Positions 1 to 61,081 of a stretch of DNA of 61,081 nucleotides are shown in pieces. The stretch comes from a virus. Lineage: Duplodnaviria; Caudoviricetes. The position numbers and the translations under genes were made by a program. The notes below the pieces were generated by a model. It searched no databases, was not told where the DNA came from, and was given only the letters and a program-made list of their open reading frames with translations. Each line of letters begins with the position of its first letter. The stretch's first letter is position 1. The DNA lies in IMG/VR virus record IMGVR_UViG_3300039308_000035; one strand, 5' to 3'.

Positions 1-1554
1 TTAGTCCACCATGCCCCCGGCAAAGCCCACAACAATTGCACTCTCTTGATAGTTTGCCCCAGAGTTGATGGCAAATCCCTGGAGTTGAGGGATGAATATC
101 TGTTCTTCCTCCGCCGAGGTGGTCAGGTCGATCGTGCAGCTGCTGCCCTCGGACTGGAAGGGATAGATTTGTAGGCTCAAGTTCAGCCCCTCGTCTGCCA
201 TGAGTTTGGCGATCGTCACAATTTGTTCTAGGGGGATTGGATATTCCAGCTTGGGCGATTCGCGAATTTGGAACAGTTGCTGCTGGTCAGGGTCGAGATT
301 GATCCACGGACTGTCCAAATACTGCGAGATGCAGATGTGAGAGTCGGGTCCCACGACAAAATCATCCGGCAAAGAGTTTGCCAATGACTTGCGCCAACTC
401 TCCGAAAGCTGGACTTCAGTAACCTCTTCTCCCAGGACTTGGAAGTGCTTTAGCGTGGCGTTTGGAAGTTTGAAATCAGCATGGCTCTTACCATCGGGAC
501 TGATGGAAACTCTTGCCCAAACAGATTGCCCAATGCCACCAGAGTAGTCAGTGGTAAAAACTTTGATGGGACTGCCGTTCGATCGCCCAATCCAAAACTG
601 AGTTTCGTAGACTGGCACCAGCTCAGTGTAGGCATCTTGGGCAGGGTAGATCAGTTCAGGAGGTTGGTAGGGACGAACCAAGATGTCTTCCAGCAGTTCC
701 CATTCCAAATTTTCGGGAGTGGTATTCACAGGTGCATTAGGGCTGGAATACTCTCGGAAGTAAATCTGAGGGAGGGGTGGATTTTCCCCTTCAAGGATGT
801 ACCTGCCCACAATCACGTCAGCGCCAACAGCCTCAACAGTATCGGGTGTGATTTGGTCGTAGAGGAAGTTGATGTTTGTGTAGTTGTCTTCCCACGGTCC
901 ACGCAAAAAGAGTTCGTCGGTATTTGGGGGAGTCGCTAACCAATCCTCAAATCCCGAATAAACCCAAAGCCCAACATCCCGTTGATACGATCGGGCGAAG
1001 AAGTATCGTGGGGTTGCAGCTGCGTCCCATCCGGTAGGCTTGTCAGTTAGCGCCGATGCCCAATAGAGTTTATATCGAAGCTCTGGAATTGGCTCAGAGT
1101 ATATGTCTGGAGTGGCAGGATGGAATACCTCATCGATGCGTTTGAGTGCTTTCTTGCGAATCAGCACTGAAATTTGTGGCTCTGGTTCCCCTGGCGTAAA
1201 GGAAGGTCTGGGGTTGGGGCGAGTGTGTGGCTTGTAGTTTGCTGCAATCCGTTGGGTGTCGAGGTCTTTGTATAGGATGAGTGGATCACCCCCCATCAAA
1301 CCGCCATCTGAGAGGAATGCGTCGATCGCAAATATGCCCAAGACAGTCTTAGCCCAGTGCCGTCCATTTCGGTAGCCTTCGTATGTGCCTGGCAGGATCT
1401 GCCAATCTTGGTTTAGGGAAAGTCGATCGCCAACCTGCCCCACCTGATTAAATCTGGATTGAGCGTGTTTTGCTCGAGCAAGCTCCAACAGGTCGGCTTT
1501 GTTCTTCTTCCAGATGACCAGCGGAGTGTTCCAAATGTAGTCATCAACATTCAT
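1..1554 (-). CDS. Hypothetical protein, probably tail-associated
   Basis: 517-aa ORF co-oriented at the distal end of the tail operon; no motif recognised. Confidence 0.6.
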   Translation of the reverse strand: MNVDDYIWNTPLVIWKKNKADLLELARAKHAQSRFNQVGQVGDRLSLNQDWQILPGTYEGYRNGRHWAKTVLGIFAIDAFLSDGGLMGGDPLILYKDLDTQRIAANYKPHTRPNPRPSFTPGEPEPQISVLIRKKALKRIDEVFHPATPDIYSEPIPELRYKLYWASALTDKPTGWDAAATPRYFFARSYQRDVGLWVYSGFEDWLATPPNTDELFLRGPWEDNYTNINFLYDQITPDTVEAVGADVIVGRYILEGENPPLPQIYFREYSSPNAPVNTTPENLEWELLEDILVRPYQPPELIYPAQDAYTELVPVYETQFWIGRSNGSPIKVFTTDYSGGIGQSVWARVSISPDGKSHADFKLPNATLKHFQVLGEEVTEVQLSESWRKSLANSLPDDFVVGPDSHICISQYLDSPWINLDPDQQQLFQIRESPKLEYPIPLEQIVTIAKLMADEGLNLSLQIYPFQSEGSSCTIDLTTSAEEEQIFIPQLQGFAINSGANYQESAIVVGFAGGMVD

Positions 1555-1559
1555 TAGCC

Positions 1560-2207
1560 TTAGCCCAAAGAACGAAAACGAGCAAAGAAGGGATAGGGTT
1601 GACCCGCCGAAACTGTGGTCAATGCCAACTCATTAGAGCTATTGGCAAGTCTCCCATTGGCATAAATGAACCGCAGGGAACCAACCCCAATATCCTGAAT
1701 GTCAACCTTGTCCGTTCGTGCCTGGTCGTTGAAGAATTCCAAATAGTTCGCATCCACCACACCCAGGTAATAGCGTTTGATCAGCATTCCCGTTGGTTGA
1801 GTTGCGCCAACCACAAACCCGAAATCACCATTGACACATCCGTGGAGTGGCACATTAGCGCGATCGGTGATTGGGTCTACAGTGCATGGTTTGTTGGAGT
1901 TTGCTCCTCTGCCCTGCCATGCTGCTACGAAGTTGAGTTGCCATCCAGCTCCAGCAGGTGCTTCGATAAATTGCCCACTTTGGTCGGCAACTGCATAGCC
2001 CAATTCGTTGTTCCAGGTCATCGTAGATGTCGTGAAGGCTTGTGATTGATAGCCTCCAGCGGTCTGGATTGCTTCACCAGCAAGAATAATTGCTGGATCA
2101 GTTAGGGGTGTAACAGGGTCATCCAGCAGGCAGGCGATAACGCGAATGTTACCAAATGCTAGAGCAGTGTTGCCAACGAGTTCCATCCATTCTTTCGATG
2201 CAGTCAT
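1560..2207 (-). CDS. Putative tail tip/structural protein
   Basis: ATG at 2207 preceded by AAGGAG RBS (MTASKEW...); lies in the tail operon. Confidence 0.6.
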   Translation of the reverse strand: MTASKEWMELVGNTALAFGNIRVIACLLDDPVTPLTDPAIILAGEAIQTAGGYQSQAFTTSTMTWNNELGYAVADQSGQFIEAPAGAGWQLNFVAAWQGRGANSNKPCTVDPITDRANVPLHGCVNGDFGFVVGATQPTGMLIKRYYLGVVDANYLEFFNDQARTDKVDIQDIGVGSLRFIYANGRLANSSNELALTTVSAGQPYPFFARFRSLG

Positions 2208-2217
2208 ATCAATCTCC

Positions 2218-5200
2218 TTAGAAATAAACAACCTTGAGTTCATCGACATCCATCCCAACTACAGTTGAAGTGCCGACAAATAAATCAGTGTCTTCAAGTG
2301 GGAAATAGCTTCCAGACATGGCACTGTCAACCCATTCACCAACCTGCATTGAAACCACATGAGTGTCAGGGAAGTATTCCAGGGCAACGGAATACCACGT
2401 ATTAATCTCAATTTCGGAGTAGTTGATTGTGCAAGCAGTGGTGGTTGAAGTTGAGTTGCGAATGCCAAACCTGAATTGACTTGTGCTTACAGTAAAGAAC
2501 CACTGGGTAACAATTCCCCCACTGCCACCAGGAATAGTTCCAAGTGAGCGCAGAATATTCGATGCAGAGGTTGGAAGTTCCGTAAACCTAATCTGGCAGG
2601 TAATCTTCCAGTGAGCATCGGCAAAAATAACAGCACCCGGATCTGTTCTTAATCCTGAACTTCGCGTGTCGAGATGGAGAGCATTGCCACCCTCAAAACC
2701 ATCGGTTAATGATGGAGAACCAATAGGAAGGTTGAAGGTCAATCCTGCAATCTCATCTGTCCATGTTGCATCCTCAAACTTCCAGTAGTAGCTAGGGGAT
2801 GGATCAGTGTCAGGAGGTTCAGGGAAAGTAAATGCAAATGAGTTCTCGATCGTGATGTAGAAGATTGGGGTCGGAGTAATCTCAAATCCTGACTCAATCG
2901 TCAGTGGCACAAATGCCCGGATATCAAAGCCAGTCTCGATCGTGGTTGTAAATTCCAGTGGGGTAAGAGTTTTGATTGGTAACGGCAGTTCTTGCCATTC
3001 AAATGAGTTTTCTGCCCCAAATACTAATTGGTGAAGAATGCCAACTGAAGGGATATAGGATTGGGTGGAATATTCATCAGGAGAAACAGCAGTTAGGGGT
3101 TGAGGATCGGGATCTGCTGCAAGTAGGACAGGGAGAGGATCGTAGGGGTAGGTATCAGGAAGCTTAAATCTCCCAATCAGGTTGCAAGTCGCAATTGCAA
3201 TCGCTTCATCTGAGGCAAATGTCCAGGTAACAGAGTCCACGATGCCCATGTAGAGTGAGCCATAGTAATCCCCGTCAATTCGGGAGAATGGTGCATAGCT
3301 AAACCACTCGTCACGAAAAGGGGTAACAATCTCAAATTGCTTGTGTCTTTGCCCGTAGAGCATGGCAAATTTATCCGCAAGCTTTTGGGCTTGTTCTTGT
3401 GATTCAAGTCCATCAACTCTAATTTCTAGATTGCGGTCTGAACTGCCGGAATTGCCCCCATCGTATTGGATTTGAGCAGTTGCGCTAATCTCTGTTGAGT
3501 CAATTCTAATTGTTTTGTTTTTGCGCTTTGCTTTAGCGGGTTTGCGTTCTGCTTGAGGAGGTTGGATGTTTCCGGTGGTTGAGTCGCTAGATTCATCTTT
3601 GGTAACAGCAAGGCTAAGGAATCGCGCAATTCCACCACTTCTGACCTGACCCGCCTGCATTTCAAACTCATTCTTTGCCCACTGACGATAGGAATTCTTG
3701 CGATAGGATTCTTCCTGAATACTGGAGATTCTTAAATTCTTTTCATTGGTTAGCCGATGCTTTTGCCAGTCGTTCGCAGCTCCAGCAATCTGCCCTAGTG
3801 GTCTACGGGTAACTTTAGCAATCTTACGAACTTGGTCGTCAGAATCTTCCGAACTGACAGCATTTGAACCACCAATAAAGCCCTTGGGAACTAAGTCTTC
3901 TTGACATGAGTAGGTGTAGTCGACTTGCCAAAACTCTGAGGGTGTTAGACCTGCAAAGTTATAGAATCTGCGTCTTCCAGGAGCAGCAAAAAGAGGAATT
4001 GTCTTTTTGTAGTAGTCAAAAAGCAGGCTACCCGCTGTTTCGTAGCTCTCAAATGTTTTCCGGAGCAAGCGACCACCTTCACCCGCTTCGTAGTAAGAGG
4101 TTTCTTTGCTGTAGAAACTTGGGATTAACCGAAAGGCATCGATCGGTATGTGTGTTACGCCAGGAGGTAGGGATTTTTCGTAAATATCGTAGAGCTCCTG
4201 GGGAACGCACAGCCCTCGTGCCTTCTGCTCTTCAACCTCTTTGATAAAAACTGAATCTCCGCGCCAACCCCAAGATTCAGTGCGAGTTCCAGCAAGTGTT
4301 TTATCACTCGTACCATCTGGGTGGATTTGATTGCCAGATAAATACCGAGTCGATGTAGCTCTGCCACTTCTGGGATCAGTTTTGAGGTTGCTAATGCCCC
4401 CACCATCGTAGAATCCCCCATCGTCCCCATCATCGCCACTGTCACCGTTCCCCCCAGAACCACCTCCTGATCCAGGTCCACCACTGCCGTCATCGGAATC
4501 ATCTGCTGCATCCGCGATCGAACCAACAACTGTTATGGAGTCCAGAGGTTGCATCTCGCCTTGGACAAACCGAAAGCTTCCGGCATCATCCCTACCAATT
4601 TTGTGGAGGAATAGACGTTTCTTTGGGTTGGTGGAGATAGGGGCAGTGGCAATCTTACCTGAGCCGTTCTGGTAGGTGGCTTGAGCCAACGGCAATGCCA
4701 GTTCTGAAACTACCCGGATCGCAGGTTTGTTATTGGTTTGGTAGCTATTAAGTTTGGAGTTAGAAAGTGAGCTACCTAATGATTCAGAGGCTACACCGAC
4801 AGGCAAAGTTTTTTGAAAAGCAACTGCCCTGCTAAAGCTTGAACCGGTTCCTAAAGATTCCCCAGTCAGAGTTTGTGATTTGGATTTGGTTTGAGAGTTG
4901 TAAGTCCCCCAGTCTGCCAATTCCAAACTCACAGACCAATTGCCGGGATATGGAGGCTGAGGGACAGAGAGAAGGTAGAAGTAGCCTCTGGGGTGGGGTC
5001 GATAGTTGCCAGCACCAACGCTAACCCAAATAATCACATGATTGCCCTTAGCCCAACGTGATGGGTTTTCCCAGCTAGAGAAGCGATCGTCGAAATGATC
5101 CAGGTCTAGCGATACGGTTGCAGTTGTTGAGATGATGCCATCATCTGACATGGAGTTCTCGGTAATCGAGACAAAACCGCCGCTGCCACCACTGCACCAG

Positions 5201-5289
5201 TCGGTTACTTCAAACCCTGTGGTAGTGTCCTCTCCCGGTCTGCATACCCAAACTCTAAGGCGACGGGCAACCGCATCAACGATAGACAT
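2218..5289 (-). CDS. Large tail tip/hub protein with C-terminal LamG/concanavalin-like domain
   Basis: 1023 aa, second gene after the tape measure; Gly/Asp-rich linker; C-terminus YWKFED...NTWYSVAL...MDVDELKV is LamG-like. Confidence 0.65.
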   Translation of the reverse strand: MSIVDAVARRLRVWVCRPGEDTTTGFEVTDWCSGGSGGFVSITENSMSDDGIISTTATVSLDLDHFDDRFSSWENPSRWAKGNHVIIWVSVGAGNYRPHPRGYFYLLSVPQPPYPGNWSVSLELADWGTYNSQTKSKSQTLTGESLGTGSSFSRAVAFQKTLPVGVASESLGSSLSNSKLNSYQTNNKPAIRVVSELALPLAQATYQNGSGKIATAPISTNPKKRLFLHKIGRDDAGSFRFVQGEMQPLDSITVVGSIADAADDSDDGSGGPGSGGGSGGNGDSGDDGDDGGFYDGGGISNLKTDPRSGRATSTRYLSGNQIHPDGTSDKTLAGTRTESWGWRGDSVFIKEVEEQKARGLCVPQELYDIYEKSLPPGVTHIPIDAFRLIPSFYSKETSYYEAGEGGRLLRKTFESYETAGSLLFDYYKKTIPLFAAPGRRRFYNFAGLTPSEFWQVDYTYSCQEDLVPKGFIGGSNAVSSEDSDDQVRKIAKVTRRPLGQIAGAANDWQKHRLTNEKNLRISSIQEESYRKNSYRQWAKNEFEMQAGQVRSGGIARFLSLAVTKDESSDSTTGNIQPPQAERKPAKAKRKNKTIRIDSTEISATAQIQYDGGNSGSSDRNLEIRVDGLESQEQAQKLADKFAMLYGQRHKQFEIVTPFRDEWFSYAPFSRIDGDYYGSLYMGIVDSVTWTFASDEAIAIATCNLIGRFKLPDTYPYDPLPVLLAADPDPQPLTAVSPDEYSTQSYIPSVGILHQLVFGAENSFEWQELPLPIKTLTPLEFTTTIETGFDIRAFVPLTIESGFEITPTPIFYITIENSFAFTFPEPPDTDPSPSYYWKFEDATWTDEIAGLTFNLPIGSPSLTDGFEGGNALHLDTRSSGLRTDPGAVIFADAHWKITCQIRFTELPTSASNILRSLGTIPGGSGGIVTQWFFTVSTSQFRFGIRNSTSTTTACTINYSEIEINTWYSVALEYFPDTHVVSMQVGEWVDSAMSGSYFPLEDTDLFVGTSTVVGMDVDELKVVYF

Positions 5290-5780
5290 TAGGGTGATGT
5301 CCTCCCCGATTCGTAGAGGGTGAAAGAAGCTGCTCTTTTCTTGCCCTTGTTGAAATAAACAGGTTGTTTGTCCATCCAGCAGAGGAAAGTTGCAAAGTAG
5401 TCGGCGTAGGCAACCCCGAGCCCTGCATAGGTTTCAATCACATCGGTATTGGGTACAGCTCCCCGGCTACGCGGGAGGAGTTCACGGAATGGGCGAGTTT
5501 GATCCATGACCAGAATATGGGCAGGTTGCTTATTGCTCCGTTGGTGTTCATGCCAGATCCAAATCAAATCGAGATCTCGCTCCTGGGCTGGAGTGATGTA
5601 GGCATTGACGTTGAAGGAGCAGGGGATCTTGTAGATCGGTCCAGATTCTGAGATAGCCCCAGTTGCCTGATATTTAATGCTCTTTTGGGCAGCCATATCG
5701 GCATCAATGCGCGGATAAGCATCATCGGCAAACTTGTCGAATGACACTGAGATTCCGGCGATAGAAATGGTTAGGGGCAT
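5289..5780 (-). CDS. Putative distal tail protein
   Basis: 163 aa, first gene after the tape measure, overlaps the start of the next gene. Confidence 0.55.
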   Translation of the reverse strand: MPLTISIAGISVSFDKFADDAYPRIDADMAAQKSIKYQATGAISESGPIYKIPCSFNVNAYITPAQERDLDLIWIWHEHQRSNKQPAHILVMDQTRPFRELLPRSRGAVPNTDVIETYAGLGVAYADYFATFLCWMDKQPVYFNKGKKRAASFTLYESGRTSP

Positions 5781-5803
5781 AGGGGTTCGATCGAATCTGC
5801 GGT

Positions 5804-5812
5804 AGAGTTCCC
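5804..5812 (-). promoter_or_regulatory. J-box-like late promoter element GGGAACTCT
   Basis: 24 nt upstream of ATG 5780; a second variant GGGAAGTCT lies at 5839-5847. Confidence 0.65.
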
Positions 5813-5857
5813 CAGTTGTCCCAGCTTGGGTTCCTTAAAGACTTCCCAGAGCGTGGA

Positions 5858-5886
5858 TTGACACCACTTAAAGAGCTGTTTACTGT
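5858..5886 (+). promoter_or_regulatory. Sigma70-type promoter
   Basis: TTGACA-17 nt-TACTGT, pointing antisense into the tRNA-like element. Confidence 0.6.
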
Positions 5887-5938
5887 GAAGACATGGGGCT
5901 GGTCATTCTAGTCCTGTCTCCTAAATTGGAGTAAAGGT

Positions 5939-6013
5939 GTGTCTCGTCTGGGACTCGAACCCAGAGCCTGGAACTTAGTAGGGACCTGCTCTGTCCGTTT
6001 GAGCTACGAGGGC
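5939..6013 (-). tRNA. Degenerate/pseudo tRNA, possibly Arg-derived; anticodon loop CT-ACT-AA
   Basis: Minus strand GCCCTCGTAGCTCAAACGGACAGAGCA...CTGGGTTCGAGTCCCAG has intact D and T arms, but mismatched acceptor and anticodon stems and no CCA. Confidence 0.6.
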
Positions 6014-6028
6014 ACAACACATATACAG

Positions 6029-6071
6029 CAAGGCAACCTTTTCTTTGGACGGGGGGGTCGCCTTGTTATTT
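6029..6071 (+). terminator. Hairpin/putative terminator
   Basis: CAAGGCAACC...GGTCGCCTTG followed by TTATTT. Confidence 0.4.
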
Positions 6072-6105
6072 CGTCGGCAGCAAAACCTGAAGTGCAGATC
6101 AGGTT

Positions 6106-9100
6106 TTACCAACCCCTCGATCGAAGCTGGTTTTTGCTGATGTCGTTATGCGCCTTAGTTGCCGCCTGCATGTCCTCAGCACTGCCCACATAAATATTGG
6201 GGCGATTGAGTCCCTGCTTAAAGACTGCGGTTAGAATATCGAGCTTGCTTGACAGATCTTTATTACCAGCCGCGATCGTGCTGATCGCCTGCGAGGACTG
6301 CTGTGATTGTCCTCCAGCTTGGATGTCGCTCATTGGCGATTTCAGATTGAGCGAGGGAGACTTGCTGCTTCGACTGAGATCGCTAATACCAGAAGCGTTG
6401 ATTCGATAGCTCATCACGCGCCCATCTGCCCCAATGTACTGACTTCTAGGGTCGAAATTGGCGTACTGCGCCTTGAGCCGATCGAGCTGGGTCGTGTGGT
6501 CAGCCGCGCTTCGCAATGGCTTATCTCGATCGGGTGAGTAGTCACGATCGGCGGGCCCGTCATAATCTGCCCCTTGAAAGCCAGTGGTTGAGTAGTTGTG
6601 GTACTCCACGCCACTGTGGTTTGGGTCTGTGGTTACCTGCTCATTCGATGCAGGCTTATCAGATGAACTGCTGCTCGAACTTGAAGACGTCGATCGCGCC
6701 TGTTGCCGTTGTGCTTCTGCCTCAACCTGCTGCTGTGCCTGCTTCTCGCGTGAAATCTGTTGCTGGGCGGCGAGGTTCTGTCGCGCTAATTGATTGAGCT
6801 GATCTTGCTGTGCAATGCTCTGATTAACTGCCTCAACCTGCTGCTTCCGCAGGTCAAGCACCTGCTGTAAGGCTGAAATTTCCTGAGCAGAAGCATTCCG
6901 GGCTTCAGCTTGCTTTAGTGCCGCCTCTGCCTCAAGTACATTAATTCTTGATTGAATTTGTTCTTTCTCCAACTCAATCGCCTTGATCTTCTCCTGCAGA
7001 TCAAGCTGCTGCCTCTGAGTTTCAAGCTGCTGCTCAAGCTGGTTTCCTTGCAGGTCAAGTGATTGCTGCTTGAGGCGTTCAACCTCATTCTGATTTCCAC
7101 TTGCTTCGGCAATGGCGATTTGAGTATTTAAACGCTCTGCCGCTAACGTGTTCAGTGACTCCTGTAAATCCGATTGTGCCGTTAACAAATCGGATTGAGA
7201 CTGATATGAATTTTTCTGTAAATCCAGTAGTTCAGAGGTGGTCTTAATCTTGGATTCTAGTGCCGAATATTGGTCCTCAATTGCCTTCACCGCAGCATCA
7301 CGCGCTGTCTGCTGTGCCTGGATCTCTTTATCCAATCGATCGAGGTTCAGTTGCCCCAACTCCTGAATTAAAGCCTTCTCTTTATCCGCTGCCTCCTGAG
7401 CTGAAATAGTTCCGGCTGCTCTAGCATCTCGGATTTGGGCTAATTCATTTTGTTTAGCAGCGATCGTCTGATTAGCTGATTCAAGTTGAATTTGCTCAAT
7501 CTGCTGAGCTGCTTCCTTCTCCCCTAGAACGCCTGACAGTTGTGCCTGTTTAACTGCAGCAATGCGGGTGTTCTGGCTGTTGGCGATCGCAGTTTCAGCT
7601 TCCTTCGTCGCATTCTCAATGTCATTTAATGCCTGCTTTCGGGCTGCAACTTCAGCATCAATTTGTTGGATTTTGAGCTGTTGTAGATCGGCTCCCAGTG
7701 TTGCAAGTCGCTTATTTGCCTCTTCTTCGTCTAAGACCCCTTGTGCCCTGAGCTGCTTAACTCCTGCTATCTCCTGTTGTTTTTGCTCAATCTGACTGCC
7801 GATCGTCTCCCGTTGAATTGCGGCAATCTGTTCAGCCGCTTCCTTCTCCCCTAGAACGCCTGCTGCCTGGGCTGCTTTAACGGCAATGATGCGATCGTTT
7901 TGGGCAGAGGTAATGGCGTTTTTCTGAGCTTCAGCCGATTGCTCAAAGTCTTTAATCTTGTCCTGATTGGCGTCTTTTTGTGCCTGTAACTCCTCATCAA
8001 TCTTTTGCAGGTTTAGCTGACTGAGCTTGTCCTGAATTTCAGACTCCTGCTGAGCTGCATCCTCTTTGCTAATCACGCCCTGCTGGAGCAGCTGCTGAAC
8101 CTGCTTTAATCGGCTCTGTTGCTGAGTAATCTCCTGATTGGTTGAACTCTGTTGAACTGCCGCAATTTGTTTCGCCGCTTCCTCTTCAGAAATTTTGCCT
8201 TCTAACTGTCGCTGCTTAATTGCTTGAATTCTGGCATTCTCCGATCGCTGGGTTGCTGCTTCTGCCTCCTGATTGGCTTTCTGGAGGTCCGAAATTTGCT
8301 GATCATTTGCCTGCTGCTTGGCAGTGGTGACGTTCTGCGCTGATTTAATTCGAGTCTGAGCTGTCTCTAACTCCAACTGCTGAAGTTGAGTCTGTAGCTC
8401 CTTCTCCTGGTCCGCTGAAAGTGTGGCGCTGTTTGGGTCGATCGCCTTCAGTTTGGCGTTGCGCTCCAACTCTGTTTTGATTTTGGCAATGCTGTCCTGA
8501 TTGAGCTTCAACTTCTGCTGCAAATAAGCCTGCTCTGCATCAAGTGACTGCTGCCGGGCCTGTTCTTCGGTGATTTGCCCTTTTGCTAATGCTTCAGTAA
8601 TCTGTATCTGCTTATCGCTGTAGCTCGATTCGATCTCCTGATTCGATTTTTTATAACTGGTGGCGATCGTCTCGTTGGTGGTGACAGCTTTATTGGCTAA
8701 ACCATCCAGCGCCGTTTTCTCCTGCTCGATCGCTGCTATCTGGTTCTCATAGCCTGCTTTTAGGGATTTGTAGGTATCCATGCCCAACTTTCCTGGGTCA
8801 AGGTTCTGCAAATTCTGCTTTGCCTGAGCCAGTGAATTATTGAGGGCGGATTGATAAGCCAGAACCTCTTTCTGAGCTTTGGATCGATCGGCTAGGAGGG
8901 CATTCTCTTCAGCCCGAATTGCCGCAACTGCTTTAGCATCCTTTGGATCAAGCCCTAGTTTGCGCTGCTCAATTTGTTTCAACTGAGCATCAATTTGCTT
9001 TAGTCCATTAATCGCATTATTTGGGTCAACTCGGAATTCGGCTGATTTTTGGGTAATACCTTGGACGCGATCGGAGAAGTCTTGCAAGGCTGCAAGCTGG

Positions 9101-11259
9101 TCATTTGCCTGCTTTTCACCGTTAGTGGAAAGCTTTGGAATCAAAGAACCAACTGCGTTGCCTACTGCACCAATTCCACCTGATGCCAGTCCCAACATTG
9201 CCTTGATTGGTGCAGGCAGGTTGTCATACTCTTTGCGAACCTTATTAATCTGCTCAATAATGACATCCACCCAATCTGCAGCAGGGGGTTTAGCTGGCAC
9301 AAGCTTATTGAGGTCAGGTGCATTGCCTGCTGCTTCTGCCAGGTCTGCGATCGATTTGTCTAGGGATTGAATTGAGGCGCGGGCGTCGGTGGCTCCGTCT
9401 TTGATCCTGTCTACAATTCTGTAGAAGACTAATGTGGCTACATAAGCAAGAGCAATTTGGGCAGCAAACACCCCAACTGTTTTTACTGTTGAGGCAAGCT
9501 GCGATTGAAAAAGCTTGATGTTTTCTGCTGACTTAAAGAAGGCAGCAGCGGCATCATAGGCAGCAAAAGCGGCTCTACCCACTGCTGCAACTAAGATTGC
9601 GTCGATCGACGTACTAAGCAGCTCTTCATTATCCGCAGCAAACTGGAGAGCCGCAGCAAATGTATTGAGTGCAGGCGTCCCTACTTCTACCCAAGTTTTA
9701 CCCATCGCAATCTGGAGATTGCCCAACGCATTTTCAAAGCGATTGGTGGCTGCTTCAGCCGAGTTCATTGCCTTGACAACGCCCGATTCTGTAAAGACCT
9801 TTAGCTGTTGAGCAAACCCAGCCAAGAAAGACTTAGAGTCAACCGTTCCAGTCGAGATCAGTCCTTTCAGTTCGGATGTTGTAACTCCCAATGCTGCCGC
9901 CGCTGCCTGGAATGTGCCTGGAACCCGCTCAGCAATCTGGTTTAGCTCTTCAAGCTGCACATTCCCAGAGCTTAAAATTTGCTGCAATGCCAGGAAAACG
10001 CCCTGTGTGTCGGCAGCGTTCAGTCCCATAACGGAAGCAGACTGAGAGACACCTGCAAAGATATCCTTTGTCTCCGATGCCGTCAGGTTTGCCATCGATG
10101 CAGCAGTGGAAAATTGCACAAATCCCGCAGCAGTTGCATCAAAGTTCAAACCTAAGTCGTTTGTGGTTTTAGACAGGTAGGCAAGATCCTCGCGCGCTCC
10201 CCCTGCTGACTTAGAAACGACTTGCAATTGATTGTTGAGAGTTTGAGCGGATTTGGCAGCGTTGAAGTTCTGCTCTAAATCACCAAAAAATCCATCAACA
10301 ATTTCAGAAGCATCTTGCCAAATACTGAACAACTGAGCTGCTTCAGCAAGTCCTTCAATAGCACGTTTAGCCGATTCTGCTGCTGATAACTGCCTTTCGA
10401 GTTTGTCATCAAACTCCGAAACCGCTTCACCTGCTTGCCTGATACTCTGTCCCGCTTCTTCTGCCGCACCAGCAATGCGATCGGCTCCAGAAGCAGCAGC
10501 AGTGGCAGCATCTTCAATCTTTTGTAAGTCGGCAATATATTCACCTAGCCAACTTTGCCCCATTTTGAACTCAATGCCCATATCTTTCGCAGCTTTGCGA
10601 ACTTGGGCAAATTCAGGGCTAAGCTGGGCAAGGGTTTCTAGTAAGGCATCGATCGAGTTGTCGATCAGCTCAACAACGGTCTGGAGAATATTGCCTGCAA
10701 ATTGGGCATTTTTGGCGATCGAGCGGAAGAAGTCTCCGACCAGGTTGATGTTGGCGGCAAACTGGTCAAGAACTGAGTCGATCGACTCAAAACCTGCCTC
10801 AATGCCTTTCAGGATAGGCTGAGCCAGTTTTGCGGCATTCATGCCAGCCGTCAAAATTTGGAATGCACCCTCTAGTTGGGAAAGCCCAGTTTTGTTGAGC
10901 GCTTCGCTCTGAAAGCCTGCCAAGATTGGGTTTTCAAACAGGTCATTGCCTAAAAATTGGGCAATTTGCCCCAGTTGCAATAGAGCAATGTCACCCAGAT
11001 CTTGAAATGAATTAGTGAGGTTACGGGTTAGCGACTCGCTGACAGACAACCCATTGTTCATCTCGTCAATGTCGCCAATCAGCCCGACAATCGTGCCTCT
11101 GACAATGCGGAACCCGGCAGCGTTAATTGTGTCGCCGCTGAAGAGATTGGTGATAGCTAATGCTGTTGTTTGCGACTCCTGACGGACTTTGCCCAACTCC
11201 TGACGAAGTTGAGACGAGTTGGCAGACAAAACAAGATCCAGGGTTCCAGCAGTGGGCAT
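6106..11259 (-). CDS. Tail tape measure protein
   Basis: 1717 aa, Ala/Gln-rich coiled coil; tape-measure motif LQQILSSGNVQLEELNQIAERVPG; downstream of the tail chaperones. Confidence 0.92.
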   Translation of the reverse strand: MPTAGTLDLVLSANSSQLRQELGKVRQESQTTALAITNLFSGDTINAAGFRIVRGTIVGLIGDIDEMNNGLSVSESLTRNLTNSFQDLGDIALLQLGQIAQFLGNDLFENPILAGFQSEALNKTGLSQLEGAFQILTAGMNAAKLAQPILKGIEAGFESIDSVLDQFAANINLVGDFFRSIAKNAQFAGNILQTVVELIDNSIDALLETLAQLSPEFAQVRKAAKDMGIEFKMGQSWLGEYIADLQKIEDAATAAASGADRIAGAAEEAGQSIRQAGEAVSEFDDKLERQLSAAESAKRAIEGLAEAAQLFSIWQDASEIVDGFFGDLEQNFNAAKSAQTLNNQLQVVSKSAGGAREDLAYLSKTTNDLGLNFDATAAGFVQFSTAASMANLTASETKDIFAGVSQSASVMGLNAADTQGVFLALQQILSSGNVQLEELNQIAERVPGTFQAAAAALGVTTSELKGLISTGTVDSKSFLAGFAQQLKVFTESGVVKAMNSAEAATNRFENALGNLQIAMGKTWVEVGTPALNTFAAALQFAADNEELLSTSIDAILVAAVGRAAFAAYDAAAAFFKSAENIKLFQSQLASTVKTVGVFAAQIALAYVATLVFYRIVDRIKDGATDARASIQSLDKSIADLAEAAGNAPDLNKLVPAKPPAADWVDVIIEQINKVRKEYDNLPAPIKAMLGLASGGIGAVGNAVGSLIPKLSTNGEKQANDQLAALQDFSDRVQGITQKSAEFRVDPNNAINGLKQIDAQLKQIEQRKLGLDPKDAKAVAAIRAEENALLADRSKAQKEVLAYQSALNNSLAQAKQNLQNLDPGKLGMDTYKSLKAGYENQIAAIEQEKTALDGLANKAVTTNETIATSYKKSNQEIESSYSDKQIQITEALAKGQITEEQARQQSLDAEQAYLQQKLKLNQDSIAKIKTELERNAKLKAIDPNSATLSADQEKELQTQLQQLELETAQTRIKSAQNVTTAKQQANDQQISDLQKANQEAEAATQRSENARIQAIKQRQLEGKISEEEAAKQIAAVQQSSTNQEITQQQSRLKQVQQLLQQGVISKEDAAQQESEIQDKLSQLNLQKIDEELQAQKDANQDKIKDFEQSAEAQKNAITSAQNDRIIAVKAAQAAGVLGEKEAAEQIAAIQRETIGSQIEQKQQEIAGVKQLRAQGVLDEEEANKRLATLGADLQQLKIQQIDAEVAARKQALNDIENATKEAETAIANSQNTRIAAVKQAQLSGVLGEKEAAQQIEQIQLESANQTIAAKQNELAQIRDARAAGTISAQEAADKEKALIQELGQLNLDRLDKEIQAQQTARDAAVKAIEDQYSALESKIKTTSELLDLQKNSYQSQSDLLTAQSDLQESLNTLAAERLNTQIAIAEASGNQNEVERLKQQSLDLQGNQLEQQLETQRQQLDLQEKIKAIELEKEQIQSRINVLEAEAALKQAEARNASAQEISALQQVLDLRKQQVEAVNQSIAQQDQLNQLARQNLAAQQQISREKQAQQQVEAEAQRQQARSTSSSSSSSSSDKPASNEQVTTDPNHSGVEYHNYSTTGFQGADYDGPADRDYSPDRDKPLRSAADHTTQLDRLKAQYANFDPRSQYIGADGRVMSYRINASGISDLSRSSKSPSLNLKSPMSDIQAGGQSQQSSQAISTIAAGNKDLSSKLDILTAVFKQGLNRPNIYVGSAEDMQAATKAHNDISKNQLRSRGW

Positions 11260-11285
11260 GATTTAAGGCTCGATTGCGCTGCTGG

Positions 11286-11294
11286 AGAGTTCCC
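11286..11294 (-). promoter_or_regulatory. J-box-like late promoter element GGGAACTCT
   Basis: 27 nt upstream of the tape measure ATG. Confidence 0.65.
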
Positions 11295-11301
11295 TTTGTA
11301 C

Positions 11302-11679
11302 TTAAATCTGATTTAAGTTGCGCTCATACGCCTTCAAATAAAATCCCTGAATATCGAAATCCTGAGCTGCGATCGTTGTCCAGGGTCGTCCAGCGATCGT
11401 CTTCCCATTGCGAAGCGTGTAGCCTTCGTGAACGGCTGATGCATACTCTGTATTCCAGCTGAAAACCGCCTCTAGGGGATTCGTGAACACCACCTGCTGA
11501 GACGATCGCAGCTGCCCCAGGTCAACAATATCCCGGCTTCCCTTCCATCCATCCCACTGTCGCGGCTCGCTAATGACTCGCGTAAACTCACGCCCTAACT
11601 GAAACGCAGTTTCCTGAAATGCTCGCTCAGCAGCAGTGTTGATCTCATCAACCTTCAGCGACAGCTTGTAGTTGCTCAT
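11302..11679 (-). CDS. HK97 gp10-like tail/neck component
   Basis: Motifs VDLGQLRSS, EYASAVHEG, GRPW. Confidence 0.7.
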   Translation of the reverse strand: MSNYKLSLKVDEINTAAERAFQETAFQLGREFTRVISEPRQWDGWKGSRDIVDLGQLRSSQQVVFTNPLEAVFSWNTEYASAVHEGYTLRNGKTIAGRPWTTIAAQDFDIQGFYLKAYERNLNQI

Positions 11680-12058
11680 TGGGCAGCCGTCCTAATTAAT
11701 TTCATATCCACAATCTCGATCGCCCAAGCGGGAATCTTGCGCTCACGAGATAGCTTCAGGAATGTGCGAGCGATCGCCTGGTCCAGCGCCTCTTTTGCCT
11801 GCTGTTGGTAGAGATGCTTTGCATAAGGGTTAAAATCTTCTGGCTCAACATCTGCACCCTTTGTTCCAGCAATGAAACTGCCTACCAGAGCGGTCGATGT
11901 AGAGTGGCGGCTTGCTGCCTCTAACTCATGTTGTTCTAGGGTGTTCAACGCTTGCTCAATTTCGATTAGCAAGCAATCCCCAAACCGCTTTCTACTGAAC
12001 CGCTTTTCACCCGGATAGGCAAGCTTCAGCTTCCAGTAGATTTCGCTCCAGTCAATTT
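11676..12058 (-). CDS. Tail assembly chaperone, frameshifted C-terminal (T) segment
   Basis: The -1 frame after A AAA AAG reads EIDWSEIYWKLKLAYPGEKRF...LLIEIEQ, continuous with ORF 11676-11972. Confidence 0.75.
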
Positions 12059-12454
12059 CTTTTTTCCGTTTCCCGCTGCTTCACTAGTTTGTGGCTCATC
12101 AGTTCTCCAGCGACGCTGTTCACCGATAGCAAACATAAACAACCCATCAAGCATTTCCATGTCTGGTTCGATCGTCTGGGCTTCTCCATCGATCGTTACT
12201 TCCCATTCAGAAGCCTCTGTTTTTTCAATCGTCCAGGTTTTATCAATTCGCTTCAAAAGGATTGTCACAATTCGCTGCTTCAGATAAATATCTGCCTGCA
12301 ACTCTGTCATGTCTTTGGTTTTCTCGTCCAGTGTTGCAGACATATCTCGCATTGCGATCTCTTCTGAGACTGTCAGGCATCCACGTTTTGGAATAAGAAT
12401 GCCAGCAATTAGTTCAGACTCGGGCTGGGTATAGGTCTTAAAGGGAAGTGCCAT
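12026..12454 (-). CDS. Tail assembly chaperone (G)
   Basis: Between tail tube and tape measure; ends in GKK with slippery AAAAAAG at 12059-12065. Confidence 0.75.
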   Translation of the reverse strand: MALPFKTYTQPESELIAGILIPKRGCLTVSEEIAMRDMSATLDEKTKDMTELQADIYLKQRIVTILLKRIDKTWTIEKTEASEWEVTIDGEAQTIEPDMEMLDGLFMFAIGEQRRWRTDEPQTSEAAGNGKKKLTGAKSTGS

Positions 12455-12668
12455 AAATTAAAAGTTTGGTATCGTAGGCTGGATTGGACAAGGTATCAGG
12501 AATTTCTACTGTGGCGTGATGCTGAGCATCTGTCGTGTAAAGCTTGTGCAGCCCTGGTTCGCATTCGTCATGTAAGACCAAAATCCCAACCGTCATTTCA
12601 CCTGCCTCAATCGTGCAATGGCAGGCAAAAACAACGGGATTGGTCAGGGCTGCGATCGGCTCACTCAT
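12438..12668 (-). CDS. Small hypothetical protein
   Basis: 76 aa, coupled to the tail tube stop codon. Confidence 0.5.
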   Translation of the reverse strand: MSEPIAALTNPVVFACHCTIEAGEMTVGILVLHDECEPGLHKLYTTDAQHHATVEIPDTLSNPAYDTKLLIYGTSL

Positions 12669-13372
12669 TAGGCAACAGCAGCATCTAATACAAGATCAGG
12701 TTTGCCGTTGAAGGTCAGGCTGATATTTCCGGTAATCACACCATCTGCGCTGATTTCCAATGGCAAGTCAGTGATAGAAGCCTTGCCTTTGTAGATGCGT
12801 CCCTTACTGTAGGCTGCGCTGATTTTGGGCAGCTCCAGCCAGACGTAGGCTTCACGCAGTTCTGTGAAGAGGTGCTCAGCAGTAGCAAAGCCAGCATCTT
12901 GAGGCACCCAGTTTCCAGGTAGCTCAAGGGTTTGCTCGATCGAAGCTGTCAGGCCGGTGGAATAGCCGTCTGAGTCGAAGTCAACGGCGCTGACTCGATT
13001 GCCCGATCGCCCAATATTGGCAGCGGTACGCCCTGCAAGTCGAAGTGGATAGACCGCAACAGAGCCAGTTGCAATGTCTTCAGGAATCTCGGGGACAGTT
13101 AGCGTGGTGTCGCCTGTTTCTGCATCAGCACTTAACTGAACAAGCACTGATTTTCCGGTTGTTGGCGCAACAAATGCCAGGAAGGACCCAGCCGGAATGA
13201 GCACGTCTGCTCCCAATGCCGGGACTGTAATTGTTGCAGAGCCGTTAATGTCTTTAGCGGCTGGAGCTGCGAGCGTGATTGTAGTTGCTTTGGGTTCGAT
13301 AGAAGAGCCTTCAGGTAGCATCGCAATGCTGACCTTAGTGCCTCTGCCGATTACGAAAGATGTTTTAGCCAT
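12668..13372 (-). CDS. Major tail tube protein
   Basis: Position before the chaperones; C-terminus GRIYKGKASITDLPLEISADGVITGNISLTFNGKP typical of tail tubes; ATG at 13372. Confidence 0.75.
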   Translation of the reverse strand: MAKTSFVIGRGTKVSIAMLPEGSSIEPKATTITLAAPAAKDINGSATITVPALGADVLIPAGSFLAFVAPTTGKSVLVQLSADAETGDTTLTVPEIPEDIATGSVAVYPLRLAGRTAANIGRSGNRVSAVDFDSDGYSTGLTASIEQTLELPGNWVPQDAGFATAEHLFTELREAYVWLELPKISAAYSKGRIYKGKASITDLPLEISADGVITGNISLTFNGKPDLVLDAAVA

Positions 13373-13396
13373 CGATGGGTCTCTCAAATCTGGCTG

Positions 13397-13430
13397 AGAG
13401 TTCCCTCGGCATAATTTGTCCGGGAATCCT
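13397..13430. promoter_or_regulatory. Back-to-back J-box-like elements
   Basis: GGGAACTCT on minus (13397-13405, 25 nt before the tail tube) and GGGAATCCT on plus (13422-13430, 24 nt before ATG 13454). Confidence 0.65.
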
Positions 13431-13453
13431 AGACTCAGTTTCCGGTTTCCGCC

Positions 13454-14362
13454 ATGCAGCCAGATTTCACCGAATTCAATGACGACGATCGCCAGAAGTT
13501 AGACAAACATCGCGTCTTACGTCTGTCACAACTGCCTCTGTTTCACGGCACAAACATTGGCTTAATAGATGGCATTGTGCATATTTCTTGCTTGACGGCA
13601 GAAAGCGTCGATCGGCTGTTGGAAGAAAAGATTGATGTGAAGTGGTGGGTCTGGACGGTTGCTGGCTCTCAATGCATCATCATGTGGTTTGCAAATCAAC
13701 AAGTTTGGGGATGGGAACGGGGGACTGAAACTTTCCCAAAGGCTTCTTCTGGAGATGACAATTTGGAACCGTTCGAGGATGGTCATTTAGAATCATTACT
13801 ATCCACTGTCATCATTCCAGAGGAATCGGACATGACCGCCGCAACACTCGATCGCCCGCAAGCTCAGTCATCTACAGCGACTCAAACCCGAACCAAACTA
13901 AGCAAGCTGCTGCCAGGCGCGGCTCTGCGACACATTGCAGAAGACATGGAGCAAAGTGTAGATACAATTCGCGCATGGGTTCAGGAACACAATTATTTGA
14001 TTATCCTGTTCGGCGGTGAAGAGGTTATCCCTAATGATGTGGCATTGGAGGCATACGACCACTTCACGCGCATCATGCAAGAGAATCGTTTGCGGAAGCG
14101 TGGTTTGCTAACGGTTGCAGAACCACCGATTGAAGTGATGCCAGAGACAGCGCCGCAAACCAACGGGAAAGCATCTGAAGCGGCGATCGAGTCAGTTGAA
14201 GCTAAGCTCGAAACTGAGCCTGCTCCGACAAACACCAAGGCTACCCGAAAAACTACAGCAAAAACTGACTCAGACAAATCTCAGACCAAACCAAAAACTA
14301 CCAGCACAAGAGCGAAGGGTAGGACTTCTGCTAAAGCAAAACCAGCTAACACGGTTGAGTAG
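13454..14362 (+). CDS. Hypothetical protein with basic Lys/Thr-rich tail
   Basis: 302-aa ORF opposite to the structural operon; histone-H1-like C-terminus. Confidence 0.65.
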   Translation: MQPDFTEFNDDDRQKLDKHRVLRLSQLPLFHGTNIGLIDGIVHISCLTAESVDRLLEEKIDVKWWVWTVAGSQCIIMWFANQQVWGWERGTETFPKASSGDDNLEPFEDGHLESLLSTVIIPEESDMTAATLDRPQAQSSTATQTRTKLSKLLPGAALRHIAEDMEQSVDTIRAWVQEHNYLIILFGGEEVIPNDVALEAYDHFTRIMQENRLRKRGLLTVAEPPIEVMPETAPQTNGKASEAAIESVEAKLETEPAPTNTKATRKTTAKTDSDKSQTKPKTTSTRAKGRTSAKAKPANTVE

Positions 14363-14436
14363 CTTCTGTCAATGTGACAGTTCAGCTCAAAACGGCCTGG
14401 ACTAGATTTGGCATACATAGCCAATTGGTTATGAAA

Positions 14437-14498
14437 TGAAACCCTGATTTTCTCGTAAAGCCAACTGGCACACTCACAACGAGACGATCAGGGTTTCA
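14437..14498. terminator. Long hairpin between convergent genes
   Basis: TGAAACCCTGAT/ATCAGGGTTTCA plus inner TCTCGT/ACGAGA stem. Confidence 0.5.
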
Positions 14499-14545
14499 GC
14501 TTTTAAAATTCGTGCTTAGTTGCTTTATTACGCAAATAATCTGGA

Positions 14546-14968
14546 CTAATTTTCATTCCAGGTCAGCACCGTTTCACTAACTACGAAACTCAAAGTCTCA
14601 ATATTGTCAAGCCCTGCTAGTCGCATCTGCCGATTAACGCGATCGACCTTCAACTCTGCAAACTGACCGATCGTATCCATCACTGTATCCAGGTAGCCCA
14701 ATGCCGTTTTCTCAATGTCCCACTGTTTCAGGGCAATCAGATGAGCAAAGGTTTGCTGATAGCCATCCAGCACATATTTAACAGGGATGTCGATCGATGG
14801 CTGGATGACGATTTCCAATCCTGAAACTTTGGGTTCTTCTGGATATGGATTTGAACCATCTTCAATCCGAATTGCTGGAGTGGTTTGTCCGCCGCTGAAA
14901 GTGTAGCTGCCCAGTTCGTTGCTAAGTGCTTCTTGCAAGGTGTCCCGAATCTCTTCTGGTGTAATCAT
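14546..14968 (-). CDS. Putative tail terminator/completion protein
   Basis: 140 aa; size and position upstream of the tail tube. Confidence 0.5.
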   Translation of the reverse strand: MITPEEIRDTLQEALSNELGSYTFSGGQTTPAIRIEDGSNPYPEEPKVSGLEIVIQPSIDIPVKYVLDGYQQTFAHLIALKQWDIEKTALGYLDTVMDTIGQFAELKVDRVNRQMRLAGLDNIETLSFVVSETVLTWNEN

Positions 14969-15186
14969 TCCGCTTCCTCAACATCTTCTAGTGTTAGATC
15001 AATAAAGGTCATAGCAATCGGTTTACCTGCTTCGTTAAATTCGACTGCTTCAATTTTCATGGCTTCTTCCCTAGTGGTTGGAGTGCCATCTGCATCGCGA
15101 AAATAGCAGATCGCATAAGCCCCGCCATTCGGCAATGGCTCATCATCGGTTGCATCAATCCGTTCCGCTGTTGGTTGCTCGGTCAT
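14965..15186 (-). CDS. Small acidic protein, candidate immunity/partner of the MuF protein
   Basis: 73 aa, overlaps the MuF 3' end; PNGGAYAICYFRDADG motif. Confidence 0.55.
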   Translation of the reverse strand: MTEQPTAERIDATDDEPLPNGGAYAICYFRDADGTPTTREEAMKIEAVEFNEAGKPIAMTFIDLTLEDVEEAE

Positions 15187-18100
15187 GCTCCCTCGCTATC
15201 TGCTCAATATCTTTCATGATTCTGCGCTGCTGTGCCTCTAAGCGGTCAACCGCAATTCCTCGCTTCTGTCCTCGTTCTCTGGCTTCACGGCGTTTCTGAA
15301 TTTCAAGGTTCACTTCCGCCAACTCGTCCTTCAGAGTTTGCAAACGCCGTTGCCGCTGTTGATAATCCTGCGCTACCTGTTGGCGTTGCTGCTGTCTCGC
15401 TTCCTCTTCCTCTGTTGCCTGAACTTTGGCCGCAACCTGCTTAATCTTCAATAAATCTGCTATCGTCTCGCGCGCCTGGTCTAGCTCAGCCTTAATGTCT
15501 GCTGCTGTCCGTGCCTTGCCGTTGACTTCGTAGATTGTCGGTTCTGAGCGATCGCGCTCAATCCGCTTCTGCAAAGCATCAAGCACTGCCAGTGAATCTT
15601 CAATCTCACGAGCAATGGCGGTACGAGTTTGGGTTGTTTCAGTGGTGAACGCTTCTCTGGCCCTGCGATAGAGTTCAGCTTGGTCGATGATGGAGCGCGG
15701 ATCAACGCCTTCCTCATTTAATAGGAGCTGCACAAAGTTGCGGTTGAACTCTTCCAGCTCCGTCACCAGTTGGTTGCCATAGCGCATCACATCAACTGCT
15801 TTAATTTGGGATGGGTCTTTCAAAAGTTGCGCCAATTGCCGATCGCTCAACCTACCCTCGTCTGCTAAAGCATCACGAATTTGCTGCCATTGCTGAAGCT
15901 GCTGCTGTGCCTGTTCTAGGGTTTGCTGTTTGACTTGATCCGGATATTGCAGTCGTTGTTCAATCAGGTTTGCTCCGCCTTTAACCTGTGCAACAAGTGT
16001 TGTAATTTTCTCTGCCAACCTCTCAAGTCGTTCTGTGCGGCTCTTTCCTGGCTCTCTCGCCAACACGATCGCCAAGTCATCTGGCAAGTCAGATTCCCAA
16101 TTCCGGCGATCGACGAGCCATGCCACAGAGCCAGGTTGAAGTGTGGTCAAAATCTGGAGACGATCGCTCATCTCCTTCAACCTGTCCTCAACGATTGCCT
16201 GTACGTTATTAATCGCGTTCTGCTTCTGGCTGTTGTAGTTATCGGTAATCTGCTGAGTTTGCTGCGATTGTGCGGCAAGTCTATCTGTGAACTGTTGCCT
16301 TACTTCTCGATATTGCTCAACCTGTTGAGGTAGCTTACCTTGAGCCACGCGGGTTGACTTGATGACGTTGTATCTGGCTCTCTGGTCATCGCTCAGATCA
16401 TCTAGCTTGGCAGGCAAGCGAGACAGTCGAGCTTGTAGGTCTGTAAGCTTGCTTCGACTGCTTTTGACTCTTGACTCTAGATTCCCAAGACTTTCTGCCA
16501 GTGCCTCAATTTGCTGGATGCGTGGCTGTAATGCCTGACGGTGAAGGTCTGCAACGCTAACGCCTCCCTGTTGAGCATTAATGGCAGCTCGCAGTCTCAA
16601 CAGTTCTCGCAATGCCTGCGATCGTTCTGGAGATTGGGGCAAGCCTGCTAATTCCTGCTCTGCCTGGGATGCTGATTGCTGTAACTGGTTTACAGCCTCG
16701 GTAATTTTCTGCCCCTGGCTCGACAATTTCAGTGATTCCTTGCGAGTTGCTAGATCAGCCAGCGTTTGCTGCAGTTCACTCAGGTTTGCCCGCACTTTGG
16801 CAGCAGTGGTACCAATCTTCTCCAGGTCTTTCAGCTCTCGATCGACTGCCTTCAGTTGCCGATTGGTTTCCTTAATTCGGGCTGGAACCTCTGAGAAATA
16901 AGGCTTATTAAATGGATTTAGCAGTTGCGCTGACCGCTGCTCGAGTTCCTCAACTTGTCCCTCTATGCGGTTGATTGTTTCCTCTTGTGCCCGGCTGCGG
17001 CTGATACCATCCTCTGCTTGAACCACAATCTTGGGTTGGTTGATTCGCCCGATCGCCTGCTGAATCTTCTTCGGGCTGCGTTGCTGCTGGGCAATAGTTT
17101 CTGCCTGCTCTCGCTGCTGCTTGCTCTGCTCTGTCAGGTCAAAGTTTCGGTTCCTGAGATTGCTAATGATTTCTGGGCTGCGTGTATCTGGTTCGCGTGG
17201 GGGGAGTGGCTCTTCAGGGTGTCTGTAATTGAGCATCCGAGCAATGATTTCATAACGGGCTCGGTTGAATTTCTTAAGACGTTTTGAATCAACAAAAAAC
17301 TGAGCCACACTATCTGCAAAATCGGCAGCAGGTGAATCAAACCCATAAGTTGTGATCGGCCTGCCTTCCTCCATTGCTTTTGCATAGAGCGAGCCTTTAG
17401 GCGGGTCGAGCTGCCCCCACTGCTGATATGCATAGAGGTAAGCCATCTGGCGCAATGTGTCTTCCACCTTGCCTCTGCCACCGTGGAGGGTAACGCTCGC
17501 ATCTTCAAAATTAATCGTTGCCGGAACGGGGCCGACCGGCAGCTTCAAACGCTTGCGCCAGAACTCCTCAGAAGGAGATCTCTCTTTAACGATCGCAATA
17601 TTCTTAGTCGCTTGGAGCAGGTTATCTGGCAGATCCAGATCAACCAGTTTACGGATTAAATCTAAGCTTGATGAATTGGGTTTAAGCTCTGGAACGCTCC
17701 AGTTTAGACCCATAAAATTGAATGTTTGCCGTCCCGACTCCTTGCTGATAGCCGCCTTAATGTCTGGAACGATCGATTGGCTAAATTCTGTAGAGTCGCT
17801 CGCATCAAAGATCTTTGCCTGACTGTTATCAAATAAGATGGTTTCTCCATCTACGGAAATCGCATCATAACCCTGATTTTTTAAGAACTGCCTGCGCTTA
17901 TCATCCAAATCGGGGTTACGTTTTCTCGGTACTTTCGTCTTTGCAACTGCTTCCCGATTCAATTTGAAATATTCAATGTATGCATCAAAATCATCAAACA
18001 GCTTTGGATTCTTGATATCAACATACATCTTCAAATAAACAGGGTTGCCTGTGCGCTGCGTCAGAGTTGCAAAGTATCGCGCCTCTTCTATGTCGTTTGT

Positions 18101-21100
18101 TACATAGAAGCCCTTGCCATACATACCAACCTTGGTGCGATCGGGGTCAACGCCGTTTAGTAGAATATCTTTTGCGCCTGCCTCAGTTGTCGCATGGTAG
18201 AAGTAATCGGTCTCAGATGGAAATTCTCCATTCTCGTCTAATGCCTCATACGCCTGCTTCTTAGTAGACAGCCCCCGCAGTGGCTTTGTGCTCGGCTCAA
18301 TTTGTGCGATCGTCTGCAGCTCATCTAAAACTGCTTTGCGATAAGCCTCCAGCTTGCCAAAGGGCGGAAGGTCTGATGTAGCAATCTCCTGGAGTCGATC
18401 GCGGATCTGTTGCTCTGCCCCCCGACTAAAGCGGCGCTGCATCGATCGCATCCGCTCATACAGTTGTCGCTGTGTTTGCTTCAGCATGATTTCCTGCTGG
18501 CTCACCGGAATTTTGATGTCAGTCCCGGCTGGCAGTTGCAACGGTGGAACTTCACCCCGTAACAGTCCTTTGATCTGGCTCTCAACTCCCGGCAGCATCA
18601 ACAGCTCCTGATAGCCCTCCAGCAGTAAGGGCTCAGGAATTCCTTTGAGCAGTTTGGGGTCAAGTCTACCTGTGAGCAGTCCCAATGGTCCTTTGATTGC
18701 AGGCAGGGCCAGTAGCTCTTTCACTCCGGGCAGCAGCTTTGGATCAGGGATGCCTGCCAGCAGTCCCTTGATCTGGCTCTCAACTCCCGGCAGAGCCAGC
18801 AGTTCTTTCACTCCGGGCAAGAGGTTGGGCTGTGGAACGCCTCGCAACAGTCCGGCAATCTGTTCTCTTGCAGCAGGCAGCGCCAGCAACTCTGGCACTC
18901 CTTCAAGTAGCTTTGGATCAACTCCTCCAGGAAGTTGTAGATTCTCTTTTCTAGCTGCAAGAATTTTTTGCTTAATACCCTCTGGCAGCTTGTCGAGTTC
19001 ATCAACTCCGAGTAGCTGTAGCTGCGGGATGTATTCAACGAAGTCGTAGTCTTTCAGGTCTGGCTCTTGCGATCGTCGCTTCGGTGGCTGGAAGTCAGGC
19101 GATCGAACATCAAGCCAGTCATTTAGTTCTCGATAAAAGCTCTCGCTATTCAAGTAGCCATCGAGCCAGTGAGCATCAACATCCTGCAAGATTCGTGCAT
19201 TTTTGAGCGGAAAATTTAGGTAGGGGTCGCCCTTTCCAATCAAGGTGCGGTGCTCGTCTGCCGATAAATTGGTGAAGCCAAAATTCGGAGTTGCAACCTC
19301 TAAAACTTTGGCTGGAACTCCCATCTTCTTAAGGATTTCAGCCGCCTCTGATGCAACCATTCCACCCCCGGAATAGCCGATCAAGTTGATGGGTTTTCCA
19401 TGTGCTTTGTAATAGGCATAGGCTTGGGCTGCCATACGCACGGAAGACATATTTCGCCCTTTGACAAAGTATGTCTCTGCTGTGATCCGCCAACTCTCCA
19501 GCAAGTGGCGAATTGGTTCTTTCCTTAAATCAATGTCAGTGTCAAATTCTGGTGTTGGTGTTCCAATCACCAGATGGTTTTCCATAAATTCCTGAAAGAT
19601 GTCGGCATACTCAGCGGATACCTGCCCCTTTTGCCCTGCAAAACCGCCTGCAATAAACGTTACATAGTCCGTCTCGTCATCGGGCGCGAAGTCTTTTGCC
19701 ATGCGATCGTATTCTTTCGCCATCTCTCGCGCCATCTGTGCAGACTTCGCAAAACCCTCTTTATACTTGCCTTGTGGCGTATATTGGTCGCGCCATTCAT
19801 CCCAACGATCGGCTTCTCGCTTCAGCCAATCTTCTTCAGCAGGAGTCGAGACACTGCGAGGGCTTTTATCGCTCAACCAGGCTGCCAGCTCCTCTTTGAA
19901 GTCGTCTGACTCCATGTAGTCTTTGTGCCAATGCTCTTTGACACCGCTGACGGTGACGCGATTTTGGACTGGCAACGTGCCCACAATGTCACCATCACCC
20001 ACGAAGCCGCGCATCTCCGATCGTCCCAGGTCGGTGAAGCCAAAGTGTGGTGTGCCGATCGCTGCCGTTCGCACTGGAACACCCATTAACTTGAGAATTT
20101 CTTGCGCTTCACTAGCGACAAAGCCGCCCGCCGAATAGCCCACCAGATTTACAGGCTTTCCGGTCTTCCGGTAATAAGCTGCTGCCGTTGCCGCCATCTT
20201 CACCGCGTCCGGGTTTCTGCCCTCAACGATCGCCCGATTAATTAATCCTCCCCAGTTGGTTGAAATATGACCCACCGGATCTTCTGTAATCGACTTGGCG
20301 CGATCGGTGTCTGGAATCTCAAACCCAATTACTTTATGTCCTTTATCTTGTAGAAATTCTTTGTACAGCTCAGCGTGTTTTAGTCCTGATTTGCCCTGGC
20401 TGCCTCCGAATCCACCAGCGGCGAGCGTAATAAACTCGTCATCATCAGCAATATCTTCTAGATCCAGATCGGCAATCATCGCTTCAGCCATGCGAGCTGA
20501 GTCTTTAAATCCAGCCCGATAGCGCTGACGAGCGAGGTAATACGTCCCGACTCCAACCCCGACAAGCGCCGCGCCCACCAGCAGCGTCTTGAGCAGCTCA
20601 TCGCGTTGGCGATCGTCTTCAGCCTGTTGCTGTTGCCCTCTTAGGAGTAGCGTTGCGGCTAGTAGTCCACCAGCCCATTCCTGCCCTTTGCGCTCAACCT
20701 CTTTGTTGATGAAGCCATTTGTTGCTGTCCAGAGAGGGACTGCTGCAACAATACCTGCTGCCCTTTCAAATGACGTTGCCCCTGTCTCAAGGGTTTTACC
20801 CGTTTTATTAAAATCTGCCAGGGCAGTAGCAGCAAAGGCTTTTGTCCAGTCGTTCTTGCCCTGTTCCTCATGCTCTGGACTCCAAGGCATTGAAAAGCAA
20901 CGGCAGCGCGGGTGCAGCGGTGGCTTTGACTCACCTAACTTGTAGACCTGCATATTGCGAGCCAAGCAGGTTGGACAGGTCCGATCGTCTGCCGTAGCAA
21001 TTAGCTGAAAGTATTCATAGCCATAGTCTTTGAATGTTTGTTGCGCCGCGCCGTTGTTGGCATTTAAAACCTCAGTTCTGGCGATCGCCTCTGCCCTGCC

Positions 21101-21634
21101 CTTGGCTACTCCTAACTGCTGTCGCAGTTGGCTTGCCACCCGCATTGCACCCCAGCCCTGAATGATGCCCTGGGTAATGATAGTGCTGGCATTCTCTCGA
21201 AACTTCTGATCATGCTTCTTCAGCCGATCGATCGATTCTCTTGCTGCAATTGCTGCTGCTTCAATTGGGACAGTCGCGGTTGCCTTGACAAAATCATCGC
21301 CCTGCTGCAACTTCACCAGTTCTTCAGCCAGGGTCGAGCCTTCCTGAGAGGCAGTCTGTAAAAGCTTTTCGTAGCGATCGGTTAGTTCTTTCTCTCGCTC
21401 TGGATTAATGAGGATGAGCTGATCCTTGATTTGCCCCAGCAGTAGGACCGATCGCTGAGTACCCAGTAGTCCCGGCTTTGCATCTGCCGAATATTGAGGG
21501 TAGTTCCGCAGCAGGTCTTTCTCAAGCCGCAGATAAGAATTATCAAGCGATTTGTTCAATCGCTCAACCTCGCTATCCTCCAATCTTCGGAGAGTGCGAT
21601 CGGTTCGTTCCAGTAGTCGCAGGGCATCTTCCAT
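15155..21634 (-). CDS. Polyvalent MuF (phage minor head, gp7/F) protein: MuF domain, hydrophobic helices, 2 alpha/beta-hydrolases, repeats, ADP-ribosyltransferase-like domain, degenerate metallopeptidase, coiled coil
   Basis: IARTE...DDRTCPTC...PPLHPRCRC (MuF); GYSAGG and GYSGGG; YHATT...GKGFYVT; YGFDSPAADFADSVA. Confidence 0.85.
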   Translation of the reverse strand: MEDALRLLERTDRTLRRLEDSEVERLNKSLDNSYLRLEKDLLRNYPQYSADAKPGLLGTQRSVLLLGQIKDQLILINPEREKELTDRYEKLLQTASQEGSTLAEELVKLQQGDDFVKATATVPIEAAAIAARESIDRLKKHDQKFRENASTIITQGIIQGWGAMRVASQLRQQLGVAKGRAEAIARTEVLNANNGAAQQTFKDYGYEYFQLIATADDRTCPTCLARNMQVYKLGESKPPLHPRCRCFSMPWSPEHEEQGKNDWTKAFAATALADFNKTGKTLETGATSFERAAGIVAAVPLWTATNGFINKEVERKGQEWAGGLLAATLLLRGQQQQAEDDRQRDELLKTLLVGAALVGVGVGTYYLARQRYRAGFKDSARMAEAMIADLDLEDIADDDEFITLAAGGFGGSQGKSGLKHAELYKEFLQDKGHKVIGFEIPDTDRAKSITEDPVGHISTNWGGLINRAIVEGRNPDAVKMAATAAAYYRKTGKPVNLVGYSAGGFVASEAQEILKLMGVPVRTAAIGTPHFGFTDLGRSEMRGFVGDGDIVGTLPVQNRVTVSGVKEHWHKDYMESDDFKEELAAWLSDKSPRSVSTPAEEDWLKREADRWDEWRDQYTPQGKYKEGFAKSAQMAREMAKEYDRMAKDFAPDDETDYVTFIAGGFAGQKGQVSAEYADIFQEFMENHLVIGTPTPEFDTDIDLRKEPIRHLLESWRITAETYFVKGRNMSSVRMAAQAYAYYKAHGKPINLIGYSGGGMVASEAAEILKKMGVPAKVLEVATPNFGFTNLSADEHRTLIGKGDPYLNFPLKNARILQDVDAHWLDGYLNSESFYRELNDWLDVRSPDFQPPKRRSQEPDLKDYDFVEYIPQLQLLGVDELDKLPEGIKQKILAARKENLQLPGGVDPKLLEGVPELLALPAAREQIAGLLRGVPQPNLLPGVKELLALPGVESQIKGLLAGIPDPKLLPGVKELLALPAIKGPLGLLTGRLDPKLLKGIPEPLLLEGYQELLMLPGVESQIKGLLRGEVPPLQLPAGTDIKIPVSQQEIMLKQTQRQLYERMRSMQRRFSRGAEQQIRDRLQEIATSDLPPFGKLEAYRKAVLDELQTIAQIEPSTKPLRGLSTKKQAYEALDENGEFPSETDYFYHATTEAGAKDILLNGVDPDRTKVGMYGKGFYVTNDIEEARYFATLTQRTGNPVYLKMYVDIKNPKLFDDFDAYIEYFKLNREAVAKTKVPRKRNPDLDDKRRQFLKNQGYDAISVDGETILFDNSQAKIFDASDSTEFSQSIVPDIKAAISKESGRQTFNFMGLNWSVPELKPNSSSLDLIRKLVDLDLPDNLLQATKNIAIVKERSPSEEFWRKRLKLPVGPVPATINFEDASVTLHGGRGKVEDTLRQMAYLYAYQQWGQLDPPKGSLYAKAMEEGRPITTYGFDSPAADFADSVAQFFVDSKRLKKFNRARYEIIARMLNYRHPEEPLPPREPDTRSPEIISNLRNRNFDLTEQSKQQREQAETIAQQQRSPKKIQQAIGRINQPKIVVQAEDGISRSRAQEETINRIEGQVEELEQRSAQLLNPFNKPYFSEVPARIKETNRQLKAVDRELKDLEKIGTTAAKVRANLSELQQTLADLATRKESLKLSSQGQKITEAVNQLQQSASQAEQELAGLPQSPERSQALRELLRLRAAINAQQGGVSVADLHRQALQPRIQQIEALAESLGNLESRVKSSRSKLTDLQARLSRLPAKLDDLSDDQRARYNVIKSTRVAQGKLPQQVEQYREVRQQFTDRLAAQSQQTQQITDNYNSQKQNAINNVQAIVEDRLKEMSDRLQILTTLQPGSVAWLVDRRNWESDLPDDLAIVLAREPGKSRTERLERLAEKITTLVAQVKGGANLIEQRLQYPDQVKQQTLEQAQQQLQQWQQIRDALADEGRLSDRQLAQLLKDPSQIKAVDVMRYGNQLVTELEEFNRNFVQLLLNEEGVDPRSIIDQAELYRRAREAFTTETTQTRTAIAREIEDSLAVLDALQKRIERDRSEPTIYEVNGKARTAADIKAELDQARETIADLLKIKQVAAKVQATEEEEARQQQRQQVAQDYQQRQRRLQTLKDELAEVNLEIQKRREARERGQKRGIAVDRLEAQQRRIMKDIEQIAREHDRATNSGTD
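18530..18930 (-). repeat. About 29-aa (87-bp) degenerate tandem repeats inside the MuF gene
   Basis: Recurring PKLLPGVKELLALPGVESQIKGLL units. Confidence 0.75.
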
Positions 21635-21640
21635 GCCCTC

Positions 21641-21649
21641 AGAATTCCC
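21641..21649 (-). promoter_or_regulatory. J-box-like element GGGAATTCT
   Basis: Only 7 nt upstream of the MuF ATG. Confidence 0.45.
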
Positions 21650-21683
21650 GAAGCCCGATCTGCGGTTCAGCTTTGGGCGATCG

Positions 21684-21992
21684 TCAAACTTGAGGCTTAC
21701 CTGCCCATCGATCGAACTGACCCAACTGCACGTAGATCCAGCCCCGGAAGTTCGTAAGCAGCAACGCTTCGGACGGGCTTAGGCTTTCCGGTTGAACCAG
21801 GATAGTTTCCATCGTTGACTGAACCGCACTCTCTCCGGAATTCCGAGCTTCGAGGGAGGCATAGCCATCGAGTCGAACTGAGACGAGCATTGAGCCATCG
21901 ATCGGTGTTGTGTCGATCGTGATGTTGCCGACTCGCCAGTAGCCTGTATCGGTTGATAGCCCCGCAAATGCCACAACATCTTGAATTGCCAT
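21684..21992 (-). CDS. Small hypothetical protein, possible fibre chaperone
   Basis: 102 aa directly after the fibre-like gene. Confidence 0.5.
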   Translation of the reverse strand: MAIQDVVAFAGLSTDTGYWRVGNITIDTTPIDGSMLVSVRLDGYASLEARNSGESAVQSTMETILVQPESLSPSEALLLTNFRGWIYVQLGQFDRWAGKPQV

Positions 21993-21994
21993 AG

Positions 21995-23845
21995 TTATCC
22001 AATTACCTCTGTAAGTTCAACCCTTGCAACCCAATAGACCGTCTTGGATGCTTCCCCCTGGACTCTGATTCGCAGTGATCCGTTGGTCGTATCAGCGTCA
22101 ACAAGCACATCCCATGCAGCAGAGTCTTTAGCCAGAAGTGTTGTTGTGGTTGTGCCAACCAGTGCGGTCGATGCCGCTGTAGCGTTCCTGTCGATTACCC
22201 CGCGAACAATCCAAGCCGCAGACTCGTTATCAGCGTCAGTTCGTCGCGCAGCGATCGTGATTGAGAAGGCGATCGTCGAATCATTTTGCAGGACAATTCG
22301 CTGATCTCCAATAGCTGAGGCTTTAAGGATTTCAGTTAGAGTTGCATCTGTGGTTGATCCACGTAGAACTAATGCAGAGGTTTGGGCATCTCCAGCCGCC
22401 GCGATCTGCCCAGAGGCGTGAACTTGCTCTCCCGATCGACGGGAAACAGATTGATAGCCTGTGGCAATGGAAGCAACTGCTATTGAGTTGCAGTTGTTTG
22501 TGTGCCCGATCGCAACAGAGGAGACACCCGCTGCTGTGTTGTTCTGTCCTACTACAAAAGAGTAGTTACCAGATGCGACCTGTGTTGCAGACGATCGAAG
22601 GGACTGAAGATCTACTGCTCCTGTGCCTCTTGCGTTGCCACTGACCGAGCCAGACCCAACCCCAGTTGTCTGTATTGTGCCGGATATCAAAGCAGTGCCG
22701 ATCGTGGCATTGATCATGTTGACCGATCCGGTCGATCGGACAATCTGTAAAGGCTGATCAATGAACGTGCCTGCATCATCGTAGCGGTTAATGCCAAAGT
22801 TCGAGCCAGCGTTTGACCCGGTCTCTGCTGCATTCCCCTTAACGACCCTCCAGCGATCGACTGCCCCTGTTTGAAAGATAATTGGCGCAACCACTCCTGC
22901 CGCAGTATTGACCGTTAGCAAAGGATTGGAGTTAGTTAGTGCATAAGTGCCGCTGGCATCAGGTTGGGCGATTACTCTATCTGCGGTTGGGGATGAGGTG
23001 ACGGTAGTTTTGTAATTCCCCAGAAAAATCAGCGACTTAGTTGAGTTGAGGGCATCACCAACAGAAAAGGTATTTTTGTTTGTGCCCATCGAACGAGTAA
23101 TCACCGTCCTTGGATCAACTAGCAGAACCCCGTTAGAGGCATGGCTTTTCAGGACAATTCCAACCCTCTGAGTTTCATTTGGCAAAGCTGGGGCAGTCGC
23201 CTGAAATGTGCCGGGAACCATTCCTAAGAGTGCAACGCTACCTTCAGCAATTCCAGAAGATGCAGTATCAATTCCTTCTAGCTTGCCTGTGGTCAAAATA
23301 ATGCCGACAGAGTTGTTGGCGATATCAAAAGCACAAGCACCGATCGCAGGCACAGTAAGCGCAGTGGCTTGATATGCTGCACAAGCTTTGCCCACCGTTG
23401 GAATAATGCCAGTACCAGCAAAAGACCCTGTGATGTAAACGATCGTCCCTTTTGTTAATATGCCTCCTGAGCTATTGCGAACAAATCGGTAGGAATCACT
23501 CCCAATCCTGAATTGAAACCCGTTTGCGATTAAATAATTTAATGCAGGAAAGCCGCTCTCGTCTGCTGCATACAGCTTGATTTGATCTGCCAATGGAGCA
23601 GTAACAGAAGTTTTCTCAGGCAGGGTGATAGTTGAACGATCGGCATAAGCTCCCGATGCGCTGGCAAAGTAATAACCTTCCATTCCAGCAGGAACCGAAC
23701 TATATCCAGTTCCTTGCAAGCTTGGGTGGATCGTCCCTGTGCCGGATGTTGCAACAATTTTGTCAGCGTCAGCTACACCGCTAGAAGATGCGATCGCAAC
23801 CAAACGCTGAAAAATATTGTTAACAAAGCTGAAATAGGTTGCCAT
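21995..23845 (-). CDS. Fibre/adhesin-like virion protein
   Basis: 616 aa, Gly/Ser/Thr-rich; decoration-like module, GSNFGINRYDDAGTFID fibre motif, YadA-head-like ASGNYSFVVGQNNTA repeats. Confidence 0.65.
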   Translation of the reverse strand: MATYFSFVNNIFQRLVAIASSSGVADADKIVATSGTGTIHPSLQGTGYSSVPAGMEGYYFASASGAYADRSTITLPEKTSVTAPLADQIKLYAADESGFPALNYLIANGFQFRIGSDSYRFVRNSSGGILTKGTIVYITGSFAGTGIIPTVGKACAAYQATALTVPAIGACAFDIANNSVGIILTTGKLEGIDTASSGIAEGSVALLGMVPGTFQATAPALPNETQRVGIVLKSHASNGVLLVDPRTVITRSMGTNKNTFSVGDALNSTKSLIFLGNYKTTVTSSPTADRVIAQPDASGTYALTNSNPLLTVNTAAGVVAPIIFQTGAVDRWRVVKGNAAETGSNAGSNFGINRYDDAGTFIDQPLQIVRSTGSVNMINATIGTALISGTIQTTGVGSGSVSGNARGTGAVDLQSLRSSATQVASGNYSFVVGQNNTAAGVSSVAIGHTNNCNSIAVASIATGYQSVSRRSGEQVHASGQIAAAGDAQTSALVLRGSTTDATLTEILKASAIGDQRIVLQNDSTIAFSITIAARRTDADNESAAWIVRGVIDRNATAASTALVGTTTTTLLAKDSAAWDVLVDADTTNGSLRIRVQGEASKTVYWVARVELTEVIG

Positions 23846-24327
23846 TACAATCCGATCGGTTGCCCGATAGATAGGTCAAAAATGGTTGTGCTCAGTGCCT
23901 TACCAATGCGAATCACATACTGCCCTGATGTGGTGGGAGCTGTGACTGTCATCTGCCCTGCTGTTGTCGCGGAAAGGTAGTAAACTGCGCCTGCGGTTAA
24001 TCCGCCTGTGCCGCCTGTCACTGCATCCCACTGGGTTGTAGTTGCTGTAATTTGTCCGTCTGTCTGAATCGAAGCAGAGCCAGCAGCAGCAACCGAAACA
24101 TCCTTGACAATGCCGAGAATGTCCATTGTGCCTAGTGCGTTTGCTTGAGCCTTTTTAACGGTGTTAGCCGCCGAAACATAAACCGGAGCGCCAATGACGA
24201 TCGAGGAGCTTTCGCCATTGGTCATGCTGACCTGATCGACTTCTGCCAGCGTTGCGTCAAGGGTGTCAGTTGAGGAGATCTGCTGAGGCAGACCATTAAT
24301 CATGACGAGGGGTTTGCGAAGTGCCAT
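23845..24327 (-). CDS. Capsid decoration/cement-like protein
   Basis: MALRKPLV...GAPVYVSAA...LTAGAVYYLS...APTTSGQYVIRIGKALS; ATG at 24327. Confidence 0.6.
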   Translation of the reverse strand: MALRKPLVMINGLPQQISSTDTLDATLAEVDQVSMTNGESSSIVIGAPVYVSAANTVKKAQANALGTMDILGIVKDVSVAAAGSASIQTDGQITATTTQWDAVTGGTGGLTAGAVYYLSATTAGQMTVTAPTTSGQYVIRIGKALSTTIFDLSIGQPIGL

Positions 24328-24331
24328 GGGT

Positions 24332-25162
24332 TTAAAGCAGGATAGGTGTTTGTATTTCGATCGAAAGCTTTGTTGTAGATAGGGCAGTGCCAACCAGGAC
24401 AACTAGCTGCCCTTCGGTGGTTGGGGCGATCGGCGTGAGCTTGCCGGGTATGGGAGACAAGAAATAATGCTGTCCCGGTGTCAGGGTTGAGCTGCCAATA
24501 ACTGCTGTCCAGTTCGATAACTCCAGCACAGAATCAGGGCTGTGACTGACGCTCAAAGAGGCACTAGCTGAAGAAACAGCGAGTCCGCAAACATATGCTG
24601 TGGCGATCGAGGAAGCTGAAGCCAGATCGACGTGTCCGTTCGACTTGACGTAGAGCGGCTGCCCTACAACGACCGTTGCATCCGTTTCTGCCGATTGATA
24701 ATCCGTGCCGCTGCCCGAATCTGGGGTGGGAGTTGGTGGGGCAGGAGTCCATGTCTCTCCGTTCACTGCAAACGAAGAAACTACAAACCATCCCCGAATT
24801 TCATCCCCTGTCGATTCTTCATATCCCCAAGGCGATCGCGAGACTGGTTCAATCAAGAACTGCCCTGCCTTACCGTCCCAGATCGCTTCGCATTCAGAAG
24901 CAGGTGTGCAAACGGAGGGCAGTTCTAGGGGATTGGCTTGCCCGGAATCTACAACGAACCCTTCCAGATAAATTGCTGTACCGTCCACACCTGGTCGGCT
25001 TGTGGTTTCAGGAGGTTTGGCTTTGTCCAGCATCGCCGTCACTTGAACGATCGCATCAGTCGGACGCAGGTTGCCTCTACTGTCTGGAGTCAATGCACCA
25101 GCGCCGGCGACTTTGAACTTTAAAGTGGCATTAACGAAATCAGCAAAAGGTGAGTCACTCAT
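24332..25162 (-). CDS. Head-closure-like N-terminus fused to a decoration-like C-terminal domain
   Basis: Pro linker (PAPPTPTPD) then GQPLYV...LTPGQHYFLS...GTALSTT, paralogous to the next gene. Confidence 0.55.
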   Translation of the reverse strand: MSDSPFADFVNATLKFKVAGAGALTPDSRGNLRPTDAIVQVTAMLDKAKPPETTSRPGVDGTAIYLEGFVVDSGQANPLELPSVCTPASECEAIWDGKAGQFLIEPVSRSPWGYEESTGDEIRGWFVVSSFAVNGETWTPAPPTPTPDSGSGTDYQSAETDATVVVGQPLYVKSNGHVDLASASSIATAYVCGLAVSSASASLSVSHSPDSVLELSNWTAVIGSSTLTPGQHYFLSPIPGKLTPIAPTTEGQLVVLVGTALSTTKLSIEIQTPILL

Positions 25163-25533
25163 GGCAGAGGTCGGGTTGCTTGAGTTTGAGTGCTAAACCG
25201 CTGGGTGGACTTACTGACTGCGATCGCCTCAAACCCATCTGGAATTGTGAGCTGCTTCGCCTGGTCATAGCCAAGCTGAAGCTTTAGGAGAGAAGCGATC
25301 GGGGTAGTAAGCCCAGTGAACTTCACTCCTTTCGCTTCACTGATTTGCTGCTTCGATTGGTTCTGCTCAAGGTAGAGGGCGGCTACCAGAAACGGACGAT
25401 AGTGAGTTGTCTCACTAGAATCCTTGCCTGCTGATAGCTCTAGCAGTTCTGTCAGGTAAGCATCATCTGCCGAAGTTGCCTTCGATCGCTCTTTGCAGCG
25501 TGCCAATGAAGCAGCCAGGTCAGTGTAGGTCAT
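25159..25533 (-). CDS. Putative head-tail adaptor
   Basis: 124 aa, helical, two genes after the major capsid. Confidence 0.55.
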   Translation of the reverse strand: MTYTDLAASLARCKERSKATSADDAYLTELLELSAGKDSSETTHYRPFLVAALYLEQNQSKQQISEAKGVKFTGLTTPIASLLKLQLGYDQAKQLTIPDGFEAIAVSKSTQRFSTQTQATRPLP

Positions 25534-25715
25534 GGACTCTTTTGCCGTTTAGCAGGTTTTGGGGCAGTGGTCGGTAGGGGTGGCAGTGGCTCGGTTGGTT
25601 CATCAGCCGATGATTCCAGTCCCAAGGCGATCGCTAGACCATCAGGAATCTGACGATCGCCTGCCTGATACAACTTCCCCCGCCAACTGATATCTCGTTC
25701 CAGGTGAGCGTTCAT
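25530..25715 (-). CDS. Small post-capsid protein
   Basis: 61 aa, WRGKLYQAGD motif, immediately after the capsid gene. Confidence 0.55.
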   Translation of the reverse strand: MNAHLERDISWRGKLYQAGDRQIPDGLAIALGLESSADEPTEPLPPLPTTAPKPAKRQKSP

Positions 25716-25718
25716 GGC

Positions 25719-26864
25719 TTAGGGCGTGGGTTCAGGGATTTCAAGAACTGCGATCGCTTCAGGGTGAAGGATTACGGGCAAGCCCATCTGAATAGCCTCT
25801 GCATAGAAGCCACCGGGATAGAGATTGCGCTCTTCCACGTTGGTCACCCGACCAGGCTGGAACTTGCCAGCGGGTGTGCCAATGCCGAAATAGCCCAGCG
25901 TGTTTTGCAGTTCCAATACGCCGCGATCGCCCAAATCAACAGGTTGAGTTCTGCCAGTTGAGCAGATAAATACCAACTTGTTGTCAGGGACAAACAGCTT
26001 CTCGCCATTAGCGCGAGTATGGTAGGTCTTGCGGTACATCTCGATCGGTGGGATGCCTTCTTCATTGAGATAGGCATTGATTTGAGCCTGAGTTGCCCGC
26101 CCAGGCTGAGCTTCGATTTGTCCAGCAGTGGAAATGGTGATGCGGCTGGTTCTCTCCCGAACAACTGGGTTCTTGCCCAGTACAGAAGGAATTTTGCGCC
26201 CACCTGTCAGGATGCGGTTGACCTTGTAGCCCTTCTTATCAAGCAGATCAACAACAGCAAAGATGTCTTCAAACGGGTCATAGCTGGTGTCAGTTTCATA
26301 CCAGCCAGTGGGGTTGGCTACTGTACCAGAAGGAACGGTCGATCGATGTCCAGCAGGGTCAGGATATTCAACGGTTTCACTGTAACCATTGCTTCCCATA
26401 CGAATGACTTCAGCATCAATGATGGCATCCCAGCGATACTTCTCATTTAGGTCGAGGTGTGGACGTAGGATGTGATAGTCCATCCATCGCATAGCAGCCA
26501 TAATTGCTTCGCGGCTTGCTTTACGGTTCAGCAGCTTCATCAGGTTGCTGTAGTCTTGAGCCGTCACCTGGTCTGCTTGGTCTGTCTTGCCCAGCTCCAC
26601 GTTGAAGGTGCCGATCAATTCGCCAGAGCTGTTGAGCTGAGCAGGCGAATAGTAAGAACCAGCGTTGGCAACGAAACTCCGATATTTAATCTGAGTTTCC
26701 TTGTACATATTCTCATCCTGGTTCTGCTCAGCCAGCAGCCGTGCCCCTTCATAAGGTTCTTCGGTTGTACCAAACTGAGCAGCCGGGTTGTTCATCAATT
26801 CATCTAAATCACCAGACTCTTCAATCTCGTCCAGCAACTCAGTGAGGGTTGCAATATCAGTCAT
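25719..26864 (-). CDS. Major capsid protein (lambda E-like)
   Basis: 381 aa after scaffold and decoration; W...DPFEDI, FVPDNKLVF, GLPVILHPEAI motifs. Confidence 0.85.
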   Translation of the reverse strand: MTDIATLTELLDEIEESGDLDELMNNPAAQFGTTEEPYEGARLLAEQNQDENMYKETQIKYRSFVANAGSYYSPAQLNSSGELIGTFNVELGKTDQADQVTAQDYSNLMKLLNRKASREAIMAAMRWMDYHILRPHLDLNEKYRWDAIIDAEVIRMGSNGYSETVEYPDPAGHRSTVPSGTVANPTGWYETDTSYDPFEDIFAVVDLLDKKGYKVNRILTGGRKIPSVLGKNPVVRERTSRITISTAGQIEAQPGRATQAQINAYLNEEGIPPIEMYRKTYHTRANGEKLFVPDNKLVFICSTGRTQPVDLGDRGVLELQNTLGYFGIGTPAGKFQPGRVTNVEERNLYPGGFYAEAIQMGLPVILHPEAIAVLEIPEPTP

Positions 26865-26911
26865 TTTCTTAATTCCTTAATTCTGATTGCTTCAGCTAGA
26901 GTTGCTAGTGG

Positions 26912-27544
26912 TTAGACCGTGGTGTTGCCGCGAACGGTCTGATAGAGCGATCGCACCTTTGCTTTCAGGTCAGTGCTGAGGCTAGACCAGTTGGGAAGCA
27001 GATGATCGCGAACGAGCGTGTTGTGACGAAGCAAATCACATTCGGGGTTGATCATTGCGTCAACGGTGTCGAATGCCAGCAGATAAATTTCGTCGTCCGT
27101 TGCTTCAGCAACACCGAAGTTGGTGCCAGCATCGCGCTCGGTATAGGTTCTGCCCACAAGCGTTCCAGCCTTCACAAGTTTTTTGCCGCAGATGCCACCA
27201 AAGGTTGCTGTCTCACTGCCTTCCAAATCTGCTGCTAGAGTGCCAACCATCGTGGTTGCTCCCTTCTTGGCTTTAGCAGAAAGGGTGAAAAACTCACCAG
27301 CGCCGAAGTTCAGAATGTATCCAGCTGGGATGTCATGCTTCAGTCCAGTAGTGAGCGTTAGGGTTTTGTTGGACCCTGCCACAACCGCGCCGACCGCTAA
27401 CGTAACGGTGAACGAATCAGAATAATTGAACTGGTCAGCGTCGAGGCGAGCGCCGCCAGGAATCAGATTTTGAGGACCGATCGCTTCTGCTGCCCAATTC
27501 GGCTGCATAAAGCTTTCGTCCATCTTCCATTCCATCTTTGCCAT
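26912..27544 (-). CDS. Head decoration protein
   Basis: Between scaffold and capsid; GKKLVKAGTLVG...YLLAFD motif. Confidence 0.7.
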   Translation of the reverse strand: MAKMEWKMDESFMQPNWAAEAIGPQNLIPGGARLDADQFNYSDSFTVTLAVGAVVAGSNKTLTLTTGLKHDIPAGYILNFGAGEFFTLSAKAKKGATTMVGTLAADLEGSETATFGGICGKKLVKAGTLVGRTYTERDAGTNFGVAEATDDEIYLLAFDTVDAMINPECDLLRHNTLVRDHLLPNWSSLSTDLKAKVRSLYQTVRGNTTV

Positions 27545-27588
27545 GATTGTTTAGAGATAAATTGACAGAGGGCGCTCGCCAGGAGCAA

Positions 27589-28260
27589 TTATTTGTCGGT
27601 CTTTCCCACCAATTGATCAGCCGTCTTGCCGTAAACGCTGTCGAGATATGACCTGGAAGGGCGATCGTCTTTGCCAGCTCCACCATTCGGTGAACCGCTA
27701 GGCAGCTTAGGCGGAGATTTCTCTTGCTTCTGCTGAGTTGGAAATAGTGCTGGGACAAAGCCTTTTAGCTCTTCATCAGCTTCAACAAACTCACGCAACG
27801 ACTTGTCACCGAGCTTTACAGCATCGCCGTCGATCGTCATCTCGCTCACCTTGTCGCCCAGCAGCCGCTTCAGCACCTTTGCATCAGCACCAACTTTGGC
27901 AGCAACTTCGCTCAACTTTGTGACAGATTCGAGGTCTTTAACTTTGCTCTCTGCTGTAGTCGCACGAGTTTCTAGCTCAGTAACTTTCGTCTGAGCCGTT
28001 TTGGAGCTATCAACTAATTCCTTAACTTTGGGTTCCAGGGCTGATTCCAGATCATCACCTGTTACTCCAACCAGCTTGGCGATCGCCTCAACGACTGCTT
28101 GCAATGCTCGTGCCTTGCTGCCGTTTTTGCGACTCTCGCCGATGGTGTCGTAGGATTTCTCTTCTAACTTGGAAACGTGCCCTTCGATCGATGAAACCAG
28201 TTCATCAATGTTGTCAGCGTCAAGCTTTTTGAGGGCAGCGATCGCGGCTTTAAAGTCCAT
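27589..28260 (-). CDS. Capsid scaffolding protein
   Basis: Coiled coil with Pro/Gly C-terminal tail, upstream of decoration and capsid. Confidence 0.7.
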   Translation of the reverse strand: MDFKAAIAALKKLDADNIDELVSSIEGHVSKLEEKSYDTIGESRKNGSKARALQAVVEAIAKLVGVTGDDLESALEPKVKELVDSSKTAQTKVTELETRATTAESKVKDLESVTKLSEVAAKVGADAKVLKRLLGDKVSEMTIDGDAVKLGDKSLREFVEADEELKGFVPALFPTQQKQEKSPPKLPSGSPNGGAGKDDRPSRSYLDSVYGKTADQLVGKTDK

Positions 28261-28286
28261 TGTGGGAATGCCATTAATTCTGTGGC

Positions 28287-28295
28287 AGAGTTCCC
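28287..28295 (-). promoter_or_regulatory. J-box-like late promoter element GGGAACTCT
   Basis: 27 nt upstream of the scaffold ATG. Confidence 0.65.
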
Positions 28296-28296
28296 A

Positions 28297-29133
28297 CTAT
28301 TCGCCAAACGTCAGGACATCAACGTAATAAGGATTGCCGTCACTATCAACTCCAGCTAAAGCTTGAGATTGCCTGAGAAAGCCTGTGTCTTGTATCTCCT
28401 TCTTTTCCCAGTCTTCGCACTCATCTCCATCTGGTCCATAGGGATACATTGCACAGACTAGAAGATTGGTGCCCTGCTCTCCATTGTGCGATCGTCCATA
28501 AAAGTGTTTGCATCCCTGGCAAGCTTTAGGACTGGAGGGTGGAACCATGTGACTTCTATGGAGGCTGAACGTCGAGCTGTGCCTGGCAATTCGCTGATGC
28601 TCAACTTCAGAAACTCGTAGAATGTATCGGCAGTAATTTTCGCCACGCTCAACCATGCCGCTTGTTACAGGCACTCGTAGCCTTACTATCCACTCGCAAG
28701 GGCAGTCGTAGCCTGCTTGCATGTGAGACTCTAAAACCTCACCTAGTACAGGGATTCCATCAACAAACAGTCGATCGCCAACAATCTCCACTGATCTGTA
28801 AAACAGCAACTCAACGACTGCTGCGATTCTATCTTCAGCAAAAGTCTCTAAGGATGTGACCGCCACCTGAATTTGATGGCTGCCTGACTCCAGATAGAAT
28901 TCATGGTTTCCAAAGTCGATCGTCCAGGTCTGTTCTAGGGGAAGCTCTACTAGCGATCGATTGGAATGCATGGCAATCCTGCCTGATAACCGATAATCGA
29001 ACAAGCTTAACTCTAATTCTTCAATTGACACTCCAGCCTTGCTGAAAACTTGCAAACCGTGGGCAATCGCTTCACGTGCCTCCCAATTCTTCACAAATTT
29101 TCCACCTGCAATTCTGCCGTAGGTTTGCGCCAT
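28297..29133 (-). CDS. Hypothetical protein with Cys-rich C-terminal domain (DUF6464-like)
   Basis: CQGCKHFYG...LVCAMYPYGP...CEDWE. Confidence 0.6.
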   Translation of the reverse strand: MAQTYGRIAGGKFVKNWEAREAIAHGLQVFSKAGVSIEELELSLFDYRLSGRIAMHSNRSLVELPLEQTWTIDFGNHEFYLESGSHQIQVAVTSLETFAEDRIAAVVELLFYRSVEIVGDRLFVDGIPVLGEVLESHMQAGYDCPCEWIVRLRVPVTSGMVERGENYCRYILRVSEVEHQRIARHSSTFSLHRSHMVPPSSPKACQGCKHFYGRSHNGEQGTNLLVCAMYPYGPDGDECEDWEKKEIQDTGFLRQSQALAGVDSDGNPYYVDVLTFGE

Positions 29134-29146
29134 AGCCCAGCCAAAC

Positions 29147-29347
29147 TCATGCTGTCACTTTAATCCAGAAATCCACCTTTGCGTCAGGGTTTGACCCTGC
29201 CAACTGAAACACGATCGCCAGCAACTCACTGGTTGTCATCTCTGCATCATCTTCCCGCTGAATCACCACTGAGCAGCCAGGAATCGGAAAGTTACGCTGC
29301 TGCGGGGTCTGTTGTTCGGGTTGCTGATTTGTTGTTTCCGGTTCCAT
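29147..29347 (-). CDS. Small hypothetical protein
   Basis: 66 aa with GAGGAG RBS, overlapping the portal 3' end. Confidence 0.5.
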   Translation of the reverse strand: MEPETTNQQPEQQTPQQRNFPIPGCSVVIQREDDAEMTTSELLAIVFQLAGSNPDAKVDFWIKVTA

Positions 29348-30767
29348 TGTTTAACTCCTCATCTCCGTTATCACCAGGCGATCGCTTCGGTGGCGCTGAC
29401 TCCTTCGATAGTTCTTCGTCAATCAGCGCCAGCTCTGCATCCACATCATCCACGCTGCCCAGTTTGGCGATCGCCGTTGCCTTGCTCATTAGCCCTGCCT
29501 GGAATTCCTTAACCACCGCATCTTTCTCTTCAGCAGACAGCTTGCCAGTGGTGATCCGCAGCTGCACCACAACCTCTAAATCGGTGTAACCCAAGATTCG
29601 CAGCACAATGTTCAGGATGTTGGCGATCGCGCTCTCCACCTTCCGCTTCCAGCCTTGCAGAAATAATTCAAAGCCCTGGCGCATCTGGATACGTGACTCA
29701 CCCGACAGCCCAGCATCACCTGTGTCTAGCAGATGACCTTGTTTAAACGCGAGATAGAGCAAAATGCGATCGATCTCAATCGAGTCTTTAAACGTGCTGA
29801 CTGCCACCGGCTCTGACTCGTGAACTGAAGGCGTGGTGTAGGTAGGGTTCATCGGATCACCCGTTGGCACACCGTAAACATAGCGATCGATTCCGGGTCC
29901 TCGTTCTAGGGGTTCGGTACTGGGAACGAATCGTTGCCCACCTGGTGCGGTTGGATCATCCACCCATTCGCCAGGTGCTTGAGCATTCAAAAACACGCTC
30001 TCACGAAAGCCCGATAACTCATTGTTTCTGAGCTTCATCGTCAGCGCATGGTTGATGCTGTTCTGCAATTTTTTGATGGATGGCGTGAGCAAGCTGGGTC
30101 CCTGAATCTGCTGGATTGTCCATCTGCCATCTGCGTCGATTTCCAGGGGCTCACCCTCTTGATCTTCACCATCAGTTACGGTGACAACGACCTGCCCTTG
30201 CTCGTTGATCTGTTGCGTCTCTTTCTTGTTGGTGCCGTAGGTGTAGGCGATCGACTCAATAAAACCGTCATCATCGCGATCGACCTTGACTGAACCAACT
30301 TTGGGCGAGTGTAGGTGGATGTGGTGAATGGGGTCAGCATCATTCTCATATTTGCGCGGCTGCCATAAACGCAGATTGCCTTCGCCCGTCACGCCTAGAG
30401 ACAGAACACATTCACTCCAGGGGTCAGCTTGACGAAAATTTGTGGTTGCAGGGTCAGCGGCGATCGATTGCTGGTTCACCCAATCAAGCCAGCGTTGCAG
30501 CTCAACCTCTGCTTCTGCTGCCTTGACTCGCTTGCCTTTGGAGTCTTTAAGCGACCAGGTGAAGGGCTGGGAAATGAGTCCATCTTTCCAGTTATCAACA
30601 CACTCAGAGATGATGTTGGCTGACTGAAAGACACGCTCAAGTTGCGCCAATTTTTCGGCAGCATTTGGGACAGTGGGAGGAATTGTGGGCCCTACCCAGC
30701 TCGACCAATGGTCACCCAGGTAATAATTGAGATTCTCTTGAGCCTGTTTCTGAAAGTTGGGTTGCAT
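29292..30767 (-). CDS. Portal protein
   Basis: Follows the large terminase; NYYLGDHW, LSGESR, MSKATAIAKLG...DVDAELALI (SPP1-type); ATG 30767 with AGGAATTCT element at 30796-30804. Confidence 0.85.
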   Translation of the reverse strand: MQPNFQKQAQENLNYYLGDHWSSWVGPTIPPTVPNAAEKLAQLERVFQSANIISECVDNWKDGLISQPFTWSLKDSKGKRVKAAEAEVELQRWLDWVNQQSIAADPATTNFRQADPWSECVLSLGVTGEGNLRLWQPRKYENDADPIHHIHLHSPKVGSVKVDRDDDGFIESIAYTYGTNKKETQQINEQGQVVVTVTDGEDQEGEPLEIDADGRWTIQQIQGPSLLTPSIKKLQNSINHALTMKLRNNELSGFRESVFLNAQAPGEWVDDPTAPGGQRFVPSTEPLERGPGIDRYVYGVPTGDPMNPTYTTPSVHESEPVAVSTFKDSIEIDRILLYLAFKQGHLLDTGDAGLSGESRIQMRQGFELFLQGWKRKVESAIANILNIVLRILGYTDLEVVVQLRITTGKLSAEEKDAVVKEFQAGLMSKATAIAKLGSVDDVDAELALIDEELSKESAPPKRSPGDNGDEELNNGTGNNKSATRTTDPAAA

Positions 30768-30802
30768 GTGGGAATGGGCGATCGCTCTATCCGTCAGAAT
30801 TC

Positions 30803-32176
30803 CTACCAATTGCGTTGAGATACAGGCATAGGACGACGACGGTTAGGTGCTGGCTGAATCAATGGACCAAGGGCATATCTAACTGCATCCCAACAGTGAT
30901 TATGGGCATCCACAACGATCGACGAAATATCGCCACTTAAACGATCGACCTTGTAGGAATACAATCGCGCTTCTTCTGCGGTGCGCTTGCAACGTGGGTG
31001 AATCACAATCTTCTGATAACTTTGCAAATGGGCAATGCCATCTTCGACAGAGCCAGCCCACTTTTTCACGCCTACCAGTTGTGGAATAGGGGGACAGCCT
31101 TTGTCCTGATTGCTTGCTGGACGGCCTCTGCGAACATGACTGATTGATTCAGGACGTGAATTATCTGCTCGCACTGGATAGCGATCGATGTCAGGAACGT
31201 CGGCAATCCACAGCGCAGCAGTATCATCTAGCTCAAGGTGATGAGCATAGCTTTCATGCTCAACATAGAGACGCCGTTGGTAAATCCACACCCGCACAGC
31301 CGTTGTAGGGTCGCTGCCAAATCCCCAGTCAGCTCCATGATACGGACCGTCCCAATCTCCGCCAGGCTCGAACTCATCCACAACCCATTTGCCATTGAGA
31401 ATTTGAGCGTCTGATTTCTCCCACAGTCCGCCCTCCCAAATGTGTTCGTGCGCGTCTGGGTCAGTCGCTAAGAGCGATCGCCGTTCTTCATCCAAAACCT
31501 TTGTAAAATGTGGGTTGCGATTCCAATTAACCTTTTCAACGTAGGCGGTTTTCCGTTTCTTTTCGACCAGCTCAACCCAAACTTTGTCAGTCTTGTTCAA
31601 TGGGTTAAATGTCACCCAGACTTCACTGCCCTCTTCCCGAATTGTTGGGATAAGCACATCCCATGATTCAGCCGAAATCGTTTGCCCTTCTTCAATCCAG
31701 AGGTGGGTGATACCTGCCATTGATTTGATTGATTGGATATTGCGGCGGACGCCCTTAAAAATAAATGCGCTGCCGTTAGCACCCAAAATAGTTGCATCTT
31801 GGACTTGGTAAAACTTCTCCAAGTTGAGAGCTGAAATCCGTTCCTTTAAAAGAGCGTGAACTGATTCCTTAATCGATACCTGGAATTCGCGAGCGCAAAG
31901 CACTCGAATTCTGCGAATCAGTCCAGTAATGAGCAGGGCATCAGCAGCGGCATACGACTTTCCAGAGCCACGGCCACCCCACAGACATTTGTAGCGAACT
32001 GGAAGCAGTAACGGTTGTGCCCAGTCGGTCAGCCCTAGCGAGAGTGTTGCTGCGAGTTCACGACGATCGTTTGCCTCTCCCAGAAACATTGCAGCACTGG
32101 CGATCGCCTCATCAACTAATGTTTCGCTATACGAAAAATCAGGATGCTCATCCCAAACGAATTCCAAGCCATCCAT
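30803..32176 (-). CDS. terL: Terminase large subunit (PBSX family)
   Basis: Walker A GGRGSGKS, Walker B LWIEE, nuclease GADWG and HCWDAVRYA. Confidence 0.95.
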   Translation of the reverse strand: MDGLEFVWDEHPDFSYSETLVDEAIASAAMFLGEANDRRELAATLSLGLTDWAQPLLLPVRYKCLWGGRGSGKSYAAADALLITGLIRRIRVLCAREFQVSIKESVHALLKERISALNLEKFYQVQDATILGANGSAFIFKGVRRNIQSIKSMAGITHLWIEEGQTISAESWDVLIPTIREEGSEVWVTFNPLNKTDKVWVELVEKKRKTAYVEKVNWNRNPHFTKVLDEERRSLLATDPDAHEHIWEGGLWEKSDAQILNGKWVVDEFEPGGDWDGPYHGADWGFGSDPTTAVRVWIYQRRLYVEHESYAHHLELDDTAALWIADVPDIDRYPVRADNSRPESISHVRRGRPASNQDKGCPPIPQLVGVKKWAGSVEDGIAHLQSYQKIVIHPRCKRTAEEARLYSYKVDRLSGDISSIVVDAHNHCWDAVRYALGPLIQPAPNRRRPMPVSQRNW

Positions 32177-32831
32177 TTTTGATTTTGTCTAGCGTGGGTT
32201 GGTCGTCGATATTAGCCTGAACCACTCGCGCCATTTCGGTCATGACTCGCATTAGATCAGGACGGCTGATAGCATTGGCATTCCGCAGCTTTTCAATGCG
32301 CTCTACAATCTTGGTAATCTCGCTCACGACGCGGTAAGCATCAGAGATATCCAGCACTTGAGTCGGCTTGTGCTCTTGAGCCGCAATGAATGAGTTAACG
32401 AACTTCCGGGCACCTTCCAGCATCTTTTCTCGAAACTCTGGTAGCTCTTCATCACCCAGCAGCTCTTCGTAATCATCGATCGCCCGCATACAATCAGCGG
32501 CGCTGCCTTTAATTGCCTGGAAGTAGTGATGCCATGCCACCAGAGCCTCAATGAACTCGTCATAGCGCTCAATGAAGTCTTGAAATAATGCTCTCGCTGC
32601 TGCCAGTTCAGGAAAGATGTTGAGCGGGTCTGGATCAGCTTCGTGCTCTTCAATCAGCGATCGTAGCTGCTCACGTTTGACCTTGGAATAACGACCGTGA
32701 ATTGCGGGTCTACCCCCACCTGCACCATGCATCCGACAGACGGAAAAGCCTGTTACTGCTGGATTACAGCAGCGTTCTCCAGTTTGCTTAGAAGTGGCAG
32801 TACATTGTTGTTGGCGATCGTTGAGTGGCAC
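32148..32831 (-). CDS. terS: Terminase small subunit (HGGxSTG-like Zn motif)
   Basis: Upstream of terL; CTATSKQTGERC...CRMHGA...HGRYS. Confidence 0.75.
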   Translation of the reverse strand: MPLNDRQQQCTATSKQTGERCCNPAVTGFSVCRMHGAGGGRPAIHGRYSKVKREQLRSLIEEHEADPDPLNIFPELAAARALFQDFIERYDEFIEALVAWHHYFQAIKGSAADCMRAIDDYEELLGDEELPEFREKMLEGARKFVNSFIAAQEHKPTQVLDISDAYRVVSEITKIVERIEKLRNANAISRPDLMRVMTEMARVVQANIDDQPTLDKIKNGWLGIRLG

Positions 32832-32877
32832 TTGTATGGGGTTTCTAGCGAAACGCTGCTTGTATAGGGTTTCCGCT

Positions 32878-32919
32878 AGGGTTCCCGGTTGCGATCGTCA
32901 CAATAGTTTCGGGCATTCT
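32878..32919. promoter_or_regulatory. Divergent J-box-like elements
   Basis: GGGAACCCT on minus (32878-32886) before terS; GGGCATTCT on plus (32911-32919), 26 nt before ATG 32945. Confidence 0.5.
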
Positions 32920-32944
32920 AGACCCGGTGTTCAGATCTCCAGTT

Positions 32945-33145
32945 ATGTCCTTTGATTTACAGCTTCAAAACCAGCAACTACTCGCGGATATCGATCGGCT
33001 CCACATTGGCGATGCCGAGTCCATGGAGGGCAATCGAGCGATTCTACAGCGACTGCATCAGGCAGAGGGACTGGAAGGATGGAGTGACACGGCAACGAAG
33101 CCAATAAAAAACACCCCTAGAACAGGGGCGCGGCAGGACAATTGA
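32945..33145 (+). CDS. Small hypothetical protein
   Basis: ATG 32945 downstream of a J-box-like element. Confidence 0.4.
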   Translation: MSFDLQLQNQQLLADIDRLHIGDAESMEGNRAILQRLHQAEGLEGWSDTATKPIKNTPRTGARQDN

Positions 33146-33159
33146 CATGGAGAGGAAAA

Positions 33160-33453
33160 TTAGGCAGCGATCGAGTCGTTTCCTGAAACCAGTTCCTTGA
33201 ACAGCTTCCCAGCGCTGAACGCAGGCACTTTTGTCTCAGGAATCGTCATTGCTTCACCTGTCTTTGGATTACGACCTTCCCGCTCTTTGCGCTCGCGTGG
33301 CTCGAAGGAGCCGAAGCCTACCAGCGTCACCTTATCGCCACTGGCGACAGCTTCCATGATGGAGTCGATCGCGGCAGTCAGAACAGCATCAGCCTGCTTC
33401 TTCGTGACATCTGCCTTCTCTGCAATTTTGTCTACCAGTTCGCCTTTGTTCAT
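33160..33453 (-). CDS. hup: DNA-binding protein HU
   Basis: MNKGELV...VTLVGFGSF...GRNPKTGE...VPAFSAGK; terminator-like hairpin at about 33106-33131. Confidence 0.97.
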   Translation of the reverse strand: MNKGELVDKIAEKADVTKKQADAVLTAAIDSIMEAVASGDKVTLVGFGSFEPRERKEREGRNPKTGEAMTIPETKVPAFSAGKLFKELVSGNDSIAA

Positions 33454-33650
33454 AAGCCTCAACTTCTAAATCCTTATCGGGATTATAGCGATTCGATCGA
33501 AGGCTGAAACTATTGCTCCGTCGTTCTTAATATTCTGAAACCTGCATTCTACCGTTATGCATAGATTATTTTCTTTTAGGTAGAGAATCTAGACAATTGT
33601 CTTGACTCCTAAGATTTGCTTCAAAGCTTAAGAAAGCATTAGAAATACAT

Positions 33651-33668
33651 CACTTGATATATCAAGTG
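33651..33668. promoter_or_regulatory. Perfect 18-bp palindrome, candidate operator
   Basis: CACTTGATATATCAAGTG upstream of the HTH gene; AGACAATTGTCT at 33591-33602. Confidence 0.55.
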
Positions 33669-33705
33669 CAGCTAGTTTAAATGAACTATTGCAGTCATTG
33701 AAGAT

Positions 33706-33918
33706 ATGCTGCGTGCAGAACAACCAGCAATTGGAAAAACTATTCTCGAACTGCGGCAGCAGATGGGTCTGACGCAAGGCGATTTTGCAGCAAAGATTGG
33801 GGTTTCCTGGCTAACCGTGAATCGCTGGGAAAATGGTCGGAACAAGCCGTCAGCAATAGCTTTAAGGCAGATAGAGAAATTATTGAAAAAGAAGGGCAAT
33901 CGCAATCCTCAGGAATAG
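33706..33918 (+). CDS. XRE-family HTH regulator
   Basis: LRQQMGLTQGDFAAKIGVSWLTVNRWENGRNKPS. Confidence 0.9.
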   Translation: MLRAEQPAIGKTILELRQQMGLTQGDFAAKIGVSWLTVNRWENGRNKPSAIALRQIEKLLKKKGNRNPQE

Positions 33919-33952
33919 AAGCGATCGCCCTGACTTGTATTAACTAACTAGC

Positions 33953-34798
33953 ATGAGTATACGACGCAAGATTTTGAACCACTATAAACGCTGGAACATA
34001 CAGGTTGATGAGCAAAAAGCTTTTGGAAAATTTAAAAACCGCGTACTTAACTGTGTTGGCTTAATTCTTAAAGAGCCATACCGAAGCAAGTGTGCTCCTT
34101 ACTTTGCCGATTTGTATGGCAGTCGATATGAATTGAATTCAATAGAAACTACACTGCGAGAGCTTAATAACTCTTTTGCAACCTCATGTATAGGACAAGC
34201 TATTGCCCAAGCTGAAAACCTCCCAGAATTGGCAACGGCATTGCAGTTCATGTTTATGACACTTGAGCAAAACGGACCACATCTTTTAGGTCCCATTGCT
34301 GCAAGCATCCAAACTGCCATCGACATTTCTCCTTTCATAGACCTCAAAATAGTTAAGCAAGGAAACTCAGTTATTTTTTATCCATCTGGAGCGAAGCTGA
34401 TGGATGAAGGTGTAGTTAACGATGTTTTAGAGTGGCTTGAAGGATATCCAAAAGTATCAAAGCACTTTCAGCAAGCACTTGAGATCTATTGGAAAAAGGA
34501 CAAGAGTAAATACAGAAACCTCCTGGACAATCTACGTCTAGCGATCGAGCTGCTTCTTAAAGATGTGCTGAATAACAAAAAACCTCTGGAAAAGCAAAAA
34601 GAAGATCTTCTTAAATGGCTTGCTGGTAAGGGGATTCACAAACAGATAATTAACTCCTATGAGAAACTTCTTTTTGGCACATATGTCCAGTATCAGAACG
34701 ATGCTGTAAAACACAACGAAGCATTTAGCGAGGATGAGGTTGAGTTCATCATTTACTTGACTGGCACCTTTATGCGCCTAGTACTTCAACTTGCGTAG
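33953..34798 (+). CDS. Putative anti-phage protein with AbiJ/HEPN-like C-terminus
   Basis: AT-rich; LDNLRLAIELLLK...YQNDAVKH...EVEFIIYLT. Confidence 0.55.
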   Translation: MSIRRKILNHYKRWNIQVDEQKAFGKFKNRVLNCVGLILKEPYRSKCAPYFADLYGSRYELNSIETTLRELNNSFATSCIGQAIAQAENLPELATALQFMFMTLEQNGPHLLGPIAASIQTAIDISPFIDLKIVKQGNSVIFYPSGAKLMDEGVVNDVLEWLEGYPKVSKHFQQALEIYWKKDKSKYRNLLDNLRLAIELLLKDVLNNKKPLEKQKEDLLKWLAGKGIHKQIINSYEKLLFGTYVQYQNDAVKHNEAFSEDEVEFIIYLTGTFMRLVLQLA

Positions 34799-34799
34799 C

Positions 34800-35660
34800 T
34801 CACAGAGCTAAGAATCCGCCAGAACTTTCATTAGGGTGGACATGTAAATACTTACTAGTCGTTGCCACGCTGCTATGTCGGAGCGTCTGCTGCACCAATG
34901 CGATCGATGCACCCCGATCAAGCGCATGAGAGGCGTGGCAGTGCCTTAGCCAGTGACAGCTTGCTTCCAGTCCAGCCCGATGAGCAGCCCGTTTCACGAT
35001 GCGCCATGCTTGCGAGCGGTGAAGCTGCTGCCTGGTGGTGGAAGGAAACACAAACGAATCTGGAATGCGATCGCCCTCTAATGTCTGCAACTCCTGCCAG
35101 ACGATCGAAGGCAGCAACACAACTCCAGTCTTGCCACCTTTGCCGAATACCGTGATTTGCCCAGTGCCGTTTCGAGGTTGTAGATCTCGCCACCGCAACT
35201 CACACAGTTCCGAGATTCGCAACGCTCCAGCATAGAGCAGCCGTAACATGACGCGATGTTGGGGATGGGGCTCTAGAGTGAGCATTTGCCGCACCTGGTC
35301 TTCAGTCAGAATGCGCTCAGCCAATGTATTCTTGACCTTTGGAGCTTTAATTGGTGCAGCAACGTTCCATTGCACATAGCCGATTCTGTGAGCAAAGCTG
35401 AACAAAGACTTAATTGTATTCGTAGCGCGTGCTTGACTTGCTGGAGCCAGGTGAGCGATCGTCTCCAGGTAGGCTTGCAAATCTCCCAGTTTCACCTGGC
35501 TCAATGGCATATTGACAGACTTGATGAACCTTCCAGCTTCGTAGCGGTAAGCATCTTGGGTTGTTCGTGCCTTTCCATGCAGCCATAGTGCAATCAGTTG
35601 ATCATCACTCGCAGCTTGAGCAGGTTGCATGCTTGCATGCTTGTGTACAAGGTTAGACAT
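34800..35660 (-). CDS. Xer/ResD-type tyrosine recombinase
   Basis: 286 aa; GALRISEL, GKGGK, HWLRH, LRHSSVATTSKY; no arm-binding domain. Confidence 0.93.
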   Translation of the reverse strand: MSNLVHKHASMQPAQAASDDQLIALWLHGKARTTQDAYRYEAGRFIKSVNMPLSQVKLGDLQAYLETIAHLAPASQARATNTIKSLFSFAHRIGYVQWNVAAPIKAPKVKNTLAERILTEDQVRQMLTLEPHPQHRVMLRLLYAGALRISELCELRWRDLQPRNGTGQITVFGKGGKTGVVLLPSIVWQELQTLEGDRIPDSFVFPSTTRQQLHRSQAWRIVKRAAHRAGLEASCHWLRHCHASHALDRGASIALVQQTLRHSSVATTSKYLHVHPNESSGGFLAL

Positions 35661-35684
35661 TTGAATTATAAACTCGTCAAATCT

Positions 35685-35724
35685 AGAGTTCCTGATGTGT
35701 AACTAAATGGCTCTTATGTTGCAG
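35685..35724. promoter_or_regulatory. J-box variant (AGGAACTCT on minus, 35685-35693) abutting a dif-like 28-bp site (35697-35724)
   Basis: GTGTAACTAAA-TGGCTC-TTATGTTGCAG, 11-6-11 layout. Confidence 0.55.
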
Positions 35725-35824
35725 GCATACTCATATCCGTAAGCTGATAGGAAAGAGGGTACTTTAAAGCGGATTTGCTGTTCATTTGTCAGACTGAAAG
35801 TAAGCCGATTTCCGCTGCAATTCA

Positions 35825-35956
35825 ATGGCTAAATACTTACACCGCTGCCAAGGATGCGATCGACAATTTGAGACCTCAGATGAAAAACAATGGGTCTGCC
35901 CTCGATGCCAGGTAGAGCCTACAACTAAGCTTCCTAAGAAGAAGCGTAGTAAATAG
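35825..35956 (+). CDS. 43-aa zinc-ribbon protein (absent from the ORF track)
   Basis: MAKYLHRCQGCDRQFETSDEKQWVCPRCQVEPTTKLPKKKRSK. Confidence 0.6.
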   Translation: MAKYLHRCQGCDRQFETSDEKQWVCPRCQVEPTTKLPKKKRSK

Positions 35957-36095
35957 CACAAATAGCAGCTGATTGCCTCATTTTTTATACGGCTCCCTTG
36001 GGGAAAGAAAAGCACCGATCGAGTACAAACGTAGAGGTTAAAAAAGTGGCTTCTATCCAAAGTGGTAGAAGCCGCAGTTTTTGTTTAAATGTTTT

Positions 36096-36830
36096 ATGAA
36101 CCGCTCAGAACAGATTTGGGCGTATTACCACAAGCTAAATGAGGGATGCGCTCCAAAGGACCTCATTCACTTGCGAAACCAAATCGCACAAACCAACGAT
36201 CGCCTGGCAATCAAAGCTGCTCGCAAAATGCAGCAGAGATGCAACTTGCCCTTAGAAGATTGCATTCAGCTCTCTCGCATGGGGATGCTGAAAGCGATTC
36301 CAAAATTTGATCCGACCAAAGGCGTCGCCTTCAGCAGCTTCATTGTTCCCTATTGTGAAGGAGAAGTGAAGCATTTTTTGAGAGACCATAAGCACCTGGT
36401 TAAGTCGCCGCGTCGCTGGCAAGAAAAGTCAGATGAAGCCAGATGCATTCAACTCAAAATGGCAAATCATGGCAATCGGCTCATTACCTTAGATGAAATC
36501 GCTACAAAAGGGATGGGGCTGCCGAAAGACCATTGGGAGACGATTGCTCATGCGACGCAGCATAAGCCTTGCGCCACGTTGGATGATGCTTTGCAGGTTG
36601 CAGCTCCTGAATCAATGCCCTTGGAAGAGCGAGAAGAGCGAGAGGCAATTCAGGAAGCTGTTCTAGGGGCATTAGGTAAACTGCCGAAGCTGACGCAGCA
36701 ATGCCTGATTGAAAAGTTCTGGGGTGATCTGCCAGATATCGTGATTGCCAAGCGCCATCACATGACCCCTGTACAACTGCAAACCCTTTTTACTAACGCC
36801 CTACAGGAATTGAGAACTGTACCATGCTGA
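36096..36830 (+). CDS. Group 3 (SigF/SigJ/SigB-like) RNA polymerase sigma factor
   Basis: LRNQIAQTNDRLA, EDCIQLSRMGMLKAIPKFDPTKGVAFSSF...GEVKHFLRD...VKSPRRW, region-4-like C-terminus. Confidence 0.92.
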   Translation: MNRSEQIWAYYHKLNEGCAPKDLIHLRNQIAQTNDRLAIKAARKMQQRCNLPLEDCIQLSRMGMLKAIPKFDPTKGVAFSSFIVPYCEGEVKHFLRDHKHLVKSPRRWQEKSDEARCIQLKMANHGNRLITLDEIATKGMGLPKDHWETIAHATQHKPCATLDDALQVAAPESMPLEEREEREAIQEAVLGALGKLPKLTQQCLIEKFWGDLPDIVIAKRHHMTPVQLQTLFTNALQELRTVPC

Positions 36831-37543
36831 CGATCGACATCCTGACCGGACCTGAAACTGAACAACTCCAGCAGCAAGAATCCCGCATTGAGCAAGGCTT
36901 AAAGGCTTTCTTCTGGGAAGTGGGCGATGCACTCAGCACTATTCAGACCCAGCGTTTGTATCGTGCTCAGTTTGACACTTTTGAAGATTATTGCCGTGAG
37001 CGCTGGCAGTTCAGCAGCGACTATGCCTACAAATTAATCCGTGGTGCCGAGACGATCGCCACGCTCAAGTCTGCTGATGTTAGCAATCTACCCACCACCG
37101 AATCACAGACCCGCGAACTGACAAAGCTAAGTAACCCAGAGCAGCAGATTGAGGCATGGGTTGAGGCTTCGCAGAATGCTCCTGCTGGTAAACCAAACGC
37201 AACTCAGGTGAAGCAGGCAGTTCAGCAGGTTCAGAAGCGATCGATGGTCACGCCTGGCAGCCGGGTAAAGGTAACGGATGGTGAACATCAGGGCAAAGAA
37301 CTGGAGGTTGCTAAGACTGAGAATTCGGGTGCAGTTGTCTATTGCAAATTAGACTCAGGTGAGAGCTATCCTTTTCTCGCTGGCGAAGTTGAGACAGTGG
37401 AAGTGGCTCCAGCTCCAGCGCCTAAGCCCAAGATTGACCACAAGAAAGAGAGTCAGGATTTAAAGACGCTGCTACATCGCTGCTTACCCTACCTGCCAGT
37501 GGAACTACAAATTGAAGTAGAAGCAGCGATCGGGAATATTTAA
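36824..37543 (+). CDS. Phage DNA-binding protein (DUF3102-like) with KOW-like motif
   Basis: EVGDALSTIQTQRLYR...TFEDYCRERW; PGSRVKVTDGEHQG. Confidence 0.65.
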   Translation: MLTIDILTGPETEQLQQQESRIEQGLKAFFWEVGDALSTIQTQRLYRAQFDTFEDYCRERWQFSSDYAYKLIRGAETIATLKSADVSNLPTTESQTRELTKLSNPEQQIEAWVEASQNAPAGKPNATQVKQAVQQVQKRSMVTPGSRVKVTDGEHQGKELEVAKTENSGAVVYCKLDSGESYPFLAGEVETVEVAPAPAPKPKIDHKKESQDLKTLLHRCLPYLPVELQIEVEAAIGNI

Positions 37544-37721
37544 GGCAACTCCTCACTGATGAATCACCGTTGCTCAGGTTTCTGCCTGAGCTTTTTCGCT
37601 TTCTAGCGGCACAATCACCTGAAGCACGATCGCCCTCCCTTGGATGAGCAGAGTTTGTCCCTCGCTGATGCAGGTGACATGATGCCGATCGCACAGAGCA
37701 AACAGCTCTTTCAAAAAACTC

Positions 37722-38432
37722 TCAGGCATTGCCCTTCCCTCGCCGCAGCGTTTTTGCTTTTAGGACCTGTAAGCGGTGGGTTGGATCAATACCCCCGTCA
37801 TAGCTTTGACATAAACCTTCCAGCCAAGGTGCCCAATCGATCGAACTGACTGCTGCTCGCCAGGTCATGTGATACTTCAGCTCTCGGAATCGATCGTTGG
37901 CCAGCTGGTCAATAATTTGGCGGTTATAGCGACGGATGTATTTATCTCCGGCGTATACTCCCGCGATTCCTTGAAAATCACCAGCAAGCAAATGCACACC
38001 ATGAATGCGACGGCTTTTGAAGTGCCTGCCTTTTGCATCGGTGCCGGAGTATTCGCTGACAAATCCTGAGATCCAGTAATGAGATGCAAGGTATTGCGTC
38101 TGGGTCTGGATCTGCGTCGCAAGGGTTTGAGCCAGGGCGCTGTGACGAGCTTGCACGTAAACCAAGGGATCAACAATTCGGCGCTCGGAGAGGTCAACTC
38201 GGAGTTGGCTGAGGTTGATGGCACAAATCCAAAAGGAAAGTCGTTCATGATGACGTTCTATCTTCCATAAGTCGATGCAGCCTGGAATTGAAGTGTCTTG
38301 CAGGCGGAAGACAGAAACGGAGTCACTGTGATATTCCTGCAAGATTTCCAGATGTGATGGCAATGCCAAATCGATGCCCAGCATTTGCTTGAGCCATCGA
38401 AGAAGTTCTTTGAGCCAACTCTGAATCTCCAC
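37722..38432 (-). CDS. Hypothetical protein, candidate lysis protein
   Basis: 236 aa, coupled downstream of the holin-like gene. Confidence 0.55.
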   Translation of the reverse strand: MEIQSWLKELLRWLKQMLGIDLALPSHLEILQEYHSDSVSVFRLQDTSIPGCIDLWKIERHHERLSFWICAINLSQLRVDLSERRIVDPLVYVQARHSALAQTLATQIQTQTQYLASHYWISGFVSEYSGTDAKGRHFKSRRIHGVHLLAGDFQGIAGVYAGDKYIRRYNRQIIDQLANDRFRELKYHMTWRAAVSSIDWAPWLEGLCQSYDGGIDPTHRLQVLKAKTLRRGKGNA

Positions 38433-38435
38433 ATT

Positions 38436-38726
38436 TCAACCCAGCCGCTTGTCGGCAAGCCACTTATAAATTTCTTCTGTAGGCGCTTTCCTGATACCCC
38501 ATGCCAGAGCAGCGATCGCTGTGGTTCGTCCTACCGCTTGTTCAAAGGTGTAGTCCGGCTGAAATGCTTCTTTGACCATGACTCCAGCAGGGAGCATCAT
38601 CAGGGCATAGAGCAACAGCTCAAACGGGTCGAGATGAATTCGTCTGCCTTGCCCAAACTCCAGCGTTAAGCCGTCCGTCTTTCGGTTGGGGCAGGCGATC
38701 GGGCATTCGGGCGGTTGGTCAGGCAT
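38436..38726 (-). CDS. Holin-like small membrane protein
   Basis: 96 aa, two hydrophobic segments, charged C-terminus; GGGAACTCT at 38753-38761. Confidence 0.5.
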   Translation of the reverse strand: MPDQPPECPIACPNRKTDGLTLEFGQGRRIHLDPFELLLYALMMLPAGVMVKEAFQPDYTFEQAVGRTTAIAALAWGIRKAPTEEIYKWLADKRLG

Positions 38727-39084
38727 ACAAAAAATTGGGGTTCTCTGCTGCGAGAGTTCCCTGACGGAAAAAGTGGAAGAGTGATCGGTTGATGGATCTT
38801 AGTGGAAGTGGGCAGCAATATAGGTTGCGATCGAATTTCCATGACTAGTGCAAACCAAGCACACTGCTAGGAATGGCAAAACCATAGTATGGCGGGTTCT
38901 GGAAATGTCCAAAACTGACTTAACTTTTCGATGTAGCAGATCCTCGTCCAATTCAACTCGATGAGTCCAGCCGGCGATCAGCACTCTCCTAATTTGTCCT
39001 GATGAACTTGGCTCAATCAGAGCAACGCGATGTAAAAGCGGCAAAAACTCAACGTAGACTAGTATTACGCTCAGTGAGGTCGCG

Positions 39085-39798
39085 ATGCCGCTCGAAAACC
39101 GCCTGCTCCAAGCCATGCCGCAAGCACTCTCCGAAAAGCTTGCGCCTGCCCTGAAAACCGTTTCGCTGCAACTGGGCGATCGCCTACATGAGCCTGGTGA
39201 AGAGATTCGTGAACTCTATTTTCCTCTAGACTGCGTGCTGTCGATTACGCTGATGATGAGCGATGGCACAACGGCTGAAACGGGACTGATCGGTAACCGG
39301 GAAGTGATTGGGGTCAACGCCTTTATGGGGGGTAGAGAAACAACCCAAACCACCTATATTGTGCAACATGCAGGCAGTGCCATGAAGATCGATGCGTCAA
39401 TCCTGCTCAAAGAGTTTGACGTTAATAAAGACCTACGCGATGTGATGCTGCGCTACACTCAAGCCTTTATTGCCCAAATCTCACAAACCACTGCCTGCAA
39501 CAGCCTCCATAAGCTAGACCAACGATTGGCTCGTTGGCTCCTGGAAGTGCATGACCGCGTGGGAAGAGATGAGTTAGCTCTGACCCAGGAGTTCATATCC
39601 CACATGCTAGGTGTGCGTCGAGCTGGTGTGACTCAAACCGCTCAAAAGCTTCAGGGAAAAGGGCTGATTCGCTACAATCGGGGGCGGGTTCATATTCTGA
39701 ATCGTTCTGAGCTAGAAGCTTGTGCTTGTGAGTGTTTCCACATGCTTAAACAAGAATACGATCGCCTGCTAGGAACCATTCATGGAATTACTCCGTGA
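39085..39798 (+). CDS. Crp/Fnr family transcriptional regulator
   Basis: cNMP-like domain; QRLARWLL...LTQEFISHMLGVRRAGVT. Confidence 0.93.
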   Translation: MPLENRLLQAMPQALSEKLAPALKTVSLQLGDRLHEPGEEIRELYFPLDCVLSITLMMSDGTTAETGLIGNREVIGVNAFMGGRETTQTTYIVQHAGSAMKIDASILLKEFDVNKDLRDVMLRYTQAFIAQISQTTACNSLHKLDQRLARWLLEVHDRVGRDELALTQEFISHMLGVRRAGVTQTAQKLQGKGLIRYNRGRVHILNRSELEACACECFHMLKQEYDRLLGTIHGITP

Positions 39799-40021
39799 AT
39801 GGCTCTCATTTTTCAGGCAAAACAAGGAGCAGCAGCGATTGATTCACCCGCATCATTTTTTCAAAACCAATCGTGAGCTTGAACACAACCATCCAAGATT
39901 TTCCGAGGTGCGAAATCGTACCAAACTCTGCCTTTGCTGAAACTATCATGAAATAAGGCTTAGAGGTAATAGCCAGTAACCGTTTAGCTCATCTGACATT
40001 TCGTAATTCTTCTGCAAAACG

Positions 40022-40435
40022 ATGCAACAGCAAACGGCATTGCCTACTATTTTCGTCCTTGAACCAGACGATGAGGTGCGACCAGTTCTGACACAGAATC
40101 TCAAAAACTGGGGCTATCAAGTCGTCATGGCATGCAATGAATCAGACGCAATGCAACGTGTCCAAAAGCATAGACGCTTCAATCTCATTTTGCTCAACCA
40201 ATTCAGGCAGTCTATTGAGGAGTCAAGGGCGATCGGGCAACTCATCCGCAAAGCGGCAGGACTTGATGGACATACATCCATTGTCATCATGGCAGAACAG
40301 TATGGGGCAGATCTGGAAGGACAAGATATTCAAGTTGGGGAAGGGGAGTGTGTCACTTACTTGGAGGACGGGGAACAGCTTAAACGACTCCTCTATCGGC
40401 TCTGTCCAGGTTGTTCAAATAGCTTGCCCAATTAG
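40022..40435 (+). CDS. Atypical single-domain response regulator receiver
   Basis: IFVLEPDD...GYQV...LILLNQ (Asn at the phospho-Asp position). Confidence 0.75.
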   Translation: MQQQTALPTIFVLEPDDEVRPVLTQNLKNWGYQVVMACNESDAMQRVQKHRRFNLILLNQFRQSIEESRAIGQLIRKAAGLDGHTSIVIMAEQYGADLEGQDIQVGEGECVTYLEDGEQLKRLLYRLCPGCSNSLPN

Positions 40436-40532
40436 CAGCCAGGCAAGGTGTATTGCAGTAGCAGCTTTACCGATCGATCGCCTCTCACCACAGACGATCG
40501 GTTAATGTTACCCGGTGGGAGCGGGGCAGCAA

Positions 40533-40880
40533 TTACGCTGCGATCGACGTTTCCAGTTGTGCCAAACTCAATCTAAATTCCAGCTTGGCGACAGAGAACT
40601 GACTGCGGAGCAGCTCTGCTTCAATCTGCAGTTTAACGAGCGCATCTTGAGCATGTTGGAGTTCGAGCAATGTGCCCTGATACTCTTCATCTGCCTGCAA
40701 TTCAGCCTTCCTAGATTTGCGCTGTGACTCGTTTTTAAGCTCAGCGTCAAAGGCGACAGCGCACTCAATCTCTCGATCGAAGGTCTGCAAAATGTCTTTC
40801 AGTTTGCGAACCTTTTGCTCCTGGTTGAGAACAGTCAGTTGCTTGTCTGCAATGTGTTGTGGAAATTCGGAAAGTTGCAT
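40533..40880 (-). CDS. Coiled-coil hypothetical protein
   Basis: AFDAELKNESQRK...LELLRSQFSVAKLE-type coiled coil. Confidence 0.65.
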   Translation of the reverse strand: MQLSEFPQHIADKQLTVLNQEQKVRKLKDILQTFDREIECAVAFDAELKNESQRKSRKAELQADEEYQGTLLELQHAQDALVKLQIEAELLRSQFSVAKLEFRLSLAQLETSIAA

Positions 40881-40920
40881 GATGTTTACCAATAAAAGAA
40901 GGACTGGATTGAAGCGAGCA

Positions 40921-41103
40921 TTAGCGATTCCAATGCACAGTTTGCAAGTTGAAACCGGGATATCGTCGAACGACTTCTTGAGCTAGTAAACAGTTGTCGA
41001 ATCGTTCTAGACAAAGCGTTGCTGCGATCGATCCTGTCTCGGGGCTCCAGATCTGAATGTTGGCGATCGCTGCTTTCGTAGGTGTTGCGCTTGTGATGTC
41101 CAT
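40921..41103 (-). CDS. Small hypothetical protein
   Basis: 60 aa with upstream AGGA. Confidence 0.45.
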   Translation of the reverse strand: MDITSATPTKAAIANIQIWSPETGSIAATLCLERFDNCLLAQEVVRRYPGFNLQTVHWNR

Positions 41104-41194
41104 TACCGTCCTGAACCTCTGTTGTCGTTGTTAAGGTGCATAAGCTTGTCCTGATGGTTGGGTTAGGAAGGGGAGACGGCTCCCCAGGGTTGGC

Positions 41195-41509
41195 TTATGC
41201 AGCAGCGACGATCGGTTGAACAGCTTCGATCGGTTGCAGTTTGTTCAGTTGGCGATCGAATTCGGAGCGGTTGAAAGCGTTCTCGCGGCGACCTTCGACC
41301 AGGTGAAACATGCCGTCATCTACCAGCGATTCGATGCTTGACTCAAGCCACTTCACGATGGCTTGCTGCAAATCACGAGTGTCATACGCTGCTCCAGACT
41401 CGATCGCGTAGTGGGCTTGCAGCTGCATTACGAGGTCTGCGATCGAGTTGTGGGTGGATTGGCTGATGTAGATGTCGGTGGAAGGGATTTGGGAATTTTG
41501 GTTTAGCAT
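41195..41509 (-). CDS. Hypothetical protein
   Basis: 104 aa, GAGGT RBS, structured leader upstream and GGGGAG/CTCCCC hairpin downstream (41170-41185). Confidence 0.6.
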   Translation of the reverse strand: MLNQNSQIPSTDIYISQSTHNSIADLVMQLQAHYAIESGAAYDTRDLQQAIVKWLESSIESLVDDGMFHLVEGRRENAFNRSEFDRQLNKLQPIEAVQPIVAAA

Positions 41510-41771
41510 TGAGTTACCTCATATTTTTGTGGGTTCCCGCCTCTTCAGTCCGTCTGCCAAGTTGGTCCTGAAGGAGCGGGATTGTTTTAGGTTTGGCAAT
41601 CGCCTTACCTGAATTAAATATAGCACTCAACGCTATGGATTTAATTCAGAAATCACGAATTTAGCATTATTATCTTGTATAAGATTCTAGTGCTACATAA
41701 ATAACTTTTATATCTATCTATATAGCACTTATAGTTATACTTAAGGCGTTGCATCCGATAGGTGGTAGGTT

Positions 41772-42038
41772 ATGGCTGAAGTGCTAGAAAAGGTTCCTAG
41801 TGTGGCGCGTATTAGCTGGAAGTTAAGGCAAGTGCTAGCCGATCGAAAGATCACAAACCAGGCTTTATCAGAAGTCACCGGCAGCCATCCCACAACGATT
41901 TCTCGCTTGAAGTCGAAAGACACTATCCCTGCAATTGGGAATGACGAGATTGAGAAAATTCGGCGGGCGATCGAGGAGATTAGCGGCAGACCTTGCTTAA
42001 TGGCTGAACTGGTTCAGGTGGATGAGGGTGTCGATTAG
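41772..42038 (+). CDS. Cro/C1-type HTH regulator
   Basis: WKLRQVLADRKITNQALSEVTGSHPTTISRLK. Confidence 0.85.
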   Translation: MAEVLEKVPSVARISWKLRQVLADRKITNQALSEVTGSHPTTISRLKSKDTIPAIGNDEIEKIRRAIEEISGRPCLMAELVQVDEGVD

Positions 42039-42076
42039 CCTTCACCATGAGTATTGACGTAGCACAAATAAAATGA

Positions 42077-42119
42077 AGCCCCCAAAATCGCAGCAGAGGA
42101 CAAGCGATTTTGGGGGCTT
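42077..42119. terminator. Perfect-stem hairpin between convergent genes
   Basis: AGCCCCCAAAATCGC/GCGATTTTGGGGGCT. Confidence 0.65.
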
Positions 42120-42135
42120 AAGTTAGGTACTGGTT

Positions 42136-42813
42136 TTAGGATAGGGCAGGCGGTTGAACTGCCTCGACATCAAGATTTTTGCCCACCTGATATAACACGC
42201 CACTGTCATCCTGGATCAGCCGATATTGATAAGTGAATTTCCGCCAGTTCGATCGGGTTGGAACGTCCACCCCTAGCCAGCTTGTCTCGATTATCGATCT
42301 AGGGTTATTCGGCTCCAGCTGTTGAGTTGATCGGTTCAAGTCTTCCAGGTCTGGCAGATGCCAATATTCTCGCCGCTGACGGTTGATGGCTTGCTCAACC
42401 GTCGCACCTGAAATTAAGACCTGACAGGACTCTGACATTGCGATCTGCTGCTGCGATTGTAGATCCGAACTGAGCTTGACCAGCACCCACTTCTCATCGG
42501 GATGCTCTAGAAAATTTTCCAATTCGCGGACGATTGGTAGAGACAGCCGCATCTGTGCGACTCGAATACCGGGCAGTAGAACAGAGTTAAACATCATGCC
42601 CCCTGGATTTGCCATTGATGCCAATACTCTAAACGGCTTGCGACAGCCAGGATATCTGACCAGCGTGTGAGGCTTGTCAAATTCCATCGCCCATCGTGCC
42701 AGCATTGCTGTTCTATTGCGGATTGTCTGTCGTGCCGCTTCGTAGCTCGACAAAAACAAAACTACTGCATCTGGCGTGATTTCCAACCGATCGCTATCCA
42801 ATTGGAGCTGCAT
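42136..42813 (-). CDS. Hypothetical protein, possible PAS-like C-terminus
   Basis: YWHLPDLEDL...WRKFTYQYRLI pattern. Confidence 0.55.
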   Translation of the reverse strand: MQLQLDSDRLEITPDAVVLFLSSYEAARQTIRNRTAMLARWAMEFDKPHTLVRYPGCRKPFRVLASMANPGGMMFNSVLLPGIRVAQMRLSLPIVRELENFLEHPDEKWVLVKLSSDLQSQQQIAMSESCQVLISGATVEQAINRQRREYWHLPDLEDLNRSTQQLEPNNPRSIIETSWLGVDVPTRSNWRKFTYQYRLIQDDSGVLYQVGKNLDVEAVQPPALS

Positions 42814-43165
42814 CGCTACTCCTCTGCCCAACTCTGTTTCGCAAGGCTATCAAGACTTCTAATTCCATATCAAGCGTATGCGCCAGGTCGCAAAGCTCAC
42901 CGTCGTCAATCCATTCTCCAGATGCCAGACGAGTAAGCAGCGTTTTGGCATCTGGCAGATAGGCGATCGGGCGCTTCCTGAGAAATGCCACATGATCCGC
43001 TAAGGGGCGGGAGCCAAGCCGAAACCCGAACTGAATCACGTCCCCGTCCGTTGTGCCCATCAAATCAGAGATGTCTTTGATGAATTGCCATTCCGCATCG
43101 GTGAACGTGAGCCTACTCTGACGCTGCACTCGTTTCTTGTCTTTGTCCGCCTTCTCTCCTGCCAT
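42794..43165 (-). CDS. Putative ribbon-helix-helix/HTH regulator
   Basis: RLTFTDAEWQFIKDISDLMGTTDGDVI. Confidence 0.55.
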   Translation of the reverse strand: MAGEKADKDKKRVQRQSRLTFTDAEWQFIKDISDLMGTTDGDVIQFGFRLGSRPLADHVAFLRKRPIAYLPDAKTLLTRLASGEWIDDGELCDLAHTLDMELEVLIALRNRVGQRSSDAAPIG

Positions 43166-43344
43166 GCAACCGATCGCCTTAAACGTCTTAAATTAAGGCT
43201 ACTTCAAGCCAGCACGATCGAGCTAGAACGTCACAAAATTCCGCTGTTTTGAAGCAAAATCTAGCACTGTGCACCTTCTAGATGGCTTCGTGTCTTGCCT
43301 TTAAAGAGTTTCAGCGATTTGACCAGAAATAACGCCGCAAATCC

Positions 43345-43381
43345 TTCTGAACTTGCACAACGCTTTTTCTGAACTTGCACA
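43345..43381. repeat. 15-bp direct repeat pair, candidate operator
   Basis: TTCTGAACTTGCACA at 43345 and 43367; inverted TGTGCAA at 43411. Confidence 0.7.
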
Positions 43382-43481
43382 GCTTTTCAAGCAAAAAAAC
43401 CAGAAAAAAATGTGCAACGTACTTGATTAGTCAGCAAATTGACTTACATTAAGTGCATAAGGTGTGCTTGAGATTGGATCA

Positions 43482-44006
43482 ATGAACATTCAACTTGCCC
43501 AAATCAGAGAAGAGCTAACTTCTTTCATGCCAGGGAAAACGCTGTGCAACGAAACTTGGCAGCGATACAAGCGAATTGTGGGCGTTGCCGATCGCAAGCG
43601 CACCTGTAGCCGAGATCAATGGGTTCTGCTTTGTGCCTGTGTCGCGTTTCGTCGGATGCGTCGAAGCATCACACCGATCGCCCTCAAGATTTTTGTCCGC
43701 AACAATCAAAATGATCCAATGGCGTTTTTGCCGGGATACATTCCCCAATCCGCGCTGAATGATGTTCCAGATGTGGCAGTTGGGTTGGAGCTGGCGGAGG
43801 CGATCGAGCGGAAGACAAGCTACTGCCCTTCTGAATGGACATTGCGCCGATGGACAGCGCGGCTTGGATACGGCAAATGGAGCAGACACAAGGAGTTTTC
43901 CGAAGCCCAGATCAAGGCTTACATCAATCTCTACTTTCAAATCCGTTATCAGGAGATTGAGAGAGGGCATCAGAACAACTTTGCAAACCGGAGAAATGTA
44001 GCATGA
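43482..44006 (+). CDS. Putative DNA-binding protein (tandem HTH-like)
   Basis: CNETWQRYKRIVGV and PSEWTLRRWTARLG; first gene of the operon. Confidence 0.6.
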   Translation: MNIQLAQIREELTSFMPGKTLCNETWQRYKRIVGVADRKRTCSRDQWVLLCACVAFRRMRRSITPIALKIFVRNNQNDPMAFLPGYIPQSALNDVPDVAVGLELAEAIERKTSYCPSEWTLRRWTARLGYGKWSRHKEFSEAQIKAYINLYFQIRYQEIERGHQNNFANRRNVA

Positions 44007-44530
44007 CCCCATCTGAAATCGTTGATTCACTTTCGGCACAAGGAGTCGAAGTTAGCGAATCACAGCTTAAAGCTGAACTTTCCAAACGGGGCATTGAGCT
44101 TAACGAAATCAATGCAGAGACGATCGGTATTCTTGCAGATCACTTCCGCTTGCTGAATGGCGAGTCTTCTGCTCTTGTAACTCCTGAACTGGAGCAACCC
44201 AAAGCAAAGGGTAAAAAAGGAGGTAGCCTAACCCGCAGTCAACGCCAAGGACTTGCTTCGCAGTCTACTTCCCCTACTCCTGTTAATCGGGTAGAGCCGA
44301 TCGAAATTCAGCCACGACTTGACAAACTTAAAAATGGTTCTCGGCAGGTAGGCAGCGATTTAGACGATCTGGTTTCTACGTTTGAAGCAGGAACCCAGGC
44401 TAAGGGCTTGCAGGTTAACAGCAGATTGCAAACTGCCATTAACAATATGTATGCCAGTGCCCTCAGTGTTGAATTTCCTGACCTAAGTGGGCACAAACAG
44501 CAGCTTGCTAACTTATTCGGGCTGGAATAA
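44003..44530 (+). CDS. Hypothetical protein
   Basis: ATGA-coupled 175-aa ORF. Confidence 0.65.
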   Translation: MTPSEIVDSLSAQGVEVSESQLKAELSKRGIELNEINAETIGILADHFRLLNGESSALVTPELEQPKAKGKKGGSLTRSQRQGLASQSTSPTPVNRVEPIEIQPRLDKLKNGSRQVGSDLDDLVSTFEAGTQAKGLQVNSRLQTAINNMYASALSVEFPDLSGHKQQLANLFGLE

Positions 44531-44925
44531 TGAGCAAAATCATTCAACGTCGAACATGGGAGTTACACCCCACCAGCAAAGACAAAGACGGCAACGCTCG
44601 ACCAACAATAACGACTGAAGTTGATCTACCTCCTGAACTGCTGGCACTGCTGGAGAAGCCACGAAACCAGCAAATCAACAATACCTACAACAACAACACT
44701 TACAACAATCAAACTCAACCGGAAAGTCAGAACTATCAACCATCTCAATTAAAGCAAAGTGTTTCTCCCTTCCCGTTTCTGACATTCCTGTTTGGTGCAA
44801 TCGCTTTTTTTGTTGCCTTTGCATATTTCTCAACCTCTGCTCAGTTGGCATCAGCACAACAACAACTGAATGATGCAAAGGTGACGATCGGCGCATACGA
44901 GAGAGCTATGGGGATGTTGAAATGA
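44530..44925 (+). CDS. Single-pass membrane protein
   Basis: FPFLTFLFGAIAFFVAFAYF, then coiled coil. Confidence 0.65.
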   Translation: MSKIIQRRTWELHPTSKDKDGNARPTITTEVDLPPELLALLEKPRNQQINNTYNNNTYNNQTQPESQNYQPSQLKQSVSPFPFLTFLFGAIAFFVAFAYFSTSAQLASAQQQLNDAKVTIGAYERAMGMLK

Positions 44926-45401
44926 GTGCGACAACCGTGATTCAGCAGAACTTAAATGAACGGCAGCAACTCTACTCTCAGGTTTTGGCAGAGGCGGGCA
45001 TTGAGCAGCAGTTAGCCGATCGGATGGCGGCAGAATTCGGAGGCAGCGCAAACCCACCACTGCAAGAGGCAGAACTGCAAGTTCTGACCGATGAGCAAAA
45101 AGTAGTTCTAGGAAAAATTCTGGAAGACTACCAAAAACGGCAGGTACAGTCTGAGCCTCAACCTGAATCGAAACCCGTTGCCTCTTCTGGCTTTCGTGCT
45201 TTAGATGAAAAGACACGGAACTGGTCAGAGCAGCCTGTTACTATTCGGCGCGATGGGTTCATCCTAGTCAATCTCGGATGCTTCATTATCTGCCTGCTGA
45301 TTGGCTGTCTGGTCGGGCAGGTTGGCGCAGGTAAGCAGCTAGACAAAATGAATGCCAATCTTCGGCAGTGTCAAATTCAACTACAGGAATCACTCAAATG
45401 A
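44922..45401 (+). CDS. Single-pass membrane protein
   Basis: FILVNLGCFIICLLIGCLVG, then coiled coil. Confidence 0.65.
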   Translation: MSATTVIQQNLNERQQLYSQVLAEAGIEQQLADRMAAEFGGSANPPLQEAELQVLTDEQKVVLGKILEDYQKRQVQSEPQPESKPVASSGFRALDEKTRNWSEQPVTIRRDGFILVNLGCFIICLLIGCLVGQVGAGKQLDKMNANLRQCQIQLQESLK

Positions 45402-45820
45402 AAAAGTTAATTGCAGGAGCGATCGGGATTGTTTTCCTTATGCCAACGGCAGCACACGCGACTAATTTATGGGAAGTTCTCAACGGGTTTGGTCAGCCTG
45501 TGAACTACGGGACGGTTCAGCCATCACAATCTGTCTACAACTACAGACCACAACAATCCGCTCCAACATATACAGAGCGATACTATCGACCTCAGACTTA
45601 TGCAAGCAATTATGTTGACTGTAATTCGATGGATCAGCTAGGTCGATGGGAAAGGCGTAGATCGTGTCCTCAAAATTATCCTCTTAGTCCCAGGCTCCGA
45701 AGGTTGAGCTATCCCGACAACGGCAGCACATTTAACTTCGATAGATTTCAGCCAGGAGACAGTCTAGGAAACACTCTGCTAACTGGCTTATTCCTTGCCC
45801 GATGGGGCAGACCTTGGTAA
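45398..45820 (+). CDS. Secreted protein
   Basis: Signal peptide MKKLIAGAIGIVFLMPTAAHA. Confidence 0.65.
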   Translation: MKKLIAGAIGIVFLMPTAAHATNLWEVLNGFGQPVNYGTVQPSQSVYNYRPQQSAPTYTERYYRPQTYASNYVDCNSMDQLGRWERRRSCPQNYPLSPRLRRLSYPDNGSTFNFDRFQPGDSLGNTLLTGLFLARWGRPW

Positions 45821-45823
45821 ACC

Positions 45824-46519
45824 ATGACACTTGAACTTCTCAAACAACAACTGAAAGAAACAGAGGAACTTGTAGCCCTAATTGAATCTGGCTCTGAGCA
45901 AAAAGGGCTTGAGATACAGGAGCGAGTCCAGGGAGCGATTAACAAACTGCACTCTCAGACTCAATCTGTGTTTGAGCAGTTCAAAGCTCAGTTTGTGGGA
46001 GTCGATGAACAACGGCAGCAACTCTATCAGGAAATCCAGAAAGCAAACTCGCTTCATCCTGAAACAGCAAAACTGATGCAGGTTCGGGCAACGCTCAACA
46101 ACCCGATCGACCTGAACGCAAAGCTCTGGAAACTGCAAACAGAGCATCCTCTTGACCAGTGGGAGGAGCGCATTAAATTAATGCGAGGTGTGATGCTGGC
46201 ATATCTCAAGCAGACTGGCGTTGAGCTATTGGTTCCCTGCTTGTGGCATCAGACAGCCAAACAAATCACTGATTTGCAATGGTCTGATCAGCTAATGACC
46301 CTGTTTCACAACAACTGGAAAACTTGGCTCAAGTTGCATTGGGCGATTCAGGATAAGCAAGTTTTCAATGAAATGAGTTACTGGATGTGGGCAGAGAGGC
46401 AGCCCACAAAATTGAGTTTTCAGCGTTGGCAAAAACTCAATCAAAAACTCCCTCCAGTGATTCGGACCATGCCTCACCTTGATCCGGAGTATACGAGTAG
46501 GTATGACCTCTTACAGTAA
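45824..46519 (+). CDS. Hypothetical coiled-coil, Trp-rich protein
   Basis: 231-aa ORF in the operon. Confidence 0.65.
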   Translation: MTLELLKQQLKETEELVALIESGSEQKGLEIQERVQGAINKLHSQTQSVFEQFKAQFVGVDEQRQQLYQEIQKANSLHPETAKLMQVRATLNNPIDLNAKLWKLQTEHPLDQWEERIKLMRGVMLAYLKQTGVELLVPCLWHQTAKQITDLQWSDQLMTLFHNNWKTWLKLHWAIQDKQVFNEMSYWMWAERQPTKLSFQRWQKLNQKLPPVIRTMPHLDPEYTSRYDLLQ

Positions 46520-46976
46520 GAGCTACTTCAGAGAAGGACTAACAGCAATTGTTTTTGTGAGTGTGATCGTCGGGTTAGGTTATGGCATCTGGCTCAACGC
46601 ACAACCCCGCCCGCTTTACCTCAACTCTTTCGGTGGACTGCTCCGATCGCTACAACCTCCATCTCCACTAGAAGAGAAACCAGCTATGCCGTTCCAGCTT
46701 CCGCAACTGTTCCAGTCAGAACAAGCGGAAGCACAACAGCAGAACCCGCCTGAACAACAGGTGGATGTAAAACAGGAACCAGCCGCGATCGAGCAGCAGC
46801 AAATAACAGTTGTAGTTGCTGACTGCGAGAGCAGCGCGGAGTACAGGCTAAACCGTTTTGAACAGTGGTACTATTACCGCGACTTCTATAACGTGCTTGA
46901 ACCCTGTCCAGGTTGGGAAACTGAATTCTCAGATGTAACAGGAGCAATTAATAATGGCGATACCGGGACTAGGTAA
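46503..46976 (+). CDS. Membrane-anchored protein
   Basis: AIVFVSVIVGLGYGIWL. Confidence 0.6.
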   Translation: MTSYSKSYFREGLTAIVFVSVIVGLGYGIWLNAQPRPLYLNSFGGLLRSLQPPSPLEEKPAMPFQLPQLFQSEQAEAQQQNPPEQQVDVKQEPAAIEQQQITVVVADCESSAEYRLNRFEQWYYYRDFYNVLEPCPGWETEFSDVTGAINNGDTGTR

Positions 46977-47457
46977 CGACAATCCCGAACTCAACAAAGG
47001 AGGATGGGAAGGCAGGCAAAATGACTCTCGCCCTTCATCTAGCAATGTTGGGTACAAAGGACAATTCACCAAGGGACTTGATGGGCTGTACAAGGTTGCA
47101 GGTATTTCACCAACAAACCTTGATTACATCTCTCCTGAAAACTTCGGGAAGGCTCAAGCCTACATGGATAACTTGGAGCTTAAAGGGAAGGACACCATCG
47201 AATACTTCAAGAAAATGGTTCCTGAAGCTTCCGCTACGGATCTCAAAGTGCAACAAGCAGCGCATGACGCAGAGATCAGGTTGGGCGATCATCGAGTGCT
47301 GGCAAGAGAGGCATTCATGAACAAGCGACGGGCAATGGAAGCCAATCGAGGTAAGGAAGCTGCTCAAGACCATGCCTATCAGCACGATCGGCAGGTTGTT
47401 GACGGCTATGTACAGGGACTAGAGCAGGCGATCGATAACGCTGTTGCGCTTGTCTAG
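46954..47457 (+). CDS. Hypothetical protein
   Basis: AGGAG RBS, 167 aa. Confidence 0.6.
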   Translation: MAIPGLGNDNPELNKGGWEGRQNDSRPSSSNVGYKGQFTKGLDGLYKVAGISPTNLDYISPENFGKAQAYMDNLELKGKDTIEYFKKMVPEASATDLKVQQAAHDAEIRLGDHRVLAREAFMNKRRAMEANRGKEAAQDHAYQHDRQVVDGYVQGLEQAIDNAVALV

Positions 47458-47490
47458 CTACGTTTGAAACAAATTCAGGAGAACAGAATA

Positions 47491-47739
47491 ATGTCTCAGC
47501 CGGATTATCTCAGTTCAATGTTCAGCTATGGCGAGGAGTTGTTTAAGCCGATTCAAGAACAGAAAAAAAAACACACAGAGCAGATAGTAAGGAGGGTGAG
47601 GGCGATCGACCAAGACGTAAGAACAGCAGCAGGAAACGCAAGCTCAAGCCCAAGCCTGGAAAAGGCTTATGAGCGTTCCGAAATGATTGAAAACCTTGCT
47701 CAAGATATGAAAAACCGTCCTGACGAGTACCCCATCTAA
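47491..47739 (+). CDS. Small hypothetical protein
   Basis: AGGAG upstream of ATG 47491. Confidence 0.55.
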   Translation: MSQPDYLSSMFSYGEELFKPIQEQKKKHTEQIVRRVRAIDQDVRTAAGNASSSPSLEKAYERSEMIENLAQDMKNRPDEYPI

Positions 47740-47758
47740 TCTTTTCTTGCAGTGAGCT

Positions 47759-47783
47759 ATGGGGCATTAAGCCCCATTTTTTG
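47759..47783 (+). terminator. Intrinsic terminator
   Basis: ATGGGGC-ATTAA-GCCCCAT followed by a T run. Confidence 0.6.
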
Positions 47784-47788
47784 TAGAT

Positions 47789-48031
47789 ATGAATCCTCAG
47801 ATCCTCAAGCAAATCTGTCTAGGATTGACAGGCACTCTATTAGGTGTGACAGTCCATCACGCTACAAATTGGCTGTTCATTAAATACCCTGCCTCATTTA
47901 TTTTGGGGCATCTGATCAGCATTGCGATCGTACTTTTCGGGCTGTATCTGCTGCGAGATGCAATCCAAGATTTTTTAGGCATCCAGATCAACTTAATTCC
48001 CCGCAGACAACAGGGAGGTAAAACACCATGA
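47789..48031 (+). CDS. Two-TM small membrane protein
   Basis: Two hydrophobic segments; ATGA-coupled to the FtsK gene. Confidence 0.65.
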   Translation: MNPQILKQICLGLTGTLLGVTVHHATNWLFIKYPASFILGHLISIAIVLFGLYLLRDAIQDFLGIQINLIPRRQQGGKTP

Positions 48032-50301
48032 CCTTAGCCCAAAAGGTTTGGGAACGTGACCAATTACGGAAAGAGCAGCGCACCTTAACAGTCTGGACAT
48101 TTGCCCTGCTTGGTGGAGCAACCTGCTCTGCTCTGATGTGGGGATTTCCTTTCAATGCACAAACCAAAACTCTGTATGGAATGCTGGCAGTTGGTTCCGC
48201 TGGCACTGCACTCGCTCTGGCTCATTCATCCTGCCGGATTGCCGAAGAACTCAAACCCGTGGAGGAAGACGTTGCCGCATACCGCAAGGTGAGCCAAACC
48301 ACGAATCGCGGTGCAATCGGGCTACGAGCAAAACAAATGCTCAGGGCAATAGCAGCACCCTCACAACCTCAAGTGATCCAGCAATTACCCGAATGGTTCG
48401 ATAAAACTTGTGATGCCGTCGAGCGTGTTTTCAGGCGGGCACAGCTACCCGTTGAGGTTATAGGGATTGAGCAGACTGAAACTGAGATTCACTATGTTTT
48501 GGAACGTCGATCGAATGAGCCAAGTTTGGCAGTTTTTCTAGTGAAAGGACAAACCCTATCAACAGAATTAATGCTGGAAGCCGGATTGTGCAAGGCTCAA
48601 CTAAAAATTCTGCCTTTCAAACTGGTTTTGATTGCGCCAATACAAGAGCCTCAGCTAGTTGAGCAGTCATTCAATCTGTTGCATCAGTTTTTAATGCAGA
48701 ATCAACAGAAAACAGTCCGTCAATCTACACAAACTATTGCTGTCCCTCACCGTGAGATAAAAGAGGAGATATCTGCAGGTTCAGTTGAGCCAACCCATCC
48801 AGACACAACAACCATTGGACAAACGATCGCCTCAACTCTGCAAGCCTACGGCATTAATACACAGGTGATTGATGCAATTGAAGGCATGGCAATCGATCGC
48901 TATTGGGTGCAGCTGCCACCAGGGAAACGAGTTGCAGAAATTGAAAAGCACGCTAATGAATTATGGCTAAACTTGCAGCTTTCACAATCTCCCATGATCA
49001 GCATTGACCGTGGAGCCGTGGCGATCGATGTTCCTCGCAAAGATCGGAAGTTCTGCAAGTTTACTGACTATGTTCAGTTGGAAGGCAACCGATCGAGCGC
49101 GGAAGAACTGGTTGCAGTGATTGGCTTAGATTTGCTCGGTAACGTGGTAGAACTCAACATCGCGTCACCTGACTCCTGCCAGGTCAGAGGCGGCGGCTGC
49201 ACAGGTAGCGGAAAATCTGAAGGCATTGCGTCACTGATCCTGAGCTTGGCGCATCGCTACCCACCCGAGGAACTGCAAATCTACATTGCAGACGGCAAAA
49301 TGCACACCTACACCGAACTGGAGCGGCTGCCTCATCTAGCGATGCAGATTGCTCGCACTCCAGACGAATTGATAACAATGGCAACGATCGTTGCTAATCA
49401 AATGGATGAGCGATATGGCAAAACATTCGCTGAGTATGGTTGTGCCGACATCAAGACCTATCGCAAGAAATCAGGCTTCATTCTGCCTCGCATTTTGTTC
49501 ATCATCGATGAGTATGGCGACTTCAGAAATCAGTTCATCTCTGCTGCCAGAACAACAGAATTCTCTAGGTTAGAGGCAACCTGCACTCGCATTGGACAGA
49601 AAGGGAGATCTAGCGGCATCCATGAAGGCATTTTTACTCAGAAGCCATCGGTCGAGGTTTTGGATTCAGAACTTCGATCTCAGCTTAAAGCAGCACTCGC
49701 TTTCAAGATGGAATTTCCCCAGGAATCTGCCTGCATCCTTGGCGATTCCAATATGAAGGCAGACAAGCTATTAGGGAAAGGTGACGGCATTCTTGCTTAT
49801 GGCTCTGAGGAAATCCGCTTCCAAGGGTTGTTCTGCGGCATTGAAGACGGACTGCTGCCGGGACTAATCGATCGCTGCCTGTCCGTCTATCAAGGCTATC
49901 CCACGGTTGAAGTGCAAGCCATTCCTGTCCCTGCTCCGCAGGCCTCGGAGAATGACCCCTACAGCTACCGTTACCCGCCGAACTGGGGTTACATCAGCCA
50001 ACTCACTAAGCAGATGACCGATGGTTACTGCTGCTTTCCAGGCTGCGCTAATCAAGCAACAGAGACGCATCATGCGATGTACGAAGAAGACGGCAAGCCG
50101 ATCGTCTCCAATCCCGTTCCTGGCAGGCATGTCTATCCCCTTTGCGACATCCATCACGGCAAAGAACATCCACGGGGGGCGCACAACCCGAAGAACTGGA
50201 CAAAGGGGACGTGCAAAGAGCCGCTGGAAATTGACTCTCGCAACACTCCTGACTATCACAAGCTGTTAATTGCGGGCTGGCAGGAAAAGTTGTCACAGTA
50301 A
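48028..50301 (+). CDS. FtsK/SpoIIIE-family DNA translocase with N-terminal TMs and C-terminal HNH-like domain
   Basis: GGCTGSGKS, ILFIIDEY, GRSSGIH..TQKPS, KLLGKGDG; C-terminus RYPPNW...CCFPGC...HH...LCDIHH. Confidence 0.88.
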   Translation: MTLAQKVWERDQLRKEQRTLTVWTFALLGGATCSALMWGFPFNAQTKTLYGMLAVGSAGTALALAHSSCRIAEELKPVEEDVAAYRKVSQTTNRGAIGLRAKQMLRAIAAPSQPQVIQQLPEWFDKTCDAVERVFRRAQLPVEVIGIEQTETEIHYVLERRSNEPSLAVFLVKGQTLSTELMLEAGLCKAQLKILPFKLVLIAPIQEPQLVEQSFNLLHQFLMQNQQKTVRQSTQTIAVPHREIKEEISAGSVEPTHPDTTTIGQTIASTLQAYGINTQVIDAIEGMAIDRYWVQLPPGKRVAEIEKHANELWLNLQLSQSPMISIDRGAVAIDVPRKDRKFCKFTDYVQLEGNRSSAEELVAVIGLDLLGNVVELNIASPDSCQVRGGGCTGSGKSEGIASLILSLAHRYPPEELQIYIADGKMHTYTELERLPHLAMQIARTPDELITMATIVANQMDERYGKTFAEYGCADIKTYRKKSGFILPRILFIIDEYGDFRNQFISAARTTEFSRLEATCTRIGQKGRSSGIHEGIFTQKPSVEVLDSELRSQLKAALAFKMEFPQESACILGDSNMKADKLLGKGDGILAYGSEEIRFQGLFCGIEDGLLPGLIDRCLSVYQGYPTVEVQAIPVPAPQASENDPYSYRYPPNWGYISQLTKQMTDGYCCFPGCANQATETHHAMYEEDGKPIVSNPVPGRHVYPLCDIHHGKEHPRGAHNPKNWTKGTCKEPLEIDSRNTPDYHKLLIAGWQEKLSQ

Positions 50302-50356
50302 GGGAGTCTTAATACTCGCACTGTTCTAGGGGACAGATCATCAGGCAATTCTTTCG

Positions 50357-51238
50357 TTAAGACGGATTGAAAGTGCCACCGCGTTTATTAGCTTCAACCT
50401 TAAATTCATGCTTGCAATGCAAACATTGTGTCTTTGTTTTGCCAAGTCCAACAGACACATCTTTTCCACAGTAAGGGCAGGCCCCAACTAAGCTAGATGT
50501 CCATTCATCGACACCTAGAAGAAATCCTAAAAATACGATGATCGCTGCAAACACTGCTCCGAATAGGGAGAAAAACACAAGAATCAGACCTGTAACGAAC
50601 GCCGCAGCAGTTCCCAATCCTAAGCGCTCCGAAAACTCCATTCGTTTAAACTTGACTTTTGTAGGCTGTGGATTGGGGCTTACTTCAGGAATTGGTGCAA
50701 CGGTAGGGAGTGGCTGATTGGGATTCCATTGATAGGCACATTTCATGCAAGTTAGGTTAATGTCATTTGCTCCAATAAACCCACCTGCTAACCCTACAGG
50801 ACCTAGCAGAACAGCTCCGACGATCGCATTACCTCCACTGAACCCCTTCTTTTGCACCATAATCTGTGTGGACTTGCAGCGTGGGCAGCGGATTGTTTCT
50901 TCTTCCGGCTCACTTTGTTGGACAGAACTAGCCACTGGCGGAGCCAACTGCACTCCTAGCTGAATCTCTTCAATCCAGCTCGGCATCACTTCGCCTGTCT
51001 GCTGTCCACAAATTTTGACAAGCTTAATCCCTTTTGGCTGAAGGCTGGATAAGCCTTTCTGAATGAAGCCAACAACAGCCCTTTGATTCGGTGGTGCAAC
51101 TGATTCAATCAAAAGCTGCAAGCAATTATTTTTAAGCACAGCCTGAGCTGTTAATCCCTTTGGCTGAAACGATTGATTGATGAGAGCAGCAATTGCTTGC
51201 GGGTCACCTTGCCTGGCGAGCTGCGATAGATCACTCAT
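50357..51238 (-). CDS. Membrane protein with two zinc ribbons
   Basis: CPRC...KKGFSGGNAIVGAVLLGPVG...CMKC, two TMs, CPYC...CLHC; GGGCACTTT element at 51266-51274. Confidence 0.7.
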   Translation of the reverse strand: MSDLSQLARQGDPQAIAALINQSFQPKGLTAQAVLKNNCLQLLIESVAPPNQRAVVGFIQKGLSSLQPKGIKLVKICGQQTGEVMPSWIEEIQLGVQLAPPVASSVQQSEPEEETIRCPRCKSTQIMVQKKGFSGGNAIVGAVLLGPVGLAGGFIGANDINLTCMKCAYQWNPNQPLPTVAPIPEVSPNPQPTKVKFKRMEFSERLGLGTAAAFVTGLILVFFSLFGAVFAAIIVFLGFLLGVDEWTSSLVGACPYCGKDVSVGLGKTKTQCLHCKHEFKVEANKRGGTFNPS

Positions 51239-51484
51239 AACTTCTCCCGTGGAATGGATGAGTTTAAAGTGCCCAGAAATGAGATGAGCCACCCCGAAAC
51301 AGCAGCTTTCCACGGGAGCGATCGGAGTGGCTCAACTTGATTCTGCCCAATCCAGCAGGCGATCGCTTTGTTCTAGGGGATAGTTCACAGTATTGAATTT
51401 TGCACAAACGCTATATCAATACAATGAAATGCTGTTTAGCTGATTAGCCGTAATGCTGATTTCTGGCGAGTTACAGGAATCAGG

Positions 51485-51673
51485 ATGACAGAGAAGCGTA
51501 AACCCGGCAGACCTAAAGGCAAGCGGTCAGATCCGGACTATATCCTCTGCTGTGGTCTGGTTAAAAAGAAAACCTTGAAGCAGGTCAAACACCTGCTGCT
51601 CGATCGCGACCTGGAACTCTCACAGCTTATGGAACAACTGTTTCAGGAGTGGATCGATCAAAATTCTCAATAA
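51485..51673 (+). CDS. Ribbon-helix-helix-like small DNA-binding protein
   Basis: GRPKGKRSDPDY...LSQLMEQLFQEW. Confidence 0.7.
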   Translation: MTEKRKPGRPKGKRSDPDYILCCGLVKKKTLKQVKHLLLDRDLELSQLMEQLFQEWIDQNSQ

Positions 51674-51815
51674 TGCACAAATGAAAAGATAAAACTATCG
51701 ATCGTGCTCTATCGTTATCGATCAAAGTTCCAATCCTGTAGATCGGTTGTATCACTGCCGAAAGACCTGAGATACCCTAGCGATAGGGCATCCACCACTC
51801 AGGGATGCAGTATTC

Positions 51816-52166
51816 ATGCAGCAAAGTGTTCGACAGTACAAAAATTGGTTGATTTTGATCTCTCAAGTTCAAAGAGAATGGGGCTTTGTCGTTTGCGCTA
51901 AAGAAGGTGAGCCCCTGACAGACCATCATGAATATGAAACCGCAGCACAAGCCAGTATTGCAGCAGAGTCTTTTATTGATTGCGTGATGGGCTGTTCTGA
52001 ACTAAGAGGACTGTTGGACGAATGGTTTGAAGCTGGTTCTATTAGTGCAGACCAGTACGGACAGGCAGAATGTCTGATAGTCACGATCGCTAGAGCACAG
52101 ATTTTGCATCGCTCAACAGTCGTTCAAGCACTGACTCAGCCACCTCCAGAAATTCCGCCCGATTGA
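51816..52166 (+). CDS. Hypothetical protein
   Basis: 116-aa ORF. Confidence 0.55.
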   Translation: MQQSVRQYKNWLILISQVQREWGFVVCAKEGEPLTDHHEYETAAQASIAAESFIDCVMGCSELRGLLDEWFEAGSISADQYGQAECLIVTIARAQILHRSTVVQALTQPPPEIPPD

Positions 52167-52461
52167 GCGCTTTAATATCCTGCTTAATTTGCTCTACGCC
52201 TTGTAGCGGCTTGATTGGCACTGAATCAAGGTATGACTCTAACTCATTTGGAGTCATACCAATCGCTTTAGCAATTTTTTCGCGTGTGTCTGGACTTGGA
52301 TAGCTTATGCCGTCGAGATAGGCGCTCAACGAAGTTGGGTTCAGCCCGATTCGTCGAGCAAGGGCACGACTGGACAACCCATGCCTAGCGCGAAATTCGC
52401 GCAATAAATCAGACAATCGCCCTTTTTTTTCTTGCGTACTCAAAATTCCAACGTAGAACAC
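52090..52461 (-). CDS. XRE HTH repressor (CI-like)
   Basis: FRARHGLSSRALARRIGLNPTSLSAYLDGISYPS; divergent from the early operon. Confidence 0.85.
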   Translation of the reverse strand: MFYVGILSTQEKKGRLSDLLREFRARHGLSSRALARRIGLNPTSLSAYLDGISYPSPDTREKIAKAIGMTPNELESYLDSVPIKPLQGVEQIKQDIKALNRAEFLEVAESVLERLLSDAKSVL

Positions 52462-52480
52462 CCCTGCGATCTAATCATGT

Positions 52481-52592
52481 CTGACAACAAGCCTTAATCA
52501 TGCAAAGTGTTGTCAGGAAATTGTTGACATTCTGTTGGTAAAAAGTGAACATCAATTTAGCTCAAACGTTTAAACACTTAAACACTTAAACC
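52481..52592. promoter_or_regulatory. Lysis/lysogeny switch region
   Basis: Inverted CTGACAACA/TGTTGTCAG (52481-52516), TTGACA at 52524, tandem TAAACACT before ATG 52593. Confidence 0.6.
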
Positions 52593-52781
52593 ATGAAAAG
52601 AAGGGATTACCCCTTGGTTGGGGTTGAACCGAGGACACACACAGACTTGAAAGTTTATTCAGTCACGACGAAGCAACACATGAGCGACATTGCTTCGATC
52701 GCAATTCGTGAATGGCTCGATCGCCAAGGAAAGCAGAAATCCCAGGAAGCACAAACCCCATGCATCTCGATCGCTTCCTAA
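52593..52781 (+). CDS. Cro-position small DNA-binding protein (RHH-like)
   Basis: 62 aa, divergent from the repressor; MSDIASIAIREWL. Confidence 0.7.
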   Translation: MKRRDYPLVGVEPRTHTDLKVYSVTTKQHMSDIASIAIREWLDRQGKQKSQEAQTPCISIAS

Positions 52782-52853
52782 TGCACAGCAATAAAAATAG
52801 CCGCAGTCTTTTCCAGGGACACAACGGCTACCAGTCATTTTCAAAAATTTCCT

Positions 52854-53066
52854 ATGGCACATATCTTAACACGACAACTATCCAAAGATAGATCTTCCTC
52901 TGGAGAGAGAAAGCTAGACGATCGATTGTTGCACCTGGCACAACTCTCAGGCTTAACCGCTGCTGAGCGGGAACTTGTGGCGCATTGGGTTGCGCACGGC
53001 GTTCCACAAAATCATCGATCAAGCTTTGACTTCATGTGGCGCAAGCATTGTGGAGGTCCGGCATGA
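52854..53066 (+). CDS. Early hypothetical protein
   Basis: Coupled to the next ORF. Confidence 0.55.
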   Translation: MAHILTRQLSKDRSSSGERKLDDRLLHLAQLSGLTAAERELVAHWVAHGVPQNHRSSFDFMWRKHCGGPA

Positions 53067-53383
53067 GATACGCCTGGACACGAACTCTCTACAACGGCTA
53101 TGAGCCAAACAATCGCATCACTTTCATTGCCGAAAAAGAGCCAGATGGCAAAACCTACACCGCGGCTGGCTTAATCGGAAATCTGAGTTTTAGAGATGGT
53201 CCAGCGTTTTGCTGCATCACCCGAGCCTCTGACGGCTTTCACTGGGAAACTGATCTGCGATCGGGTGTGGCGGAGAGTTTTGAGGCTGCCTGGTCGAACT
53301 TGCAAGCACTGGTCACCCATGCCGACCACTTTGAAGAGTCGGAAATTTTTGAACTACCAGGAGTTGAGGAGGTGTTTGCATGA
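53063..53383 (+). CDS. Early hypothetical protein
   Basis: GGAGG RBS, ATGA overlap. Confidence 0.6.
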   Translation: MRYAWTRTLYNGYEPNNRITFIAEKEPDGKTYTAAGLIGNLSFRDGPAFCCITRASDGFHWETDLRSGVAESFEAAWSNLQALVTHADHFEESEIFELPGVEEVFA

Positions 53384-53823
53384 CGACCCCTAGAACCCAG
53401 GCAGAAGAGTTTTTGCCTGCCATTGAGGTGGCAATCGAACCAAAGGAGGGACAAGTCATGAGTGAGGCGATCGAATTGCTTAATCAGTGGTCGCAGTTGG
53501 AGCCGGAGCGATGCAAACAACGTAATACCACTTTTGATTTTTTTGACGGAACTGACGATTCTCCAGCCGCTGATATGGCCGACCCCGAACTGTTGGATTT
53601 CAACTTTGGCATCGTCCAGCGGCAGGTTCAGAAGGCGATCGTTACTCGCAAACTGTTTTACCGTCTGGAGTCTACTCGTGAAGGACACCACTACGCAACG
53701 CTTCGGGATTTGGATAGCGGTTGCCATGCGAGCGGGAATGCTGCGGAACCTGCTTTAGCACTGCTTCAGACTTATGTGCAGTGGTTAGAGAAATCAGCGG
53801 CGAAGCAGGGGGCAGCATCATGA
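53380..53823 (+). CDS. Early hypothetical protein (paralog A)
   Basis: WSQLEPERC...EPALALLQTY. Confidence 0.65.
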   Translation: MTTPRTQAEEFLPAIEVAIEPKEGQVMSEAIELLNQWSQLEPERCKQRNTTFDFFDGTDDSPAADMADPELLDFNFGIVQRQVQKAIVTRKLFYRLESTREGHHYATLRDLDSGCHASGNAAEPALALLQTYVQWLEKSAAKQGAAS

Positions 53824-54191
53824 CTACTCTTGTCGAGATGCTGAAACGGTGGGCTGAACTGGAACCCGATCGATGCTCCTTACATAGACACATCATCGGA
53901 GGTCTGCACGTTCTAGCGAGTGCGGGACATTGGCTAGGAATTACTCAGGATGAGATCGACTGGAGTGATTACGCCAGAACCCAAGTGGCTGTGCAATACG
54001 CGATCGTCTCTCGCAACCTTCAGGCAACGCTAGAGAATACTGCTCACATCTGGCTTGCCACAGTAAAACGTCCAATCACCGCTGCTGGATGCCCTTATCT
54101 CGCTTGTGCAACGGACACTGAACCCGCGCTGGCATTGCTCAAGGCTTACATCAACTCGTTAGAGCACGAGCAACAGGAGGCAACACCATGA
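53820..54191 (+). CDS. Early hypothetical protein (paralog B)
   Basis: WAELEPDRC...EPALALLKAY. Confidence 0.65.
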   Translation: MTTLVEMLKRWAELEPDRCSLHRHIIGGLHVLASAGHWLGITQDEIDWSDYARTQVAVQYAIVSRNLQATLENTAHIWLATVKRPITAAGCPYLACATDTEPALALLKAYINSLEHEQQEATP

Positions 54192-54427
54192 GCAGATATC
54201 GCAACATCGGCACACCTGTTCCCGGTAAGTTTCGGGCAGGCGATCGAGCCATTACCCAGAAGCAATGTGGACAGATTCCGATCGGGCAACCTTGCAGGGT
54301 TGAGCAGTCGATCCGGATGGGGCAGGGACGATCGGCTTATTATCTTTGCCTCGTTCGCTCCGGAGGGCGATCGGCTTGGGCAAGAGAGGGGGATTTGAGA
54401 CGGGCGATCGAAAGGCAAGAGAAATGA
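54188..54427 (+). CDS. Small SH3/KOW-like protein
   Basis: KFRAGDR motif, AGGAGG RBS. Confidence 0.55.
   Translation: MSRYRNIGTPVPGKFRAGDRAITQKQCGQIPIGQPCRVEQSIRMGQGRSAYYLCLVRSGGRSAWAREGDLRRAIERQEK

Positions 54428-61081: not shown

Follow-up and report, generated by a model that had tools for sequence, protein, structure and literature searches.

The late genes of a prophage carried by a filamentous cyanobacterium are preceded by a repeated nine-base box, and these boxes are probably -10 promoters of the same class as the cyanobacterial J-Box. Judging from sequence, a group-3 sigma factor encoded by the phage most likely directs the host core RNA polymerase to them after induction. The DNA analysed here (the window) is the 61,081-nucleotide record IMGVR_UViG_3300039308_000035, which covers most of a ~63-kb prophage located in tRNA-Arg. 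Its virion genes for packaging, head, MuF, tail tube, tape measure and distal tail occupy positions 1..32831 on the minus strand, and the boxes cut this region into at least five units.

Several counts confirm that the repeated box is real and coherent. There are five exact copies of GGGAACTCT in the window, all on the minus strand, compared with a shuffle mean of 0.38, and none of 100 shuffles reached five. When k-mers were counted blind in the 70 nt that precede each called gene, GGAACTCT came first among 8-mers, and six of its seven occurrences are upstream of a gene and oriented with it. The degenerate form GGGAAYNNT, in the sense orientation and 25-50 nt before starts, occurs five times in the window (shuffle mean 0.20; reached by 0 of 200 shuffles). 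Taken together, variants with one mismatch show no enrichment in the window (12 found, shuffle mean 13.9), and AGGAAYNNT in the window's upstream zone is not above chance, with one observed and 41 of 200 shuffles reaching that number. On contig C1, all five copies of GGGAACTCT are inside the prophage, and in the host genome as a whole this 9-mer is not enriched (49 copies vs ~45 expected).

The data establish the placement and orientation of the motif as well as the motif itself. Every site described below lies on the coding strand of its downstream gene, just as an earlier note on this DNA had stated, and its spacings of 24-29 nt, 47 nt and 7 nt were reproduced within one base of counting convention. 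Distances given here run from the first G of the box to the start codon. The exact copies are found at 5804..5812, 32 nt before the ATG of a 163-aa gene (5289-5780) that is first in the distal tail block; at 11286..11294, in a 42-nt intergenic gap and 35 nt before the tape measure gene (6106-11259); at 13397..13405, 33 nt before the tail tube ATG (13372); at 28287..28295, 35 nt before gene 27589-28260, the first of the head block to which the major capsid gene belongs; and at 38753..38761, 35 nt before a 96-aa gene of the lysis region (38436-38726) whose product has two hydrophobic stretches. Back to back with the tail tube box is GGGAATCCT on the plus strand (13422..13430), 32 nt before plus-strand gene 13454-14362. 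The box GGGAATTCT (21641..21649, minus strand) is located 15 nt before the ATG of a 2159-aa MuF-fusion gene.

Weaker minus-strand boxes are present 37 nt before the portal ATG at 30767 (AGGAATTCT, 30796..30804) and 33 nt before the tyrosine recombinase gene 34800-35660 (AGGAACTCT, 35685..35693), and both of these start AGG rather than GGG. A plus-strand candidate, GGGCATTCT (32911..32919), precedes the ATG at 32945 of a small ORF by 34 nt. On the minus strand, GGGAACCCT (32878..32886) falls outside the usual spacing, at 55 nt from the called start of gene 32148-32831, which occupies the terS position. Outside the late region, the weak minus-strand candidate GGGCACTTT (51266..51274) lies 36 nt upstream of the ATG at 51238, which is in frame with the zinc-ribbon gene 50357-51313; apart from this candidate, the replication and early genes on the plus strand (39-61 kb) showed no upstream box. 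The sites at 13422, 30796, 32911 and 51266 differ from GGGAACTCT at two positions, a divergence common by chance, and the case for them consists of their position, the invariant bases that they keep and the related phages. Among the gene names offered in the earlier note, Pfam and PHROGs confirm tape measure, tail tube, MuF, portal and tyrosine recombinase, together with TerL, whereas no family matched the genes called 'distal tail', 'scaffold', 'holin-like' and 'terS', whose labels follow from position.

Four related prophages (G041, G057, G059 and G060) were compared with the window, to which their TerL proteins are 54-76% identical. All four share the sigma factor, with 67% identity to that of the window for G041 and about 40-49% for the others. 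In each of them the box recurs with its spacing unchanged, in part before orthologous genes, and this conservation is a direct observation. There are six in-zone GGGAAYNNT sites in G041, four in G057, two in G059 and four in G060, numbers reached by 0, 0, 10 and 0 of 200 shuffles, such that G059 taken alone is weak. The broader pattern GGG[AC]AYNNT, within 60 nt of starts, gives 41 sense sites in the five phages vs 6.6 expected and 15 in antisense; this general pattern was broadened with G041 already in view, which leaves only G057, G059 and G060 as clean tests. The GGGCAY form, as in the candidate at 32911, is common in G041 and G059.

Orthologous places hold the box while its free positions drift. 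All four phages that have the 13454-type gene retain it there (the window, G041, G057 and G059), as do both phages with the 27589-type gene, where G041 has GGGAACGTT at 38 nt. It is kept at the portal gene in three of four phages, with GGGAATCAT in G041 and AGGAATACT in G057; at the recombinase in three of five, with GGG boxes in G041 and G060; and at the gene in the terS position in four of five, including G057, G059 and G060. The G041 gene syntenic to 38436-38726 is preceded by GGGAATTTT at 35 nt. The bases at the free positions are characteristic of the individual phage: TCT in the window, GTT or GCT in G041 and GAT in G059.

The functional core is GGG-[A/C]-A-Y-N-N-T, in which GGG, A5 and T9 are fixed across the five related prophages. 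Likeness to the J-Box, as the earlier note had proposed, goes beyond the letters. In Nostoc punctiforme, the SigJ-dependent J-Box reads GGGaAtacT; its GGG serves as an extended -10, one A and one T hardly vary, the -35 is weak, and transcripts begin 10 bp away from the centre of the hexamer (PMC6495340). Both elements have GGG followed by a hexamer with a fixed second-base A and sixth-base T, both are oriented forward before genes, and neither has a useful -35; GGGAACTCT agrees with the J-Box at seven of nine positions, including every base that the source calls absolutely or almost absolutely conserved (PMC6495340). This match in anatomy is likewise established by the data. There is no -35 element among the 31 aligned anchored sites, since no upstream column is conserved, and position 16, counted from the first G, is a purine (A or G) in 28 of the 31. 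GGG would form an extended -10 at -15 to -13. AAYNNT would be the -10 hexamer, its fixed A falling at -11 and its fixed T at -7. The promoter would do without a -35, and position 16 would be the transcription start. A look for RNA runs that contain this DNA found none, and both the promoter function and this start point are predicted from sequence.

Copies in the short gaps of the virion region would give each block its own start, namely packaging/portal, head, MuF, tail tube, tape measure, distal tail, lysis-region gene and recombinase. This layout fits the proposal in the earlier note that late transcription uses many promoters. No gene in the window matches an antiterminator family in Pfam or PHROGs, which is a weak pointer to the note's further suggestion that these promoters may take the place of antitermination. 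The predicted leaders would be about 17-20 nt long, and of zero length for MuF, where the ATG falls exactly at position 16. The MuF-fusion mRNA is therefore, by its own predicted start point, a candidate leaderless transcript. An ATG at exactly this position, with an ORF of at least 60 aa, is found for four of 147 motif matches, MuF included.

Perhaps the box instead acts at the RNA level, either as a site of processing or as a leader element linked to translation, within long late transcripts that begin at a few upstream promoters. The distance to the start codon is indeed unusually fixed (30-39 nt for 22 of the 41 sense sites), whereas host J-Boxes lie 23 to 141 nt from the start codon, and several boxes occupy gaps of only ~35-40 nt between same-strand genes. 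However, the conserved bases correspond base for base to a DNA promoter element (extended -10, A-11, T-7), the boxes at the divergent pair 13397/13422 face outward, and the class with an ATG at position 16 leaves no RNA before the start codon. Moreover, aligned leaders share no sequence beyond CAG at positions 13-17. We consider an RNA-level role very improbable.

The prophage encodes a sigma factor at 36096-36830 on the plus strand (244 aa from a conserved Met; Pfam Sigma70_r2 47 bits vs a cut-off of 24), which bears out the group 3 sigma reported in the earlier note. A strong terminator-like 12-bp hairpin followed by a T-run (36046..36085, plus strand) ends ~10 nt before its ATG. The protein is distantly SigF/SigJ-like. 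Its best NCBIfam model is cyanobacterial SigF (NF005644), although the score of 125.9 bits is under the cut-off of 261, and regions 2.4-3.0 carry the group-3 signature PY..GE..H.LRD...PRRWQ, which is common to the host SigF and SigJ-like proteins and absent from group 2. An assignment as a SigJ or SigF orthologue was rejected, given that the phage sigmas form a clade of their own, separate from both the host SigF clade and the SigJ-like clade. In region 2.4 there is C-E where SigF and SigJ carry I-R, and the region 4.2 helix does not have their basic residues, a feature that would fit promoters without a -35 element. The far-below-cut-off SigF score, the outlying clade and the changed region 2.4 mean that its specificity could differ from the J-Box.

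One possibility, which we regard as unlikely, is that the boxes are read by a host holoenzyme containing SigF or the SigJ-like sigma. The phage sigma would then serve elsewhere, for instance by reprogramming host genes or in a small early or middle set. The host encodes both of these sigmas and owns a J-Box set, a type of box associated with motility genes, that includes a pilB-like gene and an exosortase. Canonical GGGAATACT is the top variant of this set, with 16 of 48 copies in promoter-like places before host genes, as with the N. punctiforme J-Box. The phage 9-mer GGGAACTCT has 44 host copies outside the prophage, eight of them in promoter-like places, among which one precedes the exosortase. 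Given these copies and the host sigmas, the phage sigma is not required by sequence alone, and its position outside both clades with a changed region 2.4 also speaks for a host reader. Were this so, virion gene expression would depend on the developmental state of the host.

Several observations favour the phage sigma as the probable reader over host SigJ or SigF. An in-zone box is found at 12 of 16 loci around phage-clade sigma genes (23 matches per 478 genes) vs two of 54 loci where the sigma gene is of another kind (2 matches per 1077 genes), an association that is observed directly, although the loci are kin and Fisher test significance is thereby overstated; the remaining four phage-clade loci have no in-zone box within 10 kb. 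The flavour that each phage shows at the free positions is more simply explained by a phage-borne reader. In addition, position 10 favours G in phage boxes (19 of 31 sites) and A in host boxes (54% of 110 sites), and for this reason the two regulons may be partly insulated. The phage boxes also differ from J-Boxes in being located in a prophage before virion genes and in their fixed distances of ~32-38 nt or 15 nt to the start codon, and their likely reader would be a sigma outside the SigJ clade.

The least probable of the readings considered is that the box is bound by a phage transcription factor, as an activator or repressor of the late units. The candidates would be a CRP-like protein of the prophage (39085-39798; Pfam HTH_Crp_2) or the product of a conserved partner gene coupled to sigma (36824..37543, plus strand), which overlaps the sigma stop codon, is beside sigma in the relatives too, and encodes a helical domain with a small beta-barrel. 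However, a CRP-type site is palindromic, whereas this box is single, asymmetric and strictly gene-oriented, and where it stands with respect to the start codon suits a -10 element whose start point is a conserved purine.

Several known systems come close to this one. In phage T4, the phage sigma gp55, on host core polymerase, recognises just a short -10-type box that recurs in front of the late units. The late-promoter logic without a -35 would be the same in the window, although gp55 is a minimal sigma dependent on the sliding clamp and gp33, whereas the window sigma is a full-length group-3 protein whose box is borrowed from or common to a host regulon. A tblastn search of a phage collection with the window sigma gave 89 matching records, all below 60% identity and three named 'Cyanophage'; among the matches listed, Bacillus phage genes annotated as SigF/SigG are about 26-31% identical to it. 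Such Bacillus phage sigmas are reported to act on the host sporulation network (PMC9429907). They and the window sigma are alike as phage copies of a host developmental group-3 sigma, and the idea of cross-talk with a host developmental programme applies to both, but the host phylum differs and the process is spores rather than motile filaments; the window sigma is distinguished by a clear candidate regulon inside the phage itself. The marine cyanosiphovirus P-SS2 also encodes a diverged group-3 sigma, ORF 003, adjoining terL, and its authors expected a specific regulon (PMC2784084). Both are cyanobacterial siphoviruses with such a gene near packaging genes, but no target motif is named for the P-SS2 sigma in the available portion of that report (PMC2784084).

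The theme of phage sigmas and late promoters is already known, and what is defined here is a candidate motif and regulon inside the phage. After induction, the prophage sigma would bring host core RNA polymerase to the boxes and thereby act as a late-gene switch, and cross-talk of the phage boxes or sigma with host motility may occur.

There are five exact copies of the 9-mer GGGAACTCT in the window, all on the minus strand, and the repeat described in the earlier note is therefore real (shuffle mean 0.38, with none of 100 shuffles reaching five). All five of the copies on C1, the host contig that carries the prophage, are located inside the prophage, and the host genome overall is not enriched for this sequence (49 copies versus approximately 45 expected). 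A blind k-mer count also returned GGAACTCT as the top 8-mer and GGGAAC as the top hexamer in the 70 nt that precede each called gene. The five exact copies and the related box GGGAATCCT at 13422(+) are found 32-35 nt, from first G to ATG, in front of genes on the same strand, and these six window sites read GGGAAYNCT. A chance origin of the boxes is excluded by the shuffle tests. Likewise, the possibility that the boxes are copies of a longer repeat is ruled out, as the flanks of the exact copies share only the box itself and a CAG at positions 13-17, numbered from the first G.

The earlier note named 12 box sites, and all 12 are indeed in the sense orientation relative to the gene that follows. 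About six of these are strong representatives, but about six are weaker. The boxes at 30796 (portal) and 35685 (recombinase) start with AGG, those at 32911 and 51266 have a GGGC form, and those at 32878 and 21641 are located at 55 nt and 15 nt, respectively, which is off the usual distance. One-mismatch variants are not enriched as a class (12 versus a shuffle mean of 13.9), and thus the weaker sites are supported by their position and by related prophages rather than by similarity. The boxes occupy the region from 5.8 to 38.8 kb, in front of virion, lysis-region and recombinase genes, and the 39-61 kb block includes only the weak candidate at 51266. This combination of a phage-borne sigma factor with a shared box before predicted late genes, and not before early or replication genes, is that of a phage late-gene sigma system. 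In the 66-nt gap at 13388-13453, boxes at 13397(-) and 13422(+) are arranged back to back as an imperfect palindrome. They are predicted to be divergent promoters, one for the tail tube gene and one for the plus-strand gene 13454-14362. The box might alternatively be a binding site for a regulator, an explanation that we consider highly improbable.

The window corresponds to C1:10525-71605 of a 5.9-Mb, 90-contig cyanobacterial genome, in whose sequence the repeat GCGATCGC is abundant. Copies of a 25-bp direct repeat are present at C1:10122-10146 and C1:73120-73144, some 400 nt to the left and 1.5 kb to the right of the window. Because this repeat overlaps the 3' end of a tRNA-Arg(CCT) gene, the two copies are suggested to be the likely attachment sites of a prophage of approximately 63 kb that reaches slightly beyond the window at either end. 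A 375-aa gene beside the tRNA-Arg gene, considered as a possible integrase, has no Pfam match, and the sole recognisable tyrosine recombinase is located in the middle of the element (34800-35660). Matches to Pfam and PHROGs define a siphovirus-type virion region on the minus strand, which includes genes for the tape measure (6106-11259), tail tube (12668-13387), a 2159-aa MuF fusion (15155-21634), major capsid (25719-26864), portal (29292-30809) and TerL (30803-32176). After TerL there are genes for an HU-like protein, the recombinase, the sigma factor (36096-36830(+)) and a CRP-like regulator, and these are followed by a plus-strand block of FtsK-like, primase-like and exonuclease genes. A tRNA gene at 5939-6012(-), called as Ser by ARAGORN with the unusual anticodon ACT (Rfam tRNA score of 31 bits versus a threshold of 29), has the tape measure gene on one side and the box at 5804 on the other. 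No other Rfam family reaches its threshold.

Homologues of the phage sigma factor form a small family with 49-67% identity. One of them is encoded on the chromosome of a same-family genome (G041), and a public source names the protein as being from Leptolyngbya ohadii. The G041 prophage is mosaic but syntenic with the one examined here (portal 66%, TerL 68%, HU 88% and sigma 67% identical). Further relatives are IMG/VR provirus G057 (TerL 71%) and prophages G059 (76%) and G060 (54%). The same design recurs in four or more relatives, which come from Leptolyngbya-like, Oculatella-like and other filamentous cyanobacteria. The exact 9-mer GGGAACTCT was rejected as a family-wide motif, since it is not conserved in G041, and the motif was therefore redefined as the core GGG[A/C]AYNNT. 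This core is kept in the G041 boxes GGGAACGTT, GGGAACGCT, GGGAATCAT, GGGAACCAT and GGGAATTTT, which are located at 32-40 nt.

Enrichment was assessed by counting GGGAAYNNT in the sense orientation 25-50 nt before gene starts and comparing each phage with 200 dinucleotide shuffles. There are five such boxes in the window, six in G041, four in G057 and four in G060, and in none of these phages does any shuffle reach the observed count, whereas the two boxes of G059 are reached by 10 of 200 shuffles. When GGG[AC]AYNNT is counted within 60 nt of starts in the five phages, 41 sense sites are found versus 6.6 expected, together with 15 antisense sites, and 22 of the 41 sense sites are at a distance of 30-39 nt. 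The form AGGAAYNNT also occurs at the 25-50 nt position in G057 (3), G059 (3) and G060 (7), counts that are reached by 0, 1 and 0 of 200 shuffles, respectively; the single copies in the window and in G041 are not above chance. Most late boxes of G060 (loci L115-L117) start with AGG rather than GGG, and the family is therefore not uniform at the first G of the triplet. Gene associations are retained as well. A box precedes the 13454-type gene in all four phages that have this gene, the gene at the terS position in four of five, the portal gene in three of four, the recombinase gene in three of five and the 27589-type head gene in two of two. The small gene 38436 and its syntenic counterpart in G041 both carry a box.

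The anatomy of the box was examined by aligning 31 sites from the five phages on the GGG, wherein GGG, A5 and T9 are kept by construction of the search pattern. No -35 element is evident, as no column in the 45 nt upstream of the 31 sites exceeds 0.3 bit. Among the 31 sites, position 10 is G in 19 and position 16 is a purine in 28, frequently as part of CAG. If position 16 were the transcription start (+1), T9 would fall at -7, A5 at -11 and the GGG at -15 to -13, an arrangement that would correspond to an extended -10 together with a -10 hexamer that has both of its key bases. A search of public sequencing runs for this DNA gave two of DNA type and none of RNA. There is also a second distance class, in which the start codon ATG of an ORF of at least 60 aa is located exactly at position 16; this occurs at 4 of 147 motif matches, including that of the window MuF gene. 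Such genes would give leaderless mRNAs, which fits the predicted placement of +1 at position 16. The regular position of the box before start codons might alternatively reflect an element of the RNA leader, but we view a function at the RNA level as very unlikely.

The J-Box of Nostoc punctiforme, an extended -10 promoter dependent on SigJ, is described as GGGaAtacT, wherein GGG is the extended -10 and A and T are near-invariant. It has a weak AT-rich -35, faces forward and starts transcription 10 bp from the centre of the hexamer; 93 such promoters are listed in Data Set S2 of the same source (PMC6495340). The resemblance to the J-Box proposed in the earlier note is borne out, in that the phage pattern has a GGG followed by a hexamer with A as the second base and T as the sixth, and is enriched relative to shuffles. 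The phage boxes share the forward orientation of the J-Box and its weak or dispensable -35. A scan of the 32-44 kb region for sigma-70-type promoters gave fewer matches than shuffles and was uninformative.

The 244-aa phage sigma factor matches Pfam Sigma70_r2 at 47 bits (cut-off 24). Region 2 is its only Pfam match, and region 4 is matched in some homologues but not in the window protein. Among NCBIfam models, cyanobacterial SigF (NF005644) scores highest, at 125.9 bits and far below the cut-off of 261, and the score for TIGR02980 (SigB-F-G subfamily) is 101 bits versus a cut-off of 234.35. There are two host proteins that exceed the NF005644 cut-off, at 422 and 387 bits, and the phage protein is 36% identical to the former over 138 aa and 30% identical to the latter over 229 aa. 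In a maximum-likelihood tree, the SigF clade contains the host protein encoded on contig C68 and the single-copy proteins of Synechocystis, Microcystis and Thermosynechococcus, and the host protein from contig C76 groups with a second Nostoc paralogue. We infer that the latter clade, in a tree that includes no named SigJ sequence, is SigJ-like because PMC6495340 states that Synechocystis has sigF only. The phage-type sigma factors form a separate clade (support 97/92) that includes low-scoring extra copies from two Nostoc genomes. Thus, of the earlier description of a SigJ/SigF-like group 3 sigma factor, the group 3 assignment stands, but with its separate clade and sub-threshold scores the protein is not an orthologue of SigF or SigJ.

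Membership in group 3 is indicated by region 2, by the absence of region 1.1 or a long N-terminus, and by the signature PY..GE..H.LRD...PRRWQ in regions 2.4-3.0, which is common to the phage protein, SigF and SigJ-like proteins and is absent from group 2. The phage protein has C-E at positions that hold I-R in SigF and SigJ, and its aligned region 4.2 helix lacks the basic residues of those proteins. In sigma-70, residues after region 2.4 read the extended -10. By analogy, the retained PRRW stretch could read the GGG, and a weak region 4.2 would fit promoters that lack a -35. There is no close cultured relative in the phage collection, where none of the 89 matching records reaches 60% identity. 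Nostoc loci L023-L026, L084 and G062/G066 also carry additional SigF-like genes with low scores (150-182 bits on NF005644). At least two of these group with the phage-type sigma factors in the tree and several of the loci have boxes at 25-50 nt, which suggests a wide distribution of the system among prophages of heterocyst-forming cyanobacteria.

An association between sigma factor and box is also apparent across loci. Boxes at 25-50 nt were counted in the flanks of approximately 10 kb around the genes of the sigma alignment and in two viral loci, giving 70 loci of at least 8 kb. Where the sigma factor matches that of the phage at E <=1e-30, a box is found in 12 of 16 loci (23 matches per 478 genes), compared with 2 of the 54 other loci (2 matches per 1077 genes), which mostly surround host SigF or other sigma genes and in some cases come from outside cyanobacteria. 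Fisher's test gives 1.4e-8, a value that overstates the association, given that the loci are related to one another and vary in base composition. Perhaps host SigJ or SigF reads the phage boxes, given their likeness to the J-Box, but the scarcity of boxes around the other sigma genes does not favour this explanation and we regard it as unlikely. On balance, we favour as probable the reading in which the phage sigma factor reads J-Box-type late promoters lacking a -35 after induction. Induction would lead to expression of early genes and then of the sigma operon, and the phage sigma factor would direct core polymerase to these promoters, which are predicted to head at least five late units as well as a lysis-region gene and the recombinase gene.

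A 12-bp hairpin at 36046-36085(+) (-19.4 kcal/mol, z -4.5) is located between an A-run and a T-run and ends approximately 10 nt before the sigma ATG. Its arms are partly conserved in G041, which lacks the T-run. Because the hairpin leaves no room for a separate promoter, expression of the sigma factor may need read-through or antitermination. Upstream of the hairpin and on the sigma strand, a 43-codon ORF at 35825-35956(+), read by eye, has two CxxC pairs and is zinc-ribbon-like; it conflicts with a predicted 92-aa minus-strand ORF at 35782-36060. The sequence GGGTACTTT at 35757-35765(+), located 68 nt before this small ORF, has a SigB/SigF-like GGGTA form with a purine at position 16 and might serve as an auto-regulatory box, although its conservation in the relatives is not evident. 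The partner gene 36824-37543(+) overlaps the sigma stop codon and is found beside the sigma gene in all four related prophages. It has no match in Pfam, PHROGs or NCBIfam, and in the Atlas it falls into unnamed cyanobacterial clusters. Its structural model (pLDDT 86.9) has a helical domain and a small five-strand barrel, for which Foldseek gives only weak KOW/Tudor/SH3 matches (best E 6e-3). The partner is a possible transcription accessory factor.

Similar boxes are used by the host. Outside the prophage, there are 103 sense and 46 antisense intergenic copies of GGGAAYNNT within 100 nt of starts. Among the variants, the canonical GGGAATACT ranks first, and 16 of 48 copies are in promoter-like places, and 8 of 44 host copies of GGGAACTCT are similarly placed. 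The ATG of a pilB-like gene (MshEN domain, 674-aa frame) is preceded by GGGAACCTT at 22 nt, and the gene for an EpsH exosortase has the exact phage 9-mer at 38 nt. Other genes behind GGGAATACT or GGGAACTCT encode a STAS protein, hybrid histidine kinases, a GGDEF-EAL protein and a glycosyltransferase. In N. punctiforme, the crtB operon has a SigJ-dependent J-Box promoter before the upstream gene Npun_F0455 (PMC12188702). However, position 10 is A in 54% of 110 host boxes (15% of coding-region copies), whereas phage boxes favour G, and therefore cross-recognition is plausible but not assured. We give a low probability to a promoter language shared by the phage and host motility genes, wherein the phage sigma factor fires host J-Box genes, host SigJ fires virion genes, or both.

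A group 3 sigma factor was reported in 2009 for cyanosiphovirus P-SS2, and the available part of that account leaves its targets open (PMC2784084). Similarly, SigF/SigG-like sigma factors of Bacillus phages touch host development (PMC9429907). A full-text literature search found no paper linking a J-Box-type promoter to a phage. Whereas no target is named for the P-SS2 protein in that part of the account, the prophage sigma factor described here has a concrete candidate regulon, so that a cyanophage group 3 sigma factor is given a testable set of about six strong and six weaker boxes in one prophage. Compact promoters of approximately 16 bp that lack a -35 could, together with their matching sigma factor, be used as an orthogonal expression pair in the engineering of cyanobacteria. 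As this class of box is also used by the host for genes of motility and the cell surface, the prophage lends itself to studying how a virus may share a developmental sigma regulon with its host or keep it insulated. If the promoter language is shared, the pilB-like gene and the exosortase gene would be candidate host targets of the phage sigma factor on induction and, in the reverse direction, host SigJ, which is produced during the formation of motile filaments, would fire virion genes. In both cases the release of virus would be tied to filament dispersal, and the flavours that each phage adopts at the free positions of the box would be a tuning knob between insulation and cross-talk.
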